Below, one piece after another: positions 1-64,000 of a DNA stretch of 64,000 bases. Where the stretch lies: assembly GCA_005790605.1 (NCBI GenBank), contig SXUI01000040.1, positions 16,941-80,940 on the forward strand. The letters run 5' to 3'. The position numbers were made by a program, and so were the translations under genes. The DNA comes from Planctomycetia bacterium. Lineage in GTDB: Bacteria > Planctomycetota > Phycisphaerae > Phycisphaerales > SM1A02. Below the pieces are notes generated by a model. That model did no database searches. It was not told the origin of the DNA and was given only the letters and a program-made list of their open reading frames with translations. How positions within the stretch are numbered: the stretch's first letter is position 1; each line of letters starts with the position of its first letter.

Positions 1-62
1 TCGCCAAAGGCGGCGTTTCGAGCGATCTTGAAGGCGGAAGGCTGATCACCAATCGCATCGGT

Positions 63-1361
63 TTGCCGGGCTCCGCAGCAATCAGCGTGCTCGCTGCCGC
101 CGGAACGTTCGGCCTCTATTGGATTCTTGCCGGACCACTCGGCTTCACGATCCTCAAGGCGGTGCGACGAGATCGCGCGGCGTGGGTCTACGCAGCGCTC
201 CTTTCACTCGCCTTCGCCGTCGGCATTTGGTTCGTGGGTAACGCACTCGCTGGTCGCACAGCAAAAGTCCGCTACTTGATGTTCCTTGACGCGGCCGCGC
301 GCCCACAAGGCGAGACCTCGCTCCTCCAACGACAACCCGCTCGCGCGAGCGGTTGGCTGTCGGTGCATGTTCCTTCGTACTCCCCAACGACCCTTCAGCT
401 TGGTACACCTGAGGACGGAAGATCGATGGTGCGAAGTTGGCTCAATCCCTCCGATCCGATCATTGAAGGATTTCCAAGTCAAGCGCGCGTGCGTCGCCCG
501 CTCGACGGCGATGGCACACTCACGATGATTTCCCGAGCCGCGAGCACTGACTTTTCATTCCGCTGGCTCGGCGGTCTCGATGCTGGTTGGGGAACGCTCC
601 CGTCCATCGCATCGCCTGTCCGCGTCGATGTTGATCGCCGGAAGTCGCCGATTGATGTGCGGATCGTGGGCACGCTTGTGCATGGTTTGCCGAGCACGCT
701 CCGCAATGTGATGCTCGTGCATGTGTGGCCGCTGCGAACACCGCCAGTCAGTCTGCTCAGCGGATTCCCACCAGAACGCGCACCGAGCGGGTCTATGCCA
801 AACCTCGGCATTTCCGCCATTCTGCCCGAATGGCAGGCAAATACGCCCCTCGATCTTGCGAAGGTGTTCCAGCCGTCGACATCGGCGAACGATGGTTCAC
901 TCGAAGCGCAATTCGACTTTCGGTTTTATGACGCAGTGCGAAACCTCGCGTCGCCCTTCAACAACTTCGGCATGCACCGTGTGACGCAAGCGGAGGAAGA
1001 GCGATTCCTGCAAATGCTCTCTTTCTACAACATGCTCGAGCCGCCCAAGTACGCGCATGCCGCAGGTGCCGAGTCCAAACTGCTGCAAACAGAACGCGTC
1101 ATCGCACGCGATGTTGATATCTCGAAGTGGTTCACACGCCCCTGCCTTATTGTGTACGGCCTCATGGAAAGCGATACGTCGCCGCTTCCACTCCGCGTCG
1201 ACGGCGATGCAGTGGATGCCACTGGAGAGATTGTGCTGCGCTGGATTCTTCCCCTCCCCTCCGACAACGATGCGCAAGACATCGTCCCACCGGCTCGTCA
1301 TGAGCGAGAACCGACAATCCCTGAACAAACCGAGAGCACAGAGCAGCCTGAGGCCGCGTGA
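63..1361 (+). CDS. hypothetical membrane protein (3 N-terminal TM helices, soluble C-terminal region)
   Basis: 432-aa ORF with a hydrophobic N-terminus (LAAAGTFGLYWILAGPLGF..., AALLSLAFAVGIWFVG). No recognisable catalytic motif. May extend upstream of the window. Confidence 0.4.
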   Translation: MPGSAAISVLAAAGTFGLYWILAGPLGFTILKAVRRDRAAWVYAALLSLAFAVGIWFVGNALAGRTAKVRYLMFLDAAARPQGETSLLQRQPARASGWLSVHVPSYSPTTLQLGTPEDGRSMVRSWLNPSDPIIEGFPSQARVRRPLDGDGTLTMISRAASTDFSFRWLGGLDAGWGTLPSIASPVRVDVDRRKSPIDVRIVGTLVHGLPSTLRNVMLVHVWPLRTPPVSLLSGFPPERAPSGSMPNLGISAILPEWQANTPLDLAKVFQPSTSANDGSLEAQFDFRFYDAVRNLASPFNNFGMHRVTQAEEERFLQMLSFYNMLEPPKYAHAAGAESKLLQTERVIARDVDISKWFTRPCLIVYGLMESDTSPLPLRVDGDAVDATGEIVLRWILPLPSDNDAQDIVPPARHEREPTIPEQTESTEQPEAA

Positions 1362-1385
1362 CCCGTTGACTGATGGAGTTTTTCT

Positions 1386-2333
1386 ATGGCGATGATCGAG
1401 ACTGTCAACCTCACGAAAAAGTACGGCGACCTGATTGCGCTCGACAATCTCAATCTCTCGATTGAGGAAGGCGCGTGCTTTGGGTTCATCGGCCCCAACG
1501 GCGCTGGGAAGACGACCACCATCAAGATCCTCGCGACCCTGCTCAAGCCAACTTGGGGCGAGGCGCGCATTGATGGAAAGACGGTCGGCTATCAGAATCA
1601 TCTCATTCGCCCGCTCATTGGATATGTCCCGGATTTCATGGGCGCGTATCAGGACATGACCGTCGCGGAGTACTTGGAGTTTTTCGCGGCGTGCTATGGC
1701 CTTACCGCAGGAAAACGGGAGAAGACGATCGCGGATGTTCTCGCGCTCACCGATCTTTCCCACAAGAACAGCAGCGAAGTGAATGGTCTCTCGCGCGGAA
1801 CCCAGCAGCGGCTCGCCGTTGCGCGTGTGTTACTCCACGACCCCAAAGTACTCTTGATGGATGAACCTTCAAGCGGTCTCGATCCGCGAGCGCGCATCGA
1901 GATGCGCGAGCTCCTCAAGGAGCTGCGTCGCATGGGCAAGACCATCCTAATTTCCAGCCACATCTTGTACGAGCTCGCCGAACTCTGCAACACCGTGGGT
2001 GTCGTCGAACAAGGCAAGTTGATTTTCGCCGGCTCGGTGCATGAGATCATGGCGCGCGCGAAAGTTGGGCAAGTCGTGCAAATCGTCGTGGAGGAACGCC
2101 GCACGGACGCTGCTGAGCTTCTCGGAAAACTCAAGGGCGTCCTCAGCGTTGACCTCGTCGATGACGGCAACACGCAGCGCATGGATGTGACACTCGAGCC
2201 AAACTCGCTGCTGTCGCCGAGCGAACTCGCCTCGAGGTTACTCGCCAATGGCTTCCGACTCTCCCGGTTGCAACCCGAACAGATCAGCCTCGAAACGGCA
2301 TTCATGCGTCTAACCAAGGGCATTGTGAGTTAG
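1386..2333 (+). CDS. ABC transporter ATP-binding protein (ABC-2 type)
   Basis: Walker A 'GPNGAGKTTTIKIL', ABC signature 'LSRGTQQRL', Walker B 'LLMDEPSSGLD'. RBS-like sequence upstream. Confidence 0.85.
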   Translation: MAMIETVNLTKKYGDLIALDNLNLSIEEGACFGFIGPNGAGKTTTIKILATLLKPTWGEARIDGKTVGYQNHLIRPLIGYVPDFMGAYQDMTVAEYLEFFAACYGLTAGKREKTIADVLALTDLSHKNSSEVNGLSRGTQQRLAVARVLLHDPKVLLMDEPSSGLDPRARIEMRELLKELRRMGKTILISSHILYELAELCNTVGVVEQGKLIFAGSVHEIMARAKVGQVVQIVVEERRTDAAELLGKLKGVLSVDLVDDGNTQRMDVTLEPNSLLSPSELASRLLANGFRLSRLQPEQISLETAFMRLTKGIVS

Positions 2334-2344
2334 GATTTCCACGC

Positions 2345-3205
2345 GTGTCGAAGCCCCCCCGCATCCTCTTCATCGCCAGTAAAGAACGAGCCCGCACTCG
2401 CGAAGTCTACGCCGCGGTGCACTCGACCCTGAGTCGCGCGCACGCGGAGATCGTGCAGTGCGATGCCAACGATGCCGCATGCATTGCGGAAGGCAATTGC
2501 GACTTCGCGATCGTCATTGGCGGTGACGGAACGATCATCGAGCAGGCGCGGCTGCTCCTCCAACGCGCCACGCCGATCATCGGCATCAACGCGGGTCGAG
2601 TTGGGTTTCTCGCGGAGTTCGATAGCGAGAGCTTTCACCGGCACGCACAGTTCATTCTTGAAGGCCGCGCGACTGTTCGCGCACGCACGGTGCTTGAAGT
2701 CGCCGCGACGCGCGCGGGCGAACGCATCGGAGGCGGTATCGCGATCAACGATTGCGTGATTACTGCGGGTGAACCATTCCGGATGATCGAGCTTGGACTC
2801 ACCGTTGACGGCGAAGCCGGACCCGAACTCGTCGGTGATGGTGTCATCGTTGCAACACCAACAGGATCGACTGCCTACAGCGCGTCCGCGGGCGGCGCGA
2901 TCGTGCACCCCTCGCTCGATGCACTCTCGATTGTTCCGATCTGCGCGCAGAGTCTCGCGTTCCGCCCAGTCACGCTTCCCGATTCGGCGCGCATCGAGTT
3001 CACGATTCAACGCGCCAACCAAGGGACGGCGCTCATACTTGACGGCGTGAAGACTGCCTCGCTCGAAGTAGGCGACCGTATCGCGATTGCGCGGAATGCG
3101 CAGGGCGCGCTCTTCGTCACAAATCCCGACAACTCCTATTGGCGCACGCTCACGGAGAAGCTCCGCTGGGCAGCGATGCCAAGCTACCGCACCGAGAGTC
3201 GGTAG
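2345..3205 (+). CDS. nadK: NAD(+) kinase
   Basis: 'GGDGT' motif (VIGGDGTII), 'NAGRVGFL' and 'DGVIVATPTGSTAYSASAGG' conserved blocks of the NAD kinase family. Confidence 0.85.
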   Translation: MSKPPRILFIASKERARTREVYAAVHSTLSRAHAEIVQCDANDAACIAEGNCDFAIVIGGDGTIIEQARLLLQRATPIIGINAGRVGFLAEFDSESFHRHAQFILEGRATVRARTVLEVAATRAGERIGGGIAINDCVITAGEPFRMIELGLTVDGEAGPELVGDGVIVATPTGSTAYSASAGGAIVHPSLDALSIVPICAQSLAFRPVTLPDSARIEFTIQRANQGTALILDGVKTASLEVGDRIAIARNAQGALFVTNPDNSYWRTLTEKLRWAAMPSYRTESR

Positions 3206-3264
3206 ACGCGCGCCGCAAGCCTTCGGACTGCCGCGGCTATCCTGCGCCTTGACCGAGACCACAC

Positions 3265-4668
3265 ATGATTGACCTGAAAGAACTGCGCGAGAATCCTGAT
3301 CGCTTCCGACAAGGCGTAGCCGACAAGGCGATGAGTGTCGACATTGATCGCTTACTCGCGCTTGACGAAGCGCGTCGTTCGATTCTCACGAGACAAGAAT
3401 CCGCGCGCGCGGAACAAAATCGGATCTCGAAGGAACTTGGTCCAAAGCTCGGCCAACTCAAGGGGAAGGCCAAGGGTGCGCACGGCGACGATCGCGCTGC
3501 GCTCGACGCAGAGATTGCGCAACTCGAGTCGCGACCCGCGGCGCTGAAGTTAGAGATCCAAGAGTGCGAACAACGCATCCTTGCAATCGAGCCGGAGTGG
3601 AAATCACTTTGGATGCAAGTGCCGCAACCTCCCTCCGCGGATGTGCCCAAAGGCAAGGGCAGCGAAGACAATGTCGAGATCCGCCGCTGGGCTCCCGCGA
3701 AGTGGGACTGGAGCAAGTCCTTCGAACAGAATCGCGGATTCAAACCGCGCACGCATGTCGAACTTCTGAAGATGCATCGACTCGCCGACTTCGAGCGCGG
3801 CGTCAAGATGTCGGGAACTCGGCACTATGTCTTGACCGGACTCGGCATGCGACTCCACCAAGCCGTGCTTCGATACGCGGTCGATTTCATGGCGGACAAA
3901 CGAGGCTTCACACCGATGGGCGTGCCCGTCATCGTGAAAGAAGAATGCATGGTGGGAACTGGCTTCTTTCCCGCTGGTCGCGAACAGGCGTATCACATCG
4001 AGGAGTCGCGTCGTGGATCGGGTCACGATCTCTTTCTCACGGGCACCGGCGAGGTCGGGCTCATGGGCATCCACGCGGATGAGATCTTAAACCTCGAAGA
4101 TCTTCCGCTGAAGTACTGCACCGTGTCGACCTGTTTCCGCCGCGAAGCTGGCGCCGCAGGAAAGGACACTGCGGGTCTCTATCGCATTCACCAATTCGAC
4201 AAAGTTGAACAGGTTGTCGTCTGCAAGGCAGATGATGCGGAGAGTCGCGCGTGGCATGCGCAGATGATTGAGACAGTCGAGACGATTCTGCAATCGTTTG
4301 AACTTCCATACCGACTGCTCCAATGCTGCACGGGCGACCTTGGCGTGAAGAACGAGGACATGATCGACATCGAGAGTTGGATGCCTGGCCGTGGCGAGAT
4401 CGGAGCGGATGGTTCGCCGCTTGGAGCTTTCGGCGAGACGCATTCCGCAAGCCGCTTGAGAGATTTCCAGTGCCGCCGACTCAATCTTCGCTACAAGGAT
4501 GCGCAGGGAAAGACGCAATTCGCATTCGCGCTCAACAACACGGTGATCGCAAGCCCGCGCGTGCTCATTCCTATTCTTGAGATGCACCAACAACCGAATG
4601 GCGCCGTCGTCATTCCGCCCATCCTGCGACCGTACATGGGCGGCATCTCGAAGATTGGTGATGCGTGA
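3265..4668 (+). CDS. serS: seryl-tRNA synthetase
   Basis: N-terminal coiled-coil arm (MIDLKELRENPD...). Class II aaRS core motifs (FRREAG...GLYRIHQFDKVE, GER...RL) typical of SerRS. 467 aa, slightly long with an insert. Confidence 0.9.
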   Translation: MIDLKELRENPDRFRQGVADKAMSVDIDRLLALDEARRSILTRQESARAEQNRISKELGPKLGQLKGKAKGAHGDDRAALDAEIAQLESRPAALKLEIQECEQRILAIEPEWKSLWMQVPQPPSADVPKGKGSEDNVEIRRWAPAKWDWSKSFEQNRGFKPRTHVELLKMHRLADFERGVKMSGTRHYVLTGLGMRLHQAVLRYAVDFMADKRGFTPMGVPVIVKEECMVGTGFFPAGREQAYHIEESRRGSGHDLFLTGTGEVGLMGIHADEILNLEDLPLKYCTVSTCFRREAGAAGKDTAGLYRIHQFDKVEQVVVCKADDAESRAWHAQMIETVETILQSFELPYRLLQCCTGDLGVKNEDMIDIESWMPGRGEIGADGSPLGAFGETHSASRLRDFQCRRLNLRYKDAQGKTQFAFALNNTVIASPRVLIPILEMHQQPNGAVVIPPILRPYMGGISKIGDA

Positions 4669-4779
4669 TCGCGGCGGCGCGAGGCCTGCCGCAAAATCTC
4701 GATCAATCGCACCGCTCTGCGGTCATATCGCGTCCCCATGAGCGTTGAGATTGCAACCCATTGCAACGACGAGACACTC

Positions 4780-6672
4780 ATGCAGCACCGCGCGCACTCT
4801 CGAACATCTCTTTCACTCGCACTTCTTCTTTGCGCCAGCACGGTTGCCTTCGGACAGGACGCGCCGACTGACGCGCCGCCCCCACCTCTTGGCGATGGCC
4901 CAAGCATGCGCGGGCCAGGTGGGCCAGGTGGTCCGATGCGCGCCGAACGCAAGGTATTGAAAGAGTTCGACAAGGATGGAAACGGTCGTCTTGAGGGCGT
5001 GGAGCTTGAAACTGCGCGCGAAGAACTTCGCAAGAACCCCGCGCCGACCCGACAAGGTCGAGGCGGCATGCGAGGCGGGCCGGGTGGTGGACCAGGTGGC
5101 GGTCCAGGTGGGGGTCCAGGTCCCCAGCGCCCAGCGACTTCTCCTGGCCGCACCGTTTCGCCAACAGAAGTCACGAACTACCCTGACGCCCCGCTCTACG
5201 ACACGAGCATCGTTCGCACGATTTTCTTCACTATTGATTCGCCCGACTGGGAAGCGGAACTCGAGCTCTTCCACGGCACGGACATCGATGTGCCTTCCAC
5301 GATGATCGTTGATGGGAAAGAGTACCCAGGCGTCGGGCTCCACTTCCGCGGCGCGTCAAGTTACATGATGGTGCCGAAGGGATCGAAGCGATCGCTCAAT
5401 GTCTCGGTGGATCACTCGAATCCCAAGCAGCAACTACTCGGACACAACACACTCAACCTGTTGAATTGCAGCGGTGATCCGTCGATGCTCTCGACGCTGC
5501 TCTACTCGCGCCTCGCTGCGCCACATATCGCCGTGCCAAAGGCGAACTTCGTCGAGGTCGTCGTCAATGGCGCGTCATGGGGAGTCTTCGTCAGCGTCGA
5601 ACAATTCAATGCGCAGTTCGTGAAGGAGCATTGGCCGCAATTCAAAGGCGAAGGCGCGCGATGGAAAGTGCCGGGTTCGCCGCAAGGCAGCGCGGGACTC
5701 GATGACAAGGGCGACGACCTCGCGTCCTATCAATCGCGATACGAAATCAAGTCGAAGGATCGCGAAGAGGATTGGGGCGCGCTCATGCATTTGTGCGATG
5801 TCCTTTCCAACACACCGAGCGACGAACTTGAAGCCGCACTCACGCCGATTCTCGATATCGAGGGCGCGCTTTGGTTTCTCGCGCTCGATATGGTGACTTC
5901 CAACAGCGATGGATTCTGGACGCGTGCGAGCGATTACTCGATATACCGCGATCCCACTGGGGTCTTCCACATTCTTCCACACGACATGAATGAAGCTTTC
6001 AAGATGCACGCGGGCGGGCCTGGGATGAGAGGTCGCCGCCTAGGTGCGGGAAATCCGGGACCTGACGGCCCGCCTGCGCAACGCGGTGAAGGCAGGATGC
6101 CGCCCGATGATCGCGGAGGTCGCGATGATCAAGCACGCGGAAGGCAACCGGAGTTTTCGCTTCCGCGACCACCACAAGACGGAGGCGTGCCACCCGATGG
6201 CGGTCCACCGATGGACGGCCCTGGTGGCGGTTTCGGCGTGCGTGGCGGCGGACAAGCCGGCGGAGGAGGCGATGGAACCAAGCTCGACCCACTCATGGGA
6301 ATCGACGACAGCATGAAGGCACTCCGCAGCAGATTGCTTTCGGTTCCTTCATTCCGTGCGCGTTACCTCGCGAAAGTCAAGACCCTCGCAGGTGAACTCG
6401 CCTGGTCGAAGCTTGGTCCCTTCATCACGCAGGAGCGAGAACTGATCGCGCCATTCGTCGAACGCGACACGCGAAAACTCTCCACCTACGAGGACTTCCT
6501 CGCGCTCACTTCGGACGCTGAACCACAGACCGACGCGAGCGCGAATGCTCCCCGGGCGAACCAAAGTCTGCGCGCGTTCTGTACGCTACGCTCGAAGTAC
6601 CTCATGGAGTACGCACCGAAGGCCGCGACTCCGGATCCCGCTGCGTCACGCAATCCGCCTCCCGCGCGCTAA
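4780..6672 (+). CDS. secreted CotH-kinase-family protein with Gly/Pro-rich and EF-hand-like segments
   Basis: Signal peptide (LSLALLLCASTVAFGQ). CotH-domain blocks (FFTIDSPDWEAELE..., NLLNCSGDPSMLSTLLYSRLA, FVEVVVNGASWGVFVSVEQFN). 'DKDGNGRLEGVELE' EF-hand-like loop. GPGG repeats. Start is the internal Met of ORF 4738-6672. Confidence 0.7.
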   Translation: MQHRAHSRTSLSLALLLCASTVAFGQDAPTDAPPPPLGDGPSMRGPGGPGGPMRAERKVLKEFDKDGNGRLEGVELETAREELRKNPAPTRQGRGGMRGGPGGGPGGGPGGGPGPQRPATSPGRTVSPTEVTNYPDAPLYDTSIVRTIFFTIDSPDWEAELELFHGTDIDVPSTMIVDGKEYPGVGLHFRGASSYMMVPKGSKRSLNVSVDHSNPKQQLLGHNTLNLLNCSGDPSMLSTLLYSRLAAPHIAVPKANFVEVVVNGASWGVFVSVEQFNAQFVKEHWPQFKGEGARWKVPGSPQGSAGLDDKGDDLASYQSRYEIKSKDREEDWGALMHLCDVLSNTPSDELEAALTPILDIEGALWFLALDMVTSNSDGFWTRASDYSIYRDPTGVFHILPHDMNEAFKMHAGGPGMRGRRLGAGNPGPDGPPAQRGEGRMPPDDRGGRDDQARGRQPEFSLPRPPQDGGVPPDGGPPMDGPGGGFGVRGGGQAGGGGDGTKLDPLMGIDDSMKALRSRLLSVPSFRARYLAKVKTLAGELAWSKLGPFITQERELIAPFVERDTRKLSTYEDFLALTSDAEPQTDASANAPRANQSLRAFCTLRSKYLMEYAPKAATPDPAASRNPPPAR

Positions 6673-6693
6673 CCCATCGAAGGCACCGCTCCC

Positions 6694-7362
6694 TTGCTCG
6701 ACTCCATTCAGCAGACCTTCGCGTCGAACAGCTCCGTAGGCGTCGGTGAAGCGTTTTGGCGATTGTTTGCCGCGCTCCTTCTCGGCATCGCGGTCGCGAT
6801 CATTTACCGACTCACGCGAGGACCCCGCGCGCAGCGTTCGCTCCTTGCGACACTCGTCATGCTTTCGGTGCTGCTTTCGATCACGACGCTTGTGATTGGC
6901 GACAACATCGCTCGCGCATTCAGCATCGTCGGCGCGCTTTCCATCGTTCGTTTTCGAACGGTCGTGAACGACACGCGTGATACCGCGTTTGTGATCTTTG
7001 CAGTCGCGGTTGGTATGGCTGCGGGCGCGGGTTACACGGCCGTACCACTCCTGTCGCTTCCATTTGTTTGGTGCGCCGCTTGGATCTGCACGCCATTCCA
7101 GTCGGGCGCTCCGGCAAAGAAGCTTGCCTACAAAGCAACCTTGCGTCTCTCGCGGGAGCACGCCCAAAGCACTCGCGTTGCGGAGGCGCTTACTGCGCAG
7201 ACGAAGAGGTGTGTGCTGCGAGGGGTGACGAGCGCAAAGGGCGACGCATCCTCTGTGCGGGTGTACGCCATTCGACTCGAGTCGGAGGCGGCGCTCCTTC
7301 CGCTGATCGAATCGTTGCAGAGCCTCGAAGGCGTGCAAGGGGTCGAAGTTAAGCGTGATTAG
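6694..7362 (+). CDS. DUF4956-like membrane protein
   Basis: Polytopic membrane protein with a 'SIVRFRTVVNDTRDTAFVIFAVAVGMAAGAG' block resembling DUF4956. DUF4956 genes commonly neighbour CotH genes. Confidence 0.5.
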   Translation: MLDSIQQTFASNSSVGVGEAFWRLFAALLLGIAVAIIYRLTRGPRAQRSLLATLVMLSVLLSITTLVIGDNIARAFSIVGALSIVRFRTVVNDTRDTAFVIFAVAVGMAAGAGYTAVPLLSLPFVWCAAWICTPFQSGAPAKKLAYKATLRLSREHAQSTRVAEALTAQTKRCVLRGVTSAKGDASSVRVYAIRLESEAALLPLIESLQSLEGVQGVEVKRD

Positions 7363-7601
7363 GCGAGCGCGGAACGCTTTCCCAGCAGTCGCGGCGAGCG
7401 CTTGGCGTACGGAGAAATACAAGACTTCAACTACCGCGCTGCACTGCGAGGGAGCACGGTTTCGTGCGGCTGGGATCGGCTTCAGGCGCGTTCGCGCTGC
7501 GACTTCGAAAGTTGCAACTCCCTCGGCTCAAGCCGACCATGCGGATTGACGAAAGTAGGCTTCGCTGTACACTTCCCGCCCCTGTCGCAAGGCAGGACAA
7601 T

Positions 7602-7674
7602 TCCCCTGTAGCTCAATTGGTAGAGCGGGCGGCTGTTAACCGCCAGGTTACTGGTTCAAGTCCAGTCGGGGGAG
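7602..7674 (+). tRNA. tRNA-Asn (anticodon GTT)
   Basis: Cloverleaf folded by hand. Acceptor tcccctg/cggggga (one G-U). D stem gctc/gagc. Anticodon stem ggcgg/ccgcc with loop ctGTTaa. T stem ctgg/ccag with loop ttcaagt. Discriminator G. No encoded CCA. Confidence 0.85.
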
Positions 7675-7677
7675 TTC
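7656..7677. repeat. attL-like direct repeat: 22-bp tRNA-Asn 3' end (tcaagtccagtcgggggagttc)
   Basis: Identical 22-mer recurs at 52694-52715. The expected chance frequency of an exact 22-mer repeat in 64 kb is about 1e-4. Confidence 0.7.
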
Positions 7678-7678
7678 A

Positions 7679-7715
7679 ACCGGTCGACCTCACACGAGGC
7701 CGACCGGTTTGTTTA
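7679..7715 (+). terminator. hairpin (accggtcg...cgaccggt) followed by T-rich tract downstream of the tRNA
   Basis: Perfect 8-bp inverted repeat with a 13-nt loop followed by 'ttgttt'. Intrinsic-terminator-like. Confidence 0.4.
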
Positions 7716-8302
7716 GAGGGTGACGCGAGAGAAACGGCCTCGTTGCGCGGTGTGACGAGGGTTTCGCGCTCTCGCGTTTGTAGTAAGCGTGATGGGTCCC
7801 GATCGAAACGGTGGTGAAATTGGCGAAAACTCGCCGCGATCTCACGCGCTCTCTGAATTGGTTTACAGCCTTCGGAGATCGGGGGTCTATCGAAACGACT
7901 CGCATTGCCCTGACAGCCTGCGACCACCGGCAGATGTAGCAAGGAGTGGTCGCACTCACTTGCGGCCTCACAACTTGAGGTAACCAGCATGCCACACGAC
8001 CAGCGCTCCGCGATTTCCCCGCGGGCGGCGATGCCACTCGCACCACTCCCAACTGCGGACGCCCTCGTCAATGAGATCGCTTCGCTGCTCGGCGCGGGTA
8101 TCGCGCGCGTCGTCGAAGCCAACGCGGTGAAGGACGCGGAGCAAGTCGTGGCATTCGCCCCGTGCATGGAACTTGCCATCAACCGCGCCTCATGGCTCAC
8201 TGTGCGGAGGAGCGACCGCGAGTGCGGCGAGTCCAACGAGAGAGCACGCACACGAGCACGCACATGATCACAACCATCGACAGACATGCGACCACCGATT
8301 CG

Positions 8303-8815
8303 ATGCCGATCGCGCAGCGCCTCGCTGACCTCGAGCGCATGACTGCGACACAACTTCGAGTTCGCCACGCCGAGGTCTTTGGAGAGAAGTCGAGATCAGG
8401 AAATCGCCAGTGGCTCTTTCGCCGCATTGCGTGGCGGATTCAATTCGACGCCGAAGGAAGCTTCGCGCAGAGAGCCGACGACCAAGCTCGTGCGCTCGCG
8501 AAGCAATACGCCTTTGATAGCGACATCCGATTCCGGCCACCGAAGACGCCACCGGCAGTCGAACTCGCTGAGCCAACTGTGACCATGCATGTTTCAGCGC
8601 CGCGCGACGGCAGGCTTCCGCCGCCGGGCAGTGTCATCGTGCGCAAATTCAAGGGCGGCGACCACCGCGTCACAGTCATGCCGTCGGGGTTTGACTACGA
8701 CGGCGGCCACTACAAGTCGCTCAGCGCGGTCGCACATGCGATCACCGGAAGCCACTGGAACGGAATGCTGTTCTTCGGCCTCAGCAGCCGCGCGAAGCAA
8801 GGACTTGCGACATGA
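8303..8815 (+). CDS. DUF2924-family protein (recombinase-associated)
   Basis: N-terminal 'IAQRLADLERMTATQLRVRHAEVFGEKSRSGNRQWLFRRIAWRIQ' matches the conserved DUF2924 start. Its stop overlaps the recombinase ATG (ATGA). Upstream in-frame starts at 8162 and 8264 are possible. Confidence 0.6.
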   Translation: MPIAQRLADLERMTATQLRVRHAEVFGEKSRSGNRQWLFRRIAWRIQFDAEGSFAQRADDQARALAKQYAFDSDIRFRPPKTPPAVELAEPTVTMHVSAPRDGRLPPPGSVIVRKFKGGDHRVTVMPSGFDYDGGHYKSLSAVAHAITGSHWNGMLFFGLSSRAKQGLAT

Positions 8816-10371
8816 GCAAGGCGAACGCTGAACCCAAGCGCGTCGTTCGATGCGCGATCTACACGCGCAAGTCAAGCGACGACGGCCTCGAACTCGACTT
8901 CAACAGCCTCGATGCGCAGCGCGAGTCAGCGGAGGCGTTCATTGCAAGTCAGCGCGGCGACGGCTGGCAAGTGATCACGACGCGCTACGACGACGGCGGA
9001 TTCTCCGGCGGCACCATGGAGCGCCCCGCGCTCGAAGCGCTTCTTGAAGACATTCGTGCGGGACTCGTCGACTGCGTGGTCGTCTACAAGGTGGATCGGC
9101 TGAGCAGATCCCTTCTTGACTTCACGAAGATCATCGGCACGTTTGACGCGCACCATGTCGCGTTCGTATCGGTGACTCAGCACTTCAACACCACGCACTC
9201 GATGGGCCGATTGACGCTGAACATCCTCCTTTCGTTCGCGCAGTTCGAGCGGGAGATCATCAGTGAACGGACCCGCGACAAGATCGCTGCCTCGCGCAAG
9301 AAGGGCATTTGGGGCGGAGGACGACCAATTCTCGGCTACGACATCGAGCGAAGCCCGGGAGGCAGTCGGCTCCTGGCCAACGAGATCGAGGCAGAGCGTG
9401 TCCGCTCCATCTTCAGCATGTACCTCGAGCTCGGTTCGATGTCGCAAGTATTGCGTCAACTTGATGAACTCGGTTGGCAGAACAAACAGTGGCTCGGCAA
9501 GGACGGTCGCGTCATGGGAGGGCGGACATTCAACAAGTCGCAGCTCTTCTGCCTCCTGACGAACCCCGGCTATATCGGGAAAATCCGCCACAAAGACAAT
9601 CTCTTCGACGGCCTGCATGAAGCGATCGTCCCTGCGGATCTGTTCAGCAAGGTGTCGACTGCCTTACGAGAGAACCGAACCAACGATGGTCGGGGCGCCA
9701 ACAACAGCCGTTGTGCACTGCTGCGCGGACTCGTGCGTTGCAAGGCTTGTGGTTGCGCAATGACGCACCACTTCACCGCCTCGAAGGGGAAGTCGTCGGC
9801 CAAGCGCGAGTACCGCTACTACGTCTGCACTCGCGCGCAGAAGCGCGGTTGGAACTGCTGCCCAGCACCATCCCTTCCCGCCGAAGAACTCGAACACTTT
9901 GTGGTAGCGCAGATCCGCGCTGTGGGAAGCGACAACGCCACGACGGCGGCGGCCGTCCGCGCGGCGCAGGTGCGACTCAAAGCGCGGTCGCAAGAGCTCA
10001 GGGAAGCGAGCGCAGTTGAGGTTGCGAGGATTGCCACTTTCACCGCCGAGGCACGCCAACTCCATGAAGCGGAACCGACGCCCGCGCAAGACGCGGCGCT
10101 TGCGGCGCTTCGCGAAAACATTCGGCTTGCGAAGGCGCGCATGGCGCGGCTTGAAGCACAAGCAACCGCGATCGACGCTCGGCTGCTCGATCGCGACGAA
10201 CTCACGGGCGTGATCGAGGCGTTCGACCCGCTGTGGGAGGCGCTTCGCTTTGAGGAGCGTGAGCGGCTGGTGCGAATTCTCATCAAGTCAATCGAATACG
10301 ACGCCAGTTGCGAGAGCGTGAGCATCTCGTTTCGATCAAGTGATGCGCCAGCGGCGACGGAGGCGGCATGA
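8812..10371 (+). CDS. large serine recombinase (phage integrase type)
   Basis: Resolvase catalytic domain with the 'YTRKSSDD' serine nucleophile motif and 'VVYKVDRLSRS'. Recombinase domain. Zinc ribbon 'CKACGCAMTHH...YRYYVC'. C-terminal coiled coil. Confidence 0.9.
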   Translation: MSKANAEPKRVVRCAIYTRKSSDDGLELDFNSLDAQRESAEAFIASQRGDGWQVITTRYDDGGFSGGTMERPALEALLEDIRAGLVDCVVVYKVDRLSRSLLDFTKIIGTFDAHHVAFVSVTQHFNTTHSMGRLTLNILLSFAQFEREIISERTRDKIAASRKKGIWGGGRPILGYDIERSPGGSRLLANEIEAERVRSIFSMYLELGSMSQVLRQLDELGWQNKQWLGKDGRVMGGRTFNKSQLFCLLTNPGYIGKIRHKDNLFDGLHEAIVPADLFSKVSTALRENRTNDGRGANNSRCALLRGLVRCKACGCAMTHHFTASKGKSSAKREYRYYVCTRAQKRGWNCCPAPSLPAEELEHFVVAQIRAVGSDNATTAAAVRAAQVRLKARSQELREASAVEVARIATFTAEARQLHEAEPTPAQDAALAALRENIRLAKARMARLEAQATAIDARLLDRDELTGVIEAFDPLWEALRFEERERLVRILIKSIEYDASCESVSISFRSSDAPAATEAA

Positions 10372-10775
10372 ACACTTTGACGGTCACCAAGCAGATCCAC
10401 TTCACAACGCACAACCGCGGACGCAAACAAGTCGTCGTTGGTGTACGACCAACACCGATCGACACGCCCGATGGACGCGTGCCGCGACTCATGCGTTTGA
10501 TGGCGCTTGCGTATCGGCTTGACGGGCTGATCGAGTCTGGCGCGATCACCGACCAGGCGCAGGCAGCGATGATGGGCCATGTGACCCGTGCGAGGGTCAC
10601 GCAGATCCTCAGCCTAATGCGCCTCGCGCCCGACATCCGCCTGGCAATCCTGCAACTCCAGAGGACGAAACTGGGTCGGGACCGGATCGCTGAGAGGCAG
10701 GTGCGCGCGCTCACCCTGATCGTCGACTGGGAGGAGCAGCGGAAGGGTTGGATGACGATTTCAAAGCAGCGCTGA
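10368..10775 (+). CDS. small HTH protein (ParB/KorB-like HTH segment)
   Basis: 'GHVTRARVTQILSLMRLAPDIRLAILQL' resembles the ParB-type HTH. Start overlaps the recombinase stop. Confidence 0.4.
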   Translation: MNTLTVTKQIHFTTHNRGRKQVVVGVRPTPIDTPDGRVPRLMRLMALAYRLDGLIESGAITDQAQAAMMGHVTRARVTQILSLMRLAPDIRLAILQLQRTKLGRDRIAERQVRALTLIVDWEEQRKGWMTISKQR

Positions 10776-10933
10776 ACCGCCTAACCACATGCCTCACAGC
10801 TGTTTGTGGATTCATCGGGCACAGCCTCCCGATACCCTGACAAACACCGAACTTTGATATGCTCGGGTTTCCCCTGCAGGGGCGGTTCGTCCACCGCTCC
10901 TCAATCCCCGCACGCTCAAAGAACGGAGCAGTC

Positions 10934-12106
10934 ATGCCGCGAAAGCAGCTGAATCGGATCGCCACACCTGAATCGCTCTCCCAGATCGACCCGCTGTTTC
11001 TCGCCGAACTTCTCCACGGGCACCCCGAGTTTCTTGATCGGCATGGAGTCTCCTGTGTCGCGCCACTCTCCCAACGCGACATCACGCGGCTGAGCGAGAT
11101 CCTCATCGATCCCACGCATAACGCGCCGGCTCCCCTCATCGATGCGTTCCTGCACATCGAGGAGATGGCTGACGATGACGCGATGTTGAAGTTGCTTGAA
11201 GCGCTCGAGAGCCGTGGAATCGACCTTGGACTTCCGCCCAATGCGACCCCCGCCGATGTCGCGACGCGGACTTGGCTTCGATACCCAGAGGTCATCGAGC
11301 GAGCGCATGTCGAGCACCGTGTTTGGAAAGCGCAGTCGTTCGGCATCTTTCTGCGCGCCGAGGGGAAAGCGCTTCCTTCTATCTCTCATCTCGATGATCT
11401 GGTTAGCGCGCTCGAGAACGCGCTGAGGCAGCACCATGCAAAGAGCCGCCGAGGCAGTGCGTGCGAGTTGTTCAAGTTCAACGATGGCGAACTGCTGACC
11501 ATCGCCGTCCGCAGGGGAGGCACCTATCGCCGCGAGAGCTGCATTGCCAACGGCGAGCCGAGCACAATCCAATACCAGCCGATCAAGTACGACTTCATCA
11601 CCATCGACCTCGCCACTTGGGAACTGCGGATGACCCGCGGCAGCAAGCGAGACACTGTCGCCTACCGGCGCGCCGTCGGAGAGAATCTTGCGGGCGACCC
11701 GGATTTCTTCAATCCGAATCAACCGAAGTACGACCTCTCTCGGATCATGCGCGACCGGCGCGGATGCGTGATGTCTACAGACCTGATCGGAATCGCGAGC
11801 GTCGATCTGGTCGAGATCGAAGTCGACTACAACGACGGAATCTCAAGCCGCGATACCAAGAAATCGGCTGACCTCTTCCGCGCGTTCGATACGCAGCACT
11901 TCCAACTTGCGCTGGGAGCAAGGATCACAAAGGCGCGATTCGCGTTCACGTTCGATGACGCACCGAACAAAAAGCGGACTGCCGATGTCTCGATCTGGAA
12001 CCGCCTGCGCTGCACACGCAGCAGCGATTCCGCCCTCGTGAACGAGTTCCTGCTCAAGCGCGGATTCGTGGTGGATGTCGACCATGTCGCCCTGGCAAGC
12101 GCTTGA
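10934..12106 (+). CDS. hypothetical protein (early region, unknown function)
   Basis: 391-aa ORF with a good RBS (AAGAACGGAGCAGTCATG). No recognisable domain. Overlaps the next gene by 32 nt. Confidence 0.4.
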   Translation: MPRKQLNRIATPESLSQIDPLFLAELLHGHPEFLDRHGVSCVAPLSQRDITRLSEILIDPTHNAPAPLIDAFLHIEEMADDDAMLKLLEALESRGIDLGLPPNATPADVATRTWLRYPEVIERAHVEHRVWKAQSFGIFLRAEGKALPSISHLDDLVSALENALRQHHAKSRRGSACELFKFNDGELLTIAVRRGGTYRRESCIANGEPSTIQYQPIKYDFITIDLATWELRMTRGSKRDTVAYRRAVGENLAGDPDFFNPNQPKYDLSRIMRDRRGCVMSTDLIGIASVDLVEIEVDYNDGISSRDTKKSADLFRAFDTQHFQLALGARITKARFAFTFDDAPNKKRTADVSIWNRLRCTRSSDSALVNEFLLKRGFVVDVDHVALASA

Positions 12107-13115
12107 CCAGATTCACGGATGGCGAGCCACCGATAGTGAGTGGCGTCGGGTACTCGCAGACGCGTATCCGGCGATTCAACCACTTCTCGTCACGGAGGAC
12201 GCGTACGCCACAGAGATCCTGATCGAGCCGGAGCGCCGACCGCGAATCATCGTCATGCATTCGAAGTCCGACATCGTCGCGATCAGCCGTGACACCGATG
12301 AGTCCCTGCCGTTGCGTCTTGAGGATGTCGTCCTGCGCGCACTGCGTCCCAAGCGTCTGTGCGACGAGATCTCCAAGCATCTGCGCCTTGGGAAGCCTGA
12401 CGACGACTGGTTGCATGGCGGGTCTGCATGGAGGCTTGGAGAGTTCATCCCATACGAGGGCGAGCGATTCCCAACCTATTTGGTGCCGGGTCACTCCGCG
12501 GCGCTGCGGTGCCAAGCCATCAAGGCGATCGCCGGTTGCATTAAGTCTCCGTTTGTCGTGGTCGTGCTGCACGCGGGCAACGCTTGCGATCAGCTGTGCG
12601 AGGTCGCAACTCGGTGTAAGGCCGGAGTCGTGGTAGTCGAGCACGCCATGCGTCTCCTCGATGGCATGGCTGCAAGGGCTCCGCATGAATCGTTTCGCGA
12701 GCAACTTGACACCTTCGTGCAAGACCACGTCCGGCCGACAGATCACATGGAGGTTGGCCAGCTTCGGTTCCCGACGCCCCCCGGATCAAAGTGGTCGGAG
12801 GTGAAAATGAGATTCCTCGACAATGAAACCGTGACGGTCAGTTGCAAGGGCGTGCAGCGGAAGCTCCGCTACGACCAGCTTGGCTTCACAGACGGACGCA
12901 ACGGCAAGCCCGACACCCAGTGGGCGCTACTCCGCGTATTCGCCAATGACGGCGGCGCGATCACGTGGCGATCAGAAGGGGCGAGGCAGGAAAGGCGCAA
13001 GCAGGTGCAGCGCCTCAACGATCGACTGCGTGAGTTCTTCCTCATCGAGGGGGCGCCGATCGCCCACGACGATGAGATCGGAGGCTGGCGGACGCCGATC
13101 GATCTCCAACAGTGA
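12075..13115 (+). CDS. hypothetical protein (early region, unknown function)
   Basis: 346-aa ORF apparently translationally coupled to the upstream gene. No recognisable domain. Confidence 0.4.
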   Translation: MSTMSPWQALDQIHGWRATDSEWRRVLADAYPAIQPLLVTEDAYATEILIEPERRPRIIVMHSKSDIVAISRDTDESLPLRLEDVVLRALRPKRLCDEISKHLRLGKPDDDWLHGGSAWRLGEFIPYEGERFPTYLVPGHSAALRCQAIKAIAGCIKSPFVVVVLHAGNACDQLCEVATRCKAGVVVVEHAMRLLDGMAARAPHESFREQLDTFVQDHVRPTDHMEVGQLRFPTPPGSKWSEVKMRFLDNETVTVSCKGVQRKLRYDQLGFTDGRNGKPDTQWALLRVFANDGGAITWRSEGARQERRKQVQRLNDRLREFFLIEGAPIAHDDEIGGWRTPIDLQQ

Positions 13116-13355
13116 AGCCAAGCCAGTGACAACTCCGTAGAAACCGACGAACTCGGCAACATTTTCTTGCCATCACAACCGCCTGCGGGACAAGCCATTG
13201 CGCTTCTCCGCGGGCGGTTTGCTTTGGCGTCGGCGGACATGTCGCCAGAGGCGGTTGACAGGTCCGGCCTTACCGCCACCTCGCGCGCCTCGCAGGACAA
13301 CCACGCGCCGGTCCTGTCGCCTCGAGGCGACGCAGCAGCACGACAGAACCGCACC

Positions 13356-13916
13356 ATGAGCCACCCAACTGAATCGAACCATCGACCCACGAACTACCAC
13401 ATCATCGACGACTTCGCCTGCGCGCGAGTCCGCTTCAACGCGAGACGCATTGCCCGATGGCTGAGCCTCAATCAGACTGCGCGCGAGGACCTCGCTCAGA
13501 ACATATTCCTTGCGCTCTGTAAGGCCGCGCCGAGTTTCGATCCCACCGTAGCGAGCAGTCGCACATTCGTCTCCCGCGTCATTCATCAAGCCGCCCTTCA
13601 TGAGTTCCGCACGATGAAGCGGGCAACCGCTTGCGCCGTGCGCAACCCAAGGCTGCTGACCGACTGCACCGAAGAGTCCTTTGAGCTCATCGCGTGCCCC
13701 ACCTCGTTCGGCTACGCGCGCTACGAACTTCGCGCAGATGTTTCCCTGCGAATCCGCGCGCTGCCATCGCGAACCGCGCTGGTGGCAAGGCATCTCATGC
13801 ATTCGACGCAGGCGCAGGCCGCGAGGGCGCTCGGAATCTCGCGTCAAGCGGTCCACGCGCACGTCGCAGCGTTGCGCAACACCAGGCCGTTGTTGCTTCT
13901 TCACGCTGATTTCTGA
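13356..13916 (+). CDS. ECF-type sigma-70 family factor-like protein
   Basis: Region-2-like 'EDLAQNIFLALCKAAPSFDPTVASSRTFVSRVIHQAALHEFR' and region-4 HTH 'TQAQAARALGISRQAVHAHVAALR'. Start is the internal Met of ORF 13167-13916. Confidence 0.5.
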   Translation: MSHPTESNHRPTNYHIIDDFACARVRFNARRIARWLSLNQTAREDLAQNIFLALCKAAPSFDPTVASSRTFVSRVIHQAALHEFRTMKRATACAVRNPRLLTDCTEESFELIACPTSFGYARYELRADVSLRIRALPSRTALVARHLMHSTQAQAARALGISRQAVHAHVAALRNTRPLLLLHADF

Positions 13917-13958
13917 GAGCGACCTGACACGAGCGCGCGAGCGGCAGATGTAGCAAGT

Positions 13959-14885
13959 ATGGGCCCACCAGCAAACCACGGCGACCCACGCATTGTGCCG
14001 CTCGTGCCGCTCGGGCAGCGCGGCTGCCACGCTGAGATCTTTCCAAAGCACACCAACATGAACGACCCTGCCACGAGCGATTCCTTCAACCTCCGCTCGC
14101 TTCTGCGCGAGCCCGTGGACACCTATCACGCCAAAGCGAAGGACCATCTTTCGTCGCACGCGCTTGCGGAGTTTCGGCGTTGCCCGCTGCTCTTTCGTAA
14201 AAAGGAACTCGGGCTCATTCCCTCGAGGGACTCGCATGCGTTCGTCGTTGGTCGTGCTGCGCATGTGCTGATTCTCGAGGGTCGCGAGCGCTACGAAGCT
14301 GAGTTCGCAGTTGGTGGCCCCATCAACACGAAGACCGGTTTGCCATTTGGCTCCGCGACCAAGGCGTTCATGGAGTGGGCCACGCAGCGCGGACGACCAG
14401 TGCTCGCCGACGACGACGCGGCGACGGTTGAAGAGATGGCGGCGAGCGTGACGAGTCACGCCGTCGCGAACGCGCTGCTTGCCGACGGAGTTGCTGAAGG
14501 AGTCGTGCGCGCCAAGTACGCGGGTCACGCCTCTCAGGCTCGCATTGATTGGATCAACCCCGCGGGTGGCGCTGGCATCGTCGACCTCAAGACCTGCGAT
14601 CGCATGGACTCCTTTGAGTTTGACGCGCGCGCCTTCAACTACATCCATCAACTCGCGTTCTATCGCGCTGTGCTTGAAGTGGCGACTGATGTTGCGCTTC
14701 CTGTCCACATCATCGCCGTTGAGAAGCGCGAACCCTTTCGTAGCGGCGTCTGGCACATCGCGCCCGCAGTGCTCGACGCCGCGAAAAGGGAGAACGAAGC
14801 GGCGATGGCGTCACTCTCCGAATGTCGCGCGAGCGGCATCTGGCCCACCGGCTTCGAAGCCATGCGGCAGTTCGACCACAACTGA
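13959..14885 (+). CDS. PD-(D/E)XK nuclease (phage recombination exonuclease / Cas4-like family)
   Basis: 'GIVDLKT' (D-x-K) and 'QLAFYRAV' (QxxxY) RecB-nuclease motifs. Sits beside the Sak4/DUF669 recombination genes. Confidence 0.6.
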   Translation: MGPPANHGDPRIVPLVPLGQRGCHAEIFPKHTNMNDPATSDSFNLRSLLREPVDTYHAKAKDHLSSHALAEFRRCPLLFRKKELGLIPSRDSHAFVVGRAAHVLILEGRERYEAEFAVGGPINTKTGLPFGSATKAFMEWATQRGRPVLADDDAATVEEMAASVTSHAVANALLADGVAEGVVRAKYAGHASQARIDWINPAGGAGIVDLKTCDRMDSFEFDARAFNYIHQLAFYRAVLEVATDVALPVHIIAVEKREPFRSGVWHIAPAVLDAAKRENEAAMASLSECRASGIWPTGFEAMRQFDHN

Positions 14886-14925
14886 CTCGCATTCACCCAT
14901 CCATTCACCACACACAAAGGAACCT

Positions 14926-15699
14926 ATGAAACTGATGAAACACATCACGCGCGGCGTCTCGTCGCCGCCTCGCAGAGTCCTCGTCTACGGCACGCACGGC
15001 ATCGGCAAAACTACTTTCGGCGCGATGTCGCAGCGACCTGTCTTCATTCAAACCGAGGACGGACTCGCCGGCGTCGAAACCGACCGCTTCCCACTCGCCT
15101 CGCGCTTGGGAGAAGTCACCGCTGCGCTCGCGGAGCTGCGTGCAGAGCAACACGACTATCGCACCGTCGTGCTCGACAGCCTCGACTGGCTTGAGCGACT
15201 GATTCACAGTGAGGTCTGTCAGAAGAGAAGCGTCGAAAGCATTGAGGACATCGGCTACGGCAAGGGATATGTGTTTGCGCTGCCCCTGTGGCGCGAGGTG
15301 CTCAACACGCTCGATGCGCTGCGCAACGAGCGTGACATGGAAGTGATTCTCGTCGCGCATGCGCAGATTGAGAAGTTTGCAAATCCAGAAACTGAAACCT
15401 ACGACCGCTACGCGCCACGTCTGCAGAAGCTCGCGAGCGCGCTCGTGCAGGAGTGGTGCGACGAAGTGCTCTTTGCGACCTACCGCGTGCACACACGCAC
15501 AGCAATCGAGGGTTTTGATCGCAAGCGCGTCCAGGCGATCGGCACTGGCGAGCGCGTCCTGCGCACGAGCGAGCGACCAGCGCATGTCGCGAAGAATCGT
15601 CTCGCACTTCCTGACGAGATTGCACTCGATCACCGCGTGTTTGCGGCGTACGCGCGTGGCGAAAACCCGCAAGAGGTCGCGGAAACACAGCAACTCTGA
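14926..15699 (+). CDS. AAA_24 / Sak4-like ATPase (phage ssDNA-annealing/recombination)
   Basis: Walker A 'VLVYGTHGIGKTTFGA'. RBS AAGG 6 nt before the ATG. Sits within the longer ORF 14479-15699, which would otherwise overlap the nuclease gene. Confidence 0.65.
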   Translation: MKLMKHITRGVSSPPRRVLVYGTHGIGKTTFGAMSQRPVFIQTEDGLAGVETDRFPLASRLGEVTAALAELRAEQHDYRTVVLDSLDWLERLIHSEVCQKRSVESIEDIGYGKGYVFALPLWREVLNTLDALRNERDMEVILVAHAQIEKFANPETETYDRYAPRLQKLASALVQEWCDEVLFATYRVHTRTAIEGFDRKRVQAIGTGERVLRTSERPAHVAKNRLALPDEIALDHRVFAAYARGENPQEVAETQQL

Positions 15700-15775
15700 C
15701 ACGCAGCAGTGCCGCGCACACGCACCACTCATTCCCACTCCCTACTCCCACTCCTTACTAAGGACATCCAACCAC

Positions 15776-16228
15776 ATGGCAAGTCTCAACTTCAACGCCC
15801 ACGACATCAAGCCCACCGCTTCACTTGACCCCATCCCTGCCGGCAAGTACCTCGCCGCGATCGTCGAGAGCACCACAAAGCCAACTAAGAACGGCACTGG
15901 CGAATACCTCGAAATCGTGCTCGAAATCCTTGAAGGTCCATACAAGGGACGCCGTCTTTGGGAGCGCCTCACGCTCAAGCACCACAACGATGTGGTGGTG
16001 CGCATCGCGAGCGCAACTCTGTCGGCCATCTGTCATGCCGTTGCGGTGATGACGCTGCGCGACTCGCACGAACTGCATGACATCCCGATGACAATCACGG
16101 TCGCACTTCGCAAACGCGATGACAACGGCGAGATGGTCAATGCGGTGAAGAGTTTCAACAAGCGCGAGCCGACCGCGTCCGCGCCGCGCACACCGTTGTC
16201 TCACGGAGGCGCGCCCTGGAAGCGCTAG
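15776..16228 (+). CDS. DUF669-like phage protein (putative SSB-like, partner of Sak4)
   Basis: 'DIKPTASLDPIPAGKYLAAIVESTTKPTKNGTGEYLEIVLEIL' resembles DUF669. The DUF669-Sak4 pairing is conserved in phages. Confidence 0.5.
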   Translation: MASLNFNAHDIKPTASLDPIPAGKYLAAIVESTTKPTKNGTGEYLEIVLEILEGPYKGRRLWERLTLKHHNDVVVRIASATLSAICHAVAVMTLRDSHELHDIPMTITVALRKRDDNGEMVNAVKSFNKREPTASAPRTPLSHGGAPWKR

Positions 16229-16584
16229 TTCGCACCTTCATTCTGCCCTACCCGCCCTCGGCGAATCACTACTGGCGGCATGTCGGCTGGAGGACGCTCG
16301 TGAGCCGCGAGGGAAGGCGCTACCGCAGAACGGTACGCGACCTCCTCGCAGGCACGACGCAGCTCACTGGACGGCTCGCTGTTGTGGTCACGCTTTTCCC
16401 ACCGGACCAACGAAGGAGAGATCTCGACAACGCGCTCAAAGCATTACTCGACGCAGTTGGTCATGGAGGCGCGTACGGCGATGACTCGCAGATCGACGAG
16501 CTCCGTGTGACGCGCGGCGAAGTGCTCACTGGCGGATCAACACGCATCGAGATTCGGGAGATCAAGTCTGATGAAACTCCGTGA
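16216..16584 (+). CDS. rusA: RusA-family Holliday junction resolvase
   Basis: 'RRRDLDNALKALLDAVG' catalytic block. The conserved N-terminal 'ILPYPPSANHYWRH' lies upstream of the first GTG/ATG (16300), so the real start is non-canonical (CTG at 16216?) or unresolved. Confidence 0.65.
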   Translation: MEALVRTFILPYPPSANHYWRHVGWRTLVSREGRRYRRTVRDLLAGTTQLTGRLAVVVTLFPPDQRRRDLDNALKALLDAVGHGGAYGDDSQIDELRVTRGEVLTGGSTRIEIREIKSDETP

Positions 16585-18241
16585 CTACCAGCAGAGCGCG
16601 ATTGATGCGGTGTACGCGCATCTGCGCGAGCGCGATGACAACCCGCTCATTGTGATTCCCACCGGTGGCGGCAAGACGCCTGTGATTGCGTCGATCTGCA
16701 GCGACGCCGTTGAACAGTGGCAAGGGCGCGTGCTTGTGCTTGCACATGTGAAGGAGCTCCTAGCGCAAACCGTGAGCAAGCTTGACGCCGTGGCTCCCGG
16801 CCTCGGCGTAGGCGTCTACTCGGCGGGACTGGGAAGGCGCGAACTCACGCATGCAGTCACCATCGCTGGAATCCAATCGATCTGGCAACGCGCAGGCGAA
16901 CTTGGTCCAGTGGATCTTGTCATCGTCGATGAAGCGCATCTCATTCCTCCTGATTACGGCGAGGGCATGTACCGAGCGTTTCTCGCGGACGCGAAACTTG
17001 TGAATCCGCTCCTGCGCGTGATCGGCCTGACCGCGACTCCGTTTCGCATGCGCACGGGAATGATCTGCGCACCAGATGGCATCCTCAATCACATCTGCTA
17101 CGAAGTCGGCGTGCGCTCGCTGATTGACCGCGGGTTTCTCGCAGCGCTCAAATCAAAGTCCGGTCGCGTGAAGGTGGACACCAGTCAGCTTGCCCTGCGC
17201 TGCGGCGAGTTCGTCGCAAGCGAAGTCGAAGAGGTCTTTGATACCGACGAGATCGTCGAGCGCGCGTGCGCGGAAATCGCTGACGAGACAAAGACACGCG
17301 CAAGCACGCTCCTCTTCGCTGCGGGCATCGCGCACGGCCGGCACATTGTGTCGGTGCTGCGCGAGCGGCACGGCATCGAATGCGGCTGGGTCGACGGCAA
17401 CACATCGGCCAGTGAGCGAGCCAGCTGCATCGACCGCTTTCGCTCGGGCGAACTTCGATATCTGGCCAATGTGAATGTGCTCACCACTGGTTTCGACGCA
17501 CCGAATGTGGATTGCGTGGCGCTGTTGCGCCCAACGGCATCAGCAGGGCTCTACTACCAGATGGTTGGTCGCGGCTTTCGCGTCGCTCCTGGAAAAGAGG
17601 ATTGCCTCATCCTTGATTTTGGCGGCAATGTGATGCGGCATGGGCCAGTGGATGACCTCCAACTTCGTGCGCGAAGTCTCGGCACTCAAGCTGCACCCAT
17701 GAAGGAGTGCGATTCGTGTCACGCGCTCGTCGCAACTGCAACACGCAAGTGCCCAGAGTGCGGATTCGCATTTCCTGAACCCGAGCGCACACGGCACGAG
17801 GCGAGAGCGACCACCGCAGAAATCATTCGCACGAACGAACTCCCGCAGCACCTCGCAGTGAGCGAAGTGCGCTACTGCGAGCACTTCAAACGCGACGACG
17901 AGTACGCACCGCCTACTCTGCGCGTTGAGTACCGCATCAGCTTCACACGCTGGGTGCGCGAGTGGCTCTGCATTGAGCATCCGCTCGGCAGCTTCCCTCG
18001 CCGCAAAGCTGAAGTGTGGTGGCGCGCGCGATCCAACGCGCCGTGCCCGCAAACCGTGGCTGGGGCGATCGCACTCGCCGAGTCTGGCGCGCTCGCGCAC
18101 TGCAGCGGCATCGTCGTAACACGTCCCGCGGGCGAGCAGTACGACCGCATCGCGTCGCACGAACTCGGCGTGATCCCCGAGTACTCGCACTCCTCTGTCG
18201 GCACGCACTGCACGATTCCCGACGACGAGATTCCTTTCTGA
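16571..18241 (+). CDS. SF2 DEAD/DEAH-box helicase, phage replication type
   Basis: Motif I 'IPTGGGKT', motif II 'VIVDEAHL', motif VI region. C-terminal Zn ribbon 'CDSCHAL...CPECG'. Confidence 0.85.
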   Translation: MKLRDYQQSAIDAVYAHLRERDDNPLIVIPTGGGKTPVIASICSDAVEQWQGRVLVLAHVKELLAQTVSKLDAVAPGLGVGVYSAGLGRRELTHAVTIAGIQSIWQRAGELGPVDLVIVDEAHLIPPDYGEGMYRAFLADAKLVNPLLRVIGLTATPFRMRTGMICAPDGILNHICYEVGVRSLIDRGFLAALKSKSGRVKVDTSQLALRCGEFVASEVEEVFDTDEIVERACAEIADETKTRASTLLFAAGIAHGRHIVSVLRERHGIECGWVDGNTSASERASCIDRFRSGELRYLANVNVLTTGFDAPNVDCVALLRPTASAGLYYQMVGRGFRVAPGKEDCLILDFGGNVMRHGPVDDLQLRARSLGTQAAPMKECDSCHALVATATRKCPECGFAFPEPERTRHEARATTAEIIRTNELPQHLAVSEVRYCEHFKRDDEYAPPTLRVEYRISFTRWVREWLCIEHPLGSFPRRKAEVWWRARSNAPCPQTVAGAIALAESGALAHCSGIVVTRPAGEQYDRIASHELGVIPEYSHSSVGTHCTIPDDEIPF

Positions 18242-20421
18242 TGCAGCACGAAGCCACCATCGACGCGGCGCTCGCGTGCATCGCGAGAGGTTGGAGTCCT
18301 ATCCCTGTGCCCCACGGATCGAAGAGCCCACTCACGCCCGCTTGGCTGAAGCTCCGCCTCAGCGCTGGCGAAGCGAAGAGCCACTTCGCGCTCAATGCAA
18401 ACATCGGCGTGCTTCTTGGCGAGCCGTCCGCGTGGCTCGTCGACATCGATCTCGATTGTGAGGAAGCGCGCGAGGCCGCAGACTGCTTCGTTCCACTCAC
18501 CGCGTGCGTCACGGGTCGCCCGTCGAGCAAGGCCAGTCATCGTTGGTATGTGTCGCGCGGCGCACGCACGCGGCAATACCGCGATCCACTCGATCGCTCC
18601 ATGATCGTCGAACTGCGAAGCACCGGCGCGCAGACGATCATTGGGCCAAGCGTGCATCCCTCTGGAGAGCGCTACGACATGCTCGAAGGCATTCCCGCGA
18701 CCGTGGACGCAGAGGAACTCGAAGCCAGCGTGCAGCGCCTCGCTGCACATGTCATTGCTCGCCGCCACTCGAACACTGAGCCGGTGGGTCAAGATGGAGT
18801 GGCTCGCGACGAGCACGATGACGAGCACACGGAGTCGCGCGCGAAGGCCTACATCGATCGCATGCCTCCTGCAATCGCTGGATCGGGCGGCCATGCTGCG
18901 ACCTACGCCGCGGCCACCGCGCTCGTGCACGGCTTCGCTCTCGCGCCAGTGCGAGCGCTCGCATTGCTGCGCGACCACTACAACGCGCGCTGCATACCGC
19001 AGTGGACTGATGTCGAGCTCTCGCACAAAGTCAGCGATGCCCAGCGCAAGCCACACGCGCGGCCCTACGGTTGGTTGCGCGACGAACGCACAAACGCGTC
19101 CGATGCAGCCGACCTCGGCGTCGATCTGTCGAACTTCAAACTGTGCCGCAACACGGTTGAGGTGCATGACGAAGATCGTCTCGCTCCAACCGACACGCCT
19201 CCTGATCCCGGTCCATTCCCCGAGCACCTGTTGCGCGTGCCCGGTTTTGTGGCCGATGTCATGGCGCACAACCTGGCCACCGCCCATCGGCCGCAGCCGG
19301 TACTCGCGCTCGCGGGCGCGATTGCGCTGCAAGCGGTGCTCGCTGGTCGCAAGGTGCGCGACGAGCGCGGCAATCGCACAAATCTGTACGCCGTCGGTGT
19401 CGCGCCATCAGGAGCTGGCAAAGACCACGCGCGGAAGGTCAACAAGAATGTCCTCCATCAAGCAGCGCTCTCCTCGCTTGAAGCCAATGAGGATCTCGCC
19501 AGTGACGCTGGACTCGTGAGCGCGCTTGAAGCGCATCCCGCGTCGCTCTTCCAATTCGACGAGTTCGGCCGTTTCTTGCGCACCATTGGTGATGCGAAGA
19601 AAGCGCCGCACCTCTACAACGTGCTCACGGCGTTGATGAAACTCTACTCAAGCGCCGACACGGTGTTCAAGGGAAAGGCCTACGCAGACGCGAAGCGCAA
19701 CAAGGTGATTGATCGCCCCTGCGCGGTGGTCTACGGAACCACCGTGCCCGAACACTTCTTTGAATCGCTCACCGCCGAAGCGCTCGCCGATGGTTTCATT
19801 GCTCGACTGCTGATCTTCGAGGCCGTCTCAACATCCTCGCGGCAATGCGCGCATGCGGCATCAGTACCCGAGTCCATTCTTGAGGCCGCGCGCTGGTGGG
19901 GAGATTTTGTGCCTGGTGGCAATCTTCGTCATGCGATACCTGATCCGATTGTGGTCCCGACAACACGCGAGGCAGCAGATGTCTACGAGCGCTTCGCGAA
20001 GTTGGTCGATGCCGAGCTTGCGCATGACGCACCAGGACGATCGCTCTGGGCGCGTGCAGAAGAGAAGGCGTGCAGACTCGCGCTCGTGTACGCGTGCAGT
20101 GCCAGCCGCGAGCAACCTGTGGTGGGCCAAGAGGCAGCCGAGTGGGCGTGCGCTGTGTCGGTACACCTGACTCGACGCATGCTTCACCTCGCGCACACTT
20201 GGGTATCCGACGGCTTCTTCGACTCGCGACAGAAGCGCGTGCTGCGCATCGTGCGCGCGGCAGATAGAAAGATCTCCGCGACAGAACTCTCTCGGCGCAC
20301 GCAGTGGCTCTCCAAGCGCGAGCGATCCGAAGTGCTTGAAAACCTCTTGGAAACAGGGCAAATCGTGATGCTTCGCGAGGCATCGCCCACCCGCCCAAGG
20401 ATGATGTATGCGCTTGCCTGA
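18241..20421 (+). CDS. DNA primase/polymerase (PrimPol N-terminal domain + DUF3987-like P-loop domain)
   Basis: 'GWSPIPVPHGSKSPLTPAWLKL' bifunctional primase-pol motif. Later 'VGVAPSGAGKDHARKV'. ATG overlaps the helicase stop (TGATG). Confidence 0.75.
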   Translation: MQHEATIDAALACIARGWSPIPVPHGSKSPLTPAWLKLRLSAGEAKSHFALNANIGVLLGEPSAWLVDIDLDCEEAREAADCFVPLTACVTGRPSSKASHRWYVSRGARTRQYRDPLDRSMIVELRSTGAQTIIGPSVHPSGERYDMLEGIPATVDAEELEASVQRLAAHVIARRHSNTEPVGQDGVARDEHDDEHTESRAKAYIDRMPPAIAGSGGHAATYAAATALVHGFALAPVRALALLRDHYNARCIPQWTDVELSHKVSDAQRKPHARPYGWLRDERTNASDAADLGVDLSNFKLCRNTVEVHDEDRLAPTDTPPDPGPFPEHLLRVPGFVADVMAHNLATAHRPQPVLALAGAIALQAVLAGRKVRDERGNRTNLYAVGVAPSGAGKDHARKVNKNVLHQAALSSLEANEDLASDAGLVSALEAHPASLFQFDEFGRFLRTIGDAKKAPHLYNVLTALMKLYSSADTVFKGKAYADAKRNKVIDRPCAVVYGTTVPEHFFESLTAEALADGFIARLLIFEAVSTSSRQCAHAASVPESILEAARWWGDFVPGGNLRHAIPDPIVVPTTREAADVYERFAKLVDAELAHDAPGRSLWARAEEKACRLALVYACSASREQPVVGQEAAEWACAVSVHLTRRMLHLAHTWVSDGFFDSRQKRVLRIVRAADRKISATELSRRTQWLSKRERSEVLENLLETGQIVMLREASPTRPRMMYALA

Positions 20422-20439
20422 CCCTGACGGAGATAGTTC

Positions 20440-20600
20440 AATCTTTCAAGTTCTATTCGTGGCCCCATGGGAGAGCGCGCGGAGACGAACAGGGATTGAA
20501 GTATTGAAAGATCTCTCTCTTTTCTCAGATATATCTATAAAACAAGGGGTTCCCGCGTCGGAGATCTGTCAAGAAGCCCCATGTAATACCTTTGACGTTT
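20440..20600. promoter_or_regulatory. AT-rich intergenic patch (candidate promoter / origin region)
   Basis: 'agatagttcaatctttcaagttctattcgtgg ... gattgaagtattgaaagatctctctcttttctcagatatatctataaaacaagg' in an otherwise ~62% GC context. Lies between the primase gene and the late-gene methyltransferase. Confidence 0.3.
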
Positions 20601-20852
20601 CTCCCCAAGTAGGTACTCCCGGGCGCTCGCAAGCCTCGTGTGGCCCGTTGGAGGAGCAGACCTTCGCGAGTGAGTTTGTTTCGCGTGGGTGGCGCACCTC
20701 ACCTCTGGCCCACCGAGGCCGCCACGCTTCCCGACGACGCGCTCATCGAGTTCGCGCGGGCCACGGCGCCGCTCACGCACTGCACGCGGCAGAAGCCCTC
20801 GTGGCGGCTTTGTGCGCGTCGCGCATTCAGTCCACCAACGAAGGAGCATGTC

Positions 20853-22079
20853 ATGGAGAAAGTCATGTCGCATGACGCGCCCTCGCTTCTGCTCGTTGAG
20901 CAGCGCGCGCTCTCTGCCGTGCGCCCCTACGCGAACAACCCGCGGCACAACGACGACGCCATCGCGGCCGTCGCTGAGAGCATCCGGAAGTTTGGCTTTC
21001 GCCAGCCGATCGTCGTCGACGCCGACGGCGTCATCGTCGCTGGGCACACTCGCTTCCGAGCAGCACAACACCTCGGACTCGCAAGCGTCCCCGTGCATGT
21101 CGCGACCGATCTCACACACGACGAGATTCGCGCCTATCGACTGGCCGACAACAAAACTGCGGAGCGCGCCTCGTGGGATGACGCCATGCTCTCGATCGAA
21201 CTCGACGCGCTCCGCGGCGCTGACATCGATTGGACGCTTCTCGGTTTTGACGAGAATGAACTCGCGAAGCTCCTCGCACCTGCGGGCACCGAAGGACTCA
21301 CCGATCCCGATGCTGTCCCCGAGACACCAACCAATCCAGTCACGCAATCAGGCGACCTCTATCTCCTCGGCAGGCATCGACTCCTCTGCGGCGACTCAAC
21401 CAACGCAATCGATGTCGCGAAGCTCCTTGATGGCGTAGTTCCAACGCTCATGGTCACCGATCCACCCTACGGCGTCGAGTACGACCCGCACTGGCGCATG
21501 GACGCCGGCATCAACAAAAACATCGCGCGCATGGGTGCAGTCCCGAACGATCATCGCGCCGACTGGACTGCGGCGTGGCAACTCTTTCCGGGTGACATCG
21601 CGTATGTCTATCACGCAGGCATCTTCGCTTCGACCGTGCAGCAATCACTTGAGCGCGCGGGCTTCGCGATTCGCGCACAGATCATCTGGGCAAAGGATCG
21701 CATGGCGCTCAGTCGCGGCGATTACCACTGGCAGCACGAGCCATGTTGGTACGCGGTGCGCGAAGGTGCGACAGGACGGCGCACCCATGATCGCACGCAA
21801 ACCACCTTGTGGTCAATTCCCGCGCGCGATGACGCGGGCCATGGACACGGCACACAAAAACCAGTCGAGTGCATGGAGCGAGCCGTGCGCAATCACTTGG
21901 CCGACATGATCTATGAACCCTTCGCAGGGAGCGGCACGACCGTCATCGCCTCTGAGCGCACAGGGCGCGCGTGCATGGCGATGGAGATCGATCCCGGCTA
22001 CTGCGATGTCGTGGTGCGCCGCTGGGAAGATTTTACGGGCAAGAAAGCGGAGCGCGTCACGGCGAAGGAAGTCGCGTGA
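20853..22079 (+). CDS. ParB-like nuclease domain / DNA N6(or N4) methyltransferase fusion
   Basis: ParB-N motif 'GHTRFRAAQHLGL'. MTase motif IV 'VTDPPYG' precedes motif I 'EPFAGSGTT' (beta class). RBS AAGGAG. Confidence 0.85.
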   Translation: MEKVMSHDAPSLLLVEQRALSAVRPYANNPRHNDDAIAAVAESIRKFGFRQPIVVDADGVIVAGHTRFRAAQHLGLASVPVHVATDLTHDEIRAYRLADNKTAERASWDDAMLSIELDALRGADIDWTLLGFDENELAKLLAPAGTEGLTDPDAVPETPTNPVTQSGDLYLLGRHRLLCGDSTNAIDVAKLLDGVVPTLMVTDPPYGVEYDPHWRMDAGINKNIARMGAVPNDHRADWTAAWQLFPGDIAYVYHAGIFASTVQQSLERAGFAIRAQIIWAKDRMALSRGDYHWQHEPCWYAVREGATGRRTHDRTQTTLWSIPARDDAGHGHGTQKPVECMERAVRNHLADMIYEPFAGSGTTVIASERTGRACMAMEIDPGYCDVVVRRWEDFTGKKAERVTAKEVA

Positions 22080-22132
22080 CTGCAACTGAGATCTCCGCGA
22101 AGTCGAACGGTGCGTGCGATGTGAGCGATGAC

Positions 22133-22354
22133 CTACCTGCTCCTCACGATCTGCAACTGAAACTCACGCCCGTCCTTGAGCGCCTCGATCACGAGTCCGC
22201 GGTTCATACAGAGCACGCCGTCGTCTTCGAACGTGCGCACGCAACTGACGCGCTCAGCGACTTCCATTGCGACCTCCTCAAGCGCGTCGTGATCACCCGT
22301 CGCAGCCGCGTCGATCAAGCGGCGCAAGAGATCCTCGATCTCGGTGTCGTGCAT
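22133..22354 (-). CDS. hypothetical small protein
   Basis: 73-aa ORF, the last gene of a tightly spaced minus-strand operon. Confidence 0.35.
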   Translation of the reverse strand: MHDTEIEDLLRRLIDAAATGDHDALEEVAMEVAERVSCVRTFEDDGVLCMNRGLVIEALKDGREFQLQIVRSR

Positions 22355-22357
22355 GAC

Positions 22358-22786
22358 TCAAGCACCTCCTTTGTTGGTCGACGAGAACTCGCCCCTACTC
22401 ACCTTCGCGAAGCGGGAGGCCGTTCCTTTGGCGCTGATCTCGCGCAGGATCGCCGCGTAGAGCGTCGCTTCGGGCGTCTTGCCTCCTGGGCTGGTCCAGA
22501 GTCCTCGCATGGCCATCGCGATGATGAGGTCCTTCGTGCGCATCGATGTGCCAGCGTCGGCGAGGACGAGCGCAGCGGCGTCGAGCGCTCCCAATCTGCG
22601 CGGCGTCTTTGGCGCGAGCGTTGGCACTTCGTTGGCTTTCGCCGTGGCCTCCAGTGTGAGCGCCTCCTTGCGCGTGGCCTTCAGTCGTCGTGTCACGAGC
22701 ATCGCGACCGCGGCGTCGAGCGCCTTCTCGTGCTTCACCCTGGTCTTGCTTGCGGGCTTCTTCATCTGCTTCGTCGCGGTCTTCAT
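22358..22786 (-). CDS. lysine-rich protein with C-terminal HARE-HTH-like domain
   Basis: C-terminal 'MRTKDLIIAMAMRGLWTSPGGKTPEATLYAAILREI...FAKVSRGEF' resembles HARE-HTH. The N-terminus is K/A-rich and histone-H1-like. Confidence 0.5.
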   Translation of the reverse strand: MKTATKQMKKPASKTRVKHEKALDAAVAMLVTRRLKATRKEALTLEATAKANEVPTLAPKTPRRLGALDAAALVLADAGTSMRTKDLIIAMAMRGLWTSPGGKTPEATLYAAILREISAKGTASRFAKVSRGEFSSTNKGGA

Positions 22787-22804
22787 ATCGTGTCTCCTTC
22801 AATC

Positions 22805-23167
22805 TCAAGTGGTGGATTGTGCTGGGACCACATCCCAGCTGTTCGTGATCGGTCGGTACTTCGGTGGGTAGATCGCCGCCCCGCGTCGCTCCATCGCGTC
22901 GCAGAAACGACTGCAGAGTTGGCCAGTGTTCACTCGCTTCTCGGCGAGTGCGTCCTTCACCGCGGTCGCCATGTCAGCGGGTGCGATGCGTGCGTTTCTC
23001 AGTTCGAAGCCAAGCGCTTCGGTCGTGCGCGTGATCGCGATGTCGAGCTCGCGCACCTCGGCGGCGAGCCGATCGAGAAGTTCGGCGCGCCTCTCTTGAA
23101 GAGTTGCAATCTCGGCGACCAACCCGATCGCGTCGGCGGCTGCGCGCGTAGTGCTCTTGGCATTCAT
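22805..23167 (-). CDS. hypothetical coiled-coil protein
   Basis: 120-aa ORF with protein-like composition, in the operon. Confidence 0.4.
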   Translation of the reverse strand: MNAKSTTRAAADAIGLVAEIATLQERRAELLDRLAAEVRELDIAITRTTEALGFELRNARIAPADMATAVKDALAEKRVNTGQLCSRFCDAMERRGAAIYPPKYRPITNSWDVVPAQSTT

Positions 23168-23170
23168 GAC

Positions 23171-23452
23171 TCAAACTCCTTTCTTCGCGGCGGCGAGGCC
23201 GAGTGCGTAAGCGGCGCTGAGAGCGTCCTTGAGGCCCCACACCGACACTTCGTGGAAGTCGAACGCGTCGCCCTTGCGCTCGGTGAGCGTCTCGATGTGG
23301 AGGATCGTGCGAGCGATCGACTCGAGTGCTTTGTCGCGCTTCTTCGTCGTGCGGTTCGTTGTGCCATTCGTCGTGCGGGCTGTGCGTTGTGTGCTGTGCT
23401 TCATCGTGTGTTCCTTCGTTGCGCCTTGGCGGCGCGTGACACATGTGGCCAT
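23171..23452 (-). CDS. hypothetical small basic protein
   Basis: 93-aa ORF, the first gene of the minus-strand operon. Divergent from the terminase genes. Confidence 0.35.
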   Translation of the reverse strand: MATCVTRRQGATKEHTMKHSTQRTARTTNGTTNRTTKKRDKALESIARTILHIETLTERKGDAFDFHEVSVWGLKDALSAAYALGLAAAKKGV

Positions 23453-23561
23453 GACATCGCGGCGTCAGCGAGCGCATTTGGGGCTTGTTTCCTCTTCATT
23501 CCGACAATTCGCGCGATCTCCAACATGAAGTCGCCACACGCGGGCACGAAGGGCTTTCATC

Positions 23562-23789
23562 TTGGACGCTGAACCTGAAAAATCTGCGCCCACGCGCGCG
23601 AACCCCGCGGCTCTGACCGTGGCCGACGCAGCGCGCCTCCTCGCAAAGGCTGGCGGCGAGCCAGTGACAGAGGCGATGATCCGCGCCGACATCACCGACG
23701 GCGCGCCGACAAATGCAGACGGCACCGTCAACCTTCTCCACTACGCAGCGTGGCTCGCGCGCAAGTCAAGTGAGGACGCCGGTGGCTGA
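23562..23789 (+). CDS. small protein upstream of terminase (possible small terminase subunit / DNA-binding)
   Basis: 75 aa. Its stop overlaps the putative GTG start of the large terminase. Confidence 0.3.
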   Translation: MDAEPEKSAPTRANPAALTVADAARLLAKAGGEPVTEAMIRADITDGAPTNADGTVNLLHYAAWLARKSSEDAGG

Positions 23790-26088
23790 CTCGCCACGCT
23801 TCAATCCGCGCAAACTTCGGCTCAGCGAGCTCTGCCGCATCCTCAACTCAACACCGCTTGGCGAAGTGGCGAGCGAGCGAGCACTCCAACGACAGCGCAA
23901 TCGCGCAGGCCTGCGCATCGACGACGGCAGCGGGAAGCACATTGATCTCTTCCGCTTCGTCGCGTGGCTCACGACGCGACGCGAGCGCGGCGCGACGACA
24001 GAGCCAACACTTTCCGCCAAACTCACCGGCTATGAACTCCACCGCGAACGCGCGCGACACCGCAACGCCCAACTCTCGCGCTCCGGTCGCGACATCGGCG
24101 AGTTGCCCGTCGTGGCCGACGACGCACGAAAAGCCGCATGCCGCTGCGACTTCCGCTCCTTCTGCGAGCGATACTTTCCACAGACCTTTTGCCTCGCCTG
24201 GAGCGACGACCACCTTCGCGTCATCGGTCGAATCGAAAACGCAGTGCTCGAAGGCGGGCTCTTCGCCATGGCCATGCCGCGCGGCTCCGGCAAAACGAGC
24301 CTCTGCGAAACAGCGTGTCTGTGGTCGCTGCTGTACGGGCACCGCGAATTTGTGGCTCTCATCGGCAGCGACGAAGAGCACGCCGCGAGCATGCTCGAGT
24401 CCATCAAAGCCGAGCTCGAAAACAACGATCTCCTCCTCGACGATTTCGCTGAAGTGTGCTTTCCTATCCGCGCGCTCGAAGGCATCCATCAACGCGCCAG
24501 TGGTCAACTCCATCGGGGCAAACAAACGCATATCGGATGGACCGCGCGTGAGATCGTGCTGCCGTCCGTGACGGGGTCGCCAGCGTCGGGTGCCGTCGTG
24601 CGGGTAGGCGGAATCACGGGCCGCATCCGCGGCATGAAGCACAAGCGCCCTGACGGCGCGAGCATTCGGCCGTCGCTCGTCTTGATCGACGACCCACAAA
24701 CTGATGAGAGTGCGCGCAGCCCTTCCCAAGTTGCCAATCGCCAGCGCATCCTCGCGGGCGCGGTGCTCGGCCTTGCAGGTCCCGGCCGCAAGATCGCCGG
24801 ACTTATGACACTCACTGTGGTTCGACAAGACGACCTGGCCGACCGACTCCTCGATCGCGACACACACCAAGAGTGGCAAGGCGAGCGCACGCGCATGGTC
24901 TACGCATTCCCAACGAATGACGCGCTGTGGGACCGCTACGCCAAAGTGCGCACCGATGGACTTCGCACTGGCGTCGGTCTACGCGACGCGACTGCGTTCT
25001 ATGTCGAACATCGACGCGCGATGGACGAAGGCGCACGCGTTGCCTGGGAAGCGCGCTTCAACTACGACGAAGCAAGCGCGCTGCAGCATGCCATGAACCT
25101 TCGACTGCAAGACGAGGCCGCCTTCCACGCTGAGTACCAGAACGACCCTCTCCCTGAAGCGACCGCGCTCGACGATGAACTCCTCACCGCTGACGCGATC
25201 GCTGCAAAGACATCTGGCATGGCGCGCGGAGCTCTCCCAATAGGCACCTCGCACCTCACTGCCTTCGTCGATGTGCAAGCGAAGTGTCTCTATTGGTGCA
25301 TCGTCGCGTGGGAAGATGATTTCACCGGCACGATTGTTGACTACGGCACGGAGCCAGATCAGAAGTTCCCTGCTGGCACTGCGTGGACGCTGCGCGATGT
25401 GAAGCGCACACTCGCAGCGGCGACTCCGCGCGCAGGGCTCGAAGGATCGATCTACGCCGGGCTCGACCGCGTCGTCGAACATCTCGTCGAACGCGAGTGG
25501 CGTCGCGACGACGGCGCCATGCTGCGCGTGGCTCGACTTCTCATTGACGCCAACTGGGGATCGTCAACGGATGTCGTCTATCAATTCTGCCGCGAAACAA
25601 AGCACGCAAGTTCGGTGATGCCCGCGCACGGACGCTATGTCGGCGCGTCGAGCGTGGCGTTTGGCGACTACAAGCGTCGGCGCGGCGAGCGCGTCGGGCT
25701 CAACTGGCGCATCCCAACTGTGACGGGTAAGCGCGCGGTGCGACATGTCACCTACGACACAAACTTCTGGAAAAGTTTTACACACGCGAGGCTTGCGGTC
25801 ATGCAGGGCGATCCCGGATCGCTCTCGCTCTTTGGCCGCGACTCGCGCGTGCATGAGGTGTTTGCGTCACACCTCACGAGCGAGTACCGCGTGAAAACCG
25901 AGGGCCGCGGCCGCGTGGTCGACGAGTGGAAATTGCGGCTTGCCGGTGCTGACAACCACTGGCTCGATTGCTTGGTGGGCTGCGCGGTCGCAGCGAGCAT
26001 GGAGGGATCAGTGCTCTTCGGCACCGATGCGAGATTCGTAGCGAGGCCGAAAGTCCGCCTGTCGGCCATCCGTAAGGGAGGCCACTAA
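23782..26088 (+). CDS. phage terminase large subunit
   Basis: ATPase Walker A 'AMPRGSGKTSL'. C-terminal nuclease region. Size and gene order. Start uncertain: GTG 23782 within ORF 23713-26088. Confidence 0.8.
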   Translation: MADSPRFNPRKLRLSELCRILNSTPLGEVASERALQRQRNRAGLRIDDGSGKHIDLFRFVAWLTTRRERGATTEPTLSAKLTGYELHRERARHRNAQLSRSGRDIGELPVVADDARKAACRCDFRSFCERYFPQTFCLAWSDDHLRVIGRIENAVLEGGLFAMAMPRGSGKTSLCETACLWSLLYGHREFVALIGSDEEHAASMLESIKAELENNDLLLDDFAEVCFPIRALEGIHQRASGQLHRGKQTHIGWTAREIVLPSVTGSPASGAVVRVGGITGRIRGMKHKRPDGASIRPSLVLIDDPQTDESARSPSQVANRQRILAGAVLGLAGPGRKIAGLMTLTVVRQDDLADRLLDRDTHQEWQGERTRMVYAFPTNDALWDRYAKVRTDGLRTGVGLRDATAFYVEHRRAMDEGARVAWEARFNYDEASALQHAMNLRLQDEAAFHAEYQNDPLPEATALDDELLTADAIAAKTSGMARGALPIGTSHLTAFVDVQAKCLYWCIVAWEDDFTGTIVDYGTEPDQKFPAGTAWTLRDVKRTLAAATPRAGLEGSIYAGLDRVVEHLVEREWRRDDGAMLRVARLLIDANWGSSTDVVYQFCRETKHASSVMPAHGRYVGASSVAFGDYKRRRGERVGLNWRIPTVTGKRAVRHVTYDTNFWKSFTHARLAVMQGDPGSLSLFGRDSRVHEVFASHLTSEYRVKTEGRGRVVDEWKLRLAGADNHWLDCLVGCAVAASMEGSVLFGTDARFVARPKVRLSAIRKGGH

Positions 26089-26273
26089 TGCCGCGCGCCA
26101 AGCGAGATGGCCTCGAAAAGGACGGCGCAAAGCTCGGGCTCTCTTGCCGCGCGTGCGGCTGCCAACACCTCAAGGTCGTCTATCTGCGGAGGCTTCGCAA
26201 TGGAGAGGTCCTGCGACGCAGAGAGTGCAGGCATTGCAGCAAACGCGTGACGACGCGCGAGACGCAACCGTGA
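26088..26273 (+). CDS. small zinc-ribbon protein
   Basis: CxxC...CxxC (CRACGC...CRHCSK). ATG overlaps the terminase stop. Confidence 0.4.
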   Translation: MPRAKRDGLEKDGAKLGLSCRACGCQHLKVVYLRRLRNGEVLRRRECRHCSKRVTTRETQP

Positions 26274-26671
26274 TGGTTCGATTGATCGAACGATTCACAC
26301 GAGCGCGCGCGAATTGCAAGGTTCGAACACAACACCCAGTCGGCACGCAGTGGATGCGATCCCTCTCCGCCACTCTTCCCGACACTCCACTCGCCGCAAA
26401 GCTCGCTCTTGAACTGCGGCTGTGTCCAGGTGTCGACCGCGAGGACGCTGCACAAGAAGCGTGGCTCGCCTCGCTCGAAGGCCGCAACCCAGCACGCGCC
26501 GTCAACACCTTCGCACAGCGAGAGCGTCGCCATCGCAGGCGCGAAGTCGCGCTCGCGATCGAGGGTCTGAAGTCCTGTCGCCTCTCGACCCTGCGAGCCG
26601 AGCGAACCACTGCACGCCGAGTGAACAAGCGCCGCGCAGTGGGTTCGACTTTGAATTCGACCTCAGCGTAA
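26273..26671 (+). CDS. hypothetical protein with sigma-70 region-2-like segment
   Basis: 'DREDAAQEAWLASLEGRNPARAVNTFAQRERRHRRRE' resembles ECF sigma region 2. ATG overlaps the upstream stop. Confidence 0.3.
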   Translation: MVRLIERFTRARANCKVRTQHPVGTQWMRSLSATLPDTPLAAKLALELRLCPGVDREDAAQEAWLASLEGRNPARAVNTFAQRERRHRRREVALAIEGLKSCRLSTLRAERTTARRVNKRRAVGSTLNSTSA

Positions 26672-26682
26672 CGATGTGACGC

Positions 26683-26919
26683 GTGTCGGTACTGGGCAAG
26701 AAGATGCCTGACCCCACTCCATCCATCACCGACGCCATTCGCGAAAACGCCGCAGGCCTCAAGAAGGCTTCCAACGACGCAGGCAGCATCGAGCAGCACG
26801 CAATCGCAGATCAGATCGCGGCCGATCGCTACCTCGCGTCGAAGCTGGCCATGTCGCGAAAGCACCGTGGCCTACGCATCTCGCGCATCGTTGCGCCCGC
26901 TGCTGGAGGCGCGACCTGA
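26683..26919 (+). CDS. hypothetical small phage protein (gpW-like position)
   Basis: 78 aa between terminase and portal, the position of gpW in lambda. Confidence 0.3.
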   Translation: MSVLGKKMPDPTPSITDAIRENAAGLKKASNDAGSIEQHAIADQIAADRYLASKLAMSRKHRGLRISRIVAPAAGGAT

Positions 26920-28391
26920 TGCGTTGGCTCGCGGGGATTCTGAGCCGCAAGGCGTCTGCTGCACCACAGCGGCTTTCGATTCGCGCGCGCTACGACGCCG
27001 CCGCAACGACCGACGCCAATCGCAAGCACTGGGCCAACGCCGACGGGCTTTCCGCAGATGCCGCCGCCTCACCCGAAGTGCGTCGCATTCTCCGAAATCG
27101 CGCGCGCTACGAGTCGGCCAACAATAGTTACGCCTCAGGCATCGTCTCAACGCTCGCCAACGATGTCGTCGGCACTGGCCCACGCCTGCAGGTACTCACC
27201 GATGACGCCGAAGCAAACACCGCCATCGAGCAAGCGTTCAATGCGTGGGCCAACGCCATCAACCTCGCTGACCGACTGCGCACGATGCGCATGGCACGCG
27301 CTCACTCCGGCGAGTGCTTCGCGAAACTCGCATCAAACCCCGCAATCTTCGGCCCAGTGAAGCTCGACCTCGTGCTCGTTGAAGCCGAGCGCGTCGCGAG
27401 TCTCGCATATGGAGTGATGAGCTCCACCGAAGTCGACGGCATCGTCTATGACGCCGCTGGAAATCCGCTTCGCTACCGCGTGCTACGCGAGCATCCTGGA
27501 GATCGCGCGCTCAGGCTCGCGTCGGACACGATTGATGCCTCGCAGTTCATTCACTACTTCATGCCCGCGCGGCCAGAGCAACACCGCGGCATACCCGACC
27601 TCACACCCGCCCTGCCGCTCTTCGCGCAACTGCGGCGCTATACGATCGCCGTCCTCTCGGCCGCCGAAACCGCTGCAAATTTCGCAGGAACTGTCGAAAC
27701 CGACGCGCCCGCCAACGGCGAGGCCGATCCTGTCGAACCCATGGACACAATCGAGCTTGAAGCGAACTCGCTGCTGACACTGCCCGCAGGCTGGAAGATG
27801 TCGCAGGTCAAGCCCGAACAGCCCGCGACGACCTACAGCGAGTTCAAACGCGAAATCCTCAACGAAATCGCGCGCTGCCTCAACATGCCATTCAATGTAG
27901 CCGCAGGAAACAGTTCGGGCTACAACTACGCCAGCGGTCGACTCGACCACCAGACATACTTCAAAGCCATTCGCATCGATCAGGCGCACATGAGTCGCAC
28001 AGTGCTCGACCGCGTGCTTGGTGAGTGGTTCAACGAAGCGAAGCTCACCGAGAGGCTTGTGCCCACGCGGGTGCGCGTGCTCGACTCGCTGCCGCACCAG
28101 TGGTTTTGGGATGGCACCGAGCATGTCGATCCCGCAAAGGAAGCTACTGCGCAAGCGACGCGCCTCGCGAATCACACCACGACGCTCGCGAGCGAGTTTG
28201 CCAAGCAAGGCAAGGACTGGGAAGCGGAACTGCGGCAGCGCGCGCGCGAGCTCGCGTTCATGGATGAACTCGGCATCACCGCGCTCTCGTCGGTACCTCT
28301 CAACGAGACGCCACGCGAGCGCAATGACCAGCGCGCGGATCAGGCAAGCGACGAGGACACGCATGACGAACTTGATGAATCAGACCTCTAG
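26919..28391 (+). CDS. phage portal protein (lambda gpB family)
   Basis: N-terminal 'RYDAAATTDANRKHWANADGLSADAAASPEVRRILRNRARYESANNSYASGIV' typical of lambda-family portals. Acidic C-terminus. Confidence 0.85.
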   Translation: MRWLAGILSRKASAAPQRLSIRARYDAAATTDANRKHWANADGLSADAAASPEVRRILRNRARYESANNSYASGIVSTLANDVVGTGPRLQVLTDDAEANTAIEQAFNAWANAINLADRLRTMRMARAHSGECFAKLASNPAIFGPVKLDLVLVEAERVASLAYGVMSSTEVDGIVYDAAGNPLRYRVLREHPGDRALRLASDTIDASQFIHYFMPARPEQHRGIPDLTPALPLFAQLRRYTIAVLSAAETAANFAGTVETDAPANGEADPVEPMDTIELEANSLLTLPAGWKMSQVKPEQPATTYSEFKREILNEIARCLNMPFNVAAGNSSGYNYASGRLDHQTYFKAIRIDQAHMSRTVLDRVLGEWFNEAKLTERLVPTRVRVLDSLPHQWFWDGTEHVDPAKEATAQATRLANHTTTLASEFAKQGKDWEAELRQRARELAFMDELGITALSSVPLNETPRERNDQRADQASDEDTHDELDESDL

Positions 28392-30363
28392 TTTCGTTCC
28401 CAACGCGCGCCCCGTCGCGCTTGCGATGACTACGCCAATCGAGCTGCTGTCGGCGGACGCTGCATTGAGCTCGGCGACTGCAGGTGCGAGCGATGCCGCC
28501 GCTGAAACCTCGACTCCCGTGCTGAAGCGATTCGCGATGAGCGCCTACACCGGCGGCGCCATGACACTGCGCGGCTGGCGACATGCAACCGTCATCGACC
28601 TCGCGGGCCTGGCATGGAGTTCAAAGCCGCGGCCGATCCTCAAGGACCACAATCCGTCATTGATCGTCGGCCACACCGATAGTGTCTCCGTTGTCGATGG
28701 CGTGCTGCGCGTGTCGGGCGTCGTGAGCGGCGCGGGTAGCGTCGCGCGCGAGATCATTGAAGCGGGCGTGAACGGCTTTCCTTGGCAAGCGTCGGTCGGC
28801 GCATACGCCACGGAAACTGAAGAGATCCGCAAGGGTCGCAGCGCGATTGCCAATGGCAGATCGTTTGATGGACCCGTGTCGATCGTGCGTCGGTCGGTAC
28901 TAGGAGAGATCAGTTTCGTCGCGCTTGGCGCTGACGACGCCACCGAAGCACGTATCGCGGCAGAGTCCGCAGGAAACACAGAGGAACGCACCATGACCGA
29001 ACTCGAGCAAGGAACTCACGAGCAGGTTGCTCAGGCCGCGACCCCCACCGCCGACACTACTTCGATCACCGCGCGCATGCGCGCCGAGGCCGCCGCCGAG
29101 AGCACTCGCATCGCAGCGATTCGCGCCGCGTGCGGCACGCAACACATGTCCATTGAGGCGAAGGCCATCACAGAGGGTTGGGACGAAACGCGCACTGAAC
29201 TCGAGGTGCTTCGTGCCTCGCGCCCTGTTGGTAACGCACCCGCTGCGCACATCCACTCGTCGAACGCAACTCCAGACATCATCGAAGCCGCACTCTGCAA
29301 AGCTGGCCGACTCACTGGGCTCGAGCAACACTTCCATGACAAAACGCTCGAAGCAGCCGATCGCCGCTACGGCCGCGGGATCGGTCTGCAAGAAGTGCTT
29401 CTTGAAGCCGCGTGGGCGAACGGTCACACAGGTCGCTCCATCAAGGGCGACACACGCGGTGTGCTCCAAGCCGCCTTCTCGAACCTGACGCTCCCCGGCA
29501 TCTTCTCGAATGTGGCCAACAAGTTTCTTCTGACGGGTTTCACGGCGGTCGAAGGAACCTGGCGCGAGATCAGTGCAATTCGCTCTGTGAGCGACTTCAA
29601 ACAAATCACTTCGTATCGCCTCAACGGCGCGTTCGCCTACGACGAGATCGGCCCAGCAGGCGAACTCAAGGCGGGTGATGTCAGCGAGGAGAGCTTCACC
29701 AACCAAGTGAAGACCTACGGCAAGATGTTCTCCGTCACGCGCCAAGACATCATCAACGATGACCTCGGCGCACTCACCGCGCTGCCCACGCGCATCGGTC
29801 GCGGAGCTGCGCTGAAACTGAATCAAGTGTTCTGGAGCGCATTTCTCGCCAACAGTGCGTTCTTCACCACCGCGCGTAAGAACTTCGCGTCCGGCCCGAG
29901 TTCGGCCTTCGGCATCGACGCGCTCACCGCGGCCGAACAACTGTTTCTCGACCAAACTGACACGGATGGTCAGCCGCTCGCTCTCTCACCCGCTGCGCTT
30001 CTTGTCCCCACAGCGCTCAACTCGCGCGCTGCGCAACTCATGAACTCGACCGAGATTCGTGATACCGCAGCAAGCACAAAATATCCGACCGCAAATCCGC
30101 ACGCCGGCAAATTTCGCACGCTCTACTCGGCATATCTCTCGAACGCAACGCTCACTGGCAACAGTGCAACGGCGTGGTATCTGCTGGGCAATCCCGCTGA
30201 TGTGCCGCTTGTTGAGGTTGCGTTCCTCAACGGCCGCGAAGTGCCGACGGTCGAAACAGCCGAGGCTGATTTCTCGGTGTTGGGTGTGCAGATGCGCGGC
30301 TACTTCGATTTCGGTGTGGCGCTTCAAGACTGGCGCGGCGGCGTGAAGATGGCCGGCGGCTAA
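28363..30363 (+). CDS. fused prohead protease / scaffold-like linker / HK97-fold major capsid protein
   Basis: Protease-like N-terminal domain. Ala/Glu-rich coiled linker. C-terminal block typical of phage major capsid proteins. Start overlaps the portal end. Confidence 0.7.
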   Translation: MTNLMNQTSSFVPNARPVALAMTTPIELLSADAALSSATAGASDAAAETSTPVLKRFAMSAYTGGAMTLRGWRHATVIDLAGLAWSSKPRPILKDHNPSLIVGHTDSVSVVDGVLRVSGVVSGAGSVAREIIEAGVNGFPWQASVGAYATETEEIRKGRSAIANGRSFDGPVSIVRRSVLGEISFVALGADDATEARIAAESAGNTEERTMTELEQGTHEQVAQAATPTADTTSITARMRAEAAAESTRIAAIRAACGTQHMSIEAKAITEGWDETRTELEVLRASRPVGNAPAAHIHSSNATPDIIEAALCKAGRLTGLEQHFHDKTLEAADRRYGRGIGLQEVLLEAAWANGHTGRSIKGDTRGVLQAAFSNLTLPGIFSNVANKFLLTGFTAVEGTWREISAIRSVSDFKQITSYRLNGAFAYDEIGPAGELKAGDVSEESFTNQVKTYGKMFSVTRQDIINDDLGALTALPTRIGRGAALKLNQVFWSAFLANSAFFTTARKNFASGPSSAFGIDALTAAEQLFLDQTDTDGQPLALSPAALLVPTALNSRAAQLMNSTEIRDTAASTKYPTANPHAGKFRTLYSAYLSNATLTGNSATAWYLLGNPADVPLVEVAFLNGREVPTVETAEADFSVLGVQMRGYFDFGVALQDWRGGVKMAGG

Positions 30364-30402
30364 GCGCTGCACGAAGGAAACACCTCACAGGAGATTCAAC
30401 TC

Positions 30403-30732
30403 ATGGCAACATTTGTGCAAAACGGAAAGTATGTCGATTACACGCCCACTGCGGCGCTGACTGCGGGAGCAGTCATTGTGCAGGCGGATCTCATTGGAGT
30501 CGCTGTGCGCGACATTCCTGCAAACACGCTCGGCGTGCTCGCGGTCGAGGGAGTGTTCAACTTCCCGAAGGCGACCGGAGCAAGCACTGCAATCGCAGTC
30601 GGCACTTCCGTGTATTGGGCGAGCGGCACCTCCACGGCGACCGCGACAGCTTCAGGCAACAAGCTCATCGGCAAAGTTGTGCGCGCCGCTGCGGACGCTG
30701 ACGCAACCGCGCTCGTCAAGCTTTTCCAGTGA
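30403..30732 (+). CDS. DUF2190-family head protein (decoration/cement-like)
   Basis: Gly/Val/Ala-rich beta pattern 'LTAGAVIVQADLIGVAVRDI...GVLAVEGVFNFPK...GTSVYW' typical of DUF2190. Confidence 0.55.
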   Translation: MATFVQNGKYVDYTPTAALTAGAVIVQADLIGVAVRDIPANTLGVLAVEGVFNFPKATGASTAIAVGTSVYWASGTSTATATASGNKLIGKVVRAAADADATALVKLFQ

Positions 30733-30751
30733 GGTCCATGTGCCCGACCTC

Positions 30752-31126
30752 ATGGCTCGCGCTGCGGAGTTTATCGCCGCAAAACTCGGTGCAGAGATGT
30801 CGCGCACAGTGACCTATTCGCGAGGGAGTGACACCATCGCGTTGTCAGCAACGGTTGGGCGCAGTTCATTCGATGTCGACGATGGACACGGCATGCTGCG
30901 CTACCAAACGCGCGACTACATCGTGCGCGCGGACGCACTCATTCTCGCGGGCATCGCGACGCTTCCTCGACGAGGTGATCGGATCACCGAGTCGACTCGA
31001 TCTGGCGAAGTAACCGCTGAAGTGGTGTCAATCAGTGGGAGTCCCGAGTGGCGGCCGTGCGATTCCTCGCGCGTGCTCATCCGCATTCACACGAAGCTGT
31101 CCAGCACGATGGAAGTCTCCGCATGA
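30752..31126 (+). CDS. putative head-tail adaptor/connector protein
   Basis: 125 aa at the position expected for a head-completion protein. A GTG at 30740 is an alternative start. Confidence 0.35.
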   Translation: MARAAEFIAAKLGAEMSRTVTYSRGSDTIALSATVGRSSFDVDDGHGMLRYQTRDYIVRADALILAGIATLPRRGDRITESTRSGEVTAEVVSISGSPEWRPCDSSRVLIRIHTKLSSTMEVSA

Positions 31127-31431
31127 CCACCGACGCGCAGAACACGCGCTCCTTCGCCACCATCCTCGGCCTCGCGCAACTCGCGGCGATTCTGCTGCAG
31201 TTCGCAGGACTTCTATGGATGGGCGGCCGCTGGAGCGCTCAGATGTCTGCGGTTGGAGAGCGCGTCACAGAGCTGCGGCAGATTGTCGGCGAACTCGCCA
31301 AGAGCCAAGCGCAAGGCGCGATCATCGACGCCTCGCAGGGCGCGCGGCTCGAGACGCTCGCGAAGCGACTCGATGAGATCGTTGCGCGGCTCGATAGGTT
31401 TGACATCGATCGACGCGAAGGGAGGCAATAG
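31123..31431 (+). CDS. small membrane/coiled-coil protein
   Basis: One TM helix (FATILGLAQLAAILLQFAGLLWMGG) followed by a coiled coil. Confidence 0.35.
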   Translation: MTTDAQNTRSFATILGLAQLAAILLQFAGLLWMGGRWSAQMSAVGERVTELRQIVGELAKSQAQGAIIDASQGARLETLAKRLDEIVARLDRFDIDRREGRQ

Positions 31432-31433
31432 CC

Positions 31434-31862
31434 GTGGGCATCACCGCAACTGCCGACAGCATTGTCGCTGCACTCGACGCCGCCGACCTTGGTGAACCGA
31501 AATCGGTCGTGCGCGCGTTTCTCCCCTACCGCGACCGCGACCAACTCTCGTCGCTGACGCTCACCGTCATGCCACGCGGAATCGAGCGCACGCTCTCCAC
31601 GCGCAGCGGCGTGCATCAAGTCGATCACCTCGTCGAAGTGGCGGTGCAGAAGAAAGTCGATGGTGCCGACGAGAGCGCGTTTGCTGCGGGCGTTGCAGTA
31701 GTCGAAGCGGCGACAGACCTACTTGCGGGTCTACGCCTCGCGGGAACTCCCGCGTGGAGTTGTGTCGAGACACGCATCGACCCACTCATGAGTGAAGAGC
31801 ACGCCGCAAACCTCCGCGTCTTTACGAGCGTCGTGCACGCGAGGCTTCGCAGCCACGCGTGA
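31434..31862 (+). CDS. hypothetical phage head-tail joining protein
   Basis: 142-aa ORF with a GTG start, between connector-like genes and the major tail gene. Confidence 0.35.
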   Translation: MGITATADSIVAALDAADLGEPKSVVRAFLPYRDRDQLSSLTLTVMPRGIERTLSTRSGVHQVDHLVEVAVQKKVDGADESAFAAGVAVVEAATDLLAGLRLAGTPAWSCVETRIDPLMSEEHAANLRVFTSVVHARLRSHA

Positions 31863-31901
31863 GCCAGCACCTCTGTCGGTACTCACGAAGGAACACACTC
31901 C

Positions 31902-32327
31902 ATGGCCTACAAACTCGGAATGGAAGCCGTCCTCAAATACGGCACTGCGGGAACCACCGCAAACACTGCACTCACGAGCGTGCGCAATGTCACGCTCAAC
32001 CTTGAGAAGGGAGAAGCGGATGTCACCACCCGCGGCAACGGTGGTTGGAAGGCAACCGTCGCGACCCTCAAGGATGCGAGCGTCGAGTTTGAGATGGTGT
32101 GGGACACGGCCGATGCGGGTTTCACCGCCATCAAGAACAGTTACTTCAACAACACAGCGATCTCGCTGTTGATTCTCGACGCCGCAACGGGCGGCCAAGG
32201 GCTCGACGCGGACTTCATGGTGACGAAGTTCACGCGCGAGGAGCCGCTCGATGAGGCGATTGTTGTGAAGGTCACCGCGAAGCCAACGCTCTCGACTCGA
32301 TCGCCCACATGGCACTCGGGTAGCTGA
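31902..32327 (+). CDS. major tail (tube) protein
   Basis: 141 aa, Thr/Ala-rich beta-sandwich-like sequence. Directly upstream of the chaperone pair. Confidence 0.55.
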   Translation: MAYKLGMEAVLKYGTAGTTANTALTSVRNVTLNLEKGEADVTTRGNGGWKATVATLKDASVEFEMVWDTADAGFTAIKNSYFNNTAISLLILDAATGGQGLDADFMVTKFTREEPLDEAIVVKVTAKPTLSTRSPTWHSGS

Positions 32328-32353
32328 GCAACAAGAAACGAACGAGGAAATCT

Positions 32354-32881
32354 ATGCACACCTTCCGTGACAACGCAGGACGCTCGTGGGAAGTCGCCGT
32401 CGATGTCGCCGCCATCAAGCGCGTGCGATCACTCCTTGGCATCGATCTGCTTGGCGTCCTCGACGGAGGCCAACGGAACGACTCCCCGACCAAGGGCTTC
32501 GATCCCATCACGCGCGATCCAGTGATCTTTGTCGATGTGCTCTATGTGCTCTGCAAGCTTGAGGCCGATCGCATCGGCGTGACGGACGAAGAGTTCGGTC
32601 GCGCTCTTGGCGGTGATGCACTGCGCGAGGCGACAGACGCATTTACTGAGGCTTTCATTTCTTTTTGCCCGAACCCGAGAGATCGCACGAGGATGAGGCG
32701 AGCGGTCGAGCACATGTCGACGCTGTTGGAGCACGCGCGAGTCACGCTGGACAACACTCTCGAACAACGGATCGAACAAGTGGTGAACTCCCATCTCGCC
32801 GCGCGTGGCGACTCATCTGGCAACTCGCTGGAGCCGTCGGAATTGACCCGCACCACTTCACGCTGCGAGAACTCTGCCTGA
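32354..32881 (+). CDS. tail assembly chaperone (gpG-like)
   Basis: Acidic 175-aa ORF after the major tail gene. A -1-frame ORF overlaps its 3' part. Confidence 0.5.
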   Translation: MHTFRDNAGRSWEVAVDVAAIKRVRSLLGIDLLGVLDGGQRNDSPTKGFDPITRDPVIFVDVLYVLCKLEADRIGVTDEEFGRALGGDALREATDAFTEAFISFCPNPRDRTRMRRAVEHMSTLLEHARVTLDNTLEQRIEQVVNSHLAARGDSSGNSLEPSELTRTTSRCENSA

Positions 32882-33087
32882 TGAGCGAGGGCCGCGCGCG
32901 AGAGGAGTGGAACCACACTGCCGCGCTCTTGGCCATGCTCGCCAACGCGCACCGCGATCACCGCCAGAAGAGCGAACCGTTTGGCATCGATGACTTCCAC
33001 CCATTTCGCGCGCCGCGCCAAAGCGAACCGCTCAAAGTTGACATCACCGTCCTGCGAGACGTTATTGTGAAAGAGCATGAACGATGA
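32665..33087 (+). CDS. -1 frame extension of the tail assembly chaperone (gpGT-like; candidate programmed frameshift product)
   Basis: ORF in the -1 frame relative to 32354-32881, lacking its own RBS. A T5 run lies at 32662-32666. Confidence 0.4.
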   Translation: MPEPERSHEDEASGRAHVDAVGARASHAGQHSRTTDRTSGELPSRRAWRLIWQLAGAVGIDPHHFTLRELCLMSEGRAREEWNHTAALLAMLANAHRDHRQKSEPFGIDDFHPFRAPRQSEPLKVDITVLRDVIVKEHER

Positions 33088-33638
33088 AAGCGAATCTCAA
33101 CAGCCTCACACTCGCACTCAAAGCGAACCCCGCGCTCGCTGCTTCGCTTGCCGCGCTCGTGCTCGCGTGCGTCGCGCTCGCAGCCGCGCAGGGTTGTGAC
33201 TTGCGCCACCTCGTCAAGGTCGACGCGCCACGGGATCTCCTTACAGCAGTCGACACACCCGATCCCGCAGAGGGCATCACACTTGCCGAGGCCGAAGCCG
33301 TGTGGACCGACTGGACCGCGTGGGTCAACGACCGCTCGACGCGCTTTCGCCGCGCAGTCGACGACGCAGAGGGTCGCTACGCAGCACTGGAATCGCTCGT
33401 AAACCTCGGCCTCGATGCCGCAAACACAGCAGCACCAGCCATCCCCGGTGGCGCGTTCCTCGTCGGCGGACTCTCGCTGCTCACAGGCCTCTTGCTCAAG
33501 CGACCCGGCGAGGACAAGCGCGTGTTTGCGGAGAAGAAGAACTCGTACAACGCAGGCCTCGAGGAAGGGAAGCGAGTAGTGCTTGACGCGATCAGGCCAG
33601 CTGCCACGTCTCCCAGGCAGTCATCCCCAACCGCGTGA
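33084..33638 (+). CDS. hypothetical secreted/membrane-anchored protein
   Basis: Signal/TM segment (LAASLAALVLACVALAAAQGC), Ala-rich, second hydrophobic segment. Confidence 0.4.
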   Translation: MKANLNSLTLALKANPALAASLAALVLACVALAAAQGCDLRHLVKVDAPRDLLTAVDTPDPAEGITLAEAEAVWTDWTAWVNDRSTRFRRAVDDAEGRYAALESLVNLGLDAANTAAPAIPGGAFLVGGLSLLTGLLLKRPGEDKRVFAEKKNSYNAGLEEGKRVVLDAIRPAATSPRQSSPTA

Positions 33639-33666
33639 ACGCGGTCGGTACCTCTCGGAGATCCGC

Positions 33667-34014
33667 ATGCCCGTGATGGTCGACAGCGAGGGCAAGTATG
33701 TGTCATTCACTGCTACGACGCCCATCACCGCGGGCGCGATCGTCGTGCTTGGCGAACTCGTCGGCGTTGCGCCGCTCAGCATTGCTGCAAACGGCGTCGG
33801 CCAGATCGCGGTGCGCGGGATCGTGCGCGTGCCGAAGCCTTCGAACACCAACATCGTCGCAGGCACCAAGCTTTGGTGGGACATCCTCGCGGGAACTGTT
33901 GTTCTCGTGCCATTCACTGACGAGTTCGGCATCGTCACTACTCCGTATCTCGGCAAGACCATCGAAGGCTCCGCGAAGGCAGCCACCACGGTTCGGGTTC
34001 GGCTCTCTCAGTAG
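33667..34014 (+). CDS. DUF2190-family protein, paralogue of 30403-30732
   Basis: Alignable with the first copy ('GKYVSFTATTPITAGAIVVLGELVGVA...GTKLWW'). Confidence 0.55.
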   Translation: MPVMVDSEGKYVSFTATTPITAGAIVVLGELVGVAPLSIAANGVGQIAVRGIVRVPKPSNTNIVAGTKLWWDILAGTVVLVPFTDEFGIVTTPYLGKTIEGSAKAATTVRVRLSQ

Positions 34015-34024
34015 CAAGGCGCTC

Positions 34025-34636
34025 ATGTTCACACTCACGGTTGACAGCTTCAAAGACACATTCTTCGATCGCGATCGAGTGCAACGCGCTGCTGACGCGG
34101 CGAAGTTCGCTTCGCTCAAGAGAAGCGGCGCTTCGATTCGCCTCATCGCTCGGCGCTCGATCCGTCGGCGCAAGAAACCCTCCACTCCTGGCCAACCTCC
34201 CTCGTCGCGCAAAGGTCAACTCAAGGAACTTCTGTTCTTCGGCTACGACGAGCGAGCGCGCTCGGTCGTTGTCGGTCCTGCGCGACTCAGTCGCCCCACT
34301 GGCGCTCCCAACATCCTTGAGTTTGGCGGCAGTGCAAAGGCCACTGATCGAAGGCGAGTGCGGCGCATTGGTGACGGCGGTGAGATGCGCGTGTCCGACT
34401 CTGCGATGCAAGGAAGGACCGTGAAGCGCGCGTACGCAGACGCGGGTTCGCATGTCGCGTACGCCACCGTGCGTACCGCGCGTCAAGCCGCGCACGCTAC
34501 TCGTCTCAACGACGAGCTCTATCGCCCAAACCCCGCAACCGCGCGCATCGCGGCGCGCCCCTACATGAGTCCTGCACTGACTGCAGCGCTTCCGCAACTC
34601 CCGCGACATTGGGCCCGTTCAGTCAACGGAGGATGA
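34025..34636 (+). CDS. hypothetical Arg-rich phage structural/morphogenesis protein
   Basis: 203 aa. Its stop overlaps the tape measure ATG (TGAATG). Confidence 0.4.
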   Translation: MFTLTVDSFKDTFFDRDRVQRAADAAKFASLKRSGASIRLIARRSIRRRKKPSTPGQPPSSRKGQLKELLFFGYDERARSVVVGPARLSRPTGAPNILEFGGSAKATDRRRVRRIGDGGEMRVSDSAMQGRTVKRAYADAGSHVAYATVRTARQAAHATRLNDELYRPNPATARIAARPYMSPALTAALPQLPRHWARSVNGG

Positions 34637-36526
34637 ATGGCAACAAGCGGTGCATCCGGAATCCGCGCTGGCCGCGCATATGTCGAGCTCGGAGCCAACG
34701 ACACGCTCTCTGCTGCGCTCGACCACGCGAAGAAGCAGCTCACAGAGTTCGGCGACGCAGCACGCGCCGTCGGCGGTGGCATCCAGACCGCGGGCCTTGC
34801 CATCATGGCTGCAGGCACGGCGATCGTCGGATCACTCGCGGCTGCTGGACTCACCTTCGCCAAAGTGGGCAGCGAACTCCATGATCTCTCGCAAAGATCT
34901 GGCGTCTCGGTTGAAGCGCTCAGCGAGTTGCGCTTTGTCTTTGGTCAAACCGGCGTAGAGGCGGCTGATCTTGAAACAGCAATCAAGAAGTTGCAGAAGG
35001 CCGTGGTCGAAGCTGCGAAGGGATCGAAGGGCGCGAACGAACTCATTACTCGACTCGGCCTCTCTGTGGCCGACCTCGCGGCAATGACGCCCGAAGCGAT
35101 GCTCTCAGCATTCGCTGCTGCTCTCGCTGCAGTCTCAAATCCATCCGAGCGCGCAGCGCTTGCCATGGAGCTCTTCGGCAAATCCGGCACGAAGCTTCTT
35201 CCAGTACTTGCGCAAGGCGCTGAAGGCCTCGCTCGCATGCGCGCGTATGCGCGTGATCTCGGGCTCACCGTTTCAACCGACGCAGCACAAGCCGCGGACG
35301 CGCTCGATGATGCGATCGGCGAACTCACTTCCACACTGCGCATTCTCGTTTTCGAAGTTGGCGCTGCGCTCGCTCCGATCTTTCTCGAGATTGTGACTGT
35401 CCTGCGCGGCGTCGCAAGCGCAACGATCGAGTGGGTGCGCAGCAACCGCGATGCCATCGTGACGGCGCTCGCCGTGGGAGCAGCGCTTGTTGGCATTGGC
35501 GCTGTACTCGCGAGTATCGGCGGCGGACTCATCGCGCTTGGTGCAACGATCACTGGCACAGCAACGCTGCTTGGATTTCTCTCGACTGCGTGGAGTCTTG
35601 TCACCGCGACCGCTACTGCAGCATGGACCGCGATGACTGGCCCAGTCGCGCTCACGCTCGCCGCTGTGCTCGCCATTGGAACGGCGCTCATGTATGTCAC
35701 TGGCGCGCTCGGAGCAGTGGCCGACTACTTCAGCCAGGTTTTCACGGCGCTTGCGAACGAATTGACGGCCACATGGGGCGGCGTACGCGACGCGCTTGCT
35801 GCGGGCGACCTCGCGCTCGCTGGTGAGATCGCACTCCAAGGTCTCAAGGTCGTGTGGATTCGGATCCTCAACGAAATCAAGAGTATTTGGCACACCTGGG
35901 TCTACGACCTCGCGGGCGCGTTTACGGTCATTGAGATCACCGCGCGCGAGATCTTCGAAGCGATCGTCGACTCGATCGTGAGCGGCGTCATCGCCATCGT
36001 GCAGGCGCTCGCGGAAGTGACCGGGATTGGCGACGAAGCTGCGCGTCGACTCCAGGAGGATTACAACCGTCAAGCTGCCACCGACAACGCCGCGCGCGAA
36101 CAGGAGTTGATGGATCGGATCGCTGCACTCGAGCACGAGCGATCGTCTGTCACGAGCGCCAACCAAGCAGAGCTCGACGCAGCGCGAGCCGCGCTTGACC
36201 GCCTGCGCAAAGAAGCCGCCGACGCACGGCGCGCGGTCGACGCTCGACGCGCGAATCCGCCTCTGATTGAGCCGCCTGAGTCTGAACCGATCGAACTGAC
36301 GATCAACGAGCCAAAGATCGAAGCGATCAAAGCCGCCAGCGCACAGGTCGAGCGCGTCGAGCAGTCGTTTCGCACCGCAGGCACATTCAACTTCGCGGCA
36401 GCAGCTGGACTCCTTGGCCCGTCGGAACAGGTGCAGCAGAAGATCGCAAACGCCACGCAGGCGACCGCAAGGAACACCCGCAGCATCCTCGACGCGATCA
36501 AAGGCGGCGGCCTTCTGTGGAGTTGA
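34637..36526 (+). CDS. tail tape measure protein
   Basis: N-terminal TMP-like Ala-rich region (LSELRFVFGQTGVEAADLETAIKKLQKAV). Central TM-like stretch. C-terminal coiled coil. RBS GGAGG. Confidence 0.75.
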   Translation: MATSGASGIRAGRAYVELGANDTLSAALDHAKKQLTEFGDAARAVGGGIQTAGLAIMAAGTAIVGSLAAAGLTFAKVGSELHDLSQRSGVSVEALSELRFVFGQTGVEAADLETAIKKLQKAVVEAAKGSKGANELITRLGLSVADLAAMTPEAMLSAFAAALAAVSNPSERAALAMELFGKSGTKLLPVLAQGAEGLARMRAYARDLGLTVSTDAAQAADALDDAIGELTSTLRILVFEVGAALAPIFLEIVTVLRGVASATIEWVRSNRDAIVTALAVGAALVGIGAVLASIGGGLIALGATITGTATLLGFLSTAWSLVTATATAAWTAMTGPVALTLAAVLAIGTALMYVTGALGAVADYFSQVFTALANELTATWGGVRDALAAGDLALAGEIALQGLKVVWIRILNEIKSIWHTWVYDLAGAFTVIEITAREIFEAIVDSIVSGVIAIVQALAEVTGIGDEAARRLQEDYNRQAATDNAAREQELMDRIAALEHERSSVTSANQAELDAARAALDRLRKEAADARRAVDARRANPPLIEPPESEPIELTINEPKIEAIKAASAQVERVEQSFRTAGTFNFAAAAGLLGPSEQVQQKIANATQATARNTRSILDAIKGGGLLWS

Positions 36527-36546
36527 AGCTCGTTTGGAGTTGACGC

Positions 36547-37365
36547 ATGACAACGACGGTCCACCAACTGATTGAAGGCACCGAGGTCACGACTGGCGCG
36601 AGCCCGTCGGTCACACTCAAGTACTTCGTCGATGGAGCGGTCAGTGAAAACTTGGCGCTCGATGCCGTACTGGCAGTCTGCCCCGCGACCTATAACGGCA
36701 TGCCGAGGCAATCGCGCTCAGCGGAGCCGATCAGCGACACAAAATATCTCGTCACTGCGCGCTACTCGCCGCAGGAGTCCAACGACCAAGGCAATGCAGG
36801 AAGCGCGCCGCCGGAGAGTTCGTATGAGTTTTCGACGGGCGGAGGAAGCGAGATGATGTTTGTCTCGCTCTCGACCAAACAACGCGTCGCGCTTGCTGGC
36901 GGCCCACAGGCGCCCGACTTCCACAGCGGTGTCAACGTGACGAACGACGGACCGCAGGGCGTCGAGCGCACTGTGCCGATCTTCAACTTCAGCGAGACGC
37001 ACTTCAAGAGTGCAGCGGAAATCACCAGCTCGTCTATCTCTACGCTCTTTGCACTCACGGGCTGTGTGAACAACTCCGCCTTCCGCGGATTCGCTTCGGG
37101 TGAAGTGCTCTTTCTTGGTGCACGCGGCTCTAAGCGCGGCGTCACTGGTGATTGGGAGATCACATATTCGTTCGCCGCAAGTCCCAATGTCACCAACGGC
37201 ACCATCGGCGGCTTCACTGGCATCAACAAGGATGGCTGGGATTACTTGTGGTTTCTCTTCGAGGACAAAGAGGATCCCAACGCCGAAAAGATTGTGCGTC
37301 GGCCACGGGCTGCGTATATCGAGCAGATCTACAAGCGCGGCAGTTTCGCGGGCTTGGGGATATAG
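36547..37365 (+). CDS. distal tail / tail tip protein (hypothetical)
   Basis: 272 aa immediately after the tape measure gene. Confidence 0.45.
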   Translation: MTTTVHQLIEGTEVTTGASPSVTLKYFVDGAVSENLALDAVLAVCPATYNGMPRQSRSAEPISDTKYLVTARYSPQESNDQGNAGSAPPESSYEFSTGGGSEMMFVSLSTKQRVALAGGPQAPDFHSGVNVTNDGPQGVERTVPIFNFSETHFKSAAEITSSSISTLFALTGCVNNSAFRGFASGEVLFLGARGSKRGVTGDWEITYSFAASPNVTNGTIGGFTGINKDGWDYLWFLFEDKEDPNAEKIVRRPRAAYIEQIYKRGSFAGLGI

Positions 37366-37368
37366 GTC

Positions 37369-38457
37369 ATGTCGGACTACCTCAAGAATGTCAGACGCGG
37401 CGAGCCGATCGACCTCTCTGCAGCTGCGTGGAACAAACTGATGGATATGGCCCGCCGCGACGGCGTGCGTGGCGCATCCGGAATGGCTGACCCACTCTTT
37501 GCGAAGCGCGATCGCGATGTGGTGCTCGTCAAAAACATGTCAGGTATCGAGTACCCACGATGGGGTGTACTCGGTCTTGGCGCACCCGTGTATGTGCCGC
37601 AGCACAACCCGCCGAGCGGAAAACAAGAGTTGCCGCAAGACTTCGCGGAGAACTTAGTACTCCGCGGCGAGATGCCCGTCGCGGGAGTGCACGAGGGACT
37701 CTTCGGTGTGCTGCTTCAACCGCTCAAAGATGGTGACATTGGCGCCGCGATTGTGTCGGGGACTTTCGGTTGCGTGATTGTTGTGCAAGACGGGCGCCAT
37801 CGCTTCGCTGATGTGTATCCGTCGCGCGCGGCGGGTGGTTCGGGCGAGAGCTTCTCAAGTGGCGCAGCACTCATCGATGGCGATGTCTTGCTGCGCAGTT
37901 GCGATCACGGCGGCGCGGAGATCCTTTGGAAGGAAGCGGGACTGGGCGAGCGATATGCGGCGATCAGGCTCGCGCAACAACCTCGAACGAGATGGCGAGC
38001 AATCCTCGGAGCAGCGCACCTTCTCCCCGGCGAACGCTTTCGTTGGCGCTACGAATGGCACGAAGCGCGCATCGACGCCGATCCCGCCAGTCCGACCAGC
38101 GGCTGCTACATGCCACTCGAAGTCGGGCTCTCAAGCAAGGACACACTCGGCAGCGAAGTCGACGCGCGCATGGCGATCAACCGCTACGAGTCGCATCTGT
38201 CGCAGATTCATTCGCAACCTGACAATGGCATCGAAGGCTTCGCCATTGCTGGCGCGTGCCTCGTCCGGGGCGTACCCGAGTCGTGCCCGCCCGAGAGAGC
38301 GGCGGTGCCGATCCTCCAACCAATCCTTTCTGGTGTCTGCGTCGAGCTCGTCGCCGAGCCCGATTCCCACGGGAACACGCGATACACGTTCGAGGCGCTC
38401 AACGGTGTGATCTTCACCGAGATGACCGTGCCGCCGCTGCGAGGGACCTTTCAATGA
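37369..38457 (+). CDS. tail tip / baseplate-like protein (hypothetical)
   Basis: 362 aa. Position only. Confidence 0.4.
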   Translation: MSDYLKNVRRGEPIDLSAAAWNKLMDMARRDGVRGASGMADPLFAKRDRDVVLVKNMSGIEYPRWGVLGLGAPVYVPQHNPPSGKQELPQDFAENLVLRGEMPVAGVHEGLFGVLLQPLKDGDIGAAIVSGTFGCVIVVQDGRHRFADVYPSRAAGGSGESFSSGAALIDGDVLLRSCDHGGAEILWKEAGLGERYAAIRLAQQPRTRWRAILGAAHLLPGERFRWRYEWHEARIDADPASPTSGCYMPLEVGLSSKDTLGSEVDARMAINRYESHLSQIHSQPDNGIEGFAIAGACLVRGVPESCPPERAAVPILQPILSGVCVELVAEPDSHGNTRYTFEALNGVIFTEMTVPPLRGTFQ

Positions 38458-38891
38458 ACCCGCGTGTGAACGACCCAAACCAAGTGGTCGAAGCGATCCT
38501 CGCGATCGAAGCGATGCGACCACCGCCCCGCTTCATTGTGCACCTTCGTTGCCATGACAACGCGCTCGTGTCGGCACTCCGAAGAAGGCGCTGCGATGGT
38601 CTCGGCGTCGACACAGAAAGCGAAGCAGCCGACATGCGCGGAGCAATTGGAATCAACGCAAATGAGCGCGTGCCTGTCGCTGACGGCGTGGCCGACTGCG
38701 TCATCTTTCTTGGCGCAACCACTGCAGAGCTCGATCACGCGTGGGCTGAGATCCGCCGCATCGCCCGGCCGCGCGCGCACTTCCTCTTGTCGTTCACTCG
38801 CGCACCCACGGCAAGTTGGTGCAGCGCACGACTGACAGGAGCAAGCGTCTCACGGCGTCATCCCTTTGTGTGGGGCACGTTCCATGCGTGA
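38454..38891 (+). CDS. small SAM-methyltransferase-like protein
   Basis: 'DCVIFLGATTAELDHAWAEIRRIARPRAHFLL' resembles the C-terminal part of class I MTases. ATG overlaps the upstream stop. Confidence 0.3.
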   Translation: MNPRVNDPNQVVEAILAIEAMRPPPRFIVHLRCHDNALVSALRRRRCDGLGVDTESEAADMRGAIGINANERVPVADGVADCVIFLGATTAELDHAWAEIRRIARPRAHFLLSFTRAPTASWCSARLTGASVSRRHPFVWGTFHA

Positions 38892-39771
38892 GCACGCTGG
38901 CGACATCGCTGCGCTCCAATCGGGGCTTCGGCAACGCAGGCCAAGTTTGAGCGGCGTGCGATTGTGGACTGCCGACTTCGACCATGTGTCGCTCGCGAAC
39001 TTCTACCGCGGCAAGCACGCGTTTCTTGTGCTCAGTGGGCCAAGTCTCTTGACGCACGACCTGTCTGAGCTTTCGCGCCGCGGCATCGTGACGATGGGCG
39101 TCAACAACTCGTGGACAGTAGTACGCCCAACGCTGTGGACCTGTGTGGATACGCCCGATCGCTTCGTCGACATCGGATGGAAAGACCCGGGGATTACGAA
39201 GATCGTGCCTATTGAGCATTGGAACTCGCGGCTGCGTGTCGCGCTTGGTGAGGGCCGCTTTCGCGCGAGTCAATTTCGCGTGGCCGACATGCCAAGCGTG
39301 TTGATGTATCGGCGCAGCGACACGTTCGATCACCGCTCGTTTCTGAGAGGCGACACGATCTCGTGGGGCTGCGCGACAAGCGCGACGGACTCATTGGGCA
39401 TCAAGGGCAAGCGCAGCGTCATGCTCGCCGCGCTCGGGCTTCTCTACTACCTCGGCTTTCGCCAGGTCTATCTCGTGGGCGCTGACTTTCGCATGGCGAC
39501 CAACCAGAGATATGCCTTCGACGAACAGCGTTCGGCTCAGGCGATCCGCCACAACAATGTGCTCTACGAGAGTCTTGATAGGCGCTTCCACGCGCTGAAG
39601 CCAGAGTTCGCGAAGGCGGGTTTCTCTGTCCACAACTGCTGCGAACACAGCGGGCTCACTGCGTTTCCGAAGATCAGATTTGCCAAGGCCGTCGAACGCG
39701 CGAGCGCGGAGTGCTCGAAACCTGTGCCGACGGATGGTTGGTACGAACCAATACGGGAGAACAAACGATGA
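38884..39771 (+). CDS. DUF115 / MptE-like (Maf-type) domain protein
   Basis: 'HAFLVLSGPSL', 'GIVTMGVNN', 'LLYYLGFRQVYLVGADF' blocks resemble DUF115. Confidence 0.35.
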   Translation: MREHAGDIAALQSGLRQRRPSLSGVRLWTADFDHVSLANFYRGKHAFLVLSGPSLLTHDLSELSRRGIVTMGVNNSWTVVRPTLWTCVDTPDRFVDIGWKDPGITKIVPIEHWNSRLRVALGEGRFRASQFRVADMPSVLMYRRSDTFDHRSFLRGDTISWGCATSATDSLGIKGKRSVMLAALGLLYYLGFRQVYLVGADFRMATNQRYAFDEQRSAQAIRHNNVLYESLDRRFHALKPEFAKAGFSVHNCCEHSGLTAFPKIRFAKAVERASAECSKPVPTDGWYEPIRENKR

Positions 39772-40775
39772 GTATGACTTCAAGTGGCTCGTCAAATCCG
39801 ATGCGATACTTTCTCTATATTCCGGTGTGGGCCACGACGCAGCAGCCTGAGGGCAGCGACTCGGAGAGCAACTCGAGTGGATCATTGAGTGAGTCGAACA
39901 GCAGCGGATCGAACAGTGGCTCGGGTAGTGGATCATCGAGCGGCACTGGTGGCTCGTTGGGAGGATCAAGTGGCGGATCCAGTAGTGGATCAACCGATGG
40001 TTCGAGCGGAGGATCCACTGGCGGTTCTGGCGGTTCTGGTGGTTCTGGTGGTGGTTCCGGCGGCGGTGGCGGCGGATCGGGCGGTGGCGGCGGCTCCGGC
40101 AATTGCCTGCTCTACGGTTCCCTCGTCACGCTCTCTGACGGCAGCACGATTGCCATCGAAGAGCTGCGCCCTGGCATGGAGGTGGCGTCGCTTGCAGTGC
40201 CCGGGCTCGACACCGATGTCGACTACCGCGCGCAGTATGCGTGGCTCTCTTCGCACGGTCTTGATGGCTGCGCGCCGCGGAGCGTGCGCCTCGATCATGT
40301 GCGCAAGGGCGAGCACGACGGACACTTTGTCATCAACGATCGTATTCGCGCAACATTCGAGCACCCGTTTCTGATCCGCCGCGGCGACCAGTGGGGCTTC
40401 GCGTCCGCGCACCTCCTTGAGATCGGCGATCGGCTGGTCGTTCCCGCGCACGGTGGCTCACTCGGCGAAGAGCGCATCGAGTCGATTGAGGCAATCGCCG
40501 GCGTCGTGCGCACGGTCGCGATTCATGTGCCGGGCACGAACATATTCATCGGCGACGGCGCGTGGATGCACAATGATCTCTCCCTCAGTGCGATGTCGAG
40601 TTCGAGCGGCTCGATGTCGTCGGGATCGGGCATAGGTTTGTCGAGCGGATCAAGCAGCGGCGGCAAGAACAGTGGCTCGAGCTTCTCTGGCAGTGCTTCC
40701 ACGGGAGGCACCGCGCTCTCGGGAAGCGGACCGCAGTTTTCTTCGACATTCACTCCGACAACTGGCAAAGGTTGA
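39768..40775 (+). CDS. Ser/Gly-rich protein with internal Hint (bacterial intein-like) domain
   Basis: Low-complexity S/G N- and C-terminal regions flank a block that starts with Cys (SGN-CLLYGSLVTLSDGSTIAIEELRPGMEV) and ends 'VAIHVPGTNIFIGDGAWMHN', a Hint-domain signature. Confidence 0.55.
   Translation: MSMTSSGSSNPMRYFLYIPVWATTQQPEGSDSESNSSGSLSESNSSGSNSGSGSGSSSGTGGSLGGSSGGSSSGSTDGSSGGSTGGSGGSGGSGGGSGGGGGGSGGGGGSGNCLLYGSLVTLSDGSTIAIEELRPGMEVASLAVPGLDTDVDYRAQYAWLSSHGLDGCAPRSVRLDHVRKGEHDGHFVINDRIRATFEHPFLIRRGDQWGFASAHLLEIGDRLVVPAHGGSLGEERIESIEAIAGVVRTVAIHVPGTNIFIGDGAWMHNDLSLSAMSSSSGSMSSGSGIGLSSGSSSGGKNSGSSFSGSASTGGTALSGSGPQFSSTFTPTTGKG
39990..40100 (+). repeat. coding tandem 9-bp (Gly-Gly-Ser) repeats
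   Basis: ggcggttct ggcggttct ggtggttct ggtggtggt tcc ggcggcggt..., a simple-sequence tract prone to slippage. Confidence 0.6.
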
Positions 40776-40776
40776 A

Positions 40777-41286
40777 ATGCGACGATGGCACATTGTGGCC
40801 GACCTCTGCAATCGCCACGGCCTTCGCCGCGGCGTCGAACTCGGCGTGCGCGAGGGACGCTTCACGAAGCACATCCTTGTTCATGTGCCCGACAGCCAAC
40901 TGATCGGCGTCGATGTGTGGCGCGCGCTCCCCACGCGTGACGCGCCCGGCGCAGAGACATACGCAGAGTGGCCCATGGCTCGCTACCGCGCTCAAGCGAT
41001 CGCGCTCGTCGATCAGTTCCCGAATCGTTGCCGCATGCTCGAGATGACCACTGACGAGGCTGCCAAAGCGCTGCCCGACGCAAGCGTCGACTTTGTATTC
41101 ATCGACGCAGACCACACTCAGGATGCCGTCGCGCGCGACATCGCTGCGTGGACACCGAAGGTGCGACCAGGCGGACTGATTGCGGGCCACGACATCCGCT
41201 GGCCATCCGTGCGCCGCGCTGTGGCAGCAAGCGGGCCATTTGAGGAAGTGGGCCACGACGAAGTGTGGTTGCGGTGGATCTCATGA
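40777..41286 (+). CDS. class I SAM-dependent methyltransferase (Methyltransf_24 / TylF-like O-MTase family)
   Basis: 'LGVREGRFTKHIL', 'DASVDFVFIDADHTQDAVARDIAAWTPKVRPGGLIAGHD'. Confidence 0.65.
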   Translation: MRRWHIVADLCNRHGLRRGVELGVREGRFTKHILVHVPDSQLIGVDVWRALPTRDAPGAETYAEWPMARYRAQAIALVDQFPNRCRMLEMTTDEAAKALPDASVDFVFIDADHTQDAVARDIAAWTPKVRPGGLIAGHDIRWPSVRRAVAASGPFEEVGHDEVWLRWIS

Positions 41287-41930
41287 CGCCGACAATCGCG
41301 TGTGTACTGCGCTCGGGCGGCCGCTACAGCGCTGACTGGGTCGCGCGACTCAAGCGCGGCATCGAACGCCACACGACGGTGCCCCACCGCTTCGTGTGTC
41401 TTACTGATGTCGATGTGCCCGATGTCGAAACGATCGCACTCGTCGAAAGTTGGCCAGGATGGTGGTCGAAGATCGAGCTCTTCCGGCCGGGGCTACTCAC
41501 CAGACAAACGCTCTACCTTGATCTCGATGTCGTGATCGTCGGCGACATCGCACCGCTCCTTCGAGCATGCGACGCCTTTACGATGGTGCACGAGCGCGGC
41601 ACGAGTAATTACTTCAATTCGTCAGTCATGGCGTGGAACGGCGACATGAGTTTCCTGCACAATGCGTTTCGCGCAGACGCGCTTCAACACATGCATCGCT
41701 ATCGCAGTCATCCGCGCATCGGCGATCAGGCGTTCATCAGCGAGTTCCTTGTGAGCGAAGGTAAGAAGCCACGAACCTTTCGCGGCGTGCTCGGCTACGA
41801 CGCGATTGTGTCGTACAAGCGCGATCGATGCGAGAGTCGTCCCCCGCCGAGCGCATGCGTCGCGAACTTCCATGGCCGACCAAAGCCGTGCGATTTCGAG
41901 ACGGGCTGGGTGGCGGAAGCGTGGAAGTGA
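41283..41930 (+). CDS. putative glycosyltransferase-like protein
   Basis: DxD-like 'YLDLDVVIVGD' with nucleotide-sugar transferase-like context. Weak. Confidence 0.3.
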   Translation: MTPTIACVLRSGGRYSADWVARLKRGIERHTTVPHRFVCLTDVDVPDVETIALVESWPGWWSKIELFRPGLLTRQTLYLDLDVVIVGDIAPLLRACDAFTMVHERGTSNYFNSSVMAWNGDMSFLHNAFRADALQHMHRYRSHPRIGDQAFISEFLVSEGKKPRTFRGVLGYDAIVSYKRDRCESRPPPSACVANFHGRPKPCDFETGWVAEAWK

Positions 41931-42205
41931 GAACCCACACAAGCACAGGCGAGCCCACGAAGCGGAGTGCCTAACCAACAAGGCTTCGATGTGGGTCACG
42001 CCCGTGCAGACATCATCTGCAAAGCCCCGACATCAACAGCAAAGTGTGGCACGACAACGAGTTACGCCACTCTTCCACGCGCAGGCAACTCGTCAGTCAG
42101 CGTCGACTTCGGTCGACTCCCGCTGCTGTGGTTGTCAAAGCATAGCAAAGATGCGAGCATGCCCACTCGAATCCACACCACCGCGACCGATTCGGGGAGC
42201 AATAA

Positions 42206-43843
42206 ATGGCTGAAAGTTCAGCGTATGGCGGACGTGGACGCCCATGGCATCCAGAGTTCGTCGAGTACATGGAGTTCATCGTGCAGCACCCCGTGTACAG
42301 CGGAATGCCGGATGCATACTACGAACCTGGGCGCATTCAGTGGGAAGCCCCATCCAATCGCAGCAGCGGGCAGTTCAAGGACACGCATGGTCGACGTGCA
42401 AAGTGGTGGGCCGCGAAGGCCGCGGAAATCGGCGTGTCAACAGCTTCTGATCAGTGGATCTCACGCGTCGCCAAAACCATCCACCCTACGAAACTGAAAC
42501 CGTGCAAGATCTGCGGACGCCAGCTTCAGCTTCGATATGCCTATCCCCAGGAAAGGCTACTGCAGAGACTTCGAGATTTGCGCGGGGTTCCAACCGACTT
42601 CCAATTCGATCCGCTCGAGCCAATCTCTGACCTGGTACTTCGATTGGATCGACACTGCGGGTCCACCGTGATTTCACAACTTCCATCCGTGTTCAGCAGC
42701 GGACTCAAGGCCCTCAACACCAAGCCGATTCCTCGCTCGATGCCTGAATGGATCGACTGGCTCGAGAAGCATTACATCCCGTCAGAGCCACGTGGCGTTC
42801 TCAGTCCAGGCGCCATGTCAAATGCGCCAGACCGCTTCGACGGCTTTCACTGCGACAACTTGTGCTGCAGAAAGCACGCGGATAAAGGTCGAAGCAAGGA
42901 GAATTTGCAGACGTACGTGACAGATCGCCGGGTGTTTGAGTACTGGTCTGCCGGGGACTGGGTGGCAGCCGACCGTCTCATGGGCCTCGTGCGTACGACA
43001 TTGTCTTCGGCGACCTGCCGAAACGGCCATCAAGGACCATGCGCGGCTGACCACATTGGCCCGATTTCGCTAGGCTTTTGTCATCGGCCACGGTTTCAGT
43101 TGTTGTGCACCCCCTGCAACAGTGCAAAGAGCAACCGAATGTATCTCTCCGATGTTCTGCTTTTGAAGCAACACGAAGCGACAGGAGAGACAGTCGTTTC
43201 GTGGCATTCGCGTGCGGTGTGGGACCTTTGCAAAGATCGTGTGGGTACCGACGAGCACGCGAGGCGACTGTCAAAGTTGATGCGCGACAACCGGCACTCT
43301 CTGATGGCTGCACTCAAAGAGGTGTACGACGCCAACGGCCTGACCTATCTTGCGTCCCTCCTCGAACTCGACCGCGCAAATTTTGACGTGACATTCACCG
43401 AACTCAAGGCAACCGATCATCTCACGGCATATGCAAAGTTGGTGCATTCGGCACGCGATACCAAGTATGCGGTCGAACAGAAGGTCCGCCGCCTTCGGAT
43501 CGCGTTCGACGAACTATCCGCGTACTTTGAGAAGCGGAATAGAAACGCATTTGTCGCCTGCCCAACCACCACGCATCTGAAACGAGCGGTCGATAGTCTT
43601 TCAAAGGCTCGATCTGGATTCTCGATGCAGGAGGCCTTGCTTGCGAAGGCGAATGCCGCAGCGAAGGATGCCCAAGGAAGCCTATTCAGGGCCTCTCTCG
43701 ATTCGACCCGAGCGGTTCCCGCTTCGGCCTTTGCCGCAACACATGCAGCACTCGAAGCGCATATGAACCAGACGGGGAGAACCCTCGCCGAACTCTGGGA
43801 ATCTGATCGCTACTGCCGCGAGATAGCTGAGGATGTCGACTAG
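42206..43843 (+). CDS. candidate Type IIS restriction endonuclease with HNH (His-Me finger) motif
   Basis: 'CAADHIGPISLGFCHRPRFQLLCTPCNSAKSN' fits the HNH pattern. Convergent with two DNA MTases. 545 aa, a size similar to BsaI/Eco31I-type REases. Confidence 0.4.
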   Translation: MAESSAYGGRGRPWHPEFVEYMEFIVQHPVYSGMPDAYYEPGRIQWEAPSNRSSGQFKDTHGRRAKWWAAKAAEIGVSTASDQWISRVAKTIHPTKLKPCKICGRQLQLRYAYPQERLLQRLRDLRGVPTDFQFDPLEPISDLVLRLDRHCGSTVISQLPSVFSSGLKALNTKPIPRSMPEWIDWLEKHYIPSEPRGVLSPGAMSNAPDRFDGFHCDNLCCRKHADKGRSKENLQTYVTDRRVFEYWSAGDWVAADRLMGLVRTTLSSATCRNGHQGPCAADHIGPISLGFCHRPRFQLLCTPCNSAKSNRMYLSDVLLLKQHEATGETVVSWHSRAVWDLCKDRVGTDEHARRLSKLMRDNRHSLMAALKEVYDANGLTYLASLLELDRANFDVTFTELKATDHLTAYAKLVHSARDTKYAVEQKVRRLRIAFDELSAYFEKRNRNAFVACPTTTHLKRAVDSLSKARSGFSMQEALLAKANAAAKDAQGSLFRASLDSTRAVPASAFAATHAALEAHMNQTGRTLAELWESDRYCREIAEDVD

Positions 43844-43845
43844 GT

Positions 43846-45090
43846 TTATGAGGAGGCCAGCTTGCCGCGCCGCCGAACGCTACCCGTATTGATTGGATCC
43901 GGCAGCTCGGTCAGGGAATCAACATCCGATCCTCGAGTGCTCAAAGCCGCGATGTAGGACTGTGCGCTAGTGCACCCGCGCATCAGCGATTGATAATCCG
44001 ATTTTGGAGCGGTTACATATTCGAGAGTCTCCCCGTTCTCACCTGCAACGAGCGCTGGTAAATCGCCGAGGGCCTCAAGGACGGAGATCGGTGTGCCGCC
44101 AAAGAGGCCGTTCGTCAGTGGTCCGTGAGGCAATTGAAACGCCGCACGCTTCCTGAATCCAACAATGATGATTCGCTTCCGACGCTGCGGCACGCCATAC
44201 TCCTCGGCGGATACGCGCCAGACCACTATCTCCCTAGCGACGGAACGAAGCGCCTGACTGACGCGCTCGAAGACCCGACCTGATTCCATGTTGATCAGGC
44301 CCGTCACATTCTCGAACAAGAAGGCGTCGGGATCGACCGCCTCGACGATCCGACAGTAGTCATTGAAGAGCAGATTGCGTTCATCTGCCTCGCTACGACG
44401 ATTCCCCGCGGTCGAGAACCCCTGGCATGGAGGTCCTCCAACGAGAACCTTCGGCACTCGCGAATCGCCGGAGGCTGCCAACTCGACGATCCTGTTTCGG
44501 ATGTCCTCTTCTCGAACATCGCCAACCACAACATTTGGGTGGATGTTCCGCACGAATGTCTTCATGGCGTGTTCGTCGATATCTGATGCCACCAAGCTCT
44601 TCCAACCAGCCCAGTGGAATCCGAGTGAGAGCCCACCTGCACCCGCGAACAAGTCGACGAGATTCCCGGGGCGCCCGAACGAGGTGGCCAACCAATACGC
44701 AAGGAGCGGCGGTACCGCGTTCCCGATCTGCTTTGATACAGCGGTGAGCGGTCCGGTGAAAACGAAGCTGTCAGGGAAACTCTGCAGGCGGGCCGCTTCG
44801 CGGTAGGAGAGCGTGCGAAGTTGCGCCCACTCGTAATGCAAGTGGCAACCGTTCCCGGGTCGACCAACGTAGGTAGAGATCGTGTACGAGGGCTGCGACG
44901 GATGCAGCCTCCCGTAATAGGTTGAACGACTTCCCTCGCCTCGCGCGTAACTCTCGCGGATCTGCTTCAGTCGCTGAGAAGGCACGGACTCGGGAATGTC
45001 CTTCCAGTTACCGCCTGGCGGAACAGCCCGCGCAAACTGCAGATCGAGTGCGCTAAGTTTCGGCGCAATATGATTCCGAATCATCACCAC
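43846..45090 (-). CDS. DNA (cytosine-5)-methyltransferase, circularly permuted motif order
   Basis: Motif I 'DLFAGAGGLSLGF', IV 'GGPPCQGFSTAG', VI 'FLFENV'. Motif IX/X-like 'LSYREAARLQSFPDSFVFTG' lies N-terminal to motif I. Confidence 0.85.
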   Translation of the reverse strand: MVMIRNHIAPKLSALDLQFARAVPPGGNWKDIPESVPSQRLKQIRESYARGEGSRSTYYGRLHPSQPSYTISTYVGRPGNGCHLHYEWAQLRTLSYREAARLQSFPDSFVFTGPLTAVSKQIGNAVPPLLAYWLATSFGRPGNLVDLFAGAGGLSLGFHWAGWKSLVASDIDEHAMKTFVRNIHPNVVVGDVREEDIRNRIVELAASGDSRVPKVLVGGPPCQGFSTAGNRRSEADERNLLFNDYCRIVEAVDPDAFLFENVTGLINMESGRVFERVSQALRSVAREIVVWRVSAEEYGVPQRRKRIIIVGFRKRAAFQLPHGPLTNGLFGGTPISVLEALGDLPALVAGENGETLEYVTAPKSDYQSLMRGCTSAQSYIAALSTRGSDVDSLTELPDPINTGSVRRRGKLASS

Positions 45091-46685
45091 AATTCCTTGT
45101 AAAGAAGGGCGTCTCGCTCTTCCGCTCTCAGTTTCGGGAAAGCCGGCAGCACGCTGGCAAAGGCGTCGCGATCGAGTCCGTACGCGCGCGCCACGGCCAC
45201 CTCAAGCCCTGGAAGTTCGATAGAGGAGTTCAACCGCCTATCGAGCATCAGCAACAGCCGTTCGCGCTCGGGCGACTCGAGCAGAAGAGTTAGAGGTGCG
45301 GCGCACCGTCGCAGCACCCCCTGCGAAACATGCGTTGTCGCGAGCTTGGTTCGAACCTGAAGCTCAAAAACCAAGCTGTTCATGACGGCGAGCAAAGCCG
45401 AAAGGGCTTTCGCGTCACCAGTTCGAAGAAACGCGATTCCAAGTGAGTTGCCCGTCACATTCCTTGGCGGCACGAAGGCGACGTGCATTCGCCTGCGCTG
45501 GGTGGGACGCGAGACATCGCGCCATGCAATCCTTCGCTCCAACACAGTTGCGGGAATCTGACGCTTAGTCGGATCGATGTAGTCGATGGATTCTCGCTTG
45601 ACCTGGAATGGGAACACATGCCGCCCCTTCAAAAAGGGGATGCCACCAACGACAGATCCAAATGACTCAGCCAAGCGTGTCTCGTCGAGCTCTCTTCCGA
45701 GCCGCAAGCCGATGCGTAGATCCTCTTCTAGCATTGAGAGCGATGCGTGTTGGCCGCAAATCAACCGAACGATCTCCTCCGCATCTCCTGCTACATTGAG
45801 TGCCAAGGGATCACTCAAACTCGAACGGAGGATATGTTCGCGCGACTCAACCTGATTGCGCGCAGCATCGAAGCGCGTGAGCTGAAAGCAACGCGTTGGT
45901 CCGCCTTCCCGCGCTGCCAAGGTTACGAACGCCTGGTCGACCGAGTCGAAAAACTTTGCTTCCGCGGGGTAGTACTCGATTCCGCTCACATCTAGCCTCT
46001 GGAACAAGCTTGCTCTGAAGGGCGATGAAGCTTGGTCGGCGAAGATCGCTGCCGGCAGAACTATGTACATCGCAGCGCTTGCCCGAAGCAGCCGCGCAGA
46101 CGCGATGGCGCCCGCGCGCGCCAGATTTACCCCGTACCCCGTGACCGCCTTGCCTGATGCACTCTTGCAGCCTGGGAACTCACGATCGAGCCACTCGGCA
46201 TATCCCCGCAGTGACTGCCTGTACTCGCCGGGTAACTCCACAGCGTCGCGCGAGTCCGGCTTGAGGAGTTCCCAAGGAGGATTGGTCAGCAGCAAGTCAA
46301 CACTTGCCGTCTCGAGGGGAACTCTTCGGAATGTATCTCCGCTCAACGCTACGAGTCGAACTCTCGCCGAAAGCCCAAGATCCTGAAGGAGGGCACCGAT
46401 TGCGCTGCGGGCGGTGTGTACCGCTTCGGCGTCGTAGTCAAAAACTCGGACCTCCGACAGACGTTCAATCGCGTTCTGATCGATCGCAGCTCGTCGCAGC
46501 CAAGCGACTACCAGCCTCCCGTCGCCACAAAATGGATCGCAGACGCACTGGGGCTGAAATCCCGACGCGACTGCTCTTGCGGCAAGCGCCCCCGCTATCT
46601 CGAGAGGCGTGTAAAAGCGACCGGTCAGCCGCGCCTCAATGTCAACTCGACTCGACGAGCGCTTCGCGATCTCAACATGCAGCAT
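45084..46685 (-). CDS. N6-adenine DNA methyltransferase (gamma class, NPPW)
   Basis: Motif I 'VCDPFCGDGRL' precedes motif IV 'LLTNPPWELL'. Confidence 0.8.
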   Translation of the reverse strand: MLHVEIAKRSSSRVDIEARLTGRFYTPLEIAGALAARAVASGFQPQCVCDPFCGDGRLVVAWLRRAAIDQNAIERLSEVRVFDYDAEAVHTARSAIGALLQDLGLSARVRLVALSGDTFRRVPLETASVDLLLTNPPWELLKPDSRDAVELPGEYRQSLRGYAEWLDREFPGCKSASGKAVTGYGVNLARAGAIASARLLRASAAMYIVLPAAIFADQASSPFRASLFQRLDVSGIEYYPAEAKFFDSVDQAFVTLAAREGGPTRCFQLTRFDAARNQVESREHILRSSLSDPLALNVAGDAEEIVRLICGQHASLSMLEEDLRIGLRLGRELDETRLAESFGSVVGGIPFLKGRHVFPFQVKRESIDYIDPTKRQIPATVLERRIAWRDVSRPTQRRRMHVAFVPPRNVTGNSLGIAFLRTGDAKALSALLAVMNSLVFELQVRTKLATTHVSQGVLRRCAAPLTLLLESPERERLLLMLDRRLNSSIELPGLEVAVARAYGLDRDAFASVLPAFPKLRAEERDALLYKELW

Positions 46686-47412
46686 ACTTCACCCCTCGAA
46701 CCAACCGAGACACCATTTCGTCTGGCACAAGAGGCGCATTTTGACATTGAACGACCGCTCGCCGAATCACGGCTCGAACCACCCCGACGGAGCGAAGGTT
46801 CGCGTTCGAGCCAAATCGAATTGCCGGCCCTTGATTCGCTACAGCATTCTCGTTTCTGATCACGCGTGCGAGTGACTCCCCGTCCAATGAGAATGCAAGC
46901 CAGTCACTCGAAGTGGGAGCCGCTCCCTCATCGATCATGAGCCTGTCACCGGGCTGCAGACAAAGGTCAGACTCGCACGACGCCGAAAGGCACCAAAGTA
47001 CGGCTATTCCGCCGCCTGGTAGCAGTTCCGCAAACCACTTCGCACCGGCTTCCGACCGGTCATGAGGGGATTGAGCAACGCCGACCTGGCGCTCGCAGAG
47101 ATCCGGGCACGCACTCGACAGCACCTGCAGGCCGCGGAACCGCCGAGCAGCGAGTCGCACGTAGCCCTTCCGTTCGAGTGCTTTGAGGTGGTCACGAACC
47201 GTGGCGGTCGATCGGAAGCCCAACTCGGCCTGCAACTCGCGGTAGGTCGGTGGAAGATCGCCGCGCAGCGAGCAAACCCGCAGCACTCGAAGCACGCGAA
47301 GCTGGGCTGGGGTAAGCGGGCTCAAGGTGGCGCTACCGTACCACTCATTTGAGTGCCCCGCAAGCGTTGCCTCCGTCGTGGCCGCTCGAACATTGTCCGC
47401 ACATGCTGACAT
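46672..47412 (-). CDS. LexA/CI-like transcriptional regulator (wHTH + S24-peptidase-like C-terminal domain, catalytic residues unclear)
   Basis: 'LTPAQLRVLRVLRVCSLRGDLPPTYRELQAELGFRSTATVRDHLKALERKGYV' is a LexA-type wHTH. The C-terminus aligns with LexA's beta domain but Ser/Lys are not evident. Start chosen at an internal Met (ORF runs to 47652). Overlaps the m6A MTase start by 14 nt. Confidence 0.55.
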   Translation of the reverse strand: MSACADNVRAATTEATLAGHSNEWYGSATLSPLTPAQLRVLRVLRVCSLRGDLPPTYRELQAELGFRSTATVRDHLKALERKGYVRLAARRFRGLQVLSSACPDLCERQVGVAQSPHDRSEAGAKWFAELLPGGGIAVLWCLSASCESDLCLQPGDRLMIDEGAAPTSSDWLAFSLDGESLARVIRNENAVANQGPAIRFGSNANLRSVGVVRAVIRRAVVQCQNAPLVPDEMVSRLVRGVKYAAC

Positions 47413-47434
47413 ACTGCGGCCGACGAGCAAGCAC

Positions 47435-48163
47435 ACTATGCCGGACTGCGACTCACCTCCCGAACACGACTCAAGCGACATCACCGCGAACTCGGCAGGA
47501 TCTCCTTGGACTCCGGTACGGTTCCAACTGTTGGAGTGGTTTCGCCAAGATGCGCCGTCGCTCGCTGGAGCGTACGAAGCAACTGTCTTTCTCGTTTCCA
47601 CTCCATCAGTTCCGGCGCGGGTCCATTTAGTCTGCCACCTTGTGCGCGACATCTACGGCAAGCTTCCAGAGATCCTTGACGGGGAGTTTCGTTTCCAGAG
47701 TGCCGGTGCTGTCTACCCACCATTCATCGATACGATCGCCAACCATTGGAGATCACCCGATGGCGCCCTGTTAACCAACGCCGCAGCTTCCGAAACCGCG
47801 CCGAGCGCGTCCGACCGCGTTAACGTTCCGAGAGCGGCTGCTCGCGCGGTAGACGACCTCCTCGCTCGACGAGCGGTGCTCAAAGATCAGCCCCGCAGCA
47901 CGGAGGTCCTTGCTCGAGCGCTATTCAGACGCTTCGCCGAATCTGGGCTTCAACCACCTGCTCGCCTGGCCGCCACGTTCGAGGAGGAGAGGAGATGGTT
48001 CACCGACCGTGCGCACCTGGTACTTGAGCGCGCCAAAGTACCTGCTGAGGAAGGGCTGCTCGATCATTTCGCCTCATTCGAGGGTGCGCTCCATTCGCTC
48101 GTCGGCGAGTACTTCACAGGGAAGGAGGAGCTGGATGCAATCCTCGCACAAGCCAACGCCTGA
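47435..48163 (+). CDS. hypothetical protein (first gene of divergent operon)
   Basis: Start at the internal Met of ORF 47327-48163. No recognisable domain. Confidence 0.35.
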   Translation, partial: TMPDCDSPPEHDSSDITANSAGSPWTPVRFQLLEWFRQDAPSLAGAYEATVFLVSTPSVPARVHLVCHLVRDIYGKLPEILDGEFRFQSAGAVYPPFIDTIANHWRSPDGALLTNAAASETAPSASDRVNVPRAAARAVDDLLARRAVLKDQPRSTEVLARALFRRFAESGLQPPARLAATFEEERRWFTDRAHLVLERAKVPAEEGLLDHFASFEGALHSLVGEYFTGKEELDAILAQANA

Positions 48164-50993
48164 GCAGGTTATGGCAGCGGTCGCGCGGATCACCGCGCCT
48201 CATCTCGAGCGCTACTTTTTCGAGAGGCTCGAAAACCCCGCATGGATCGAGCCCCTGCACGCGCACGGCTTCTTCAAGGATCCGCCCGCTCCCGAGCGAA
48301 TGGACGGCGGAGTGCGCTGCAGACTCTGGCCTCAGTCGGCGTATCTCGCACGCATGGCGCCGAGTGCGCCCGAGGCGGTCGCGACGATTCTCGGCACGCT
48401 CGAGACGAGCAACTGGATGGTTGTGCGCGACATGCTAGTGGCCGCGAGCCAACTGCCCTCGCCGCTCGTTCGATCACTCGTGCCTAACCTCGGCGACGCC
48501 GTTCGCTCGCATCGACTTTGGCATTCACTCGACACCCTCGGCGCAATCGTCGCAAACTTGGCGCACGACAATCACTCTGAGGTCGCTATCGACTTGATGA
48601 TCCGCGGGTTCGGAGGTGTTGTTGAGCGAGACGAGCAGACCCTTCGACAGGCGTCATATCCATTCTTCGAGGCGCTGACTGAGTCCGTGGTGCCCGCGCT
48701 GGCGCGATCCGCTCCGCTCCCGCTACTTGAGGTGTTGCTGCGATGGGTTCGCTCCGCAGCTTCCAAGGAGCACCCCTCGCGGGCTGATGGCGATGAACTG
48801 TCATACATCTGGCGACCAGCGATCGAGGAACACGAACAAAATCGGGACCACGATTTCGCAGGTCGGCTGCTGGGAGTTGTGCGCGATGTGTCGGAGCGCG
48901 CCATTCGCGATGCTGGCCTCGGCGTCAGCGCTCTTCTCGACGTACTCCGACCCGATGGTTCGGTCATCGGTCAACGCCTTGCCCTGCACCTCATCGGAGA
49001 GTTTAGCGAGAGGGAGCATGGCTTGACAGAATCAATGATGCTCAACCACAGGCTGTTTGCAGACCATCGTGTCAAGCACGAGTACGCACGGCTGATGGCG
49101 CGAAGATTCTCTCTGCTCAATCCCGACCAGCAGTCTCAGTGGTTCTCATGGGTCGTCGCTGGGCCACCTGATGATTCCGCCGCGGACCCCGCGAGCCGCT
49201 CCCAGTATGTTGCCTATTGGAAGTTCTGCCGGCTGCACTGGATCTGGGAGCACCTGACAGGTGCGCACCGCGCCTTCTACGAGAAGATGTTGACGGAACA
49301 CGGCGTTCCGGAGTTGGCGGATCTCAATATTCACTTCGGCGGGGTTCAGTCAGTCGTTGAGCTTTCCCCGTTCACAGTCGAGGAGCTTGCGGCAAGAGGC
49401 TTTGCCCCGGCGATCGAACACGCCCGAAGCTGGCGTCCAGAACCATGGTACCGTCGGTTTGATGCGCCTTGCATTGAAGGGTTCGCCAACACATTTCAGC
49501 AGTATGTCGCAACCGCGCCCGACCGCTTCTCTCGCGGTGCAACAATTCTCATCGGCCTCTCCGCGCCGTTCATTCGAGCGTTCCTACGCGCCATGATGGA
49601 CGCGATCAAGCGCGGCACGCGAGTTGATATCGTGAGCATCCTGACACTCTGCCACTGGGTGCTCTCGCGCCCGGTCGCGGAACGAACCTCGCCCAACGGC
49701 GAGTGCGAGCCCTTGCTAGATAAGGACTGGCAATGGTGTCGAGAGACAATCGGAGAACTGGCGGCGGCTGTGTGTGGAGCGCGCACCGATTCCCGACCGA
49801 CCTACGGGGTCGAACTGCGAGAATCTCTCTGGACCTCGATAGAACCGCTCCTTTGCGACAAGGCTGACTCGCACATCGTCCAACAGCAGGCCTGCATCGA
49901 TCCACGTGTGTCTGATTGGACGCTTCTTTCGGTCAATTCGCCGCGCGGGAAGGTGATGGCGGCCATTTGGGCGTACGCGGACTGGCTGGCGTGGCATCTC
50001 GATCCTGCACGCAAGGACCACACCAAGTTTGCTGGGACACTCGATCAGATGCCTGAAGTGCGGTCTGCGCTAGAGCGGCAGCTCACCGATGAATCAGCCG
50101 GGTTCACGGGACGTGCCGGATTCGGGATCCGGCTGGGTCTACTCTGGTGGATCGACACAGACTGGTTGGCCAGACATGCGTCAGTGATTTTCGATCTGCG
50201 CGCCTTCGAGATTGAACCGCAGCGGGCGTTCGGTTGGGCTGCTTGGAATACGTTCTTGTTCTCGAATCGGCCACACGTCGAGCTGTACAAGGTGCTTCGG
50301 GACCAGTTCGGTTACGCCGTTGATCAGGCCGCTCGCTGCGACCAAGTTGGTGACTCGAGGGAAGGGCCGTACTTCCATCTTGGCCAGCACTTGATGACGC
50401 TCTACGGTCGCGGAGACTTCGGATCTGACGCGGAAACGGCATGGGAAGCCGACCAAGGAGTCATCCGACGCCTCGTCACCCAGGCTCAATGGGCAATCCG
50501 CAGCTACGCGATCGAGTTTGTCGGAATCAGCCTGAATGATTCCGGCGGCAAGGTTCCCGACGAGGTGAGAGAGAGATTTGTCGGGCTCTGGGAGCGATAT
50601 TGGGCACAGGCCGGTTCCACTGATGCGCGCGCCGATCCGAACAGCGGCGTCTTTGGTTGGTGGTTCTGCTCGGGCGTGTTCGATCCGGCTTGGTCGATTC
50701 AACAGCTTGAGAGCTTCGTCGCACGCTGTCCAAAGGCCGAGCCCGATCATCTGATCGTGGAGCGCCTGGCAGCGACGGCGGAAGCCGATCCGCTGCGCGC
50801 AGCCAAAATCGTGGACATGCTTGTCGCAGGAGATAACGAAGGCTGGCGCGTTCGAGGATGGGCCGCCGACGCCAAGAAGGTGCTGGCGATTGCCCTCAAG
50901 GCAGGAGGTGAGGCGCGTGGGGCCGCCAAAGCCGCAATCGACAGACTTGGAAAGCACGGCCACAACGACTTCGGAGCCTTGCTGAAGGCTTGA
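48135..50993 (+). CDS. large hypothetical protein (953 aa, Trp/Arg-rich, predicted alpha-helical)
   Basis: Strong RBS (GAAGGAGGAG) 5 nt before the ATG. Overlaps the upstream gene by 29 nt. No recognisable enzymatic motif. Confidence 0.5.
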   Translation: MQSSHKPTPEQVMAAVARITAPHLERYFFERLENPAWIEPLHAHGFFKDPPAPERMDGGVRCRLWPQSAYLARMAPSAPEAVATILGTLETSNWMVVRDMLVAASQLPSPLVRSLVPNLGDAVRSHRLWHSLDTLGAIVANLAHDNHSEVAIDLMIRGFGGVVERDEQTLRQASYPFFEALTESVVPALARSAPLPLLEVLLRWVRSAASKEHPSRADGDELSYIWRPAIEEHEQNRDHDFAGRLLGVVRDVSERAIRDAGLGVSALLDVLRPDGSVIGQRLALHLIGEFSEREHGLTESMMLNHRLFADHRVKHEYARLMARRFSLLNPDQQSQWFSWVVAGPPDDSAADPASRSQYVAYWKFCRLHWIWEHLTGAHRAFYEKMLTEHGVPELADLNIHFGGVQSVVELSPFTVEELAARGFAPAIEHARSWRPEPWYRRFDAPCIEGFANTFQQYVATAPDRFSRGATILIGLSAPFIRAFLRAMMDAIKRGTRVDIVSILTLCHWVLSRPVAERTSPNGECEPLLDKDWQWCRETIGELAAAVCGARTDSRPTYGVELRESLWTSIEPLLCDKADSHIVQQQACIDPRVSDWTLLSVNSPRGKVMAAIWAYADWLAWHLDPARKDHTKFAGTLDQMPEVRSALERQLTDESAGFTGRAGFGIRLGLLWWIDTDWLARHASVIFDLRAFEIEPQRAFGWAAWNTFLFSNRPHVELYKVLRDQFGYAVDQAARCDQVGDSREGPYFHLGQHLMTLYGRGDFGSDAETAWEADQGVIRRLVTQAQWAIRSYAIEFVGISLNDSGGKVPDEVRERFVGLWERYWAQAGSTDARADPNSGVFGWWFCSGVFDPAWSIQQLESFVARCPKAEPDHLIVERLAATAEADPLRAAKIVDMLVAGDNEGWRVRGWAADAKKVLAIALKAGGEARGAAKAAIDRLGKHGHNDFGALLKA

Positions 50994-51233
50994 CGACTGT
51001 GGAAGACTCACGCTGGGAACAACACAGCGATTCCAGATAGGCTGGAGTCAAAGCGGGATGTGCGCTCGGGCTTGCCTCGATTTCGCAGCCATCAAGGCAG
51101 GTACCATTGACGACCGAAACGAGCGTTCGAGAGGCTCAGGTTGGGCATGCGAAACCCATCGCGAATCATCTGATGAAATCCCGCAATGGATGGATCAATA
51201 CGATCTGTGTTCAGACAAACGAGCGAGTGGGCG

Positions 51234-51455
51234 TCACTCAGCGTCAGACCGATCCGATGGCTTCGCTCGTCGAGCGGCTTCTTCGAAAGCACGCAGATCC
51301 GACTCAAAGTCTGCCCGCTTCCCTTGTTCCCTTCGTCTAACGACTGGCGTGGATCTCCAAAGAAACGATACAACTCGCCCAAACAGCCCTAGACCTAGGC
51401 CGAGGATCGCGCCAACGACAGCGAATCCGAGAAGCGTCTGAATCAAGTCTGGCAT
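51234..51455 (-). CDS. small single-TM protein
   Basis: 73-aa ORF with a TM helix (LLGFAVVGAILGLGLGLF) and a charged tail. Weak. Confidence 0.25.
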   Translation of the reverse strand: MPDLIQTLLGFAVVGAILGLGLGLFGRVVSFLWRSTPVVRRREQGKRADFESDLRAFEEAARRAKPSDRSDAE

Positions 51456-51489
51456 TTGGTGCCCTTACGATCATGATAGAATACGCTGT

Positions 51490-52086
51490 ATGGAAAAACG
51501 AGATCGACTCCTGCGCCTGGACGGTGGTCCAAATGAGGCCCGCCAATTCTTCTCAGAGCGAAACATTTCACATATCCATGAAACCAAGAGCCTAATCATC
51601 TTCGGGTGGACTTGCGAACCGAGGGACAATCCCGCAATTGGGGCGCGAGGGTATGAGTGCGCGAGATCTCTTCCGTCGGTGGACCATGCCACGGCCTGTA
51701 TCGCTGGCGACTACCTCATGGACTGTCATGTTGCGGCCCAGTTGTTGGAGAACCGGCAACGACCAGGACTGCTCTTCCCGGATCGCATTGAACTGTACAT
51801 GGGTGACTCAAGACTCGCAATTGCCCAGCGGATGGTTGTGCTCAGTCGCGTCGACGGTCAATCTGGTTGGATGCCGATCGCAGATGAGATTCGCAATTTC
51901 TTCGCGCAGATCGCGCCAGACGTTGGGCCAGCATTCGCCGCAACCGCTCGTGTTTTTGACGCGACGTTAAGGATGGTGCGGGCCGTCCGAGAGATTGAGA
52001 AATTGAAGAGCGAGGCTCGCCCCACCGATGGCAACCACCACAAGTACTGGACTCGCCAGGAGATTGATCGCCCGAGAGCGCAGTAG
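51490..52086 (+). CDS. hypothetical protein
   Basis: 198-aa ORF preceded by -10-like 'tagaat'. No recognisable domain. Confidence 0.4.
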   Translation: MEKRDRLLRLDGGPNEARQFFSERNISHIHETKSLIIFGWTCEPRDNPAIGARGYECARSLPSVDHATACIAGDYLMDCHVAAQLLENRQRPGLLFPDRIELYMGDSRLAIAQRMVVLSRVDGQSGWMPIADEIRNFFAQIAPDVGPAFAATARVFDATLRMVRAVREIEKLKSEARPTDGNHHKYWTRQEIDRPRAQ

Positions 52087-52151
52087 TTGGCTGAGCTTGC
52101 CCGACTTTCGTAGACACCCATTGAGGCGAGGCTACTCGCCAGGAGTGTTCC

Positions 52152-52352
52152 ATGGGCAAGCCCTCAAAGACCGTCAAGAAGCGACTGCGCCGCACCTTCA
52201 CGCCCGAGTTCAAGGCTGAGGCCGTTCGCCTCTGCAAAACCGGCGATCGCGGCCTCGGCAAGTCGCTGCCGATCTCGACCTGATCGAAAGTTCTCCGCGT
52301 GACCGCACGTGTTTCGCCGCCATCGGAAGTCGCACGGCGACCTCATGCAACG
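52152..52352 (+). pseudogene. IS3-family transposase OrfA remnant (frameshifted/truncated)
   Basis: 'MGKPSKTVKKRLRRTFTPEFKAEAVRLCKTGDRGLGKS*', then in another frame 'QVAADLDLIESSPRD', matching the IS3/IS911 OrfA N-terminus. Disrupted after ~43 codons. Confidence 0.55.
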
Positions 52353-52693
52353 ATTAACCCTCGGCACCCATCGAGTTTCGCTCCCGTTTCGATCAGGATC
52401 GCACTCCTCGGCATCGAAAGAAACGGTCCTCACCGCTCTGGCGCGCTCAAAACGCCATCCAAAGTTTGATCCCGTTTCGATCGGGGAGTTCCTCGAAGAC
52501 CGCGTTGGCGCTGCTGCGCCCGCGGTCTTCTCGTATCACTCCCCCGCGTGTGGGAAGTCCGCTTCGCAGACTTCACACACCGCGTCATGCGGACATGCAA
52601 TCGAAGCTCGCGCCCGAAACGAAGACCAACGCACTCATGTCCACATGACGCTCTTGACATTGCGGCTCGCACCGCAAAGAGCGGTGCAAGGCG

Positions 52694-52715
52694 TCAAGTC
52701 CAGTCGGGGGAGTTC
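52694..52715. repeat. attR-like direct repeat of the tRNA-Asn 3' end
   Basis: Exact copy of tRNA positions 7656-7677, with no surrounding tRNA structure. Confidence 0.7.
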
Positions 52716-52983
52716 GGAAACCGCAATGGCGGCGTCTCGATTCGAGGCGGCGTTGTTCGTTCTTGCGTGAATGCGCTCGATCAGCACGCATGGATTCGCA
52801 TACAATCGCAACTTCAGGGCATCGCTCGTGCCGCTTCAGCGCGCGGTAGCTCGCATGTCCCAGCTTTCCCGCTGTCAGCCGAATGAAGTCCGGATGGGCT
52901 TACTCGATGCGTAAGCAGAGGACCTGATCAACTATCCACGAAAGTTGAGCAAGTTCGCTGCACTCCAATAGGATCCTGATTCC

Positions 52984-53184
52984 ATGCGCTCCGTTGTCTT
53001 AGGTGTCGGCCTCTTCTTGTGCGTGTCCGCAATTGCCTACGGTGTCATAGAATCGAGCCGCTGCCTATTCTGCAAATCTGCCCACAATCGGCGCGCATCC
53101 ATGGTGGTGCTGATGAAGCGCGTGTCCGCCGCATTCTTCGGAGGATGGATATTGTTCATAGTAGGGCTAGCGATTCCACCCTGA
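52984..53184 (+). CDS. small two-TM membrane protein
   Basis: 66-aa ORF with hydrophobic segments. Weak. Confidence 0.25.
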   Translation: MRSVVLGVGLFLCVSAIAYGVIESSRCLFCKSAHNRRASMVVLMKRVSAAFFGGWILFIVGLAIPP

Positions 53185-54026
53185 AACGAGGGGGTTGGCT
53201 TGCCTGTCCCAATTCGCGTACCACTTATCTCCCCGCGATGGACCAAGAGCGTTAGCTTGTCCGTGCAGCCTCTCATTTCTCTCCTCCTGATCCTGCTCCG
53301 AATCTGCCGCGAGCAATTCGAGTCTCAACACTGGCTAGTGAATGGATGTGATAGTTTGTCGGTCCACACGATTGAGAGCCGACAATCGATCACACCTATG
53401 GCTGTGAAGACCGAAGCGGAACGACTGCTCGACGAGTCCACCGCAAGGGAATCGTTCAGAATCACGAACCCGCACGGCGGGCCAGTCGCCGCACCAACAC
53501 GAATCCGGTGAGCACAGGCGTCGTTAGTATCAACCCAACAATGGCGCAAACGAGCCATTTGGGTTGTTGCGGGGAAAGCAGATAGATCGACAAACCACCG
53601 ATCATCATGCTCCCATTGGCGCTCCCCAATACGCACAGCTTCACACGGGCGACCGAAGCCTTCAGACGCGTGGGTGTATCCGTGTGAGCCTGCATTTATC
53701 AGTTCTCGCTTTCTGCTAGCGCGCAGCGTTTCCGCTTCAGAGAGTACCAGAACGAAGTCGCACGGATTGCTCGATGCGAGCGGATGTGAATCTGGCGAAA
53801 ACACGGCTCGCACCGCGTCATCAACCTCCCGCTCAATCGCGCGACTCACGGATCGCGGCGTTCGTGCGGAGTTTCGGTGTCGAGATTGTGCGATCGAGTG
53901 GTGCTTGATTCCTTGATTCGTGGTGTCCGCGCGGAACGACACACGCGAAGCGAGGTGCTTCGTGGGAATCTGATTCGGGGAGCACGGAGAGAGTCTCCGC
54001 ATGTCGCTCGCGAAAGTTCACGCCGA

Positions 54027-56240
54027 TCAGGATTTCACGCCAGGCGCTGGAACAGGAGTGGAAACCTTCGAATCGCGCACCATGTTGGCAAGCAGCAGTT
54101 GCACCAGTCCCGCGTTTGAGTCGCCCACGCCACCGCCGTTGACGACAACATCGGGCGTGATCTTGAGACCTGCACTCGCGATGGTCTTGACAACTTCCAC
54201 CGTCGTGACGCCCTGAGCAGTCAGCGCTTCGACTTGCTTCCGATACGCCTCGGCCTGTGCCTGACCCTTCGACTGAATCACCCCTGCTTCCGCTTCGCCG
54301 ACTTGCCTGACGCGACCAGCTTCGGCCTCGGCCTGAATGCGAATCTGCGCCGCAGTGCCCCGCGCGCGCTCCTCGGCCTGCGACGCCTCGTGCTTCGCGA
54401 TGGAAATGCCGACCTCTGCTCGAATGATCGAGTCCTGCTGATCGGCTTGCGCCTTCGTCTTTTGAAACTCAATGCGACGCTTTTCCGCCTGCTCCTGCGC
54501 GTCGAACATCGACTTGCGCTGTTCTGCGAGATTCTTCTCCTGCGTCGTCTTCATGAGCGCTTCGGGAAGATGAATGTTGGTGATCATGACGCTCACGACT
54601 TCAACTTTGTAGCTCGAGAGATCGTCACGCACGGCGCGCTCCGCAGCGGTTTGCTCTTCGGCGCGGTTCTGCTGATAGGAAATCGCGGGCGACTTCGAGA
54701 CCTGTGCGCGGAAGATGCCGTCGATCTGCGGGTGAATCACATTGGCTTCAAGGTCAGCAATCGACCCGAGCTTCTGCACGACATACGGAGCGTTCTCGGG
54801 AAGAATTCGGTACTGGCAGCGCACTTCAACTTTCATTTCGAAGCCGTCGTGCGAGACGACTTGAAACGGATCGAAGTTGGCATCGGTCGCGCCACCGCCC
54901 CACTCAACGCTGCGCGTCGTGGTTGGAATCGGAATGACCGTGAAGGCGCGAGGATTGATGTTGTACTTACCAGGGCCGAGCACATTCCGTTGGATGCCGC
55001 GGAAGCCATCGGGCACGACATGACGCGTCCGCACGCCGCGATCCATGCGCGCCTCTTCAGGATCATGCGCGCCGCGCGCCATCGATGCGCCTGATGCGAG
55101 ATCGTCTTCCGTTCCGAGCGTCGATGGATCGAGGCCGATGTTGGAAATGAGCACGCCAACTTCGCCTTGCCGCACGATCGTCAGCGGCGCAGGAACCACG
55201 GAAAACAAGTACGGATTCACATAGTAGGTACCAGGGCGCAACACCGATTCCTGCGGACCGCGGCGTCCTCCGTGCTCAAGAAATGCTTGCCCATCCTGAA
55301 AACTATTGTGCAAGCCAACATCAGGCGTCGGCGCCACAACATCCTCTTTCGACATCGGCTTGCCGTCGCGCGCATCGACCATCCCGATCTGATTCTCCGC
55401 AATCGCGATCGCGGCTTGCAGTTCGACGCTGAACATGTCGGTGAAAATGTTGTAGGTCCCGGGTCGCAAGAACTGGATTTGAGGCCCCTTTTGTCCAGCG
55501 CGTTGCAGGAAGACTTCGGCCTTCTGAAAGCAATCGTGCCCGTCGACACTCTTACCAAGGAGTTGACCCTGCTCGAGTGCCCCGCCGTCGGCAGCGGTCA
55601 CCACGCCGATCGCACCTTGCGGCACAACCGTCTTCGCAATCTTCTCGACGCGGAACAGCAGCGGGTGAATCTTGTAGGTTCCGTTGGTCAAGAAGCGAAG
55701 TTGCTTGCCGCGAATACCGCCGCTATTGAGAAACGCAACCGGATCCTGAAAGTTGTCGTGCGCTGCCCCGCCTTTGTCTTCGGCGTAAATGCGACCAGAC
55801 GGCATCGGTTCGCCGTCGGTTGCGGTCACGACGCCGAGCTCGTCCGGGCCAATGGTGACGAAGTCGTACTTGCCCACGAGGCGCACGAATGGCCACGGAA
55901 CCACATGAAGTCCCGGCGCGAGATATGCGGCTTGCACGCCGACTTCACCTTTCGCGCTGAACACGCGACCAGGCGAGAGCGTCGGACCGCTGAAGCGCCT
56001 TTCGGTGATGGCGATTTCACTTGAGCCGACATTCACAATCCAGCGCGTGACAAAAAAATGCAGCGCGCAAAGGCCGATGATTCCAGCCAAAGCAATCCAA
56101 ACAAGTTGCGGGACTTGCGAAATGGGCACTTGCGCGAGCATCATTCGTTCTCCGCTTCGTATCGCGGCAGCACGCTGTCGCGTGCGCAGTGTACTCTGCT
56201 GCGGCAGAACCGGAACAAAGGTCATCCCGGTTTGCGCCAA
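54027..56240 (-). CDS. flotillin-like SPFH/band-7 protein with extended N-terminal repeat region
   Basis: N-terminal TM helix. Four to five degenerate repeats 'G(T/K)Y(K/N/Y)I(H/F/N)P..F(R/S)V'. SPFH domain. Long Ala/Glu/Gln-rich flotillin coiled coil. Confidence 0.8.
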   Translation of the reverse strand: MAQTGMTFVPVLPQQSTLRTRQRAAAIRSGERMMLAQVPISQVPQLVWIALAGIIGLCALHFFVTRWIVNVGSSEIAITERRFSGPTLSPGRVFSAKGEVGVQAAYLAPGLHVVPWPFVRLVGKYDFVTIGPDELGVVTATDGEPMPSGRIYAEDKGGAAHDNFQDPVAFLNSGGIRGKQLRFLTNGTYKIHPLLFRVEKIAKTVVPQGAIGVVTAADGGALEQGQLLGKSVDGHDCFQKAEVFLQRAGQKGPQIQFLRPGTYNIFTDMFSVELQAAIAIAENQIGMVDARDGKPMSKEDVVAPTPDVGLHNSFQDGQAFLEHGGRRGPQESVLRPGTYYVNPYLFSVVPAPLTIVRQGEVGVLISNIGLDPSTLGTEDDLASGASMARGAHDPEEARMDRGVRTRHVVPDGFRGIQRNVLGPGKYNINPRAFTVIPIPTTTRSVEWGGGATDANFDPFQVVSHDGFEMKVEVRCQYRILPENAPYVVQKLGSIADLEANVIHPQIDGIFRAQVSKSPAISYQQNRAEEQTAAERAVRDDLSSYKVEVVSVMITNIHLPEALMKTTQEKNLAEQRKSMFDAQEQAEKRRIEFQKTKAQADQQDSIIRAEVGISIAKHEASQAEERARGTAAQIRIQAEAEAGRVRQVGEAEAGVIQSKGQAQAEAYRKQVEALTAQGVTTVEVVKTIASAGLKITPDVVVNGGGVGDSNAGLVQLLLANMVRDSKVSTPVPAPGVKS

Positions 56241-56347
56241 TGACTTCCGTCGTTGCTTTGAGGTGTGCGCCGCCTTGAGCCGAGCAACCGCACGTTTTCA
56301 TGAGCCCAACCATCGAATCTACCGCGCGCGTCAGTACGCTGTAGTCC

Positions 56348-57226
56348 ATGATCGGCCATCAAACACTCCAGCTCGCCGCCGTCCTCTCACTCGCCACCGC
56401 ACAGTTCGCCGGGGCCGACTTCACAGGCTGGATCGTTGAGCGCGTCGATCGCGAGGGGCTCGTACGGTTCGATGTGTGGGCCACCTTTGACGATCCGCTC
56501 GACGAGATTGCCTTGCTCCTTTACCTCACGCTTGCGGAAGGGTCGCCAGTCTTCCATCACCGGGATGTGCTCACGCAAGGCGCCGACTCGACAGTTGTGG
56601 GCAGTTGGGATCCGAACTTCGTCCTCGCACCCGACGCGATGGACTCTTACTTGATGCTCGGTGGTGGGACCGGCTTGGCATCGGGCAACCTGACCTTCGC
56701 CGGCGTGGAATGGGGACTTCCAGGTTGGCATGTACCGCAAATCCCCTTCGGCGACTACCTCACCGGACCATCGATCCTCGTCGCGCATCAGAACGGGCAA
56801 GGATTCGTTGGAAAGGACGGGCGCGTGCAGGTTGGAAGTTTCGTAGTCTCGCCAGCAGATGCGGAAGCCGGCGCGATTGTGTACGCAAAGATCGGCCACC
56901 GCGACCAACCCTTCCTCAATATCCTCCATCGACAAACGCAGTTCTGCTTGGGAGGGCCATGCGCGATCCCTGACTGCAACGCCAACGGTTTGATCGACGG
57001 CGCAGATATCGCATTCGGCATGGCTGACTCGGATGGAGACGATCAGCCCGACGACTGCGAACGCCAGCGCGGTGATCTGAACCTCGACAACGCGACCAAT
57101 GGCGCAGACCTTGCGATGCTGCTCGACGCGTGGGGACCGGGGTCAGGCGTCGCCGACATCAATGACGACCTCTTCGTGAACGGCGCGGATCTCGCGATCC
57201 TGCTGTCGAACTGGGGCGAGCACTGA
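56348..57226 (+). CDS. secreted protein with C-terminal dockerin-like repeats
   Basis: Signal peptide (LQLAAVLSLATAQFAGA). C-terminus 'DLNLDNATNGADLAMLLDAWG', 'DINDDLFVNGADLAILLSNWG'. Confidence 0.55.
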   Translation: MIGHQTLQLAAVLSLATAQFAGADFTGWIVERVDREGLVRFDVWATFDDPLDEIALLLYLTLAEGSPVFHHRDVLTQGADSTVVGSWDPNFVLAPDAMDSYLMLGGGTGLASGNLTFAGVEWGLPGWHVPQIPFGDYLTGPSILVAHQNGQGFVGKDGRVQVGSFVVSPADAEAGAIVYAKIGHRDQPFLNILHRQTQFCLGGPCAIPDCNANGLIDGADIAFGMADSDGDDQPDDCERQRGDLNLDNATNGADLAMLLDAWGPGSGVADINDDLFVNGADLAILLSNWGEH

Positions 57227-57233
57227 CGGACGA

Positions 57234-58085
57234 TTGTGCGCCGCGGGTACATTCTGCGGCGTGCGCGTCGCGTTGTTCACCACCTGTCTTGCCGAAGCGC
57301 TTGCGCCGCGCGCGCTGAAGGCAGCGGTGCTCGTGCTTGAGCATTGCGGCGTCGCGCCTGAAGTGCCGCTCGCGCAGACTTGCTGCGGGCAACCACTTCT
57401 ATCAAACGGTCTGCCGAACGACGGCGCGAAACTTGCGCAGCGAATGTGCGAGATCTTCGCGCCCTATGACGCGGTCGTGACACCTTCGGGATCTTGCTGC
57501 TCAGTCGTGCGCGAGAAGTACGCTGGCCTGTTTGCCGAAGGCTCGCGCGAACGCGCCAACGCCAATGTGCTTGCGGCGAAGACCTTCGAGTTCATCGAGT
57601 TTCTCGAAACGCAGTTGAAGATCGATCCGACCACACTCAAGCCGAAGGACTGCTCGGCGAACGCGCGCTGCGCAACACTCACTTGCCATGACGCCTGCCA
57701 TTTGCGCGGACTTCATCGCCATGGGTGCACAGCGCCCTTCCTACGAAGTGCTGGGTGCGGCACAGTGCGCGACCTACCGGACATGTCGCAATGCTGCGGT
57801 TTCGGAGGAATGTTTAGCACGCAGTTTCCCGAGGTTTCATCCGCACTCGGTGATGAGAAGCTCGCGCATTTCACTTCGACCGGCGCCGCGGTTCTAGTTG
57901 CAAGTGATACGGGCTGCGCAGCGCACCTCGCGGGACTCGCGCATCGAAAGGGCGTTGCGATTCGCGTGATTTCGCCCGCTGAGGCGATCGCGGAGTCGCT
58001 TGGTCTTCTTGCGCGCGAGGTCACCTCAGCGAACGCGAGCACGGAGGCTGCGATGCATCCGAAAAATGGAACTGAGGTCGGGTGA
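57234..58085 (+). CDS. lutA: lactate utilization protein A-like Fe-S oxidoreductase (two CCG domains)
   Basis: Cys-rich 'CCGQP' and 'CCGFGG' motifs. Operon with lutB/lutC-like genes. Confidence 0.65.
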   Translation: MCAAGTFCGVRVALFTTCLAEALAPRALKAAVLVLEHCGVAPEVPLAQTCCGQPLLSNGLPNDGAKLAQRMCEIFAPYDAVVTPSGSCCSVVREKYAGLFAEGSRERANANVLAAKTFEFIEFLETQLKIDPTTLKPKDCSANARCATLTCHDACHLRGLHRHGCTAPFLRSAGCGTVRDLPDMSQCCGFGGMFSTQFPEVSSALGDEKLAHFTSTGAAVLVASDTGCAAHLAGLAHRKGVAIRVISPAEAIAESLGLLAREVTSANASTEAAMHPKNGTEVG

Positions 58086-59572
58086 TGAACGAACTCATCG
58101 CCCCGCCACTTCCGTTCGATATGAAGCCGCGCGCGCGTGAAGCGGTGCGCGACCTGAAACTGCAGCAATTCGTCGGCAGCGCTACGCACTTGAAGGACAT
58201 CCATCGCGGAGGCATCTTCGACCGCGACTTCGGCCACGACTACGACGCGCTACGCACCGTCGCCCGCGACACAAAGCAGCATGCGCTCGATCATCTCGAC
58301 GAACTCCTCGAGCAGTTCATCGCGAACGCGCGAGCGTCAGGCGCGACCGTCCATGCCGCGACAACTGGCGCCGAGGCGTGCGAAATCGCGCTTCGAATCG
58401 CGCGCGCACATGGAGCCTTGAGTTGCGTGAAGAGCAAGTCGATGGTCACTGAGGAGATCGGGCTGCTGCCCGCGTTTGAAGCCGCAGGCATCAAGACTCT
58501 TGAAACCGATCTCGGCGAGTTCATCCTGCAGATCGACGGCGACGCGCCCTCGCACATCGTCACACCGATGATTCACAAGGACCGAGTGGCAACCGCACAG
58601 AGCTTCGTGCGCGAACTCGGCGCGCGCTACACCGAAGATCCGACCGAGCTCACCATGATCGCGCGCGAGCACATGCGCGGCCTCTACCGCGCGGCCGACA
58701 TCGGCGTCTCGGGCGCAAACTTCCTCCTCGCTGACGAGGGTGCAGCCGTCATCTGCACCAACGAAGGCAACTTCGATCTTTCTGTGGGCGGTCCGCCCGT
58801 GCACATCGTCTTCGTCGGCATCGAGAAGCTCATCCGCGGCGCGCGCGACCTCGCACCTTTTCTGAAGCTGCTCGCGCGCAGCGGCACCGCGCAGCCGCTC
58901 ACGGTCTACACGAGTTTCGTGCGCGGTCCACGCCGTGCAGGCGAACACGGCGGTCCGAAGGAACTTCACTTCGTGCTCGTCGACGCGGGCCGCGTAGGAG
59001 TGCTTGCGAGCGAGAAGCGTGATCTCCTGCGATGCATCCGTTGCGGCGCGTGCCTCAACGCCTGCCCGGTTTACCGCAAAGTTGGGGGACACTCTTACGG
59101 CTCAATGTATGCAGGCCCGATTGGCGCGGTGCTCACGCCGGAACTCGAACGCGCGCAAGCTGGCGGCGGCGCGGGTCTGGCGAACTACGCGGATCTTCCG
59201 CGCGCAAGTTCGCTTTGCGGCGCGTGCTACGAAGTGTGTCCAGTCAAGATCGACATCCCGAAGTTCTTGCTGCATGATCGTGCGCGATTGCGCGAACGGG
59301 GGCTTTCGCCGAAGTCTGAAGGCGCGATGCTGAGACTCTGGCGATGGCTCGCTGAACGACCGATGCTCTTCCGGCTCGCGATCGGCGCGGCACGGCTGCA
59401 CGCGCGCTTGCTCGGCCAGAAAGATGGCTCGCGCGCTTGGCTGCGCGCGGCGCCAGGACCAGGCGCTGGGTGGACGCAGTCGCGCGATCTCGGCATGCCA
59501 ACCGGCGAGCGTTTCCGCGATTGGTTCGCGACGCACGCCGCGAAGCGCGACACGAAGCGAGGTGCACGATGA
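58082..59572 (+). CDS. lutB: lactate utilization protein B-like (4Fe-4S, DUF162/LUD domain)
   Basis: 'CIRCGACLNACPVYR' and 'CGACYEVCPVKIDIP' ferredoxin motifs. Start overlaps the lutA stop. Confidence 0.75.
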   Translation: MMNELIAPPLPFDMKPRAREAVRDLKLQQFVGSATHLKDIHRGGIFDRDFGHDYDALRTVARDTKQHALDHLDELLEQFIANARASGATVHAATTGAEACEIALRIARAHGALSCVKSKSMVTEEIGLLPAFEAAGIKTLETDLGEFILQIDGDAPSHIVTPMIHKDRVATAQSFVRELGARYTEDPTELTMIAREHMRGLYRAADIGVSGANFLLADEGAAVICTNEGNFDLSVGGPPVHIVFVGIEKLIRGARDLAPFLKLLARSGTAQPLTVYTSFVRGPRRAGEHGGPKELHFVLVDAGRVGVLASEKRDLLRCIRCGACLNACPVYRKVGGHSYGSMYAGPIGAVLTPELERAQAGGGAGLANYADLPRASSLCGACYEVCPVKIDIPKFLLHDRARLRERGLSPKSEGAMLRLWRWLAERPMLFRLAIGAARLHARLLGQKDGSRAWLRAAPGPGAGWTQSRDLGMPTGERFRDWFATHAAKRDTKRGAR

Positions 59573-60303
59573 CGGCGCCTCATGAGAAGTCGAGGGATGA
59601 AGTTGCGAACAACGCAAACGAACGGACCGATGACGGCGATAGAGCGATCGACGCTCTGCTCGCCCGTGTGCGAGCAGCAGTGAGCGCGCAACCCGTGACC
59701 GTTGCCGAGGTGCCGTCACACGCGGTCGTTCGTCGCATCGCCAACGATGCGAGCGATCTCGCTGGTCTCTTCGAGACGCAGGCAACGGCGGTTGGTATGC
59801 GCGTGACGCGCGTGCATGGAAATCAAGTCGGCGGCCCTAGCACGCTCGACGCCGAAATCGCACAAACACTCGCGCGCCTCATCGACTCGCACGCCGGAAC
59901 AACGGGGCGAGCCGTTGTGGCAGTGAAGGATAGAGAGCTCGCACGCATCGCCGAGTGCGCTGCGGGCGCGCGCCTCGCATCCAACACCGACGACGATTTG
60001 CTCTTCGGCTGCGCCGTCGGAATCACCGATGTCGATGCGGCGATTGCCGAGAGCGGCTCGCTGGTTGTCTCGACAAACTACAGGATCCGAAACGCATGGA
60101 TCACGCCGCCGATTCACATTGCGCTCGTCCGCGAGTCGCAGGTCTTGGCGGACCTCGTCGACCTCTTTGAATCTCGACAGGATGCGCTCGACGCAGCGTC
60201 AACGACGATCATCACTGGCCCGTCAAAGACCGCCGACATTGAAGGCGTGCTCGTGACTGGAGTACACGGTCCAGCGGCGGTCGAGATTGTGCTTGTGGCA
60301 TGA
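59569..60303 (+). CDS. lutC: LUD-domain protein (lactate utilization protein C-like)
   Basis: ATG overlaps the lutB stop (ATGA). C-terminal block typical of LutC. Start is the internal Met of ORF 59437-60303. Confidence 0.6.
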   Translation: MTAPHEKSRDEVANNANERTDDGDRAIDALLARVRAAVSAQPVTVAEVPSHAVVRRIANDASDLAGLFETQATAVGMRVTRVHGNQVGGPSTLDAEIAQTLARLIDSHAGTTGRAVVAVKDRELARIAECAAGARLASNTDDDLLFGCAVGITDVDAAIAESGSLVVSTNYRIRNAWITPPIHIALVRESQVLADLVDLFESRQDALDAASTTIITGPSKTADIEGVLVTGVHGPAAVEIVLVA

Positions 60304-60449
60304 ACGCGCGGAGAGTGAACCGATGGCCCTTGGACTTGTCGAGTGCGCCGAAAAAGCTTGATCGTCGGCGCGCTCGCGAATAGAGTGAAGATGGCAAGAC
60401 AGTCCAGTCGCTCGTTCACGGTGCGGTTGAACCCTGAAGAGAGCGAAAC

Positions 60450-60662
60450 ATGACGCGCCAACGCTTGACTCTGTGCTCAATCATTTCCCTCATGCTCGCG
60501 GGCGTAACCGCGGCGCTGAGCGTGTCAATCGATGCAATGCTCTTGATACCGCACCCAAGTGATCTTGGCAGTCAACTTTGGATTGGCGCCGCCGGCCTCG
60601 CCATCACGAGTCTTGTGCTAGCCACCCTCGTGCTCACGATGCAAAGGCGTAAAGACCGTTAG
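60450..60662 (+). CDS. small two-TM membrane protein
   Basis: 70 aa with two hydrophobic helices. RBS-like GAAGAGAG upstream. Confidence 0.3.
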   Translation: MTRQRLTLCSIISLMLAGVTAALSVSIDAMLLIPHPSDLGSQLWIGAAGLAITSLVLATLVLTMQRRKDR

Positions 60663-60889
60663 ACGCGTTGCGGAATACCAACGGGCTCGCCGAGCGACGC
60701 ATCAGAGCGAATTGACTTCTGGAGCATGCGCGGGCGAGAGGGCAAGCGGGATGAACCACGCCAGCGGACGCTTTGCCCCGCACGCAGTGGCCCCTTCGTC
60801 GGAGCATCGTGACCTTGAGACTGCGAATGTACGCTACGCGAGTTCACTAGTGAATCAGCGACCGAGTCTTCGAAAACGGATGCTCCATC

Positions 60890-62311
60890 ATGATCAAGTT
60901 TGCTCTCGTTCTGATTTTCGCAACCGTCGCGCACGCGACTGTCGTCAGATCCACCGAGACACCCAACATCGTCATCATTTACGCCGACGACATCGGCTAC
61001 GGCGATCTCGGTTGCTACGGCGCAACGAAGGTGAAGACGCCCAACTGCGACAGACTCGCTGCGAGCGGATTGCGTTTCACCGACGGACACAGTGTCGCGA
61101 GCGTCTGCACTCCTTCGCGCTACTCCCTCATGACGGGCGAGTATGCGTTTCGCAGGAAAGGAACAGGCATCGCGTCGGGACTTGAAGGGCTGCTGATCTC
61201 GCCTGAACGAACGACGCTGCCGTCGATGCTGAAGTCTGGCGGCTACACCACGGCTGTCGTCGGCAAGTGGCATCTTGGATTGGGTACGACACCGACGAAC
61301 TACAACGAACCAATCAAACCTGGTCCGCGCGAAGTCGGGTTCGACTACGCATGGATCCTGCCGGCCACCGGCGACCGCGTGCCATGCGTGTGGATCGAAA
61401 ACGATCGCGTTGTCGGTCTCGACGCAAAGGACCCGATCGCGTTGGATTACTCAATCAAGCGCGGCGACCCAAAGTCGTTCATCAACGGGGTTCCCCGCAT
61501 TGGCGGCCAGACGGGAGGCGCAGCCGCACTCTGGAAGGACGACGAGATGTCGCTCGTCATCGCTCGTAAAGGCTGCGAGTTCATTCACGACAACAAGGAC
61601 AGACCGTTCTTTCTCTTTGCAGCCACGCACAACGTTCATGTGCCGCGGGTGCCTAACGCCATGTTCAAAGGCAAGAGCGAAGCCGGCGTTCGCGGCGATG
61701 CCATCGTCGAGTTCGATTGGATCGTTGGTCAGTTGCTCGACCAACTCGAAGCCGACGGACTGACGGAGAACACGCTCGTGTTGCTCACCTCCGACAACGG
61801 CGGCGTAAACGACGACAATGGTCCAGACAAAGTGCACGGCATCGGCGACCCGGACAGTACGAACGGACATGAGCCTAACGGTCCGCTGCGCGGCGCGAAG
61901 GGCTCGGTGTTTGAAGGAGGCACGCGAGTTCCGTTCATCATTCGGTGGCCCGCGAAGATTCGGCCGGGCGCATCGCATGCTCTCATAAGCCAGATTGATC
62001 TGCTCGCAACTTTCGCGACGCTCACCCAGCAGCAGATCAAGTTCGGCGAAGCTCCGGACAGCGAAAGTCATCTCGATGCACTCTTGGGAATCAAAGAGAC
62101 CGGACGAGAATGGCTCGTTGAGCAGTCCAACAACGGCGCGCCCTTTGGCATTCGCCATGGCACTTGGAAACTGATTCCGACAGCCAATAGTCCGGCCCTG
62201 TTTGACCTCGCGACGGACTTGGGTGAATCGACAAACCTCGCGAGCACCGAACCCGGCCGCGTGAAAGCGATGCTTGCAAAGCTGGAAGCGATCGTTCGCG
62301 CGTTGCACTAA
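60890..62311 (+). CDS. arylsulfatase (sulfatase family, formylglycine-dependent)
   Basis: Signal peptide. 'IYADDIGYGDLGCYGA'. 'CTPSRYSLMTG' (C-x-P-x-R FGly motif). Confidence 0.85.
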   Translation: MIKFALVLIFATVAHATVVRSTETPNIVIIYADDIGYGDLGCYGATKVKTPNCDRLAASGLRFTDGHSVASVCTPSRYSLMTGEYAFRRKGTGIASGLEGLLISPERTTLPSMLKSGGYTTAVVGKWHLGLGTTPTNYNEPIKPGPREVGFDYAWILPATGDRVPCVWIENDRVVGLDAKDPIALDYSIKRGDPKSFINGVPRIGGQTGGAAALWKDDEMSLVIARKGCEFIHDNKDRPFFLFAATHNVHVPRVPNAMFKGKSEAGVRGDAIVEFDWIVGQLLDQLEADGLTENTLVLLTSDNGGVNDDNGPDKVHGIGDPDSTNGHEPNGPLRGAKGSVFEGGTRVPFIIRWPAKIRPGASHALISQIDLLATFATLTQQQIKFGEAPDSESHLDALLGIKETGREWLVEQSNNGAPFGIRHGTWKLIPTANSPALFDLATDLGESTNLASTEPGRVKAMLAKLEAIVRALH

Positions 62312-62356
62312 CCGCTCTCGACGCCACCGTGACAACTTCGTCACAGACCTCCTCAA

Positions 62357-63964
62357 TCACTCCTCGCGCCTTCCACCCAACTGATCCAGAACCGCGTTGA
62401 GCAGCGTCTGGTTGCGGTCGGCCGTGATCTCCCAGAACATGAATCCACCGAGATTGTGCTCGCGCGCGTAGTCGGCTTTCACGCCGATGGATTGTGTGTC
62501 TTCATAGGAAACGAAGTGGCCGCCGTGTTGCGTCGGGTGATACGCCCACACTGCTTTCGCGATGGGATCCCAGTACCGCGCATAGCCGCCACTCGACAAG
62601 AACTCCTCGATCTGCGTGAAGTCGTTGACGCCTGTGGCGCCGGACGACCAATCATCCCAAGTCCCAGGCGGAACTCCCGTCGCTGATTGGAACAACCCAG
62701 CATTTGTCGCGCCGACACCCTTCCACGCATGACCATAGAACGCAAGGCCGGGAACGATCTTCTCGGAGGGAACGCCGGCGGCGAGAAACGCATCGAGAGC
62801 AGTGCGCATGTTGTAGTGCTTCTGCGTGAATGACTTGCCTGCAGCTGGATTCCATGCAAATCCCGCGTGATGCCCCGTCTGTGACAAGTCCCACGCGCCA
62901 AAGAAATCGTAACTCATCACATTGATCCAATCGACATACTGGTGATAGGCACCGACCTCCGTGTTCGCGATCTTGTCGAGGCCTGCGCCGACGGCGACGG
63001 TGAGCAAGTACTCCTTGCCGTCCTCTTTCGATGCTGCGTCGATCTTCTCGCGGACTTTCGCGAGGAGCAGCGTGAAATTCTGCTTGTCTTCAGGTCGCGC
63101 GATGTTTGTCTCAAGCCCGCCACCACACGGATACTCCCAGTCGATGTCTATCCCGTCGAAACCGTATTGACGGATGAACGACACACAACTGTTGGCGAAT
63201 GTGGTGCGCCCCTGCTCGGTCAGCGCTGCATCGCTGAAGAGTCCGGAGAGCGTCCAACCTCCAACGGAGATGAGCGTCTTGAGGTGCGGGTGTTGCCGCT
63301 TGAGAACATTGTTCAGCTGGTTGTAGCAACCACGCAATGGCTGATCCCATGTGTCACCCGGATAGTTCTTCTCGGTCGCCGCGTAGCTATCAAACGGCGC
63401 GATCGTGAAGTCCGCATTGAGCTTCGCGAAGGCATAGTTGAGATGCGTCACCTTCTCAAATGGCGTATCGGCGGGCTGATAGTTGCGACCATAAATCCCC
63501 CACTCAATCCAATACCCGACGATCTTCTTCTCGTCTGGCAATTCCCCCCAACGAGAGAGGAGCGCCGCGAGATCGCCCGCATCAACAACTCCGTCGCGAT
63601 TCACATCAGCGGGAAACTCCGGACCTGGCGCTCCACGCGAACCCCATCCATCGAGGACCACCGACAGATCCGCCGCACCCACGAGTCGATCGCCGTCGAC
63701 ATCTTCGGGTGCCCAGTATGGACCTCGCGCTTCAACCGCAGGATTCTCACCACCACCGCCGCCGCCACCTGGAACGGCATATGCGACTTCAGCCGCGACT
63801 CCACTCACGCTGCAATTCGACACGGTCTGCGCCAGAGTTCCGACGCCGCCAAAGCCAACCGTCACTGTCGCGCCTGGCGCGATGGCCGCGTTCCAGCCGT
63901 CGTTCGCCACCGTATGCGTGACGCCACTCAATGAGTGCACGCCGTTCCACAGCGACGAGATCAC
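62357..63964 (-). CDS. GH18 chitinase-like glycoside hydrolase with dockerin-like repeats (N-terminus may lie beyond window)
   Basis: Catalytic 'DGIDIDWEYP' (DxxDxDxE). 'DVDGDRLVGAADLSVVLDGWG', 'DVNRDGVVDAGDLAALLSRWG'. No signal peptide at the first Met, so the ORF probably continues upstream past position 64000. Confidence 0.8.
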   Translation of the reverse strand: MISSLWNGVHSLSGVTHTVANDGWNAAIAPGATVTVGFGGVGTLAQTVSNCSVSGVAAEVAYAVPGGGGGGGENPAVEARGPYWAPEDVDGDRLVGAADLSVVLDGWGSRGAPGPEFPADVNRDGVVDAGDLAALLSRWGELPDEKKIVGYWIEWGIYGRNYQPADTPFEKVTHLNYAFAKLNADFTIAPFDSYAATEKNYPGDTWDQPLRGCYNQLNNVLKRQHPHLKTLISVGGWTLSGLFSDAALTEQGRTTFANSCVSFIRQYGFDGIDIDWEYPCGGGLETNIARPEDKQNFTLLLAKVREKIDAASKEDGKEYLLTVAVGAGLDKIANTEVGAYHQYVDWINVMSYDFFGAWDLSQTGHHAGFAWNPAAGKSFTQKHYNMRTALDAFLAAGVPSEKIVPGLAFYGHAWKGVGATNAGLFQSATGVPPGTWDDWSSGATGVNDFTQIEEFLSSGGYARYWDPIAKAVWAYHPTQHGGHFVSYEDTQSIGVKADYAREHNLGGFMFWEITADRNQTLLNAVLDQLGGRREE

Positions 63965-64000
63965 AGGACCGTTGTCGAAGACAAGTTGCCACGACGGAAT

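Follow-up and report, generated by a model that had tools for sequence, protein, structure and literature searches.

Classical serine integrases have their attB sites within protein-coding genes or between genes; these sites have only 2 to 12 bp in common with attP, and we know of no DUF2924 or small-subunit partners described for these enzymes. To our knowledge, Wolbachia phage WO does not use tRNA genes but integrates at protein-coding or repeat loci. In phage WO, the gene immediately upstream of the recombinase encodes a DUF2924 protein (PMC10299305). As judged from sequence comparison, the closest annotated phage relative of the large serine recombinase (LSR) element described here is AcaML1 (JX507079), an Acidithiobacillus phage that the literature describes as a myovirus, with a 59-kb genome and an acidophilic proteobacterial host. 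AcaML1 is reported to occupy the 3' end of the tmRNA gene (srrA), with 10-bp direct repeats (PMC3826726). Paracoccus phage vB_PamS_Pami6 is a siphovirus-type prophage for which a serine recombinase and integration at tRNA-Met(CAT) are listed (PMC6536676).

The whole stretch of DNA analyzed here (the window, 64 kb) contains a single tRNA gene, tRNA-Asn(GTT), placed by ARAGORN at 7601-7675 on the + strand. The 22-mer TCAAGTCCAGTCGGGGGAGTTC, which ends just past this gene, occurs in exactly two copies in the 64-kb window that are 45,038 bp apart from start to start. There is no third copy in the window even with 3 mismatches (0 expected from 100 shuffles), nor any other long exact direct repeat. 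Bases 1 to 19 of the 22-mer cover tRNA-Asn from the T-loop as far as its discriminator base, and the last 3 bases (TTC) lie just beyond the mature 3' end, where CCA is not encoded. The junction at the second copy is identical in two independent assemblies. The chance that this copy is a coincidental match or the remnant of a second tRNA-Asn gene, rather than an att site, is negligible: 0 of 100 shuffles gave a second match, even with 3 mismatches, the DNA to the left of position 52694 is unrelated to tRNA-Asn, and no tRNA-like structure was detected around it by ARAGORN or by an Rfam scan run permissively (E up to 10). Nothing was found in favor of either alternative, and the shuffles and the Rfam scan together rule them out. 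An earlier note on this DNA had described an exact recurrence of the tRNA 3' end without tRNA structure and had named a degenerate second tRNA copy as something that would refute it; the recurrence and the lack of tRNA structure held up, and no such copy was found.

The repeat, the gene content, and related elements agree with the proposal in that note that the interval from 7602 to 52715 is an integrated element with attL and attR at the 22-mer. We conclude with good confidence that it is a 45-kb temperate siphovirus-like prophage inserted at the 3' end of tRNA-Asn(GTT) and that its own LSR is the most likely integrase (Table 1).

Table 1. Features of the predicted prophage and its attachment sites (positions in the window)
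Feature	Positions	Strand	Evidence
tRNA-Asn(GTT), intact, predicted host target gene; 3' part within attL	7602..7674	+	ARAGORN; Rfam RF00005, 68.8 bits
Predicted attL core, 22-bp identity block: tRNA T-loop to 3' end plus TTC	7656..7677	+	Exact repeat, 0 expected by chance
Element-borne hairpin and U-rich tail directly 3' of the tRNA (P' arm)	7678..7715	+	13-bp stem, -22.9 kcal/mol, z = -2.8
92-aa ORF upstream of the recombinase module	7989..8267	+	Gene called in source contig; no Pfam match
DUF2924 protein, module gene 1, AcaML1 Gp4 homologue	8264..8815	+	PF11149, 6.5e-39; phrog_11806; 33% identity to Gp4
LSR, 519 aa, sole recombinase of the element	8812..10371	+	Resolvase, Recombinase, Zn_ribbon_recom
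135-aa "recombinase small subunit," module gene 3	10368..10775	+	phrog_14161 "recombinase"; homologue of AcaML1 Gp2
Two genes, 390 and 343 aa	10934..13115	+	Gene calls; no Pfam, PHROG, or PADLOC match
Regulation/replication block	13224..22079	+	Pfam; gene calls
Four small leftward genes, including HARE-HTH and DUF6900	22133..23452	-	Pfam
Virion module	23713..38457	+	Pfam; PHROGs
Moron-type genes: sialyltransferase-like, Ser/Gly-rich putative Hint-like, Methyltransf_24, glycosyltransferase	38866..41930	+	Pfam; PHROGs
Type IIS restriction-modification cargo	42206..46685	mixed	Pfam; PADLOC REase_II, MTase_II
LexA-type DNA-binding-domain protein, 254 aa as called	46672..47436	-	PF01726; gene call
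Unassigned or defense-like cargo: 241 aa, 952 aa (Dsr1-like), 198 aa	47438..52086	+	PADLOC Dsr1, 1.7e-17; gene calls
Predicted attR core, second 22-mer copy; non-tRNA element DNA before, host DNA after	52694..52715	+	Exact repeat; Rfam null; two assemblies

The genes between the repeats are those of a phage with added cargo. The regulation and replication block encodes a sigma-70-like protein, a PD-(D/E)XK nuclease (DUF3799), AAA_24, DUF669, and RusA proteins, together with a DEAD/SNF2 helicase, a primase-polymerase with DUF3987, and a ParB_N-N6/N4 methyltransferase. The virion module provides the head (large terminase of the gpA type, lambda-type portal, protease-major capsid fusion, and cement proteins), head-tail joining proteins, tail tube, tape measure (34637-36526), and distal tail genes. 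Among the moron-type genes, the product of 39711-40775 appears Hint-like only by inspection of its translation and had no PHROG or PADLOC match. The restriction-modification cargo consists of an Alw26I-type endonuclease on the + strand (PF09665, 1.6e-174) and a C5 (PF00145) and an N6 methyltransferase on the - strand. No lysis genes were recognized in the element with PHROGs, and neither half of the element had a megablast match among 50,697 phage records. Pfam, PHROGs, and PADLOC bear out the phage-like interval and cargo block of the earlier note, with the qualification that the recombinase is an LSR and not a tyrosine integrase. The prophage is ordinary apart from having as its only integrase an LSR, a type not usually tied to tRNA sites.

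GC content falls from ~0.62 to 0.57-0.58 at 42 to 46 kb and again at 50 to 54 kb, and the block from 42 to 52.7 kb contains no phage structural or replication genes. An interval of two parts would show this pattern, with a ~34-kb prophage (7.7 to 42 kb) next to a separate defense island or host segment (42 to 52.7 kb) and a 22-mer at 52.7 kb that is not the end of the phage; arrays of att cores do exist in relatives, for example, at locus L097. We regard such a composite as unlikely, however, since the 15-nt core has no extra close copy within the element, near 42 kb or elsewhere, even with 3 mismatches in 15 nt, and the cargo block has no second recombinase. Furthermore, prophages commonly carry defense cargo beside an att site, and cargo also adjoins attL in relatives.

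The surroundings of the element are ordinary chromosomal DNA, as had been suggested, with housekeeping genes on both sides (SerRS, NAD kinase, an ABC ATPase, the Lut operon, and a sulfatase). The host is probably a planctomycete. In the genome contig collection, the CotH flank gene had relatives only at the 38 to 56% level, mostly in Planctomycetota metagenome-assembled genomes. None of them had a tRNA-Asn nearby, so an empty-site comparison with these genomes was impossible. An exact look-up of the CotH ORF returned no record, and the called gene probably starts elsewhere. The exact empty-junction pattern had 0 matches in metagenome contigs, and the 22-mer had 0 matches in viral contigs. Exact-protein look-ups of genes on either side of each att site identified contigs with flank genes (ERZ27257032 k141_121461 in ENA, SXGT01263412.1 in NCBI, and SRR8894379/82 in Logan), all of them occupied or ending at the att site and none with an attP or attB junction. 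The collections searched yielded neither an empty site nor an excised circle, nor any attB or attP junction for this host and phage, so the ends of the element rest on the repeat and on analogy, and support was drawn from related elements. The prophage may still be able to excise. For annotation, the gain is the exact ends of a 45.0-kb prophage and its defense cargo in an uncultured, probably planctomycete host.

The presumed integrase is encoded in a module of three genes with a 4-bp overlap at each junction, and it begins 1.14 kb from the tRNA-Asn end, ~1.1 kb from attL. Its catalytic domain (PF00239, 1.1e-39) is followed by PF07508 (Recombinase) and then PF13408 (zinc ribbon). PDB matches include the TP901-1, A118, and phiC31 integrases; YTRKS21 aligns with the nucleophile Ser12 of TP901-1 integrase (3bvp), the translation contains a DRLSR motif, and there is a match to the C-terminal domain structure of A118 integrase (4kis). 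Residues ~370 to 480 appear helical by eye. The predicted architecture is that of a full integrase rather than a small resolvase or invertase. The LSR has this domain architecture and the catalytic motif in common with phiC31, Bxb1, TP901-1, and A118 at just ~25 to 28% identity, and it presumably acts by the mechanism of classical serine integrases, with short att sites and a 2-bp staggered crossover.

AcaML1 has the same three-gene module. Its "recombinase large subunit" Gp3 is 47% identical to the LSR over the catalytic, recombinase, and zinc-ribbon domains, while Gp4 is the DUF2924 homologue and Gp2, the "site specific recombinase small subunit," is homologous to the 135-aa protein. The two differ in target and repeat length (tmRNA and 10 bp versus tRNA-Asn and 22 bp) and in the orientation of the module, which points toward the att site at the start of the AcaML1 record and away from attL here. 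The serine recombinases of phage WO are also homologues of the LSR (~41 to 43% identity). Pami6 resembles the element in its published description and differs in its tRNA and its alphaproteobacterial host. The element is of a kind that is already known but little recognized. The DUF2924 protein has a reported RAMA-type DNA-binding domain, and the third protein of the module is small and HTH-like; PDB sequence searches with either gave no informative match. No recombination directionality factor was recognized in the element with PHROGs, and the two accessory proteins might aid site recognition or directionality.

tRNA elements of tyrosine integrases (P4, P22, HP1, and similar elements; the sublocation classes of Williams 2002) have an intact tRNA gene, a repeat of its 3' segment at the far end, and a displaced 3' end supplied by the element, all as found here. 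A long (22-bp) identity block that starts in the T-loop is their classic signature, and surveys report Int-Y for tRNA sites but Int-S for other locations (PMC10654092). It could thus be argued that a tyrosine integrase, since lost or acting in trans, inserted the element and that the LSR serves another function such as resolution or inversion. This is very unlikely. The tyrosine recombinase that defines P4-, P22-, and HP1-like elements is absent: PF00589 (Phage_integrase) was found in none of the scanned ORFs of the element and in none of the tRNA-LSR gaps of relatives. LSR clusters co-vary with tRNA identity, the architecture is of the integrase type, and AcaML1 and Pami6 provide precedents. 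The likely integration by the LSR of the prophage itself challenges the common working rule that a tRNA site with a long repeat means a tyrosine integrase, while serine integrases use protein genes and tiny cores, a rule that overlooks a serine-integrase lineage of considerable size. tRNA sites would escape large LSR surveys in which the target is defined as the disrupted protein-coding gene, and one such survey never mentions tRNA.

This element, AcaML1, and relatives all have an att core at the very 3' end of a tRNA-like gene and, after it, an element-borne hairpin; the AcaML1 record opens with CCACCA, and a phage-borne hairpin and a T-run come next. Every related attL and attP form has a hairpin at this position, and the one here probably replaces the host terminator of tRNA-Asn. 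A consensus terminator scan did not call it, although folding shows it, and the host-side hairpin past attR was not significant by folding (z = -0.7). In the mechanism that we suggest, the LSR would bring a short phage attP together with an attB formed by the tRNA 3' end. Both sites would be cut within the shared block, at a 2-bp crossover, and religated after rotation. On its phage side, attP would carry a copy of the tRNA 3' end and its own hairpin terminator, and for that reason the tRNA would be intact after insertion. Because neither an empty site nor an excised form was found, we infer the exact crossover point by analogy with relatives; it most likely falls within the final ~11 bp of the block (CGGGGGAGTTC, which spans the acceptor 3' strand, the discriminator, and +3). 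No clear center emerged when the reconstructed attB and attP were scanned for dyad symmetry.

At 21 related loci in metagenomes, a + strand tRNA-Asn or tRNA-Met gene is followed by a hairpin, a DUF2924 gene, and the LSR gene; in 15 of these loci, 1.08 to 1.44 kb separate the tRNA end from the LSR downstream, against 1.14 kb here. Asn and Met targets were never mixed within clusters of ~110 metagenome LSR homologues. LSRs that are 98 to 100% identical adjoin tRNA-Met genes with four different T-stems and the same phage-side arm. Two further loci (L043 and L051) have the same LSR and a non-tRNA left arm, with only gcCCCCGCTA in common with the tRNA. Where related loci included sufficient upstream sequence, about half had neither a tRNA nor a recognizable core within 6 kb, and a search for further Asn-type cores in tRNA-less LSR relatives found none. 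On balance, we favor the view that these modules of DUF2924/RAMA protein, LSR, and small subunit form a large, essentially undescribed clade in which each subclade would target the 3' end of a single tRNA-like gene, be it tRNA-Asn, either of two kinds of tRNA-Met, or tmRNA. Crossover would occur within the final ~10 bp of the acceptor strand, and the extent of tRNA mimicry in attP would vary (~8, 22, or possibly 45 bp). If this is true, tRNA targeting is not just a hallmark of tyrosine integrases but also a regular strategy of one serine-integrase lineage. Since tRNA 3' ends are conserved, the LSRs and their small partners can be tested as integrases with predictable, widespread landing sites.

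The shared block measures 22 bp in this element versus ~8 to 12 bp in unintegrated forms of relatives; the Asn-type attP-like forms (L032, L080, L085, and L076) have only ~8 to 11 bp in common with the tRNA. The 22-bp identity exceeds both what a serine integrase needs and the length in relatives, a pattern classically linked to tyrosine integrases.

The only tRNA gene in the window encodes tRNA-Asn(GTT), and an exact match confirmed the earlier note's statement that a 22-mer from its 3′ end recurs to the right, with a spacing of 45,038 bp between the copies (attL and attR in the table). The repeat runs from the tRNA T-loop to the discriminator base and three bases beyond it (TTC); CCA is not encoded by the gene. 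No third copy was found in the window on either strand with up to three mismatches, none arose in 100 dinucleotide-preserving shuffles, and the window holds no other long exact direct repeats. The DNA left of attR is unrelated to the tRNA, and a permissive Rfam scan of 52500 to 52900 was empty, in agreement with the claim that no tRNA structure surrounds the second copy; the degenerate second tRNA against which that note had weighed its reading was not found. The shuffles and the empty scan refute a chance match and a tRNA remnant. The reading as a prophage whose att sites lie at a tRNA gene is thus supported, and as such the element is ordinary.

Features of the 45-kb element and its flanks (window positions)
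Feature	Position	Description
Left flank		ABC ATPase, NAD kinase, seryl-tRNA synthetase, CotH-family protein, DUF4956 protein
tRNA-Asn(GTT)	7601-7675 (ARAGORN); 7602-7674 (Rfam)	Rfam score 68.8 bits
attL	7656-7677	TCAAGTCCAGTCGGGGGAGTTC, tRNA-Asn 3′ end
Hairpin with U-rich tail	7678-7715	Directly after tRNA; -22.9 kcal/mol, z = -2.8
92-aa ORF		Between hairpin and DUF2924 gene
DUF2924 protein	8264-8815	First of three overlapping genes
Large serine recombinase (LSR)	8812-10371	519 aa; Resolvase, Recombinase and Zn_ribbon_recom domains
135-aa protein (small subunit)	10368-10775	Match to phrog_14161 (recombinase)
Replication block		Sigma-70-like protein, PD-(D/E)XK nuclease, AAA_24, DUF669, RusA, DEAD-type helicase, primase-polymerase, ParB_N-methyltransferase fusion
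Sigma-70 family protein	13224-13916	Regions 2 and 4; prophage-encoded, heads replication block
Four small leftward genes		Between replication block and virion module
Virion module, head		gpA-type large terminase, lambda-type portal, protease-major capsid fusion, cement and head-tail joining proteins
Virion module, tail		Tail tube protein, tape measure protein
Phage_cement_2 genes (two)	30403-30732; 33583-34014	Second between tail tube region and tape measure gene
Transferase genes	38.9-41.9 kb	After virion module
354-aa protein	39711-40775	Low-complexity protein with Hint/intein-like module
Defence cargo	42206-50993	Near attR; Alw26I-type type IIS endonuclease, separate C5 and N6 methyltransferases
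attR	52694-52715	TCAAGTCCAGTCGGGGGAGTTC, second copy
Right flank		Two small ORFs, Band_7 protein, Lut-type lactate utilisation operon, sulfatase, GH18/CBM2/dockerin protein

Gene content bears out the description of phage-like genes and cargo inside the repeats and chromosomal genes outside them. The flanking CotH gene has its best relatives in Planctomycetota metagenome-assembled genomes (45 to 56% identity), which makes an uncultured planctomycete the probable host. The window's sequence lies on metagenome contig k141_121461 of ENA ERZ27257032, also present at NCBI as SXGT01263412.1. Judged by its genes, the phage looks like a siphovirus, because the virion module has no tail sheath gene. 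Neither a directionality factor nor lysis genes could be recognised in the element. In the 354-aa protein, long Ser/Gly-rich low-complexity stretches flank, by eye, a Hint/intein-like module (C...HN), and the protein had no PHROG or PADLOC match. Within the cargo, no peptidase domain was detected in a protein with a LexA DNA-binding domain, and a 952-aa Dsr1-like protein matches only the C-terminal part of Dsr1. GC content drops near 42 kb, as would be expected if a prophage and a separate defence island met there, but the element contains neither an internal copy of the att core nor a second recombinase, and we consider such a composite improbable.

The LSR is the only recombinase in the element; a Pfam scan of all sizeable ORFs detected no tyrosine-recombinase domain. 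The YTRKS21 motif of the LSR lines up with the TP901-1 integrase nucleophile, and its C-terminal part has a match in the DNA-binding domains of the A118 integrase. In textbook terms, a long identity block at a tRNA target is the mark of a tyrosine integrase, and a serine integrase at this site is therefore unexpected. Surveys report serine integrases at sites other than tRNA genes and with very short cores (PMC10654092); one large LSR survey, in which a target is defined only by the protein gene that is disrupted, makes no mention of tRNA (PMC10083194).

Homologues of the LSR (approximately 110, 45 to 84% identity) were found on viral and metagenome contigs. A complete tRNA gene lies upstream on the same strand in 21 of these loci, 5 with tRNA-Asn(GTT) and 16 with tRNA-Met(CAT), always in the order tRNA, hairpin, DUF2924, LSR. 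The distance from tRNA end to LSR start is 1.08 to 1.44 kb in 15 of the 21, compared to 1.14 kb in the window. Where the gap is wider (2.5 to 4.3 kb), cargo genes occupy it, for example DprA, a helicase or a PLD nuclease, and no tyrosine integrase is among them. Only four other tRNAs were called across all related loci, none with this layout, and about half of the relatives with enough upstream sequence have neither a tRNA nor a recognisable core within 6 kb. When the LSR proteins were grouped by average linkage, targets were unmixed within clusters: tRNA-Met of one kind accounts for a single cluster and tRNA-Met of another kind for two, while three, including the window's own, go with tRNA-Asn. 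Because LSR clade tracks tRNA identity across the family, it is unlikely that a tyrosine integrase, since lost, inserted the element.

Unintegrated forms were also found, both Asn-type (L032, L080, L085 and L076) and Met-type (L043 and L051). They carry the same hairpin, DUF2924 gene and LSR, and to the left of the hairpin approximately 8 to 12 bp match the tRNA 3′ end while the remainder is unrelated. LSRs that are 98 to 100% identical adjoin tRNA-Met genes with four different T-stems beside the same phage-side arm. In that tRNA-Met subclade the T-stem is therefore of host origin, so that the crossover has to fall within the 3′ acceptor strand or immediately beyond it.

The LSR most likely recombines attP, corresponding to 52650-52715 joined to 7678-7720, with attB, the tRNA-Asn 3′ end followed by the host sequence now found from 52716 on. 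The predicted junctions are ...CCAGGTTACTGGT-TCAAGTCCAGTCGGGGGAGTTC-GGAAACCGCAATGG for attB and ...GAGCGGTGCAAGGCG-TCAAGTCCAGTCGGGGGAGTTC-AACCGGTCGACCTC for attP. Crossover would occur as a 2-bp stagger inside the 22-bp block, by analogy with the related elements most likely in its last ~11 bp; a dyad-symmetry scan of the reconstructed sites gave no clear centre. The phage arm would supply the part of the tRNA 3′ of the crossover and a replacement terminator hairpin, and the original tRNA 3′ end with its downstream sequence would come to lie at attR. The tRNA should remain functional because the phage arm restores both its 3′ part and a terminator. The tRNA mimicry extends over 22 bp in the window's phage, against about 10 bp in its relatives. 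The DUF2924 protein, said to hold a RAMA DNA-binding domain (PMC11342252), and the small subunit may contribute to site recognition or directionality. In Wolbachia phage WO, a DUF2924 gene also lies directly upstream of the recombinase (PMC10299305).

AcaML1 of Acidithiobacillus is the closest annotated phage; across the first three LSR domains the identity is 47%. In its annotation the recombinase consists of a large subunit and, next to it, a small subunit, and these two genes together with the preceding one are homologous to the window's three. The reported integration site of AcaML1 is srrA, the tmRNA gene, where the direct repeats measure 10 bp (PMC3826726); CCACCA opens its record, and a hairpin and T-run come next. 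The design is thus shared: the core is the 3′ end of a tRNA-like gene, and a terminator carried by the phage comes after it. The AcaML1 module, however, points towards the att site, unlike that of the window. A serine recombinase and a site at tRNA-Met are recorded for Paracoccus phage Pami6 (PMC6536676). Scattered precedents therefore exist for the insertion of serine-integrase phages at the 3′ ends of t(m)RNA genes, but no account that treats this as a trait of a family was found. What adds interest is that the element is one of many in a little-recognised lineage whose three-gene serine-integrase modules target the 3′ ends of t(m)RNA genes.

For this host and phage, no empty site and no attB or attP junction was found in genome, viral or metagenome contigs, including contigs with the flank genes, and the same occupied attR is present in two independent assemblies. 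Logan assemblies SRR8894379 and SRR8894382 both break at 52500-52525, about 170 to 190 bp left of attR, which could stem from a strain variant or from a repeat common to another genome in the samples. SXGT01, the metagenome that holds the window, contains a second phage (SXGT01418829.1 and SXGT01624084.1; L057 and L058) with an LSR 84% identical and an upstream region of ~78% DNA identity, on contigs that end before the att site.

Several relatives depart from the simple layout. Cargo is wedged between attL and the DUF2924-LSR module in L063 (659-3518), L089 (2511-5099), L112 (3829-4905) and L030 (3582-4998), including DprA with a phosphoribosyltransferase-like protein, an 862-aa DEAD helicase, a PLD-family nuclease and a DUF5677 protein. 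In L104 (4540-4600), L107 (2370-2420) and L108 (1-50), a ~45-nt piece of tRNA-Met, which spans the anticodon loop through the 3′ end and lacks the 5′ half, directly precedes the phage-side hairpin; it is either a long attP tRNA mimic or the result of an LSR phage inserting into the attR tRNA fragment of another element. L097 carries two copies of CCCCGCTA with an identical 38-nt hairpin (1880-1970 and 4830-4910), 2.9 kb apart and upstream of one LSR module. Ahead of the first copy lies a 3′ piece of tRNA-Met that begins within the anticodon loop and lacks the 5′ half, and the doublet looks like an att-site array or like two att copies with a small satellite or remnant between them.

Follow-up and report, generated by a model that had tools for sequence, protein, structure and literature searches.

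Results

Gene cluster downstream of the tail genes

Five open reading frames (g1-g5) on the + strand directly follow the tail genes in the 64-kb window, by which we mean the whole stretch of DNA that was analyzed (Table 1). Adjacent genes overlap by ATGA at 38454, 39768 and 41283 and by 8 nt at 38884, and a 1-nt spacer separates g3 and g4 at 40776. An independent gene call on the source contig gave the same five products, with the lengths in Table 1. Together, the coordinates, the junctions and the gene call confirm the tight packing of five genes that was described in an earlier sequence-only reading of this DNA. The overlapping start and stop codons suggest that g1-g5 are co-translated with the tail genes. 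Because a scan for promoters and terminators found no more sites than expected by chance, our view of the operon structure is taken from the overlapping codons only. A blastn search with the cluster region yielded no match in 50,697 phage genomes, and an NCBIfam scan revealed nothing further for the cluster proteins.

Table 1. Genes and features at the distal end of the tail module (positions in the window)
Feature	Position	Strand	Length or residues	Description
Tape-measure protein (TMP)	34637..36526	+	629 aa	Long Ala/Gly-rich open reading frame; context, marks the upstream tail module
pt1	36547..37365	+	272 aa	First post-TMP protein, by position in the gene order
pt2	37369..38457	+	362 aa	Second post-TMP protein
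g1	38454..38891	+	145 aa	Truncated class I SAM-methyltransferase homologue that looks degenerate
g2	38884..39771	+	295 aa	Putative glycosyltransferase of Maf/DUF115 fold (GT42-like)
g3	39768..40775	+	335 aa	Ser/Gly-rich thread protein with embedded BIL-type Hint domain
g3 N-motif YFLYIPVW ("type A")	39807..39830	+	aa 14-21	Kept in all type-A homologues
g3 N-extein linker	39846..40103	+		Disordered Ser/Gly tract (low-complexity scan; pLDDT <50)
g3 Hint domain, BIL type-A-like	40104..40574	+	Cys113-Asn269	Block B T196-F-E-H199; terminal H268-N269
g3 K-x-S-G-S-S-F motif	40665..40685	+	K300-F306	In the disordered C-extein (alignment)
g4	40777..41286	+	169 aa	Class I SAM-dependent methyltransferase (Methyltransf_24), O-methyltransferase-like
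g5	41283..41930	+	215 aa	DxD (GT-A-like) glycosyltransferase, homologue of P1 PmgQ

The Ser/Gly-rich protein and its Hint domain

A low-complexity scan of the window in every frame found Ser/Gly/Thr-rich tracts in g3 only. There are 47 homologues of g3, all from Phycisphaerae, and some of these are named "Hint domain-containing protein". The alignments and an AF2 model, in which an ordered core lies between disordered flanks, bear out the original description of a Ser/Gly-rich protein with an embedded Hint domain. The linker that precedes the domain is Ser-rich proximally and Gly-rich just ahead of Cys113. Across the family it is 78-240 aa long and 79% Ser, Gly or Thr, and Lys is absent from 89 of 100 sequences. 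We infer that the linker is the substrate for O-glycosylation. The C-extein is a Ser/Gly tail of 16-145 aa, and about all of the 109 complete C-exteins contain the K-x-S-G-S-S-F motif, 19-57 aa past the Hint domain. K300, S304 and S305 are invariant in the family alignment, and F306 is nearly so. We rejected the possibility that the Ser/Gly tract is an artefact of DNA repeats; tandem repeats are weak, and the tract keeps its composition even where the DNA has diverged.

Residues 113-269 of g3 have a Hint (hedgehog/intein) fold with the features of a type-A BIL domain: an N-terminal Cys nucleophile, T-x-x-H, a terminal His-Asn and no nucleophile at the +1 position. Cys113 and T196-F-E-H199 are invariant both in three alignments (A1, A3 and A7) and across 110 unique sequences, and the terminal HN is present in 109 of the 110. 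Conservation of TxxH and HN had been set beforehand as a check on the Hint assignment. The residues that flank the domain are Asn112 at -1, which is invariant in the family, and Asp270 at +1, a position occupied by Asp in 100 of the 110 sequences (and by Thr in 5, Gln in 2, Ala in 2 and Tyr in 1). The domain is 152-164 aa long, contains no homing endonuclease, and is found in about 95% of family members. The Hint-less variants (3 of 41 loci) are not precise deletions, and their existence indicates that the domain is dispensable for some members. Pfam gave no match to whole g3 or to its central 177 aa, and other family members have sub-threshold matches only, to Intein_splicing, Hint_2, Vint and PT-HINT. 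Identification of the domain in g3 thus required a family profile and a structure model. The top structural match is the BIL2 domain of BUBL from Tetrahymena (6tmm).

Enzymes encoded next to g3

The domain assignments of the sequence-only reading hold overall, with some qualifications. g1 had been called a small methyltransferase-like gene. Homology to the methyltransferase fold family is clear from a match (E 3e-13) to the methyltransferase domain of P0148, one of the natural g1-g2 fusion proteins found among relatives, and this domain carries Pfam Methyltransf_23/25/11; the direct match of g1 to Methyltransf_11 has an E value of only 0.064. However, the copy is truncated. Compared with its homologues, it lacks the N-terminal ~25 aa, the SFDALEHL block and a 15-aa segment. 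Its motif I reads HLRCHDN where at least 40 homologues have DFGCGxN, and it does not have the intact glycine-rich motif I (D/E-x-G-x-G-x-G) for SAM binding. g1 therefore looks catalytically degenerate.

g2 has the fold of the Maf central domain, as its description as a DUF115 (Maf/MptE-like) protein implied, but its Pfam score (19.8 bits against PF01973) is below the gathering cut-off of 34.6. Sub-threshold matches to PF01973 were also obtained for 31 of 35 g2 homologues (best E 8.3e-6). At 295 aa, as opposed to 632 aa for a full-length Maf, g2 consists of the central catalytic domain only, and the flanking domains are absent. A tblastn search with g2 found no match in the 50,697 phage genomes.

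g4 matches Methyltransf_24 (PF13578) with 70.2 bits (cut-off 26.3, E 3.3e-19), an annotation that the source-contig gene call gives it too. Its PDB relatives are generic O-methyltransferases, the nearest chain being Rv1220c (E 0.0019), and it matches PHROG 2675, which is labelled "DNA methyltransferase". A Pfam scan down to E 0.1 gave no match to a TylF model, and we rejected membership in the TylF-type macrocin O-methyltransferases; the label "TylF-like" given to g4 earlier is approximate at best. The description of g5 as a DxD glycosyltransferase-like protein holds. g5 matches PHROG 1962 "glycosyltransferase" (E 1.2e-38), its DxD is the "DLD" in LYLDLDVVIV, and tblastn identified P1 PmgQ and a protein of Citrobacter phage phiNP (32-33% identity, E 1e-17 to 2e-22), with the PmgQ alignment spanning 93% of its length. 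The family homology and the DxD together make it a PmgQ-like, GT-A-like protein. Its match to Pfam GT8 (E 0.07) is too weak to place it in a CAZy family, and its only PDB match, a Skp1 glycosyltransferase, is insignificant (E 0.17).

Related prophage loci

We compared about 160 related Phycisphaerae prophage loci, in Hint-anchored and g2-anchored sets. The order TMP-pt1-pt2-g1-g2-g3 is kept in about 60 of 80 Hint-anchored loci, and synteny of g1-g2-g3 extends to almost all of the related loci. Both g1 and pt2 are upstream of g2 in 79 of 80 g2-anchored loci. Where the sequence extends far enough (41 loci), a Hint gene is downstream of g2 in 39. The unit that is conserved consists of pt2, g1, g2 and g3. 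g2 is its most conserved gene, with identities of 53-90% against 26-35% for the TMP. The TMP keeps its place in the gene order across loci, at 26-85% identity, and in locus L003 the gene syntenic with it matches Pfam PhageMin_Tail. g4 and g5 are clade-specific accessory genes, limited among the related loci to L005-L008 and L061/L086 (g4) and to L005 and L007 (g5). The module is widespread, and we know of no earlier description of it.

The N-motif of g3 co-varies with g2. g2 accompanies the type-A motif in 46 of 47 loci and the type-B motif in 0 of 14. Conversely, 59 of the 69 g2-anchored loci with at least 150 nt of sequence 3' of g2 have the type-A motif. We take YFLYIPVW to be a docking or recognition element, judging from this pattern of conservation. 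In phages without g1 and g2, the Ser/Gly-Hint cassette is fused to the pt2 N-domain, and the genes immediately downstream in type-B loci encode GT25-like+Sulfotransfer_3 fusions (10 loci), DxD glycosyltransferases or a pol-beta-like nucleotidyltransferase. DxD glycosyltransferases also follow the Hint-less type-A variants. A transferase gene directly adjoins the Ser/Gly-Hint gene in every architecture examined, although the enzyme family varies. Because the type-B phages retain Ser/Gly linkers, these linkers do not strictly need g1 and g2.

pt1 occupies the corresponding place in almost all related loci (43-90% identity). pt2 has an N-domain (~aa 1-205) followed by a variable C-terminal half, and a word-index protein search with pt2 returned near-identical sequences only. 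Cluster representatives that begin with the N-domain number 2338; they are 206-1166 aa long and have unrelated C-terminal parts, and the ten longest of these proteins contain no Pfam domains. The N-domain is a widespread N-terminal anchor module, and the proteins that carry it have a fibre-like modular architecture. The in-frame fusion to the Ser/Gly-Hint cassette occurs in 8 loci, and in L003-type loci the N-domain is split between two tandem Hint genes. This tie between the Hint protein and pt2, by gene fusion or a split domain, had been missed in the sequence-only reading. Neither pt1 nor pt2 matches a PDB profile or a PHROG. No solved tail protein is recognisably homologous to either of them, so we use the term "tail tip" on the basis of gene order and architecture.

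Discussion

We propose that g3 is a mucin-like thread that is anchored at the tail tip, O-glycosylated by the adjacent enzymes and autoprocessed by its BIL domain, a reading to which we give an even chance. A system for modifying the Ser-rich protein had been suggested for all five genes. Comparison of the loci favours a functional connection of the transferases with the Ser/Gly-rich Hint protein, based on synteny, the g1-g2 fusions, the co-variation of the N-motif with g2, and the alternative transferases beside the type-B protein; the five genes are not, however, one conserved unit, since g4 and g5 are confined to the nearest relatives.

In this proposal, g3 would be a tail-tip appendage of a temperate siphovirus-like Phycisphaerae prophage, a long, intrinsically disordered Ser/Gly(/Thr)-rich thread, and we infer that it is present in the virion. 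Its N-terminus would dock to the conserved N-domain of pt2 or, in other phages, be part of it. g2, co-translated during late expression, would O-glycosylate Ser and Thr residues of the thread in the cytoplasm, as Maf does on flagellin, probably with a CMP-activated nonulosonate-type sugar as donor. The g1 methyltransferase would assist in most relatives. Here, with g1 degenerate, the methyltransferase g4 and the glycosyltransferase g5 would elaborate the glycan instead. The Hint domain would then autoprocess the thread, with Cys113 forming a thioester at the Asn112-Cys113 bond and cyclisation of Asn269 cutting the Asn269-Asp270 bond. Processing could remove the Hint domain and ligate the two Ser/Gly arms to each other, or it could only cleave the arms.

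The BIL domain could act as a ligase and not only as a self-cleaving element. In that case, the invariant lysine of KSSGSS(F), on the same or a neighbouring chain, would use its epsilon-amine to resolve the thioester at Cys113. We think this rather unlikely, and any BUBL-like role of Lys300 is purely hypothetical. The idea draws on a parallel with sortase-built pili and with the top structural match, BUBL BIL2, which carries out a ubiquitin-like conjugation by protein splicing and forms Lys isopeptide bonds. If it were true, glycosylated Ser/Gly threads could be covalently branched or polymerised at the tail tip, and a virus would make a mucin-like covalent fibre without an enzyme or ATP. Loci with two tandem cassettes, between which the pt2 N-domain is split, could then assemble multi-thread tufts.

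Other explanations would separate the enzymes from the thread. One is lysogenic conversion, in which g1, g2, g4 and g5 would modify host envelope glycans (LPS, capsule or S-layer glycan) and block superinfection, and g3 would be an unrelated tail fibre or a separate protein, secreted or at the cell surface. The cluster is at the distal end of the structural operon, beside cargo such as an R-M system, and in many relatives the phage genes end with the Hint gene, after which come host genes or defence cargo. The PHROG category of g5 is "moron, auxiliary metabolic gene and host takeover", and the accessory transferases differ between clades, as conversion genes do. However, g1 and g2 are not in a separate moron cassette but lie between the tail-linked pt2 and g3, with overlapping codons. 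In addition, g2 is more strongly conserved than the TMP, the N-motif of g3 co-varies with it, and Pfam, PHROG and NCBIfam scans found no match to a membrane-protein, flippase or Gtr-type family. We consider lysogenic conversion improbable. The co-variation and the transferase gene that lies directly beside the Ser/Gly-Hint gene in each architecture examined argue likewise against a different phage target (capsid, tail tube or DNA), with g3 an unglycosylated self-cleaving tail fibre and its Ser/Gly tracts mere flexible spacers. This explanation would fit the persistence of the linkers in phages without g1 and g2, the label of the PHROG matched by g4, and the glycosylation of capsid and tail-tube subunits, at C-terminal extensions, by glycosyltransferases that actinobacteriophages encode (Freeman et al. 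2023, cited in PMC13313380). But outside g3 there is no Ser/Thr-rich C-terminal extension of a capsid or tail-tube subunit, or of any other product, in the 64-kb window, and we give this explanation little credence.

It is very improbable that the Hint domain is a selfish mini-intein or the pretoxin-HINT module of a polymorphic toxin, with no tail function. A canonical intein would not be expected to have Asp, a non-nucleophile, at +1, low-complexity flanks in place of a conserved host-protein site, a small domain without an endonuclease in nearly the whole family, or Hint-less alleles that are imprecise deletions. In a toxin, the C-extein would not be a Ser/Gly tail without a toxin domain, and the genes downstream here are transferases or cargo, not an immunity gene. 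We rejected both candidates.

If g3 is the glycosylated and autoprocessed thread that we propose, these prophages of planctomycetes (Phycisphaerae), a large group that has yet to be characterised, make an appendage at the tail tip that does not resemble classical folded fibres. It would be a disordered Ser/Gly thread, probably O-glycosylated, that an intein-like domain matures. Phage virion glycosylation would then reach beyond the actinobacteriophages, and a Maf-type enzyme would function outside flagellar biology. To our knowledge, the natural roles of BIL domains are still largely unknown; here they would gain a defined biological context, with catalytic residues conserved across at least 110 sequences. 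The different enzymes (methyltransferase plus Maf, GT25-sulfotransferase, DxD glycosyltransferases), the fused, split and free anchors, and the Hint-less alleles provide a comparative system for the roles of enzymes and Hint domain. A small Hint domain with flexible linkers and no +1 nucleophile may also interest protein engineers.

Comparison with known systems

Maf (motility-associated factor, DUF115) proteins are flagellin nonulosonic-acid O-glycosyltransferases. g2 covers only their central catalytic domain, with a Pfam score below the gathering threshold, and its presumed substrate is a phage thread protein rather than flagellin. Similarly, the exteins of g3 are disordered Ser/Gly threads in a bacterial virus and not ubiquitin-like domains as in BUBL. 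The only match in the phage genome collection is a "tail protein, contains intein domain" of phage NCTB (LT598654; 38% identity over 80 aa, E 2e-8). Its Hint domain follows a Gly run (GGGGC...IHN), as that of g3 does, and the gene lies in a tail-fibre cluster. Unlike that of g3, it forms the very C-terminal end of a collagen-like fibre, and the phage genome is 258 kb long. The NCTB protein has neither the Ser/Gly tracts nor the KSSGSSF motif, and the neighbouring genes seen encode fibre and intein-domain proteins, none annotated as Maf-like.

The Hint domain of g3 is only about 20% identical to type-A BIL domains (Amitai et al. 2003; Dassa et al. 2004; CthBIL4, 2lwy), and no Pfam Hint-clan model scores above threshold. 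It differs from them in its location between two long disordered Ser/Gly tracts of a phage tail-module protein and in the family's invariant -1 Asn and downstream KSSGSSF motif. With the actinobacteriophages (Freeman et al. 2023, cited in PMC13313380), these prophages share glycosyltransferases and methyltransferases that are encoded near structural genes and presumed to decorate virion proteins. In contrast to those phages, the only Ser-rich product here is a dedicated, tail-distal thread protein that contains a Hint domain, and the enzymes are Maf-like and PmgQ-like, with a GT25-sulfotransferase in relatives.

The gene cluster and its prophage

The five tightly packed genes that follow the tail genes (g1 to g5; Table) are real, since open reading frames and independent gene calls agree. 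ATGA overlaps occur at three of the junctions around them, an 8-nt overlap at a fourth and a 1-nt spacer at the fifth. The gene models match exactly the independent calls on an 88.6-kb metagenome contig, which carries pt2, the second of two tail genes after the tape-measure gene (TMP), at 100% identity.

The prophage to which the cluster belongs is about 45 kb long and lies in the genome of a member of the Phycisphaerae (Planctomycetota). The likely limits of the prophage are the tRNA-Asn and serine recombinase on the left (7601-10371) and host-type genes from about 54 kb on the right. Helicase and primase-polymerase genes follow the recombinase, and then come a gpA-like large terminase, a lambda-type portal and the capsid. 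As listed, the capsid ORF begins before the portal ORF has ended; its real start is probably further downstream, or else the product is a protease/scaffold-capsid fusion. A CotH kinase-family gene lies upstream of the tRNA-Asn, just outside the prophage. Directly 3' of the cluster is a restriction-modification cassette (42206-47652) with a GC content of 0.57-0.58, below the 0.61-0.63 of the phage body, which suggests that it was acquired separately as cargo. A 1027-aa ORF that separates the LexA-like gene from the host genes gave no Pfam match and could be further prophage cargo, for example a defence gene.

Features of the prophage and its flanks, with positions in the window
Feature	Position	Strand	Remarks
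CotH kinase-family protein	4738-6672		644 aa; Pfam E 2.4e-38
tRNA-Asn	7601-7675		left side of prophage
Large serine recombinase	8812-10371		left side of prophage
Portal ORF	26919-28391
Capsid ORF	28018-30363		781 aa; Phage_capsid_4 at aa 489-777
Tape-measure gene (TMP)	34637-36526
pt1, post-TMP gene	36547-37365
pt2, post-TMP gene	37369-38457
g1	38454-38891	+	class I methyltransferase homologue
g2	38884-39771	+	Maf/DUF115-like
g3	39768-40775	+	Ser/Gly-rich Hint protein
g4	40777-41286	+	Methyltransf_24
g5	41283-41930	+	PmgQ-like glycosyltransferase
Type IIS endonuclease	42206-43843		Alw26I/Eco31I/Esp3I family; Pfam E 1.6e-174
C5 cytosine methylase	43846-45090	-
N6-methylase-like gene	45084-46685	-
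LexA-DNA-binding-domain protein	46672-47652	-
1027-aa ORF	47910-50993
Host-type genes	54027-63964		Band 7/SPFH, LutB-like, sulfatase, GH18 chitinase with CBM2 and dockerin

Most of the enzyme assignments of the sequence-only reading hold. The Pfam matches of g2 (MptE-like and CST-I) are below threshold, yet its assignment to DUF115 is supported by PHROG 4603 'sialyltransferase' (8.7e-8) and by 31 of 35 homologues, which match MptE-like, likewise below threshold. The glycosyltransferase g5 matches PHROG 1962 'glycosyltransferase' (1e-38) and is ~33% identical to phage P1 PmgQ. The g4 product had been called a TylF-like O-methyltransferase; it is clearly a methyltransferase (Methyltransf_24, Pfam E 3e-19), and it has no match to TylF. 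For g1, homology to a true class I methyltransferase (E 3e-13) bears out its label of methyltransferase-like. The gene is shortened both here and in the closest relatives of this phage; locus L009 is an example of a relative with an intact g1. In the window copy, motif I reads HLRCHDN where DFGCGxN is expected, and the product is therefore probably inactive.

The Hint protein

The whole g3 protein has no Pfam match, and some of its homologues are annotated 'Hint domain-containing protein'. Three observations argue that the proposed embedded Hint domain, of the bacterial intein-like (BIL) kind, is present: the g3 family profile matches the BIL structure 2lwy (3.4e-6), with mini-inteins next; residues 111-270 of the AF2 model are predicted to be ordered (pLDDT above 90) between disordered flanks; and the expected catalytic residues are conserved. 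Sub-threshold matches to Hint-clan Pfam families were found in all 12 family members scanned.

The anatomy of the family, drawn from 110 unique sequences, is regular. A short conserved N-terminal motif is followed by a disordered linker of 78-240 aa that is 79% Ser/Gly/Thr. The proximal part of this linker is Ser/Thr-rich, its last 25 residues are 59% Gly, and Lys is absent from it in 89 of 100 sequences. The Hint domain (152-164 aa) is preceded by Asn in 105 sequences and Ser in 5. Its Cys1 and T-x-E-H are invariant, it ends in His-Asn in 109 of the 110 sequences, and the +1 residue is Asp (100), Thr (5), Gln (2), Ala (2) or Tyr (1). The C-terminal Ser/Gly arm (C-extein) is 16-145 aa long, and in virtually every sequence its sole conserved block, K-S-S-G-S-S-(F), lies 19-57 residues past the Hint domain.

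A conserved module in Phycisphaerae phages

Searches anchored on the Hint protein gave 56 genomic and 24 viral loci, and a separate search anchored on g2 gave 80 viral loci. The order capsid...TMP-pt1-pt2-g1-g2-g3 is repeated throughout Phycisphaerae MAGs, often in several copies per genome. Among complete Phycisphaerae genomes, CP159477.1 has a type A locus (L029) in which pt2 was not detected. The most conserved gene of the module is g2, with 53-90% identity across loci compared to 26-35% for TMP. Upstream of g2, g1 and pt2 are present in 79 of 80 loci; downstream, where the sequence of 41 loci extends far enough, 39 have a Hint gene. In four proteins (P0129, P0148, P0154 and P0161) g1 and g2 are naturally fused. 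Both g4 and g5 are confined to the nearest relatives (L005-L008 and L061/L086), and therefore the conserved unit is pt2-g1-g2-g3, with g4-g5 a clade-specific add-on. The clade with this add-on is also the one with the truncated g1.

Many IMG/VR contigs (L086-L165) stop 0-2.5 kb past g2, within the tract that codes for Ser/Gly or shortly beyond it, and thus database entries for g3 homologues are often truncated. These ends are possibly assembly breaks in low-complexity DNA or prophage-boundary calls at g3. Truncated Hint copies also occur in L055, L057 and L060. In L058, a truncated Hint fragment (9872-10561; query residues 143-304) lacks the upstream phage genes and adjoins host genes (P-type ATPase, outer-membrane efflux protein) that also flank the complete prophage of L040 (compared at 6607-7872). 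The L058 fragment looks like the remnant of a decayed prophage at an insertion site shared with L040.

Links to the tail and to transferases

Two types of N-terminal motif are found in g3. The window has type A (YFLYIPVW), which is accompanied by g2 in 46 of 47 loci; none of the 14 loci with type B (LLWVQP...IAWxIARIG) has g2. The type B motif is homologous to the final segment of the pt2 N-domain, and in 8 loci the Ser/Gly-Hint cassette is joined in frame to the whole of that domain. In at least 5 distinct loci (L003 8656-10888; also L031, L042, L051 and L078), tandem genes for two Ser/Gly-Hint proteins split the domain: the first protein starts with residues 1-140, and the second, encoded directly downstream, with the other ~45. 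This implies that the domain is put together from two polypeptides, each with its own Hint thread. In an exhaustive search, 2338 cluster representatives (206-1166 aa) carried the pt2 N-domain (aa 1-205) N-terminally, joined to C-terminal parts that are unrelated to one another. Tail fibres and receptor-binding proteins usually consist of a conserved anchor and a variable distal part, an architecture that the pt2 N-domain proteins appear, by analogy, to share.

Glycosyl- or other group-transferases accompany the thread protein in every architecture examined, but they belong to different enzyme families. In type B loci, which are without g1 and g2, the genes that come straight after the Hint gene encode a GT25-like and Sulfotransfer_3 fusion (10 loci), DxD Gly_transf_sug/TcdA-TcdB-like glycosyltransferases or a pol-beta-type nucleotidyltransferase. 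In three related type A loci (L103, L151 and L152, at about 6.8-7.9 kb in each), g3 keeps its N-terminal motif (YYLYIPVW) and S/T/G-rich tract, lacks both the Hint domain and the KSSGSS motif, and has a different C-terminus that terminates in FIEGGMEGVPPAGWQ; two DxD glycosyltransferase-like genes follow. A similar ending, GG(M/L)(E/D)GVP...WQ, lies past the Hint domain in P0046 and L049. In ordinary type A loci the phage genes end with g3, and the next genes are those of the host or excisionase-plus-defence cargo.

Proposed function and alternatives

The cluster had been read as a phage-encoded system that modifies the Ser-rich protein; the observation is confirmed, and this interpretation is supported in part. 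We postulate that g3 is a mucin-like thread anchored at the tail tip, and that g2 would O-glycosylate it in the cytoplasm, much as Maf enzymes O-glycosylate flagellin there prior to export (PMC4065374, PMC11339370). The glycan might afterwards receive methyl or sulfate groups. The BIL domain would then process the thread, through a thioester at Asn112-Cys113 and cyclisation of Asn269, and the arms could be either cleaved off or ligated to each other.

Alternatively, the transferases could alter host glycans and thus serve lysogenic conversion, or could act on other virion proteins. We consider both explanations weaker; against the second, the g3 product holds the only Ser/Gly/Thr-rich tracts in the window, in any frame. 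Also weaker is the possibility that the Hint domain is a selfish intein or a PT-HINT toxin. As judged from its residues, the domain matches the definition of type-A BILs, which have a C-terminal His-Asn, lack a +1 nucleophile and mostly cleave, with splicing possible through the liberated alpha-amine (PMC4031507).

For a processed tail thread, a further outcome can be imagined. The closest structural match of the Hint domain is BUBL BIL2 of Tetrahymena, in which a lysine resolves the thioester to give an isopeptide bond (PMC8616854). By analogy, a candidate to accept the BIL thioester is the Lys of KSSGSS(F), which is invariant and lies in disordered sequence otherwise free of Lys. If so, branched or polymerised threads could result.

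Comparison with known systems

We found no description of the pt2-g1-g2-g3 module as a whole, and g2 is absent from the cultured phages of the phage genome collection. The parts are all of known kinds: type-A BIL, Maf/DUF115 fold, Methyltransf_24, PmgQ-like glycosyltransferase and phage virion glycosylation. MptE-like folds, so far uncharacterised, have been annotated in uncultured Caudovirales. In the phage genome collection the Hint domain matches only one protein, annotated 'tail protein, contains intein domain' and so far unstudied, from the metagenomic Phage NCTB (LT598654, 258 kb). The tail-fibre gene cluster of this phage (96206-108433) encodes three products with Hint domains, the other two being an 'intein domain protein' and a 1304-aa 'large intein domain protein'. 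The matching Phage NCTB protein is a collagen-like fibre that ends GGGGC...IHN, with a C-terminal Hint domain just 7 residues before the stop codon.

Follow-up and report, generated by a model that had tools for sequence, protein, structure and literature searches.

A probable complete restriction-modification system of the Alw26I/Eco31I/Esp3I family in a planctomycete prophage poor in GGTCTC

The BsaI/Eco31I family of restriction enzymes is central to Golden Gate cloning, and its characterised members cut at 1/5. Two of the associated methyltransferases, M.Alw26I and M.Esp3I, are single fused m6A-m5C proteins, as reportedly established by Bitinaite et al. in 2002. In Eco31I of E. coli RFL31 (GGTCTC(1/5)), the system consists of three separate genes, namely those for an m6A methyltransferase (M1) and then an m5C methyltransferase (M2), which are convergent with that for the endonuclease (R); the same organisation is present at the locus described below. 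Equivalents of Eco31I are EcoMI of E. coli ST131 EC958 and the isoschizomer BsaI. The system of strain EC958, at the McrBC-adjacent position that corresponds to the E. coli locus compared below, has methyltransferases that are 100% identical to those of Eco31I and methylates GAG(m6A)CC (PMC4659465). The Alw26I and Esp3I systems likewise, as is predicted here, act on an asymmetric site that contains GTCTC, one strand being modified by an m6A and the other by a permuted m5C activity (PMC5944983, PMC4659465), the circular permutation being reported in M2.Eco31I, M2.BsaI, M.Alw26I, and M.Esp3I (PMC5944983). The Alw26I/Eco31I/Esp3I endonuclease family has been classed as His-Me finger (PMC5714182). 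Complete Type II restriction-modification (RM) systems are rare in phages and prophages, according to the survey of Oliveira et al. 2014 (PMC4176335).

Three genes of an Eco31I-type system

The window (the whole stretch of DNA that was analysed, 64,000 nucleotides) belongs to a metagenome contig of an uncultured Phycisphaerales (Planctomycetota) bacterium. It contains a locus that very probably represents a complete three-gene RM system of the Alw26I/Eco31I/Esp3I (BsaI/BsmBI) family, carried as accessory cargo by a 45-kb temperate phage integrated at tRNA-Asn. All three open reading frames were found at the following coordinates, and their family E-values (1e-63 to 1e-174) indicate that they do not occur by chance.

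42206..43843, + strand: R gene, Alw26I/Eco31I/Esp3I-family restriction endonuclease of 545 aa (PF09665, TIGR02986, PADLOC, E. coli homology)
43846..45084, - strand: M2 gene, circularly permuted C5-cytosine DNA methyltransferase of 412 aa from the ATG at 45084 (PF00145, motifs, PADLOC)
45084..46685, - strand: M1 gene, gamma-class N6-adenine DNA methyltransferase of 533 aa (TIGR02987, PADLOC, E. coli homology, motifs)

The first-pass annotation had proposed the Eco31I/BsaI/Esp3I family from the letters alone, and this assignment was borne out by the endonuclease. Its score exceeded the curated threshold of the Pfam model (PF09665, RE_Alw26IDE; E=1.6e-174, 582.3 bits with a threshold of 23.1), to which it aligned over profile positions 1-444 of 507, and likewise that of the NCBIfam model (TIGR02986; 494.8 bits with a threshold of 443.85), aligned over positions 1-425 of 425; it also matched the REase_II model of PADLOC (E=1.4e-142). 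The HNH motif read in this 545-aa protein was present as well, as DHIGP (residues 282-286, DH at 282-283) and CTPCNSAK (301-308, CxxCN at 301-305), with a second CxxC at 100-103. All residues that are invariant in 17 homologues, including D282, H283, C301, C304, N305, and N310, are kept in R, and a GGGGAG ribosome-binding site is located approximately 7 nt upstream of its ATG. An AF2 model of R reached a pLDDT of 79.5, with lower values across the HNH region; this model gave no meaningful match in the PDB, no solved HNH relative being found, and a PDB search with the R sequence returned noise only (transaldolases, E>0.3) and no solved relative. Since the model matched no solved HNH relative, the HNH fold of R is assigned from the motif and the published classification. 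Family membership further suggests that R is a Type IIS enzyme, cleaving outside its recognition site.

The two methyltransferases proved to be of differing chemistry and convergent with R, in agreement with the motifs and coordinates first read. M1 aligned end to end with the met_A_Alw26 model (TIGR02987; E=2.4e-71, positions 3-517 of 523), its score of 241.1 bits lying below the NCBIfam curated naming cut-off of 353.5, and it matched PDLC03365 of PADLOC (E=2.2e-90). Its motif I (DPFCGDG, residues 50-56) precedes motif IV (NPPW, 135-138) and is accompanied by a long C-terminal region, which places M1 in the gamma class. M2 matched PF00145 as two stretches (E=2.1e-63) and PDLC03381, an MTase_II model of PADLOC, end to end (E=1.7e-120). 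Its motifs follow the circularly permuted order IX (95-105), X (121-126), I (144-151), IV (PCQGFS, 219-224), VI (ENV, 258-260), and VIII (QRRKR, 300-304). An alternative start of M2, a GTG at 45090, would give a protein of 414 aa. In addition, M1 and M2 mapped to positions 117-565 and 656-971, respectively, of PDLC03237, a fused-methyltransferase profile of 1036 positions, and this matching of its two halves fits the fused architecture of M.Alw26I and M.Esp3I.

That the three proteins form one family set, as had been claimed, was confirmed by an Eco31I-type locus of E. coli, to which R, M2, and M1 all align full length in an identical arrangement, with identities of 47% (across 542 aa), 50%, and 31% (across 549 aa, E=5e-73), respectively. 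The last value, that of M1 against M1.Eco31I, would allow for a shift in specificity. The stop codons of R and M2 are separated by 2 nt (43843 and 43846), and the stop of M1 shares 1 nt with the start of M2 (TGATG). The arrangement of R with a convergent m5C-m6A methyltransferase pair was retrieved in nearly all of 80 genome loci, from bacteria and archaea, and in seven of the 12 IMG/VR viral contigs that carry the endonuclease family; among 50,697 GenBank phage records, the family occurred in one (36% identity). All three genes are also intact in a relative of only 84% identity. Judged by sequence, the trio is an ordinary, intact representative of the well-known Alw26I/Eco31I/Esp3I (BsaI-like) family.

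The prophage and the surroundings of the RM genes

The proposal that the RM genes are prophage cargo was upheld, as an exact 22-nt att repeat at a tRNA-Asn gene brackets them together with phage replication, packaging, head, and tail genes.

7656..7677, + strand: attL, 22-nt core at the 3' end of tRNA-Asn (tRNA 7601-7675), exact repeat pair
8162-8815: DUF2924 gene, preceding the serine recombinase (DUF2924 match)
8812..10371, + strand: large serine recombinase, the prophage integrase (phrog_95 integrase, E=1.8e-111; Resolvase, Recombinase, and Zn_ribbon_recom domains)
20640..22079, + strand: ParB-domain DNA methyltransferase of the phage replication module (phrog_498, E=1.9e-132; PF02195 ParB_N, PF01555 N6_N4_Mtase)
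52694..52715, + strand: attR, second copy of the 22-nt core, exact repeat pair

The core occurred in just two copies in the window, even when three mismatches were allowed, and none were expected in shuffles. This repeat pair delimits an integrated element of about 45 kb (approximately 7656-52715), with the RM genes in its right arm. Between the repeats, genes for the serine integrase, a helicase, a primase, the large terminase (TerL), a portal protein, a protease/capsid protein (MCP), and a tape-measure protein were found. A tyrosine integrase, perhaps to be expected for a tRNA-targeted att core of 22 nt, was not found, the large serine recombinase being the only one. A search of the JGI metagenomes for the empty-site junction (tRNA-Asn joined to the right flank) gave 0 matches, and the att boundaries are therefore those drawn from the repeat alone. 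An IMG/VR phage relative (L101) shared about 79% nucleotide identity over 29483-40931, the contig stopping short of the RM position. The separate ParB-methyltransferase noticed near 20853 was recovered too; its family match starts at residue 72, and thus at about 20853. This enzyme is an orphan methyltransferase outside the RM system. That it could give protection against the latter, as the first-pass annotation suggested, is a conjecture, and the RM system already has both its cognate methyltransferases. The lower G+C content of the RM genes (0.565-0.590, versus about 0.61-0.64 for most of the phage) suggests that they were acquired relatively recently.

Two further features flank the RM genes.

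46672..47436, - strand: gene immediately upstream of M1, its product having a winged-helix DNA-binding domain of the LexA type (PF01726, E=8e-17)
41931..42205, + strand: non-coding stretch of 275 bp upstream of R, the presumed promoter/regulatory region of R

The stop of the LexA-type gene overlaps the M1 start by 14 nt; its own start codon is uncertain, giving a product of 222-326 aa. LexA structures matched the N-terminal domain of this protein only, and neither Pfam (E<=1) nor a PDB sequence search revealed an S24 peptidase domain. The protein is possibly a regulator or a prophage repressor. Among the relatives, it is only in the closest phages (L003-L005) that its gene adjoins RM genes; none of the 80 genome loci has it there, and it is, on the sequences compared, outside the conserved family module. 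It is distinctly unlikely that the RM module is wired into the lysogeny circuit through a LexA-type repressor or controller, so that methyltransferase and endonuclease expression would be tied to the lysogenic or induced state, a reading drawn from gene adjacency alone. If true, the RM system would be a lysogeny-addiction device or, at induction, a timed weapon directed at the DNA of the host or of competitors, and LexA-linked control would be a regulatory arrangement undescribed for the Eco31I family. Within the 275-bp stretch upstream of R, an imperfect direct repeat (GACATCATCTGCAAAG / GACATCAACAGCAAAG) was present at 42009-42044. A sigma-70 promoter scan of 41800-48300, with a consensus that is uninformative for a planctomycete host, found none, and a terminator scan of the same region, equally uninformative for a planctomycete, returned fewer candidates than in shuffles.

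Avoidance of GGTCTC and the predicted specificity

An informative avoidance signal was seen only once the prophage was split from its flanks. The whole-window count of GTCTC (88 versus 192 in dinucleotide shuffles) was dropped as evidence, its ratio being only 0.74 under the maximal-order Markov model. In the prophage, GGTCTC/GAGACC was observed twice, versus 12.9-27.3 expected, and ranked 1, 2, 4, and 7 in depletion at Markov orders 4, 3, 2, and 1, respectively, among about 1,800-2,000 hexamers, none of them being more depleted at order 4, the strictest model. The avoidance is strong and orientation-independent, with two GGTCTC (7.4-13.7 expected) and zero GAGACC (5.3-13.4 expected). The host flanks, in contrast, were without depletion (11 observed, 10.0 expected), and for the prophage to hold two or fewer of the 13 sites, the binomial probability is 6.4e-5. 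The two sites remaining in the prophage are the following.

35840..35845, + strand: GGTCTC site 1 of 2, in the tape-measure gene
38598..38603, + strand: GGTCTC site 2 of 2

The GTCTC pentamer itself occurred 55 times in the prophage, versus 79.7 expected (rank 4 of 512). When pentamer counts were accounted for, only the G-prefixed hexamer was depleted (ratio of 0.16); CGTCTC was not (ratio of 1.27, counted on both strands), and AGTCTC and TGTCTC were at or above expectation on the + strand. The contrast between prophage and flanks yields a testable prediction of specificity from sequence only, according to which the recognition site is rather likely GGTCTC, making the system an Eco31I/BsaI isoschizomer. 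A relatively recent acquisition of the RM genes fits awkwardly with a genome-wide purging of GGTCTC, and the avoidance, measured in one 45-kb sequence, could stem from RM systems in the host population that share this specificity rather than from that of the phage itself. The undepleted host flanks mean that a long coexistence of the host with such a system is not visible.

An alternative that is possible, albeit on the unlikely side, is that the system shares the family and architecture of Eco31I and recognises another site, be it GTCTC (Alw26I/BsmAI), CGTCTC (Esp3I/BsmBI), or a new asymmetric one, the avoidance of GGTCTC then reflecting RM systems in the host population. Such a shift would be in line with the modest identity of all three proteins to the Eco31I-type ones, with the known family members that have other 5' bases (PMC5944983), and with the depletion of the GTCTC pentamer, which two viral carriers of the family (L097 and L098) avoid wholly (0 versus 9-11 expected). 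Against it, depletion beyond the pentamer counts is confined to the G-prefixed hexamer, CGTCTC being unaffected, and no other hexamer is as depleted as GGTCTC at the strictest Markov order.

The two remaining readings deny the locus a restriction function. Solitary methyltransferases are far commoner in prophages than complete RM systems (PMC4176335), and R might accordingly be inactive, with the two methyltransferases shielding phage DNA from Eco31I-type restriction by the host or competitors, as an anti-restriction device. This is very unlikely, as R is full length, exceeds the curated family thresholds, and has retained every residue that is invariant among the 17 diverse homologues, HNH and cysteine positions included, while the three intact genes of the 84%-identity relative suggest that R is under purifying selection. 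Phages commonly encode HNH endonucleases, and the HNH motif was the chief clue behind the first-pass annotation; the 545-aa protein might hence be a homing or packaging endonuclease next to unrelated orphan methyltransferases, without any RM system. The restriction-family match, however, spans about 445 residues and thus extends beyond the HNH module, the trio keeps its order in nearly all genome loci, and both methyltransferases match family-specific partner models; these full-length matches and the conserved synteny rule this reading out, leaving it next to no probability. The favoured reading is an RM system of the Eco31I type with GGTCTC as its predicted site.

Predicted role and comparison with known systems

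By analogy with the family, R would bind an asymmetric GTCTC-containing site and, by means of one HNH active site, cleave the two strands at a distance of a few bases on one side of it. The asymmetry of such a site calls for a separate methylase per strand; M1 would produce m6A in GAGACC and M2 m5C in GGTCTC. The M1 and M2 genes, with their 1-nt overlap, are probably translationally coupled and transcribed towards the R gene. The system may serve the lysogen by restricting phage and plasmid DNA that enters unmethylated, and possibly also stabilises the prophage through post-segregational killing. Having few sites of its own would make the phage less prone to restriction, whether by its own system or by related lysogens.

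The locus is a likely additional source of a BsaI/Eco31I-type enzyme, from a planctomycete phage and of modest practical value, and it neither opens nor resolves a long-standing question. Biologically, it offers a clear-cut case of a very probably complete Type II RM system borne by a temperate phage, a combination described as rare (PMC4176335). What is newly seen is a prophage nearly purged of GGTCTC while the adjoining host DNA is not, and the comparison of prophage with flanks may be used for assigning specificities of RM systems from uncultured hosts.

Compared with known systems, the locus is in line with other Type II RM systems of phages and prophages, which are also complete in temperate phages and for which lysogen protection and stabilisation of lysogeny have been proposed (PMC4176335). 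The endonuclease family PF09665/TIGR02986 is common to this locus and to Alw26I/BsmAI (GTCTC) and Esp3I/BsmBI (CGTCTC). The methyltransferases, in contrast, are encoded by two separate genes here and are fused in Alw26I and Esp3I, and CGTCTC, the Esp3I site, is not avoided in the prophage. The Eco31I-type locus of E. coli shares the HNH motif of R and, as predicted here, the GGTCTC site. It differs in the length of R (579 aa, versus 545 aa here), the proteins being 31-50% identical, and in its location, as it is chromosomal and adjoins mcrBC, whereas the present one is situated in a planctomycete prophage. Of 5,426 complete E. coli genomes, 635 had this mcrBC-adjacent locus. Moreover, the LexA-type gene translationally coupled upstream of M1 sets the present locus apart from the E. 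coli Eco31I locus. Finally, GAGACC is over-represented in the prophage regions of E. coli EC958 (PMC4659465), whereas the prophage described here avoids it.

Restriction-modification genes and family assignment

A first-pass annotation had proposed three genes as a Type IIS restriction-modification (RM) system carried as prophage cargo, and all three genes were found in place with the quoted motifs:

42206-43843, + strand: restriction endonuclease (R), 545 aa
43846-45084, - strand: C5-cytosine methyltransferase (MTase; M5C or M2), 412 aa from an ATG; the mechanical ORF reaches a GTG at 45090
45084-46685, - strand: N6-adenine MTase (M6A or M1), 533 aa

R contains DHIGP (residues 282-286) and CTPCNSAK (301-308), M6A contains DPFCGDG (50-56) followed by NPPW (135-138), and M5C contains PCQGFS, ENV, and QRRKR. 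With motif I ahead of motif IV and a long C-terminal region, M6A displays the gamma-class order. The R start is preceded by GGGGAG, 2 nt separate the stop codons of R and M5C, and the stop codon of M6A shares 1 nt with the start codon of M5C (TGATG). The G+C content of the RM genes (0.565-0.590; 42001-46000) is below that of most of the prophage (approximately 0.61-0.64), as would fit a module gained by horizontal transfer. Upstream of R, a 275-bp non-coding region contains an imperfect 16-nt direct repeat (42009-42044; GACATCATCTGCAAAG / GACATCAACAGCAAAG; spacing 20 nt), a candidate operator.

R matched Pfam PF09665 (RE_Alw26IDE; E=1.6e-174) and NCBIfam TIGR02986 (494.8 bits, exceeding the curated cut-off of 443.85). 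M6A matched the adenine-MTase model of this family, TIGR02987, end to end (E=2.4e-71; positions 3-517 of 523), at a score of 241.1 bits, below the NCBI naming cut-off of 353.5. M5C matched PF00145 in two stretches and its motif order (IX, X, I, IV, VI, VIII) is a circular permutation, of a type listed for M.BssHII, M.Alw26I, M2.Eco31I, M.Esp3I, and M2.BsaI (PMC5944983). PADLOC labelled the three proteins REase_II and MTase_II, and a single 1036-position fused-MTase profile was covered in two halves by M6A (117-565) and M5C (656-971). The Alw26I/Eco31I/Esp3I endonucleases have been placed in group 29 of the His-Me finger (HNH) superfamily (PMC5714182). In an alignment of 17 diverse homologues, D282, H283, C301, C304, N305, and N310 were invariant, as were C100, C103, C220, and C279; as R carries these residues, every conserved position is retained. 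Neither the R sequence nor its AF2 model (pLDDT 79.5) gave a related structure or a meaningful match in the PDB. Family models, permuted motifs, and comparison with E. coli agree on an Alw26I/Eco31I/Esp3I-family system with m6A and m5C MTases.

Prophage boundaries and cargo

The RM genes lie inside an element bounded by two exact copies of a 22-nt sequence, together with phage replication, packaging, head, and tail genes, which bears out their annotation as prophage cargo. Its main features are:

7601-7675: tRNA-Asn gene
7656-7677: attL, 22-nt TCAAGTCCAGTCGGGGGAGTTC at the tRNA-Asn 3' end
8162-10371: DUF2924 gene and large serine recombinase
20640-22079, + strand: ParB-N domain fused to an N6/N4 DNA methyltransferase (phrog_498), in the replication module
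38866-41930, + strand: accessory genes
46672-47436, - strand: LexA-type winged-helix DNA-binding protein (start uncertain, up to 47652)
47438-48163 and 48135-50993, + strand: two-gene module (241 and 952 aa), divergent from the LexA-like gene
52694-52715: attR, exact second copy of TCAAGTCCAGTCGGGGGAGTTC

Only these two copies of TCAAGTCCAGTCGGGGGAGTTC occur in the window, even when up to three mismatches are allowed, with none expected by chance. Between them are also a sigma-factor-like gene, a PD-(D/E)XK nuclease, an AAA_24 ATPase, a DUF669 protein, a helicase, a primase, the large terminase, portal, protease/major capsid, a head-tail joining protein, and the tape measure. The repeat rebuilds the tRNA-Asn 3' end although the recombinase is of the serine type; such an arrangement is seen more typically with tyrosine integrases, none of which was detected in the element, the serine recombinase with its DUF2924 partner being the sole recombinase found. 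The flanking genes are ordinary cellular ones (lactate utilisation, a sulfatase, a GH18 chitinase). Since the flanking LutB shares 88% identity with a Phycisphaerales protein, the host is an uncultured planctomycete; the window belongs to an 88.6-kb metagenome contig. Just beyond the proposed attR, a 330-bp segment (53450-53778), inside an ORF on the - strand (53325-54002), shares 80% identity with an insertion in an IMG/VR contig of a related phage (L101, 4797-5125); it may be what is left of another element, or a small mobile gene present in both phage and host.

Immediately upstream of the RM module, the accessory genes encode a sialyltransferase/MptE-like protein, a Ser/Gly-rich low-complexity protein with a weak Hint-domain match, a Methyltransf_24 protein, and a glycosyltransferase (phrog_1962), which may modify the cell surface or the virion. 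The RM genes occupy the stretch between these genes and attR, shared with the LexA-like gene and the two-gene module. The stop of the LexA-like gene overlaps the M6A start by 14 nt, and no S24 peptidase domain was detected in its product, which could be a prophage repressor or an RM controller. It lies beside RM genes only in the phage lineage of the window (closest relatives L003-L005) and is absent next to the RM genes in all 80 genome loci compared. PADLOC matched the 952-aa protein to the non-SIR2, C-terminal part of Dsr1, a defence protein (E=1.3e-17); the 952-aa protein belongs to an uncharacterised family of approximately 276 members, mainly from Planctomycetota, without a Pfam domain, and in P0250 the 241-aa protein is fused to it (47% identity). 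Together, the two genes may form a second defence system within this prophage cargo region. The ParB-MTase, which the first-pass annotation considered as possibly protecting the phage, is a real gene of a common class of phage orphan MTases; as the RM system has both cognate MTases, nothing requires it for protection.

Avoidance of the predicted recognition site

To our knowledge, all characterised Alw26I/Eco31I/Esp3I members recognise GTCTC, either alone or preceded by G or C, and these three words were therefore tested. Over the whole window, GTCTC occurred 88 times, compared with 192 in dinucleotide shuffles, and the ratio was just 0.74 under a maximal-order Markov model, so this deficit is mostly compositional. 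Counts were redone with the window split at the att sites.

Table. GGTCTC/GAGACC sites in prophage and host flanks
Prophage (45,016 bp): 2 observed; 12.9, 18.3, 24.3, and 27.3 expected (orders 4, 3, 2, and 1)
Host flanks (18.9 kb): 11 observed; 10.0 expected

In the prophage, GGTCTC ranked 1, 2, 4, and 7 (orders 4, 3, 2, and 1) for depletion among approximately 1,800-2,000 hexamers, and the binomial probability of at most 2 of the 13 sites falling there is 6.4e-5. Both orientations were depleted (GGTCTC, 2 versus 7.4-13.7 expected; GAGACC, 0 versus 5.3-13.4), which argues against a codon-usage artefact, and CGTCTC was undepleted (25 versus 19.7). An Eco31I/BsaI specificity (GGTCTC) is thus a reasonable but indirect prediction from site avoidance. 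The avoidance may reflect either the phage's own enzyme or the same specificity in other hosts, and the signal fits both alike. Among IMG/VR viral contigs carrying a family endonuclease, GTCTC was absent from L097 and L098 (17-21 kb; 9-11 expected) and rare in L096 (1 versus 6.3) and L090 (2 versus 7.6), which encode distant members, suggesting pentamer-specific (Alw26I/BsmAI-like) avoidance. Of L097 and L098, one is labelled GVMAG.

Proposed role and comparison with known systems

By family analogy, R would bind the asymmetric site and its single HNH site would cut both strands a few bases to one side. M1 would methylate the adenine of GAGACC and M2 the inner cytosine of GGTCTC (PMC4659465), so that each strand would be marked; the MTase genes, facing R, would be translationally coupled. 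In a lysogen, the system would restrict unmethylated incoming DNA and could stabilise the prophage via post-segregational killing, both roles having been discussed for prophage RM systems (PMC4176335).

In E. coli EC958, M1.EcoMI and M2.EcoMI are 100% identical to the Eco31I MTases, the EcoMI endonuclease lies on the opposite strand and adjoins mcrBC, and GAG(m6A)CC is methylated (PMC4659465). An E. coli locus of this type (L100) has McrB, McrC, and an 'Alw26I/Eco31I/Esp3I family' endonuclease in order, followed on the other strand by a dcm-type MTase and the adenine MTase of the family; its endonuclease gene is carried by 635 of 5,426 complete E. coli genomes. Over their full lengths, R, M5C, and M6A are 47% (E=9e-177), 50% (E=9e-136), and 31% (E=5e-73) identical to the L100 enzymes, respectively.

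The R family had more than 2,100 matches among the candidates scored, the closest outside the window phage lineage being approximately 59% identical. In 80 loci compared by tblastn, drawn from one-genome-per-species contigs of Cyanobacteria, Proteobacteria, Firmicutes, Acidobacteria, Bacteroidota, Actinobacteria, and several archaea, the m5C gene lies directly downstream of R on the opposite strand, with the m6A gene beyond in most. A second phage lineage, with an R 84% identical, preserves the window's order of the R, M5C, M6A, and LexA-like genes. Phage carriage is uncommon and already known, as the R family was found in one of 50,697 GenBank phage records and on 12 IMG/VR contigs, seven with the full trio. 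The observation of the RM genes is confirmed and their interpretation as a further family member supported; its main value lies in the predicted specificity, derived by comparing site avoidance between prophage and flanks, and in a possible connection with a LexA-type regulator. Its family, gene order, permuted m5C enzyme, and use of two methylation chemistries are textbook features; what sets this locus apart is that the phage host is a planctomycete, that GGTCTC shows a pronounced purge, and that a LexA-type gene is fused into the operon of the methylases.
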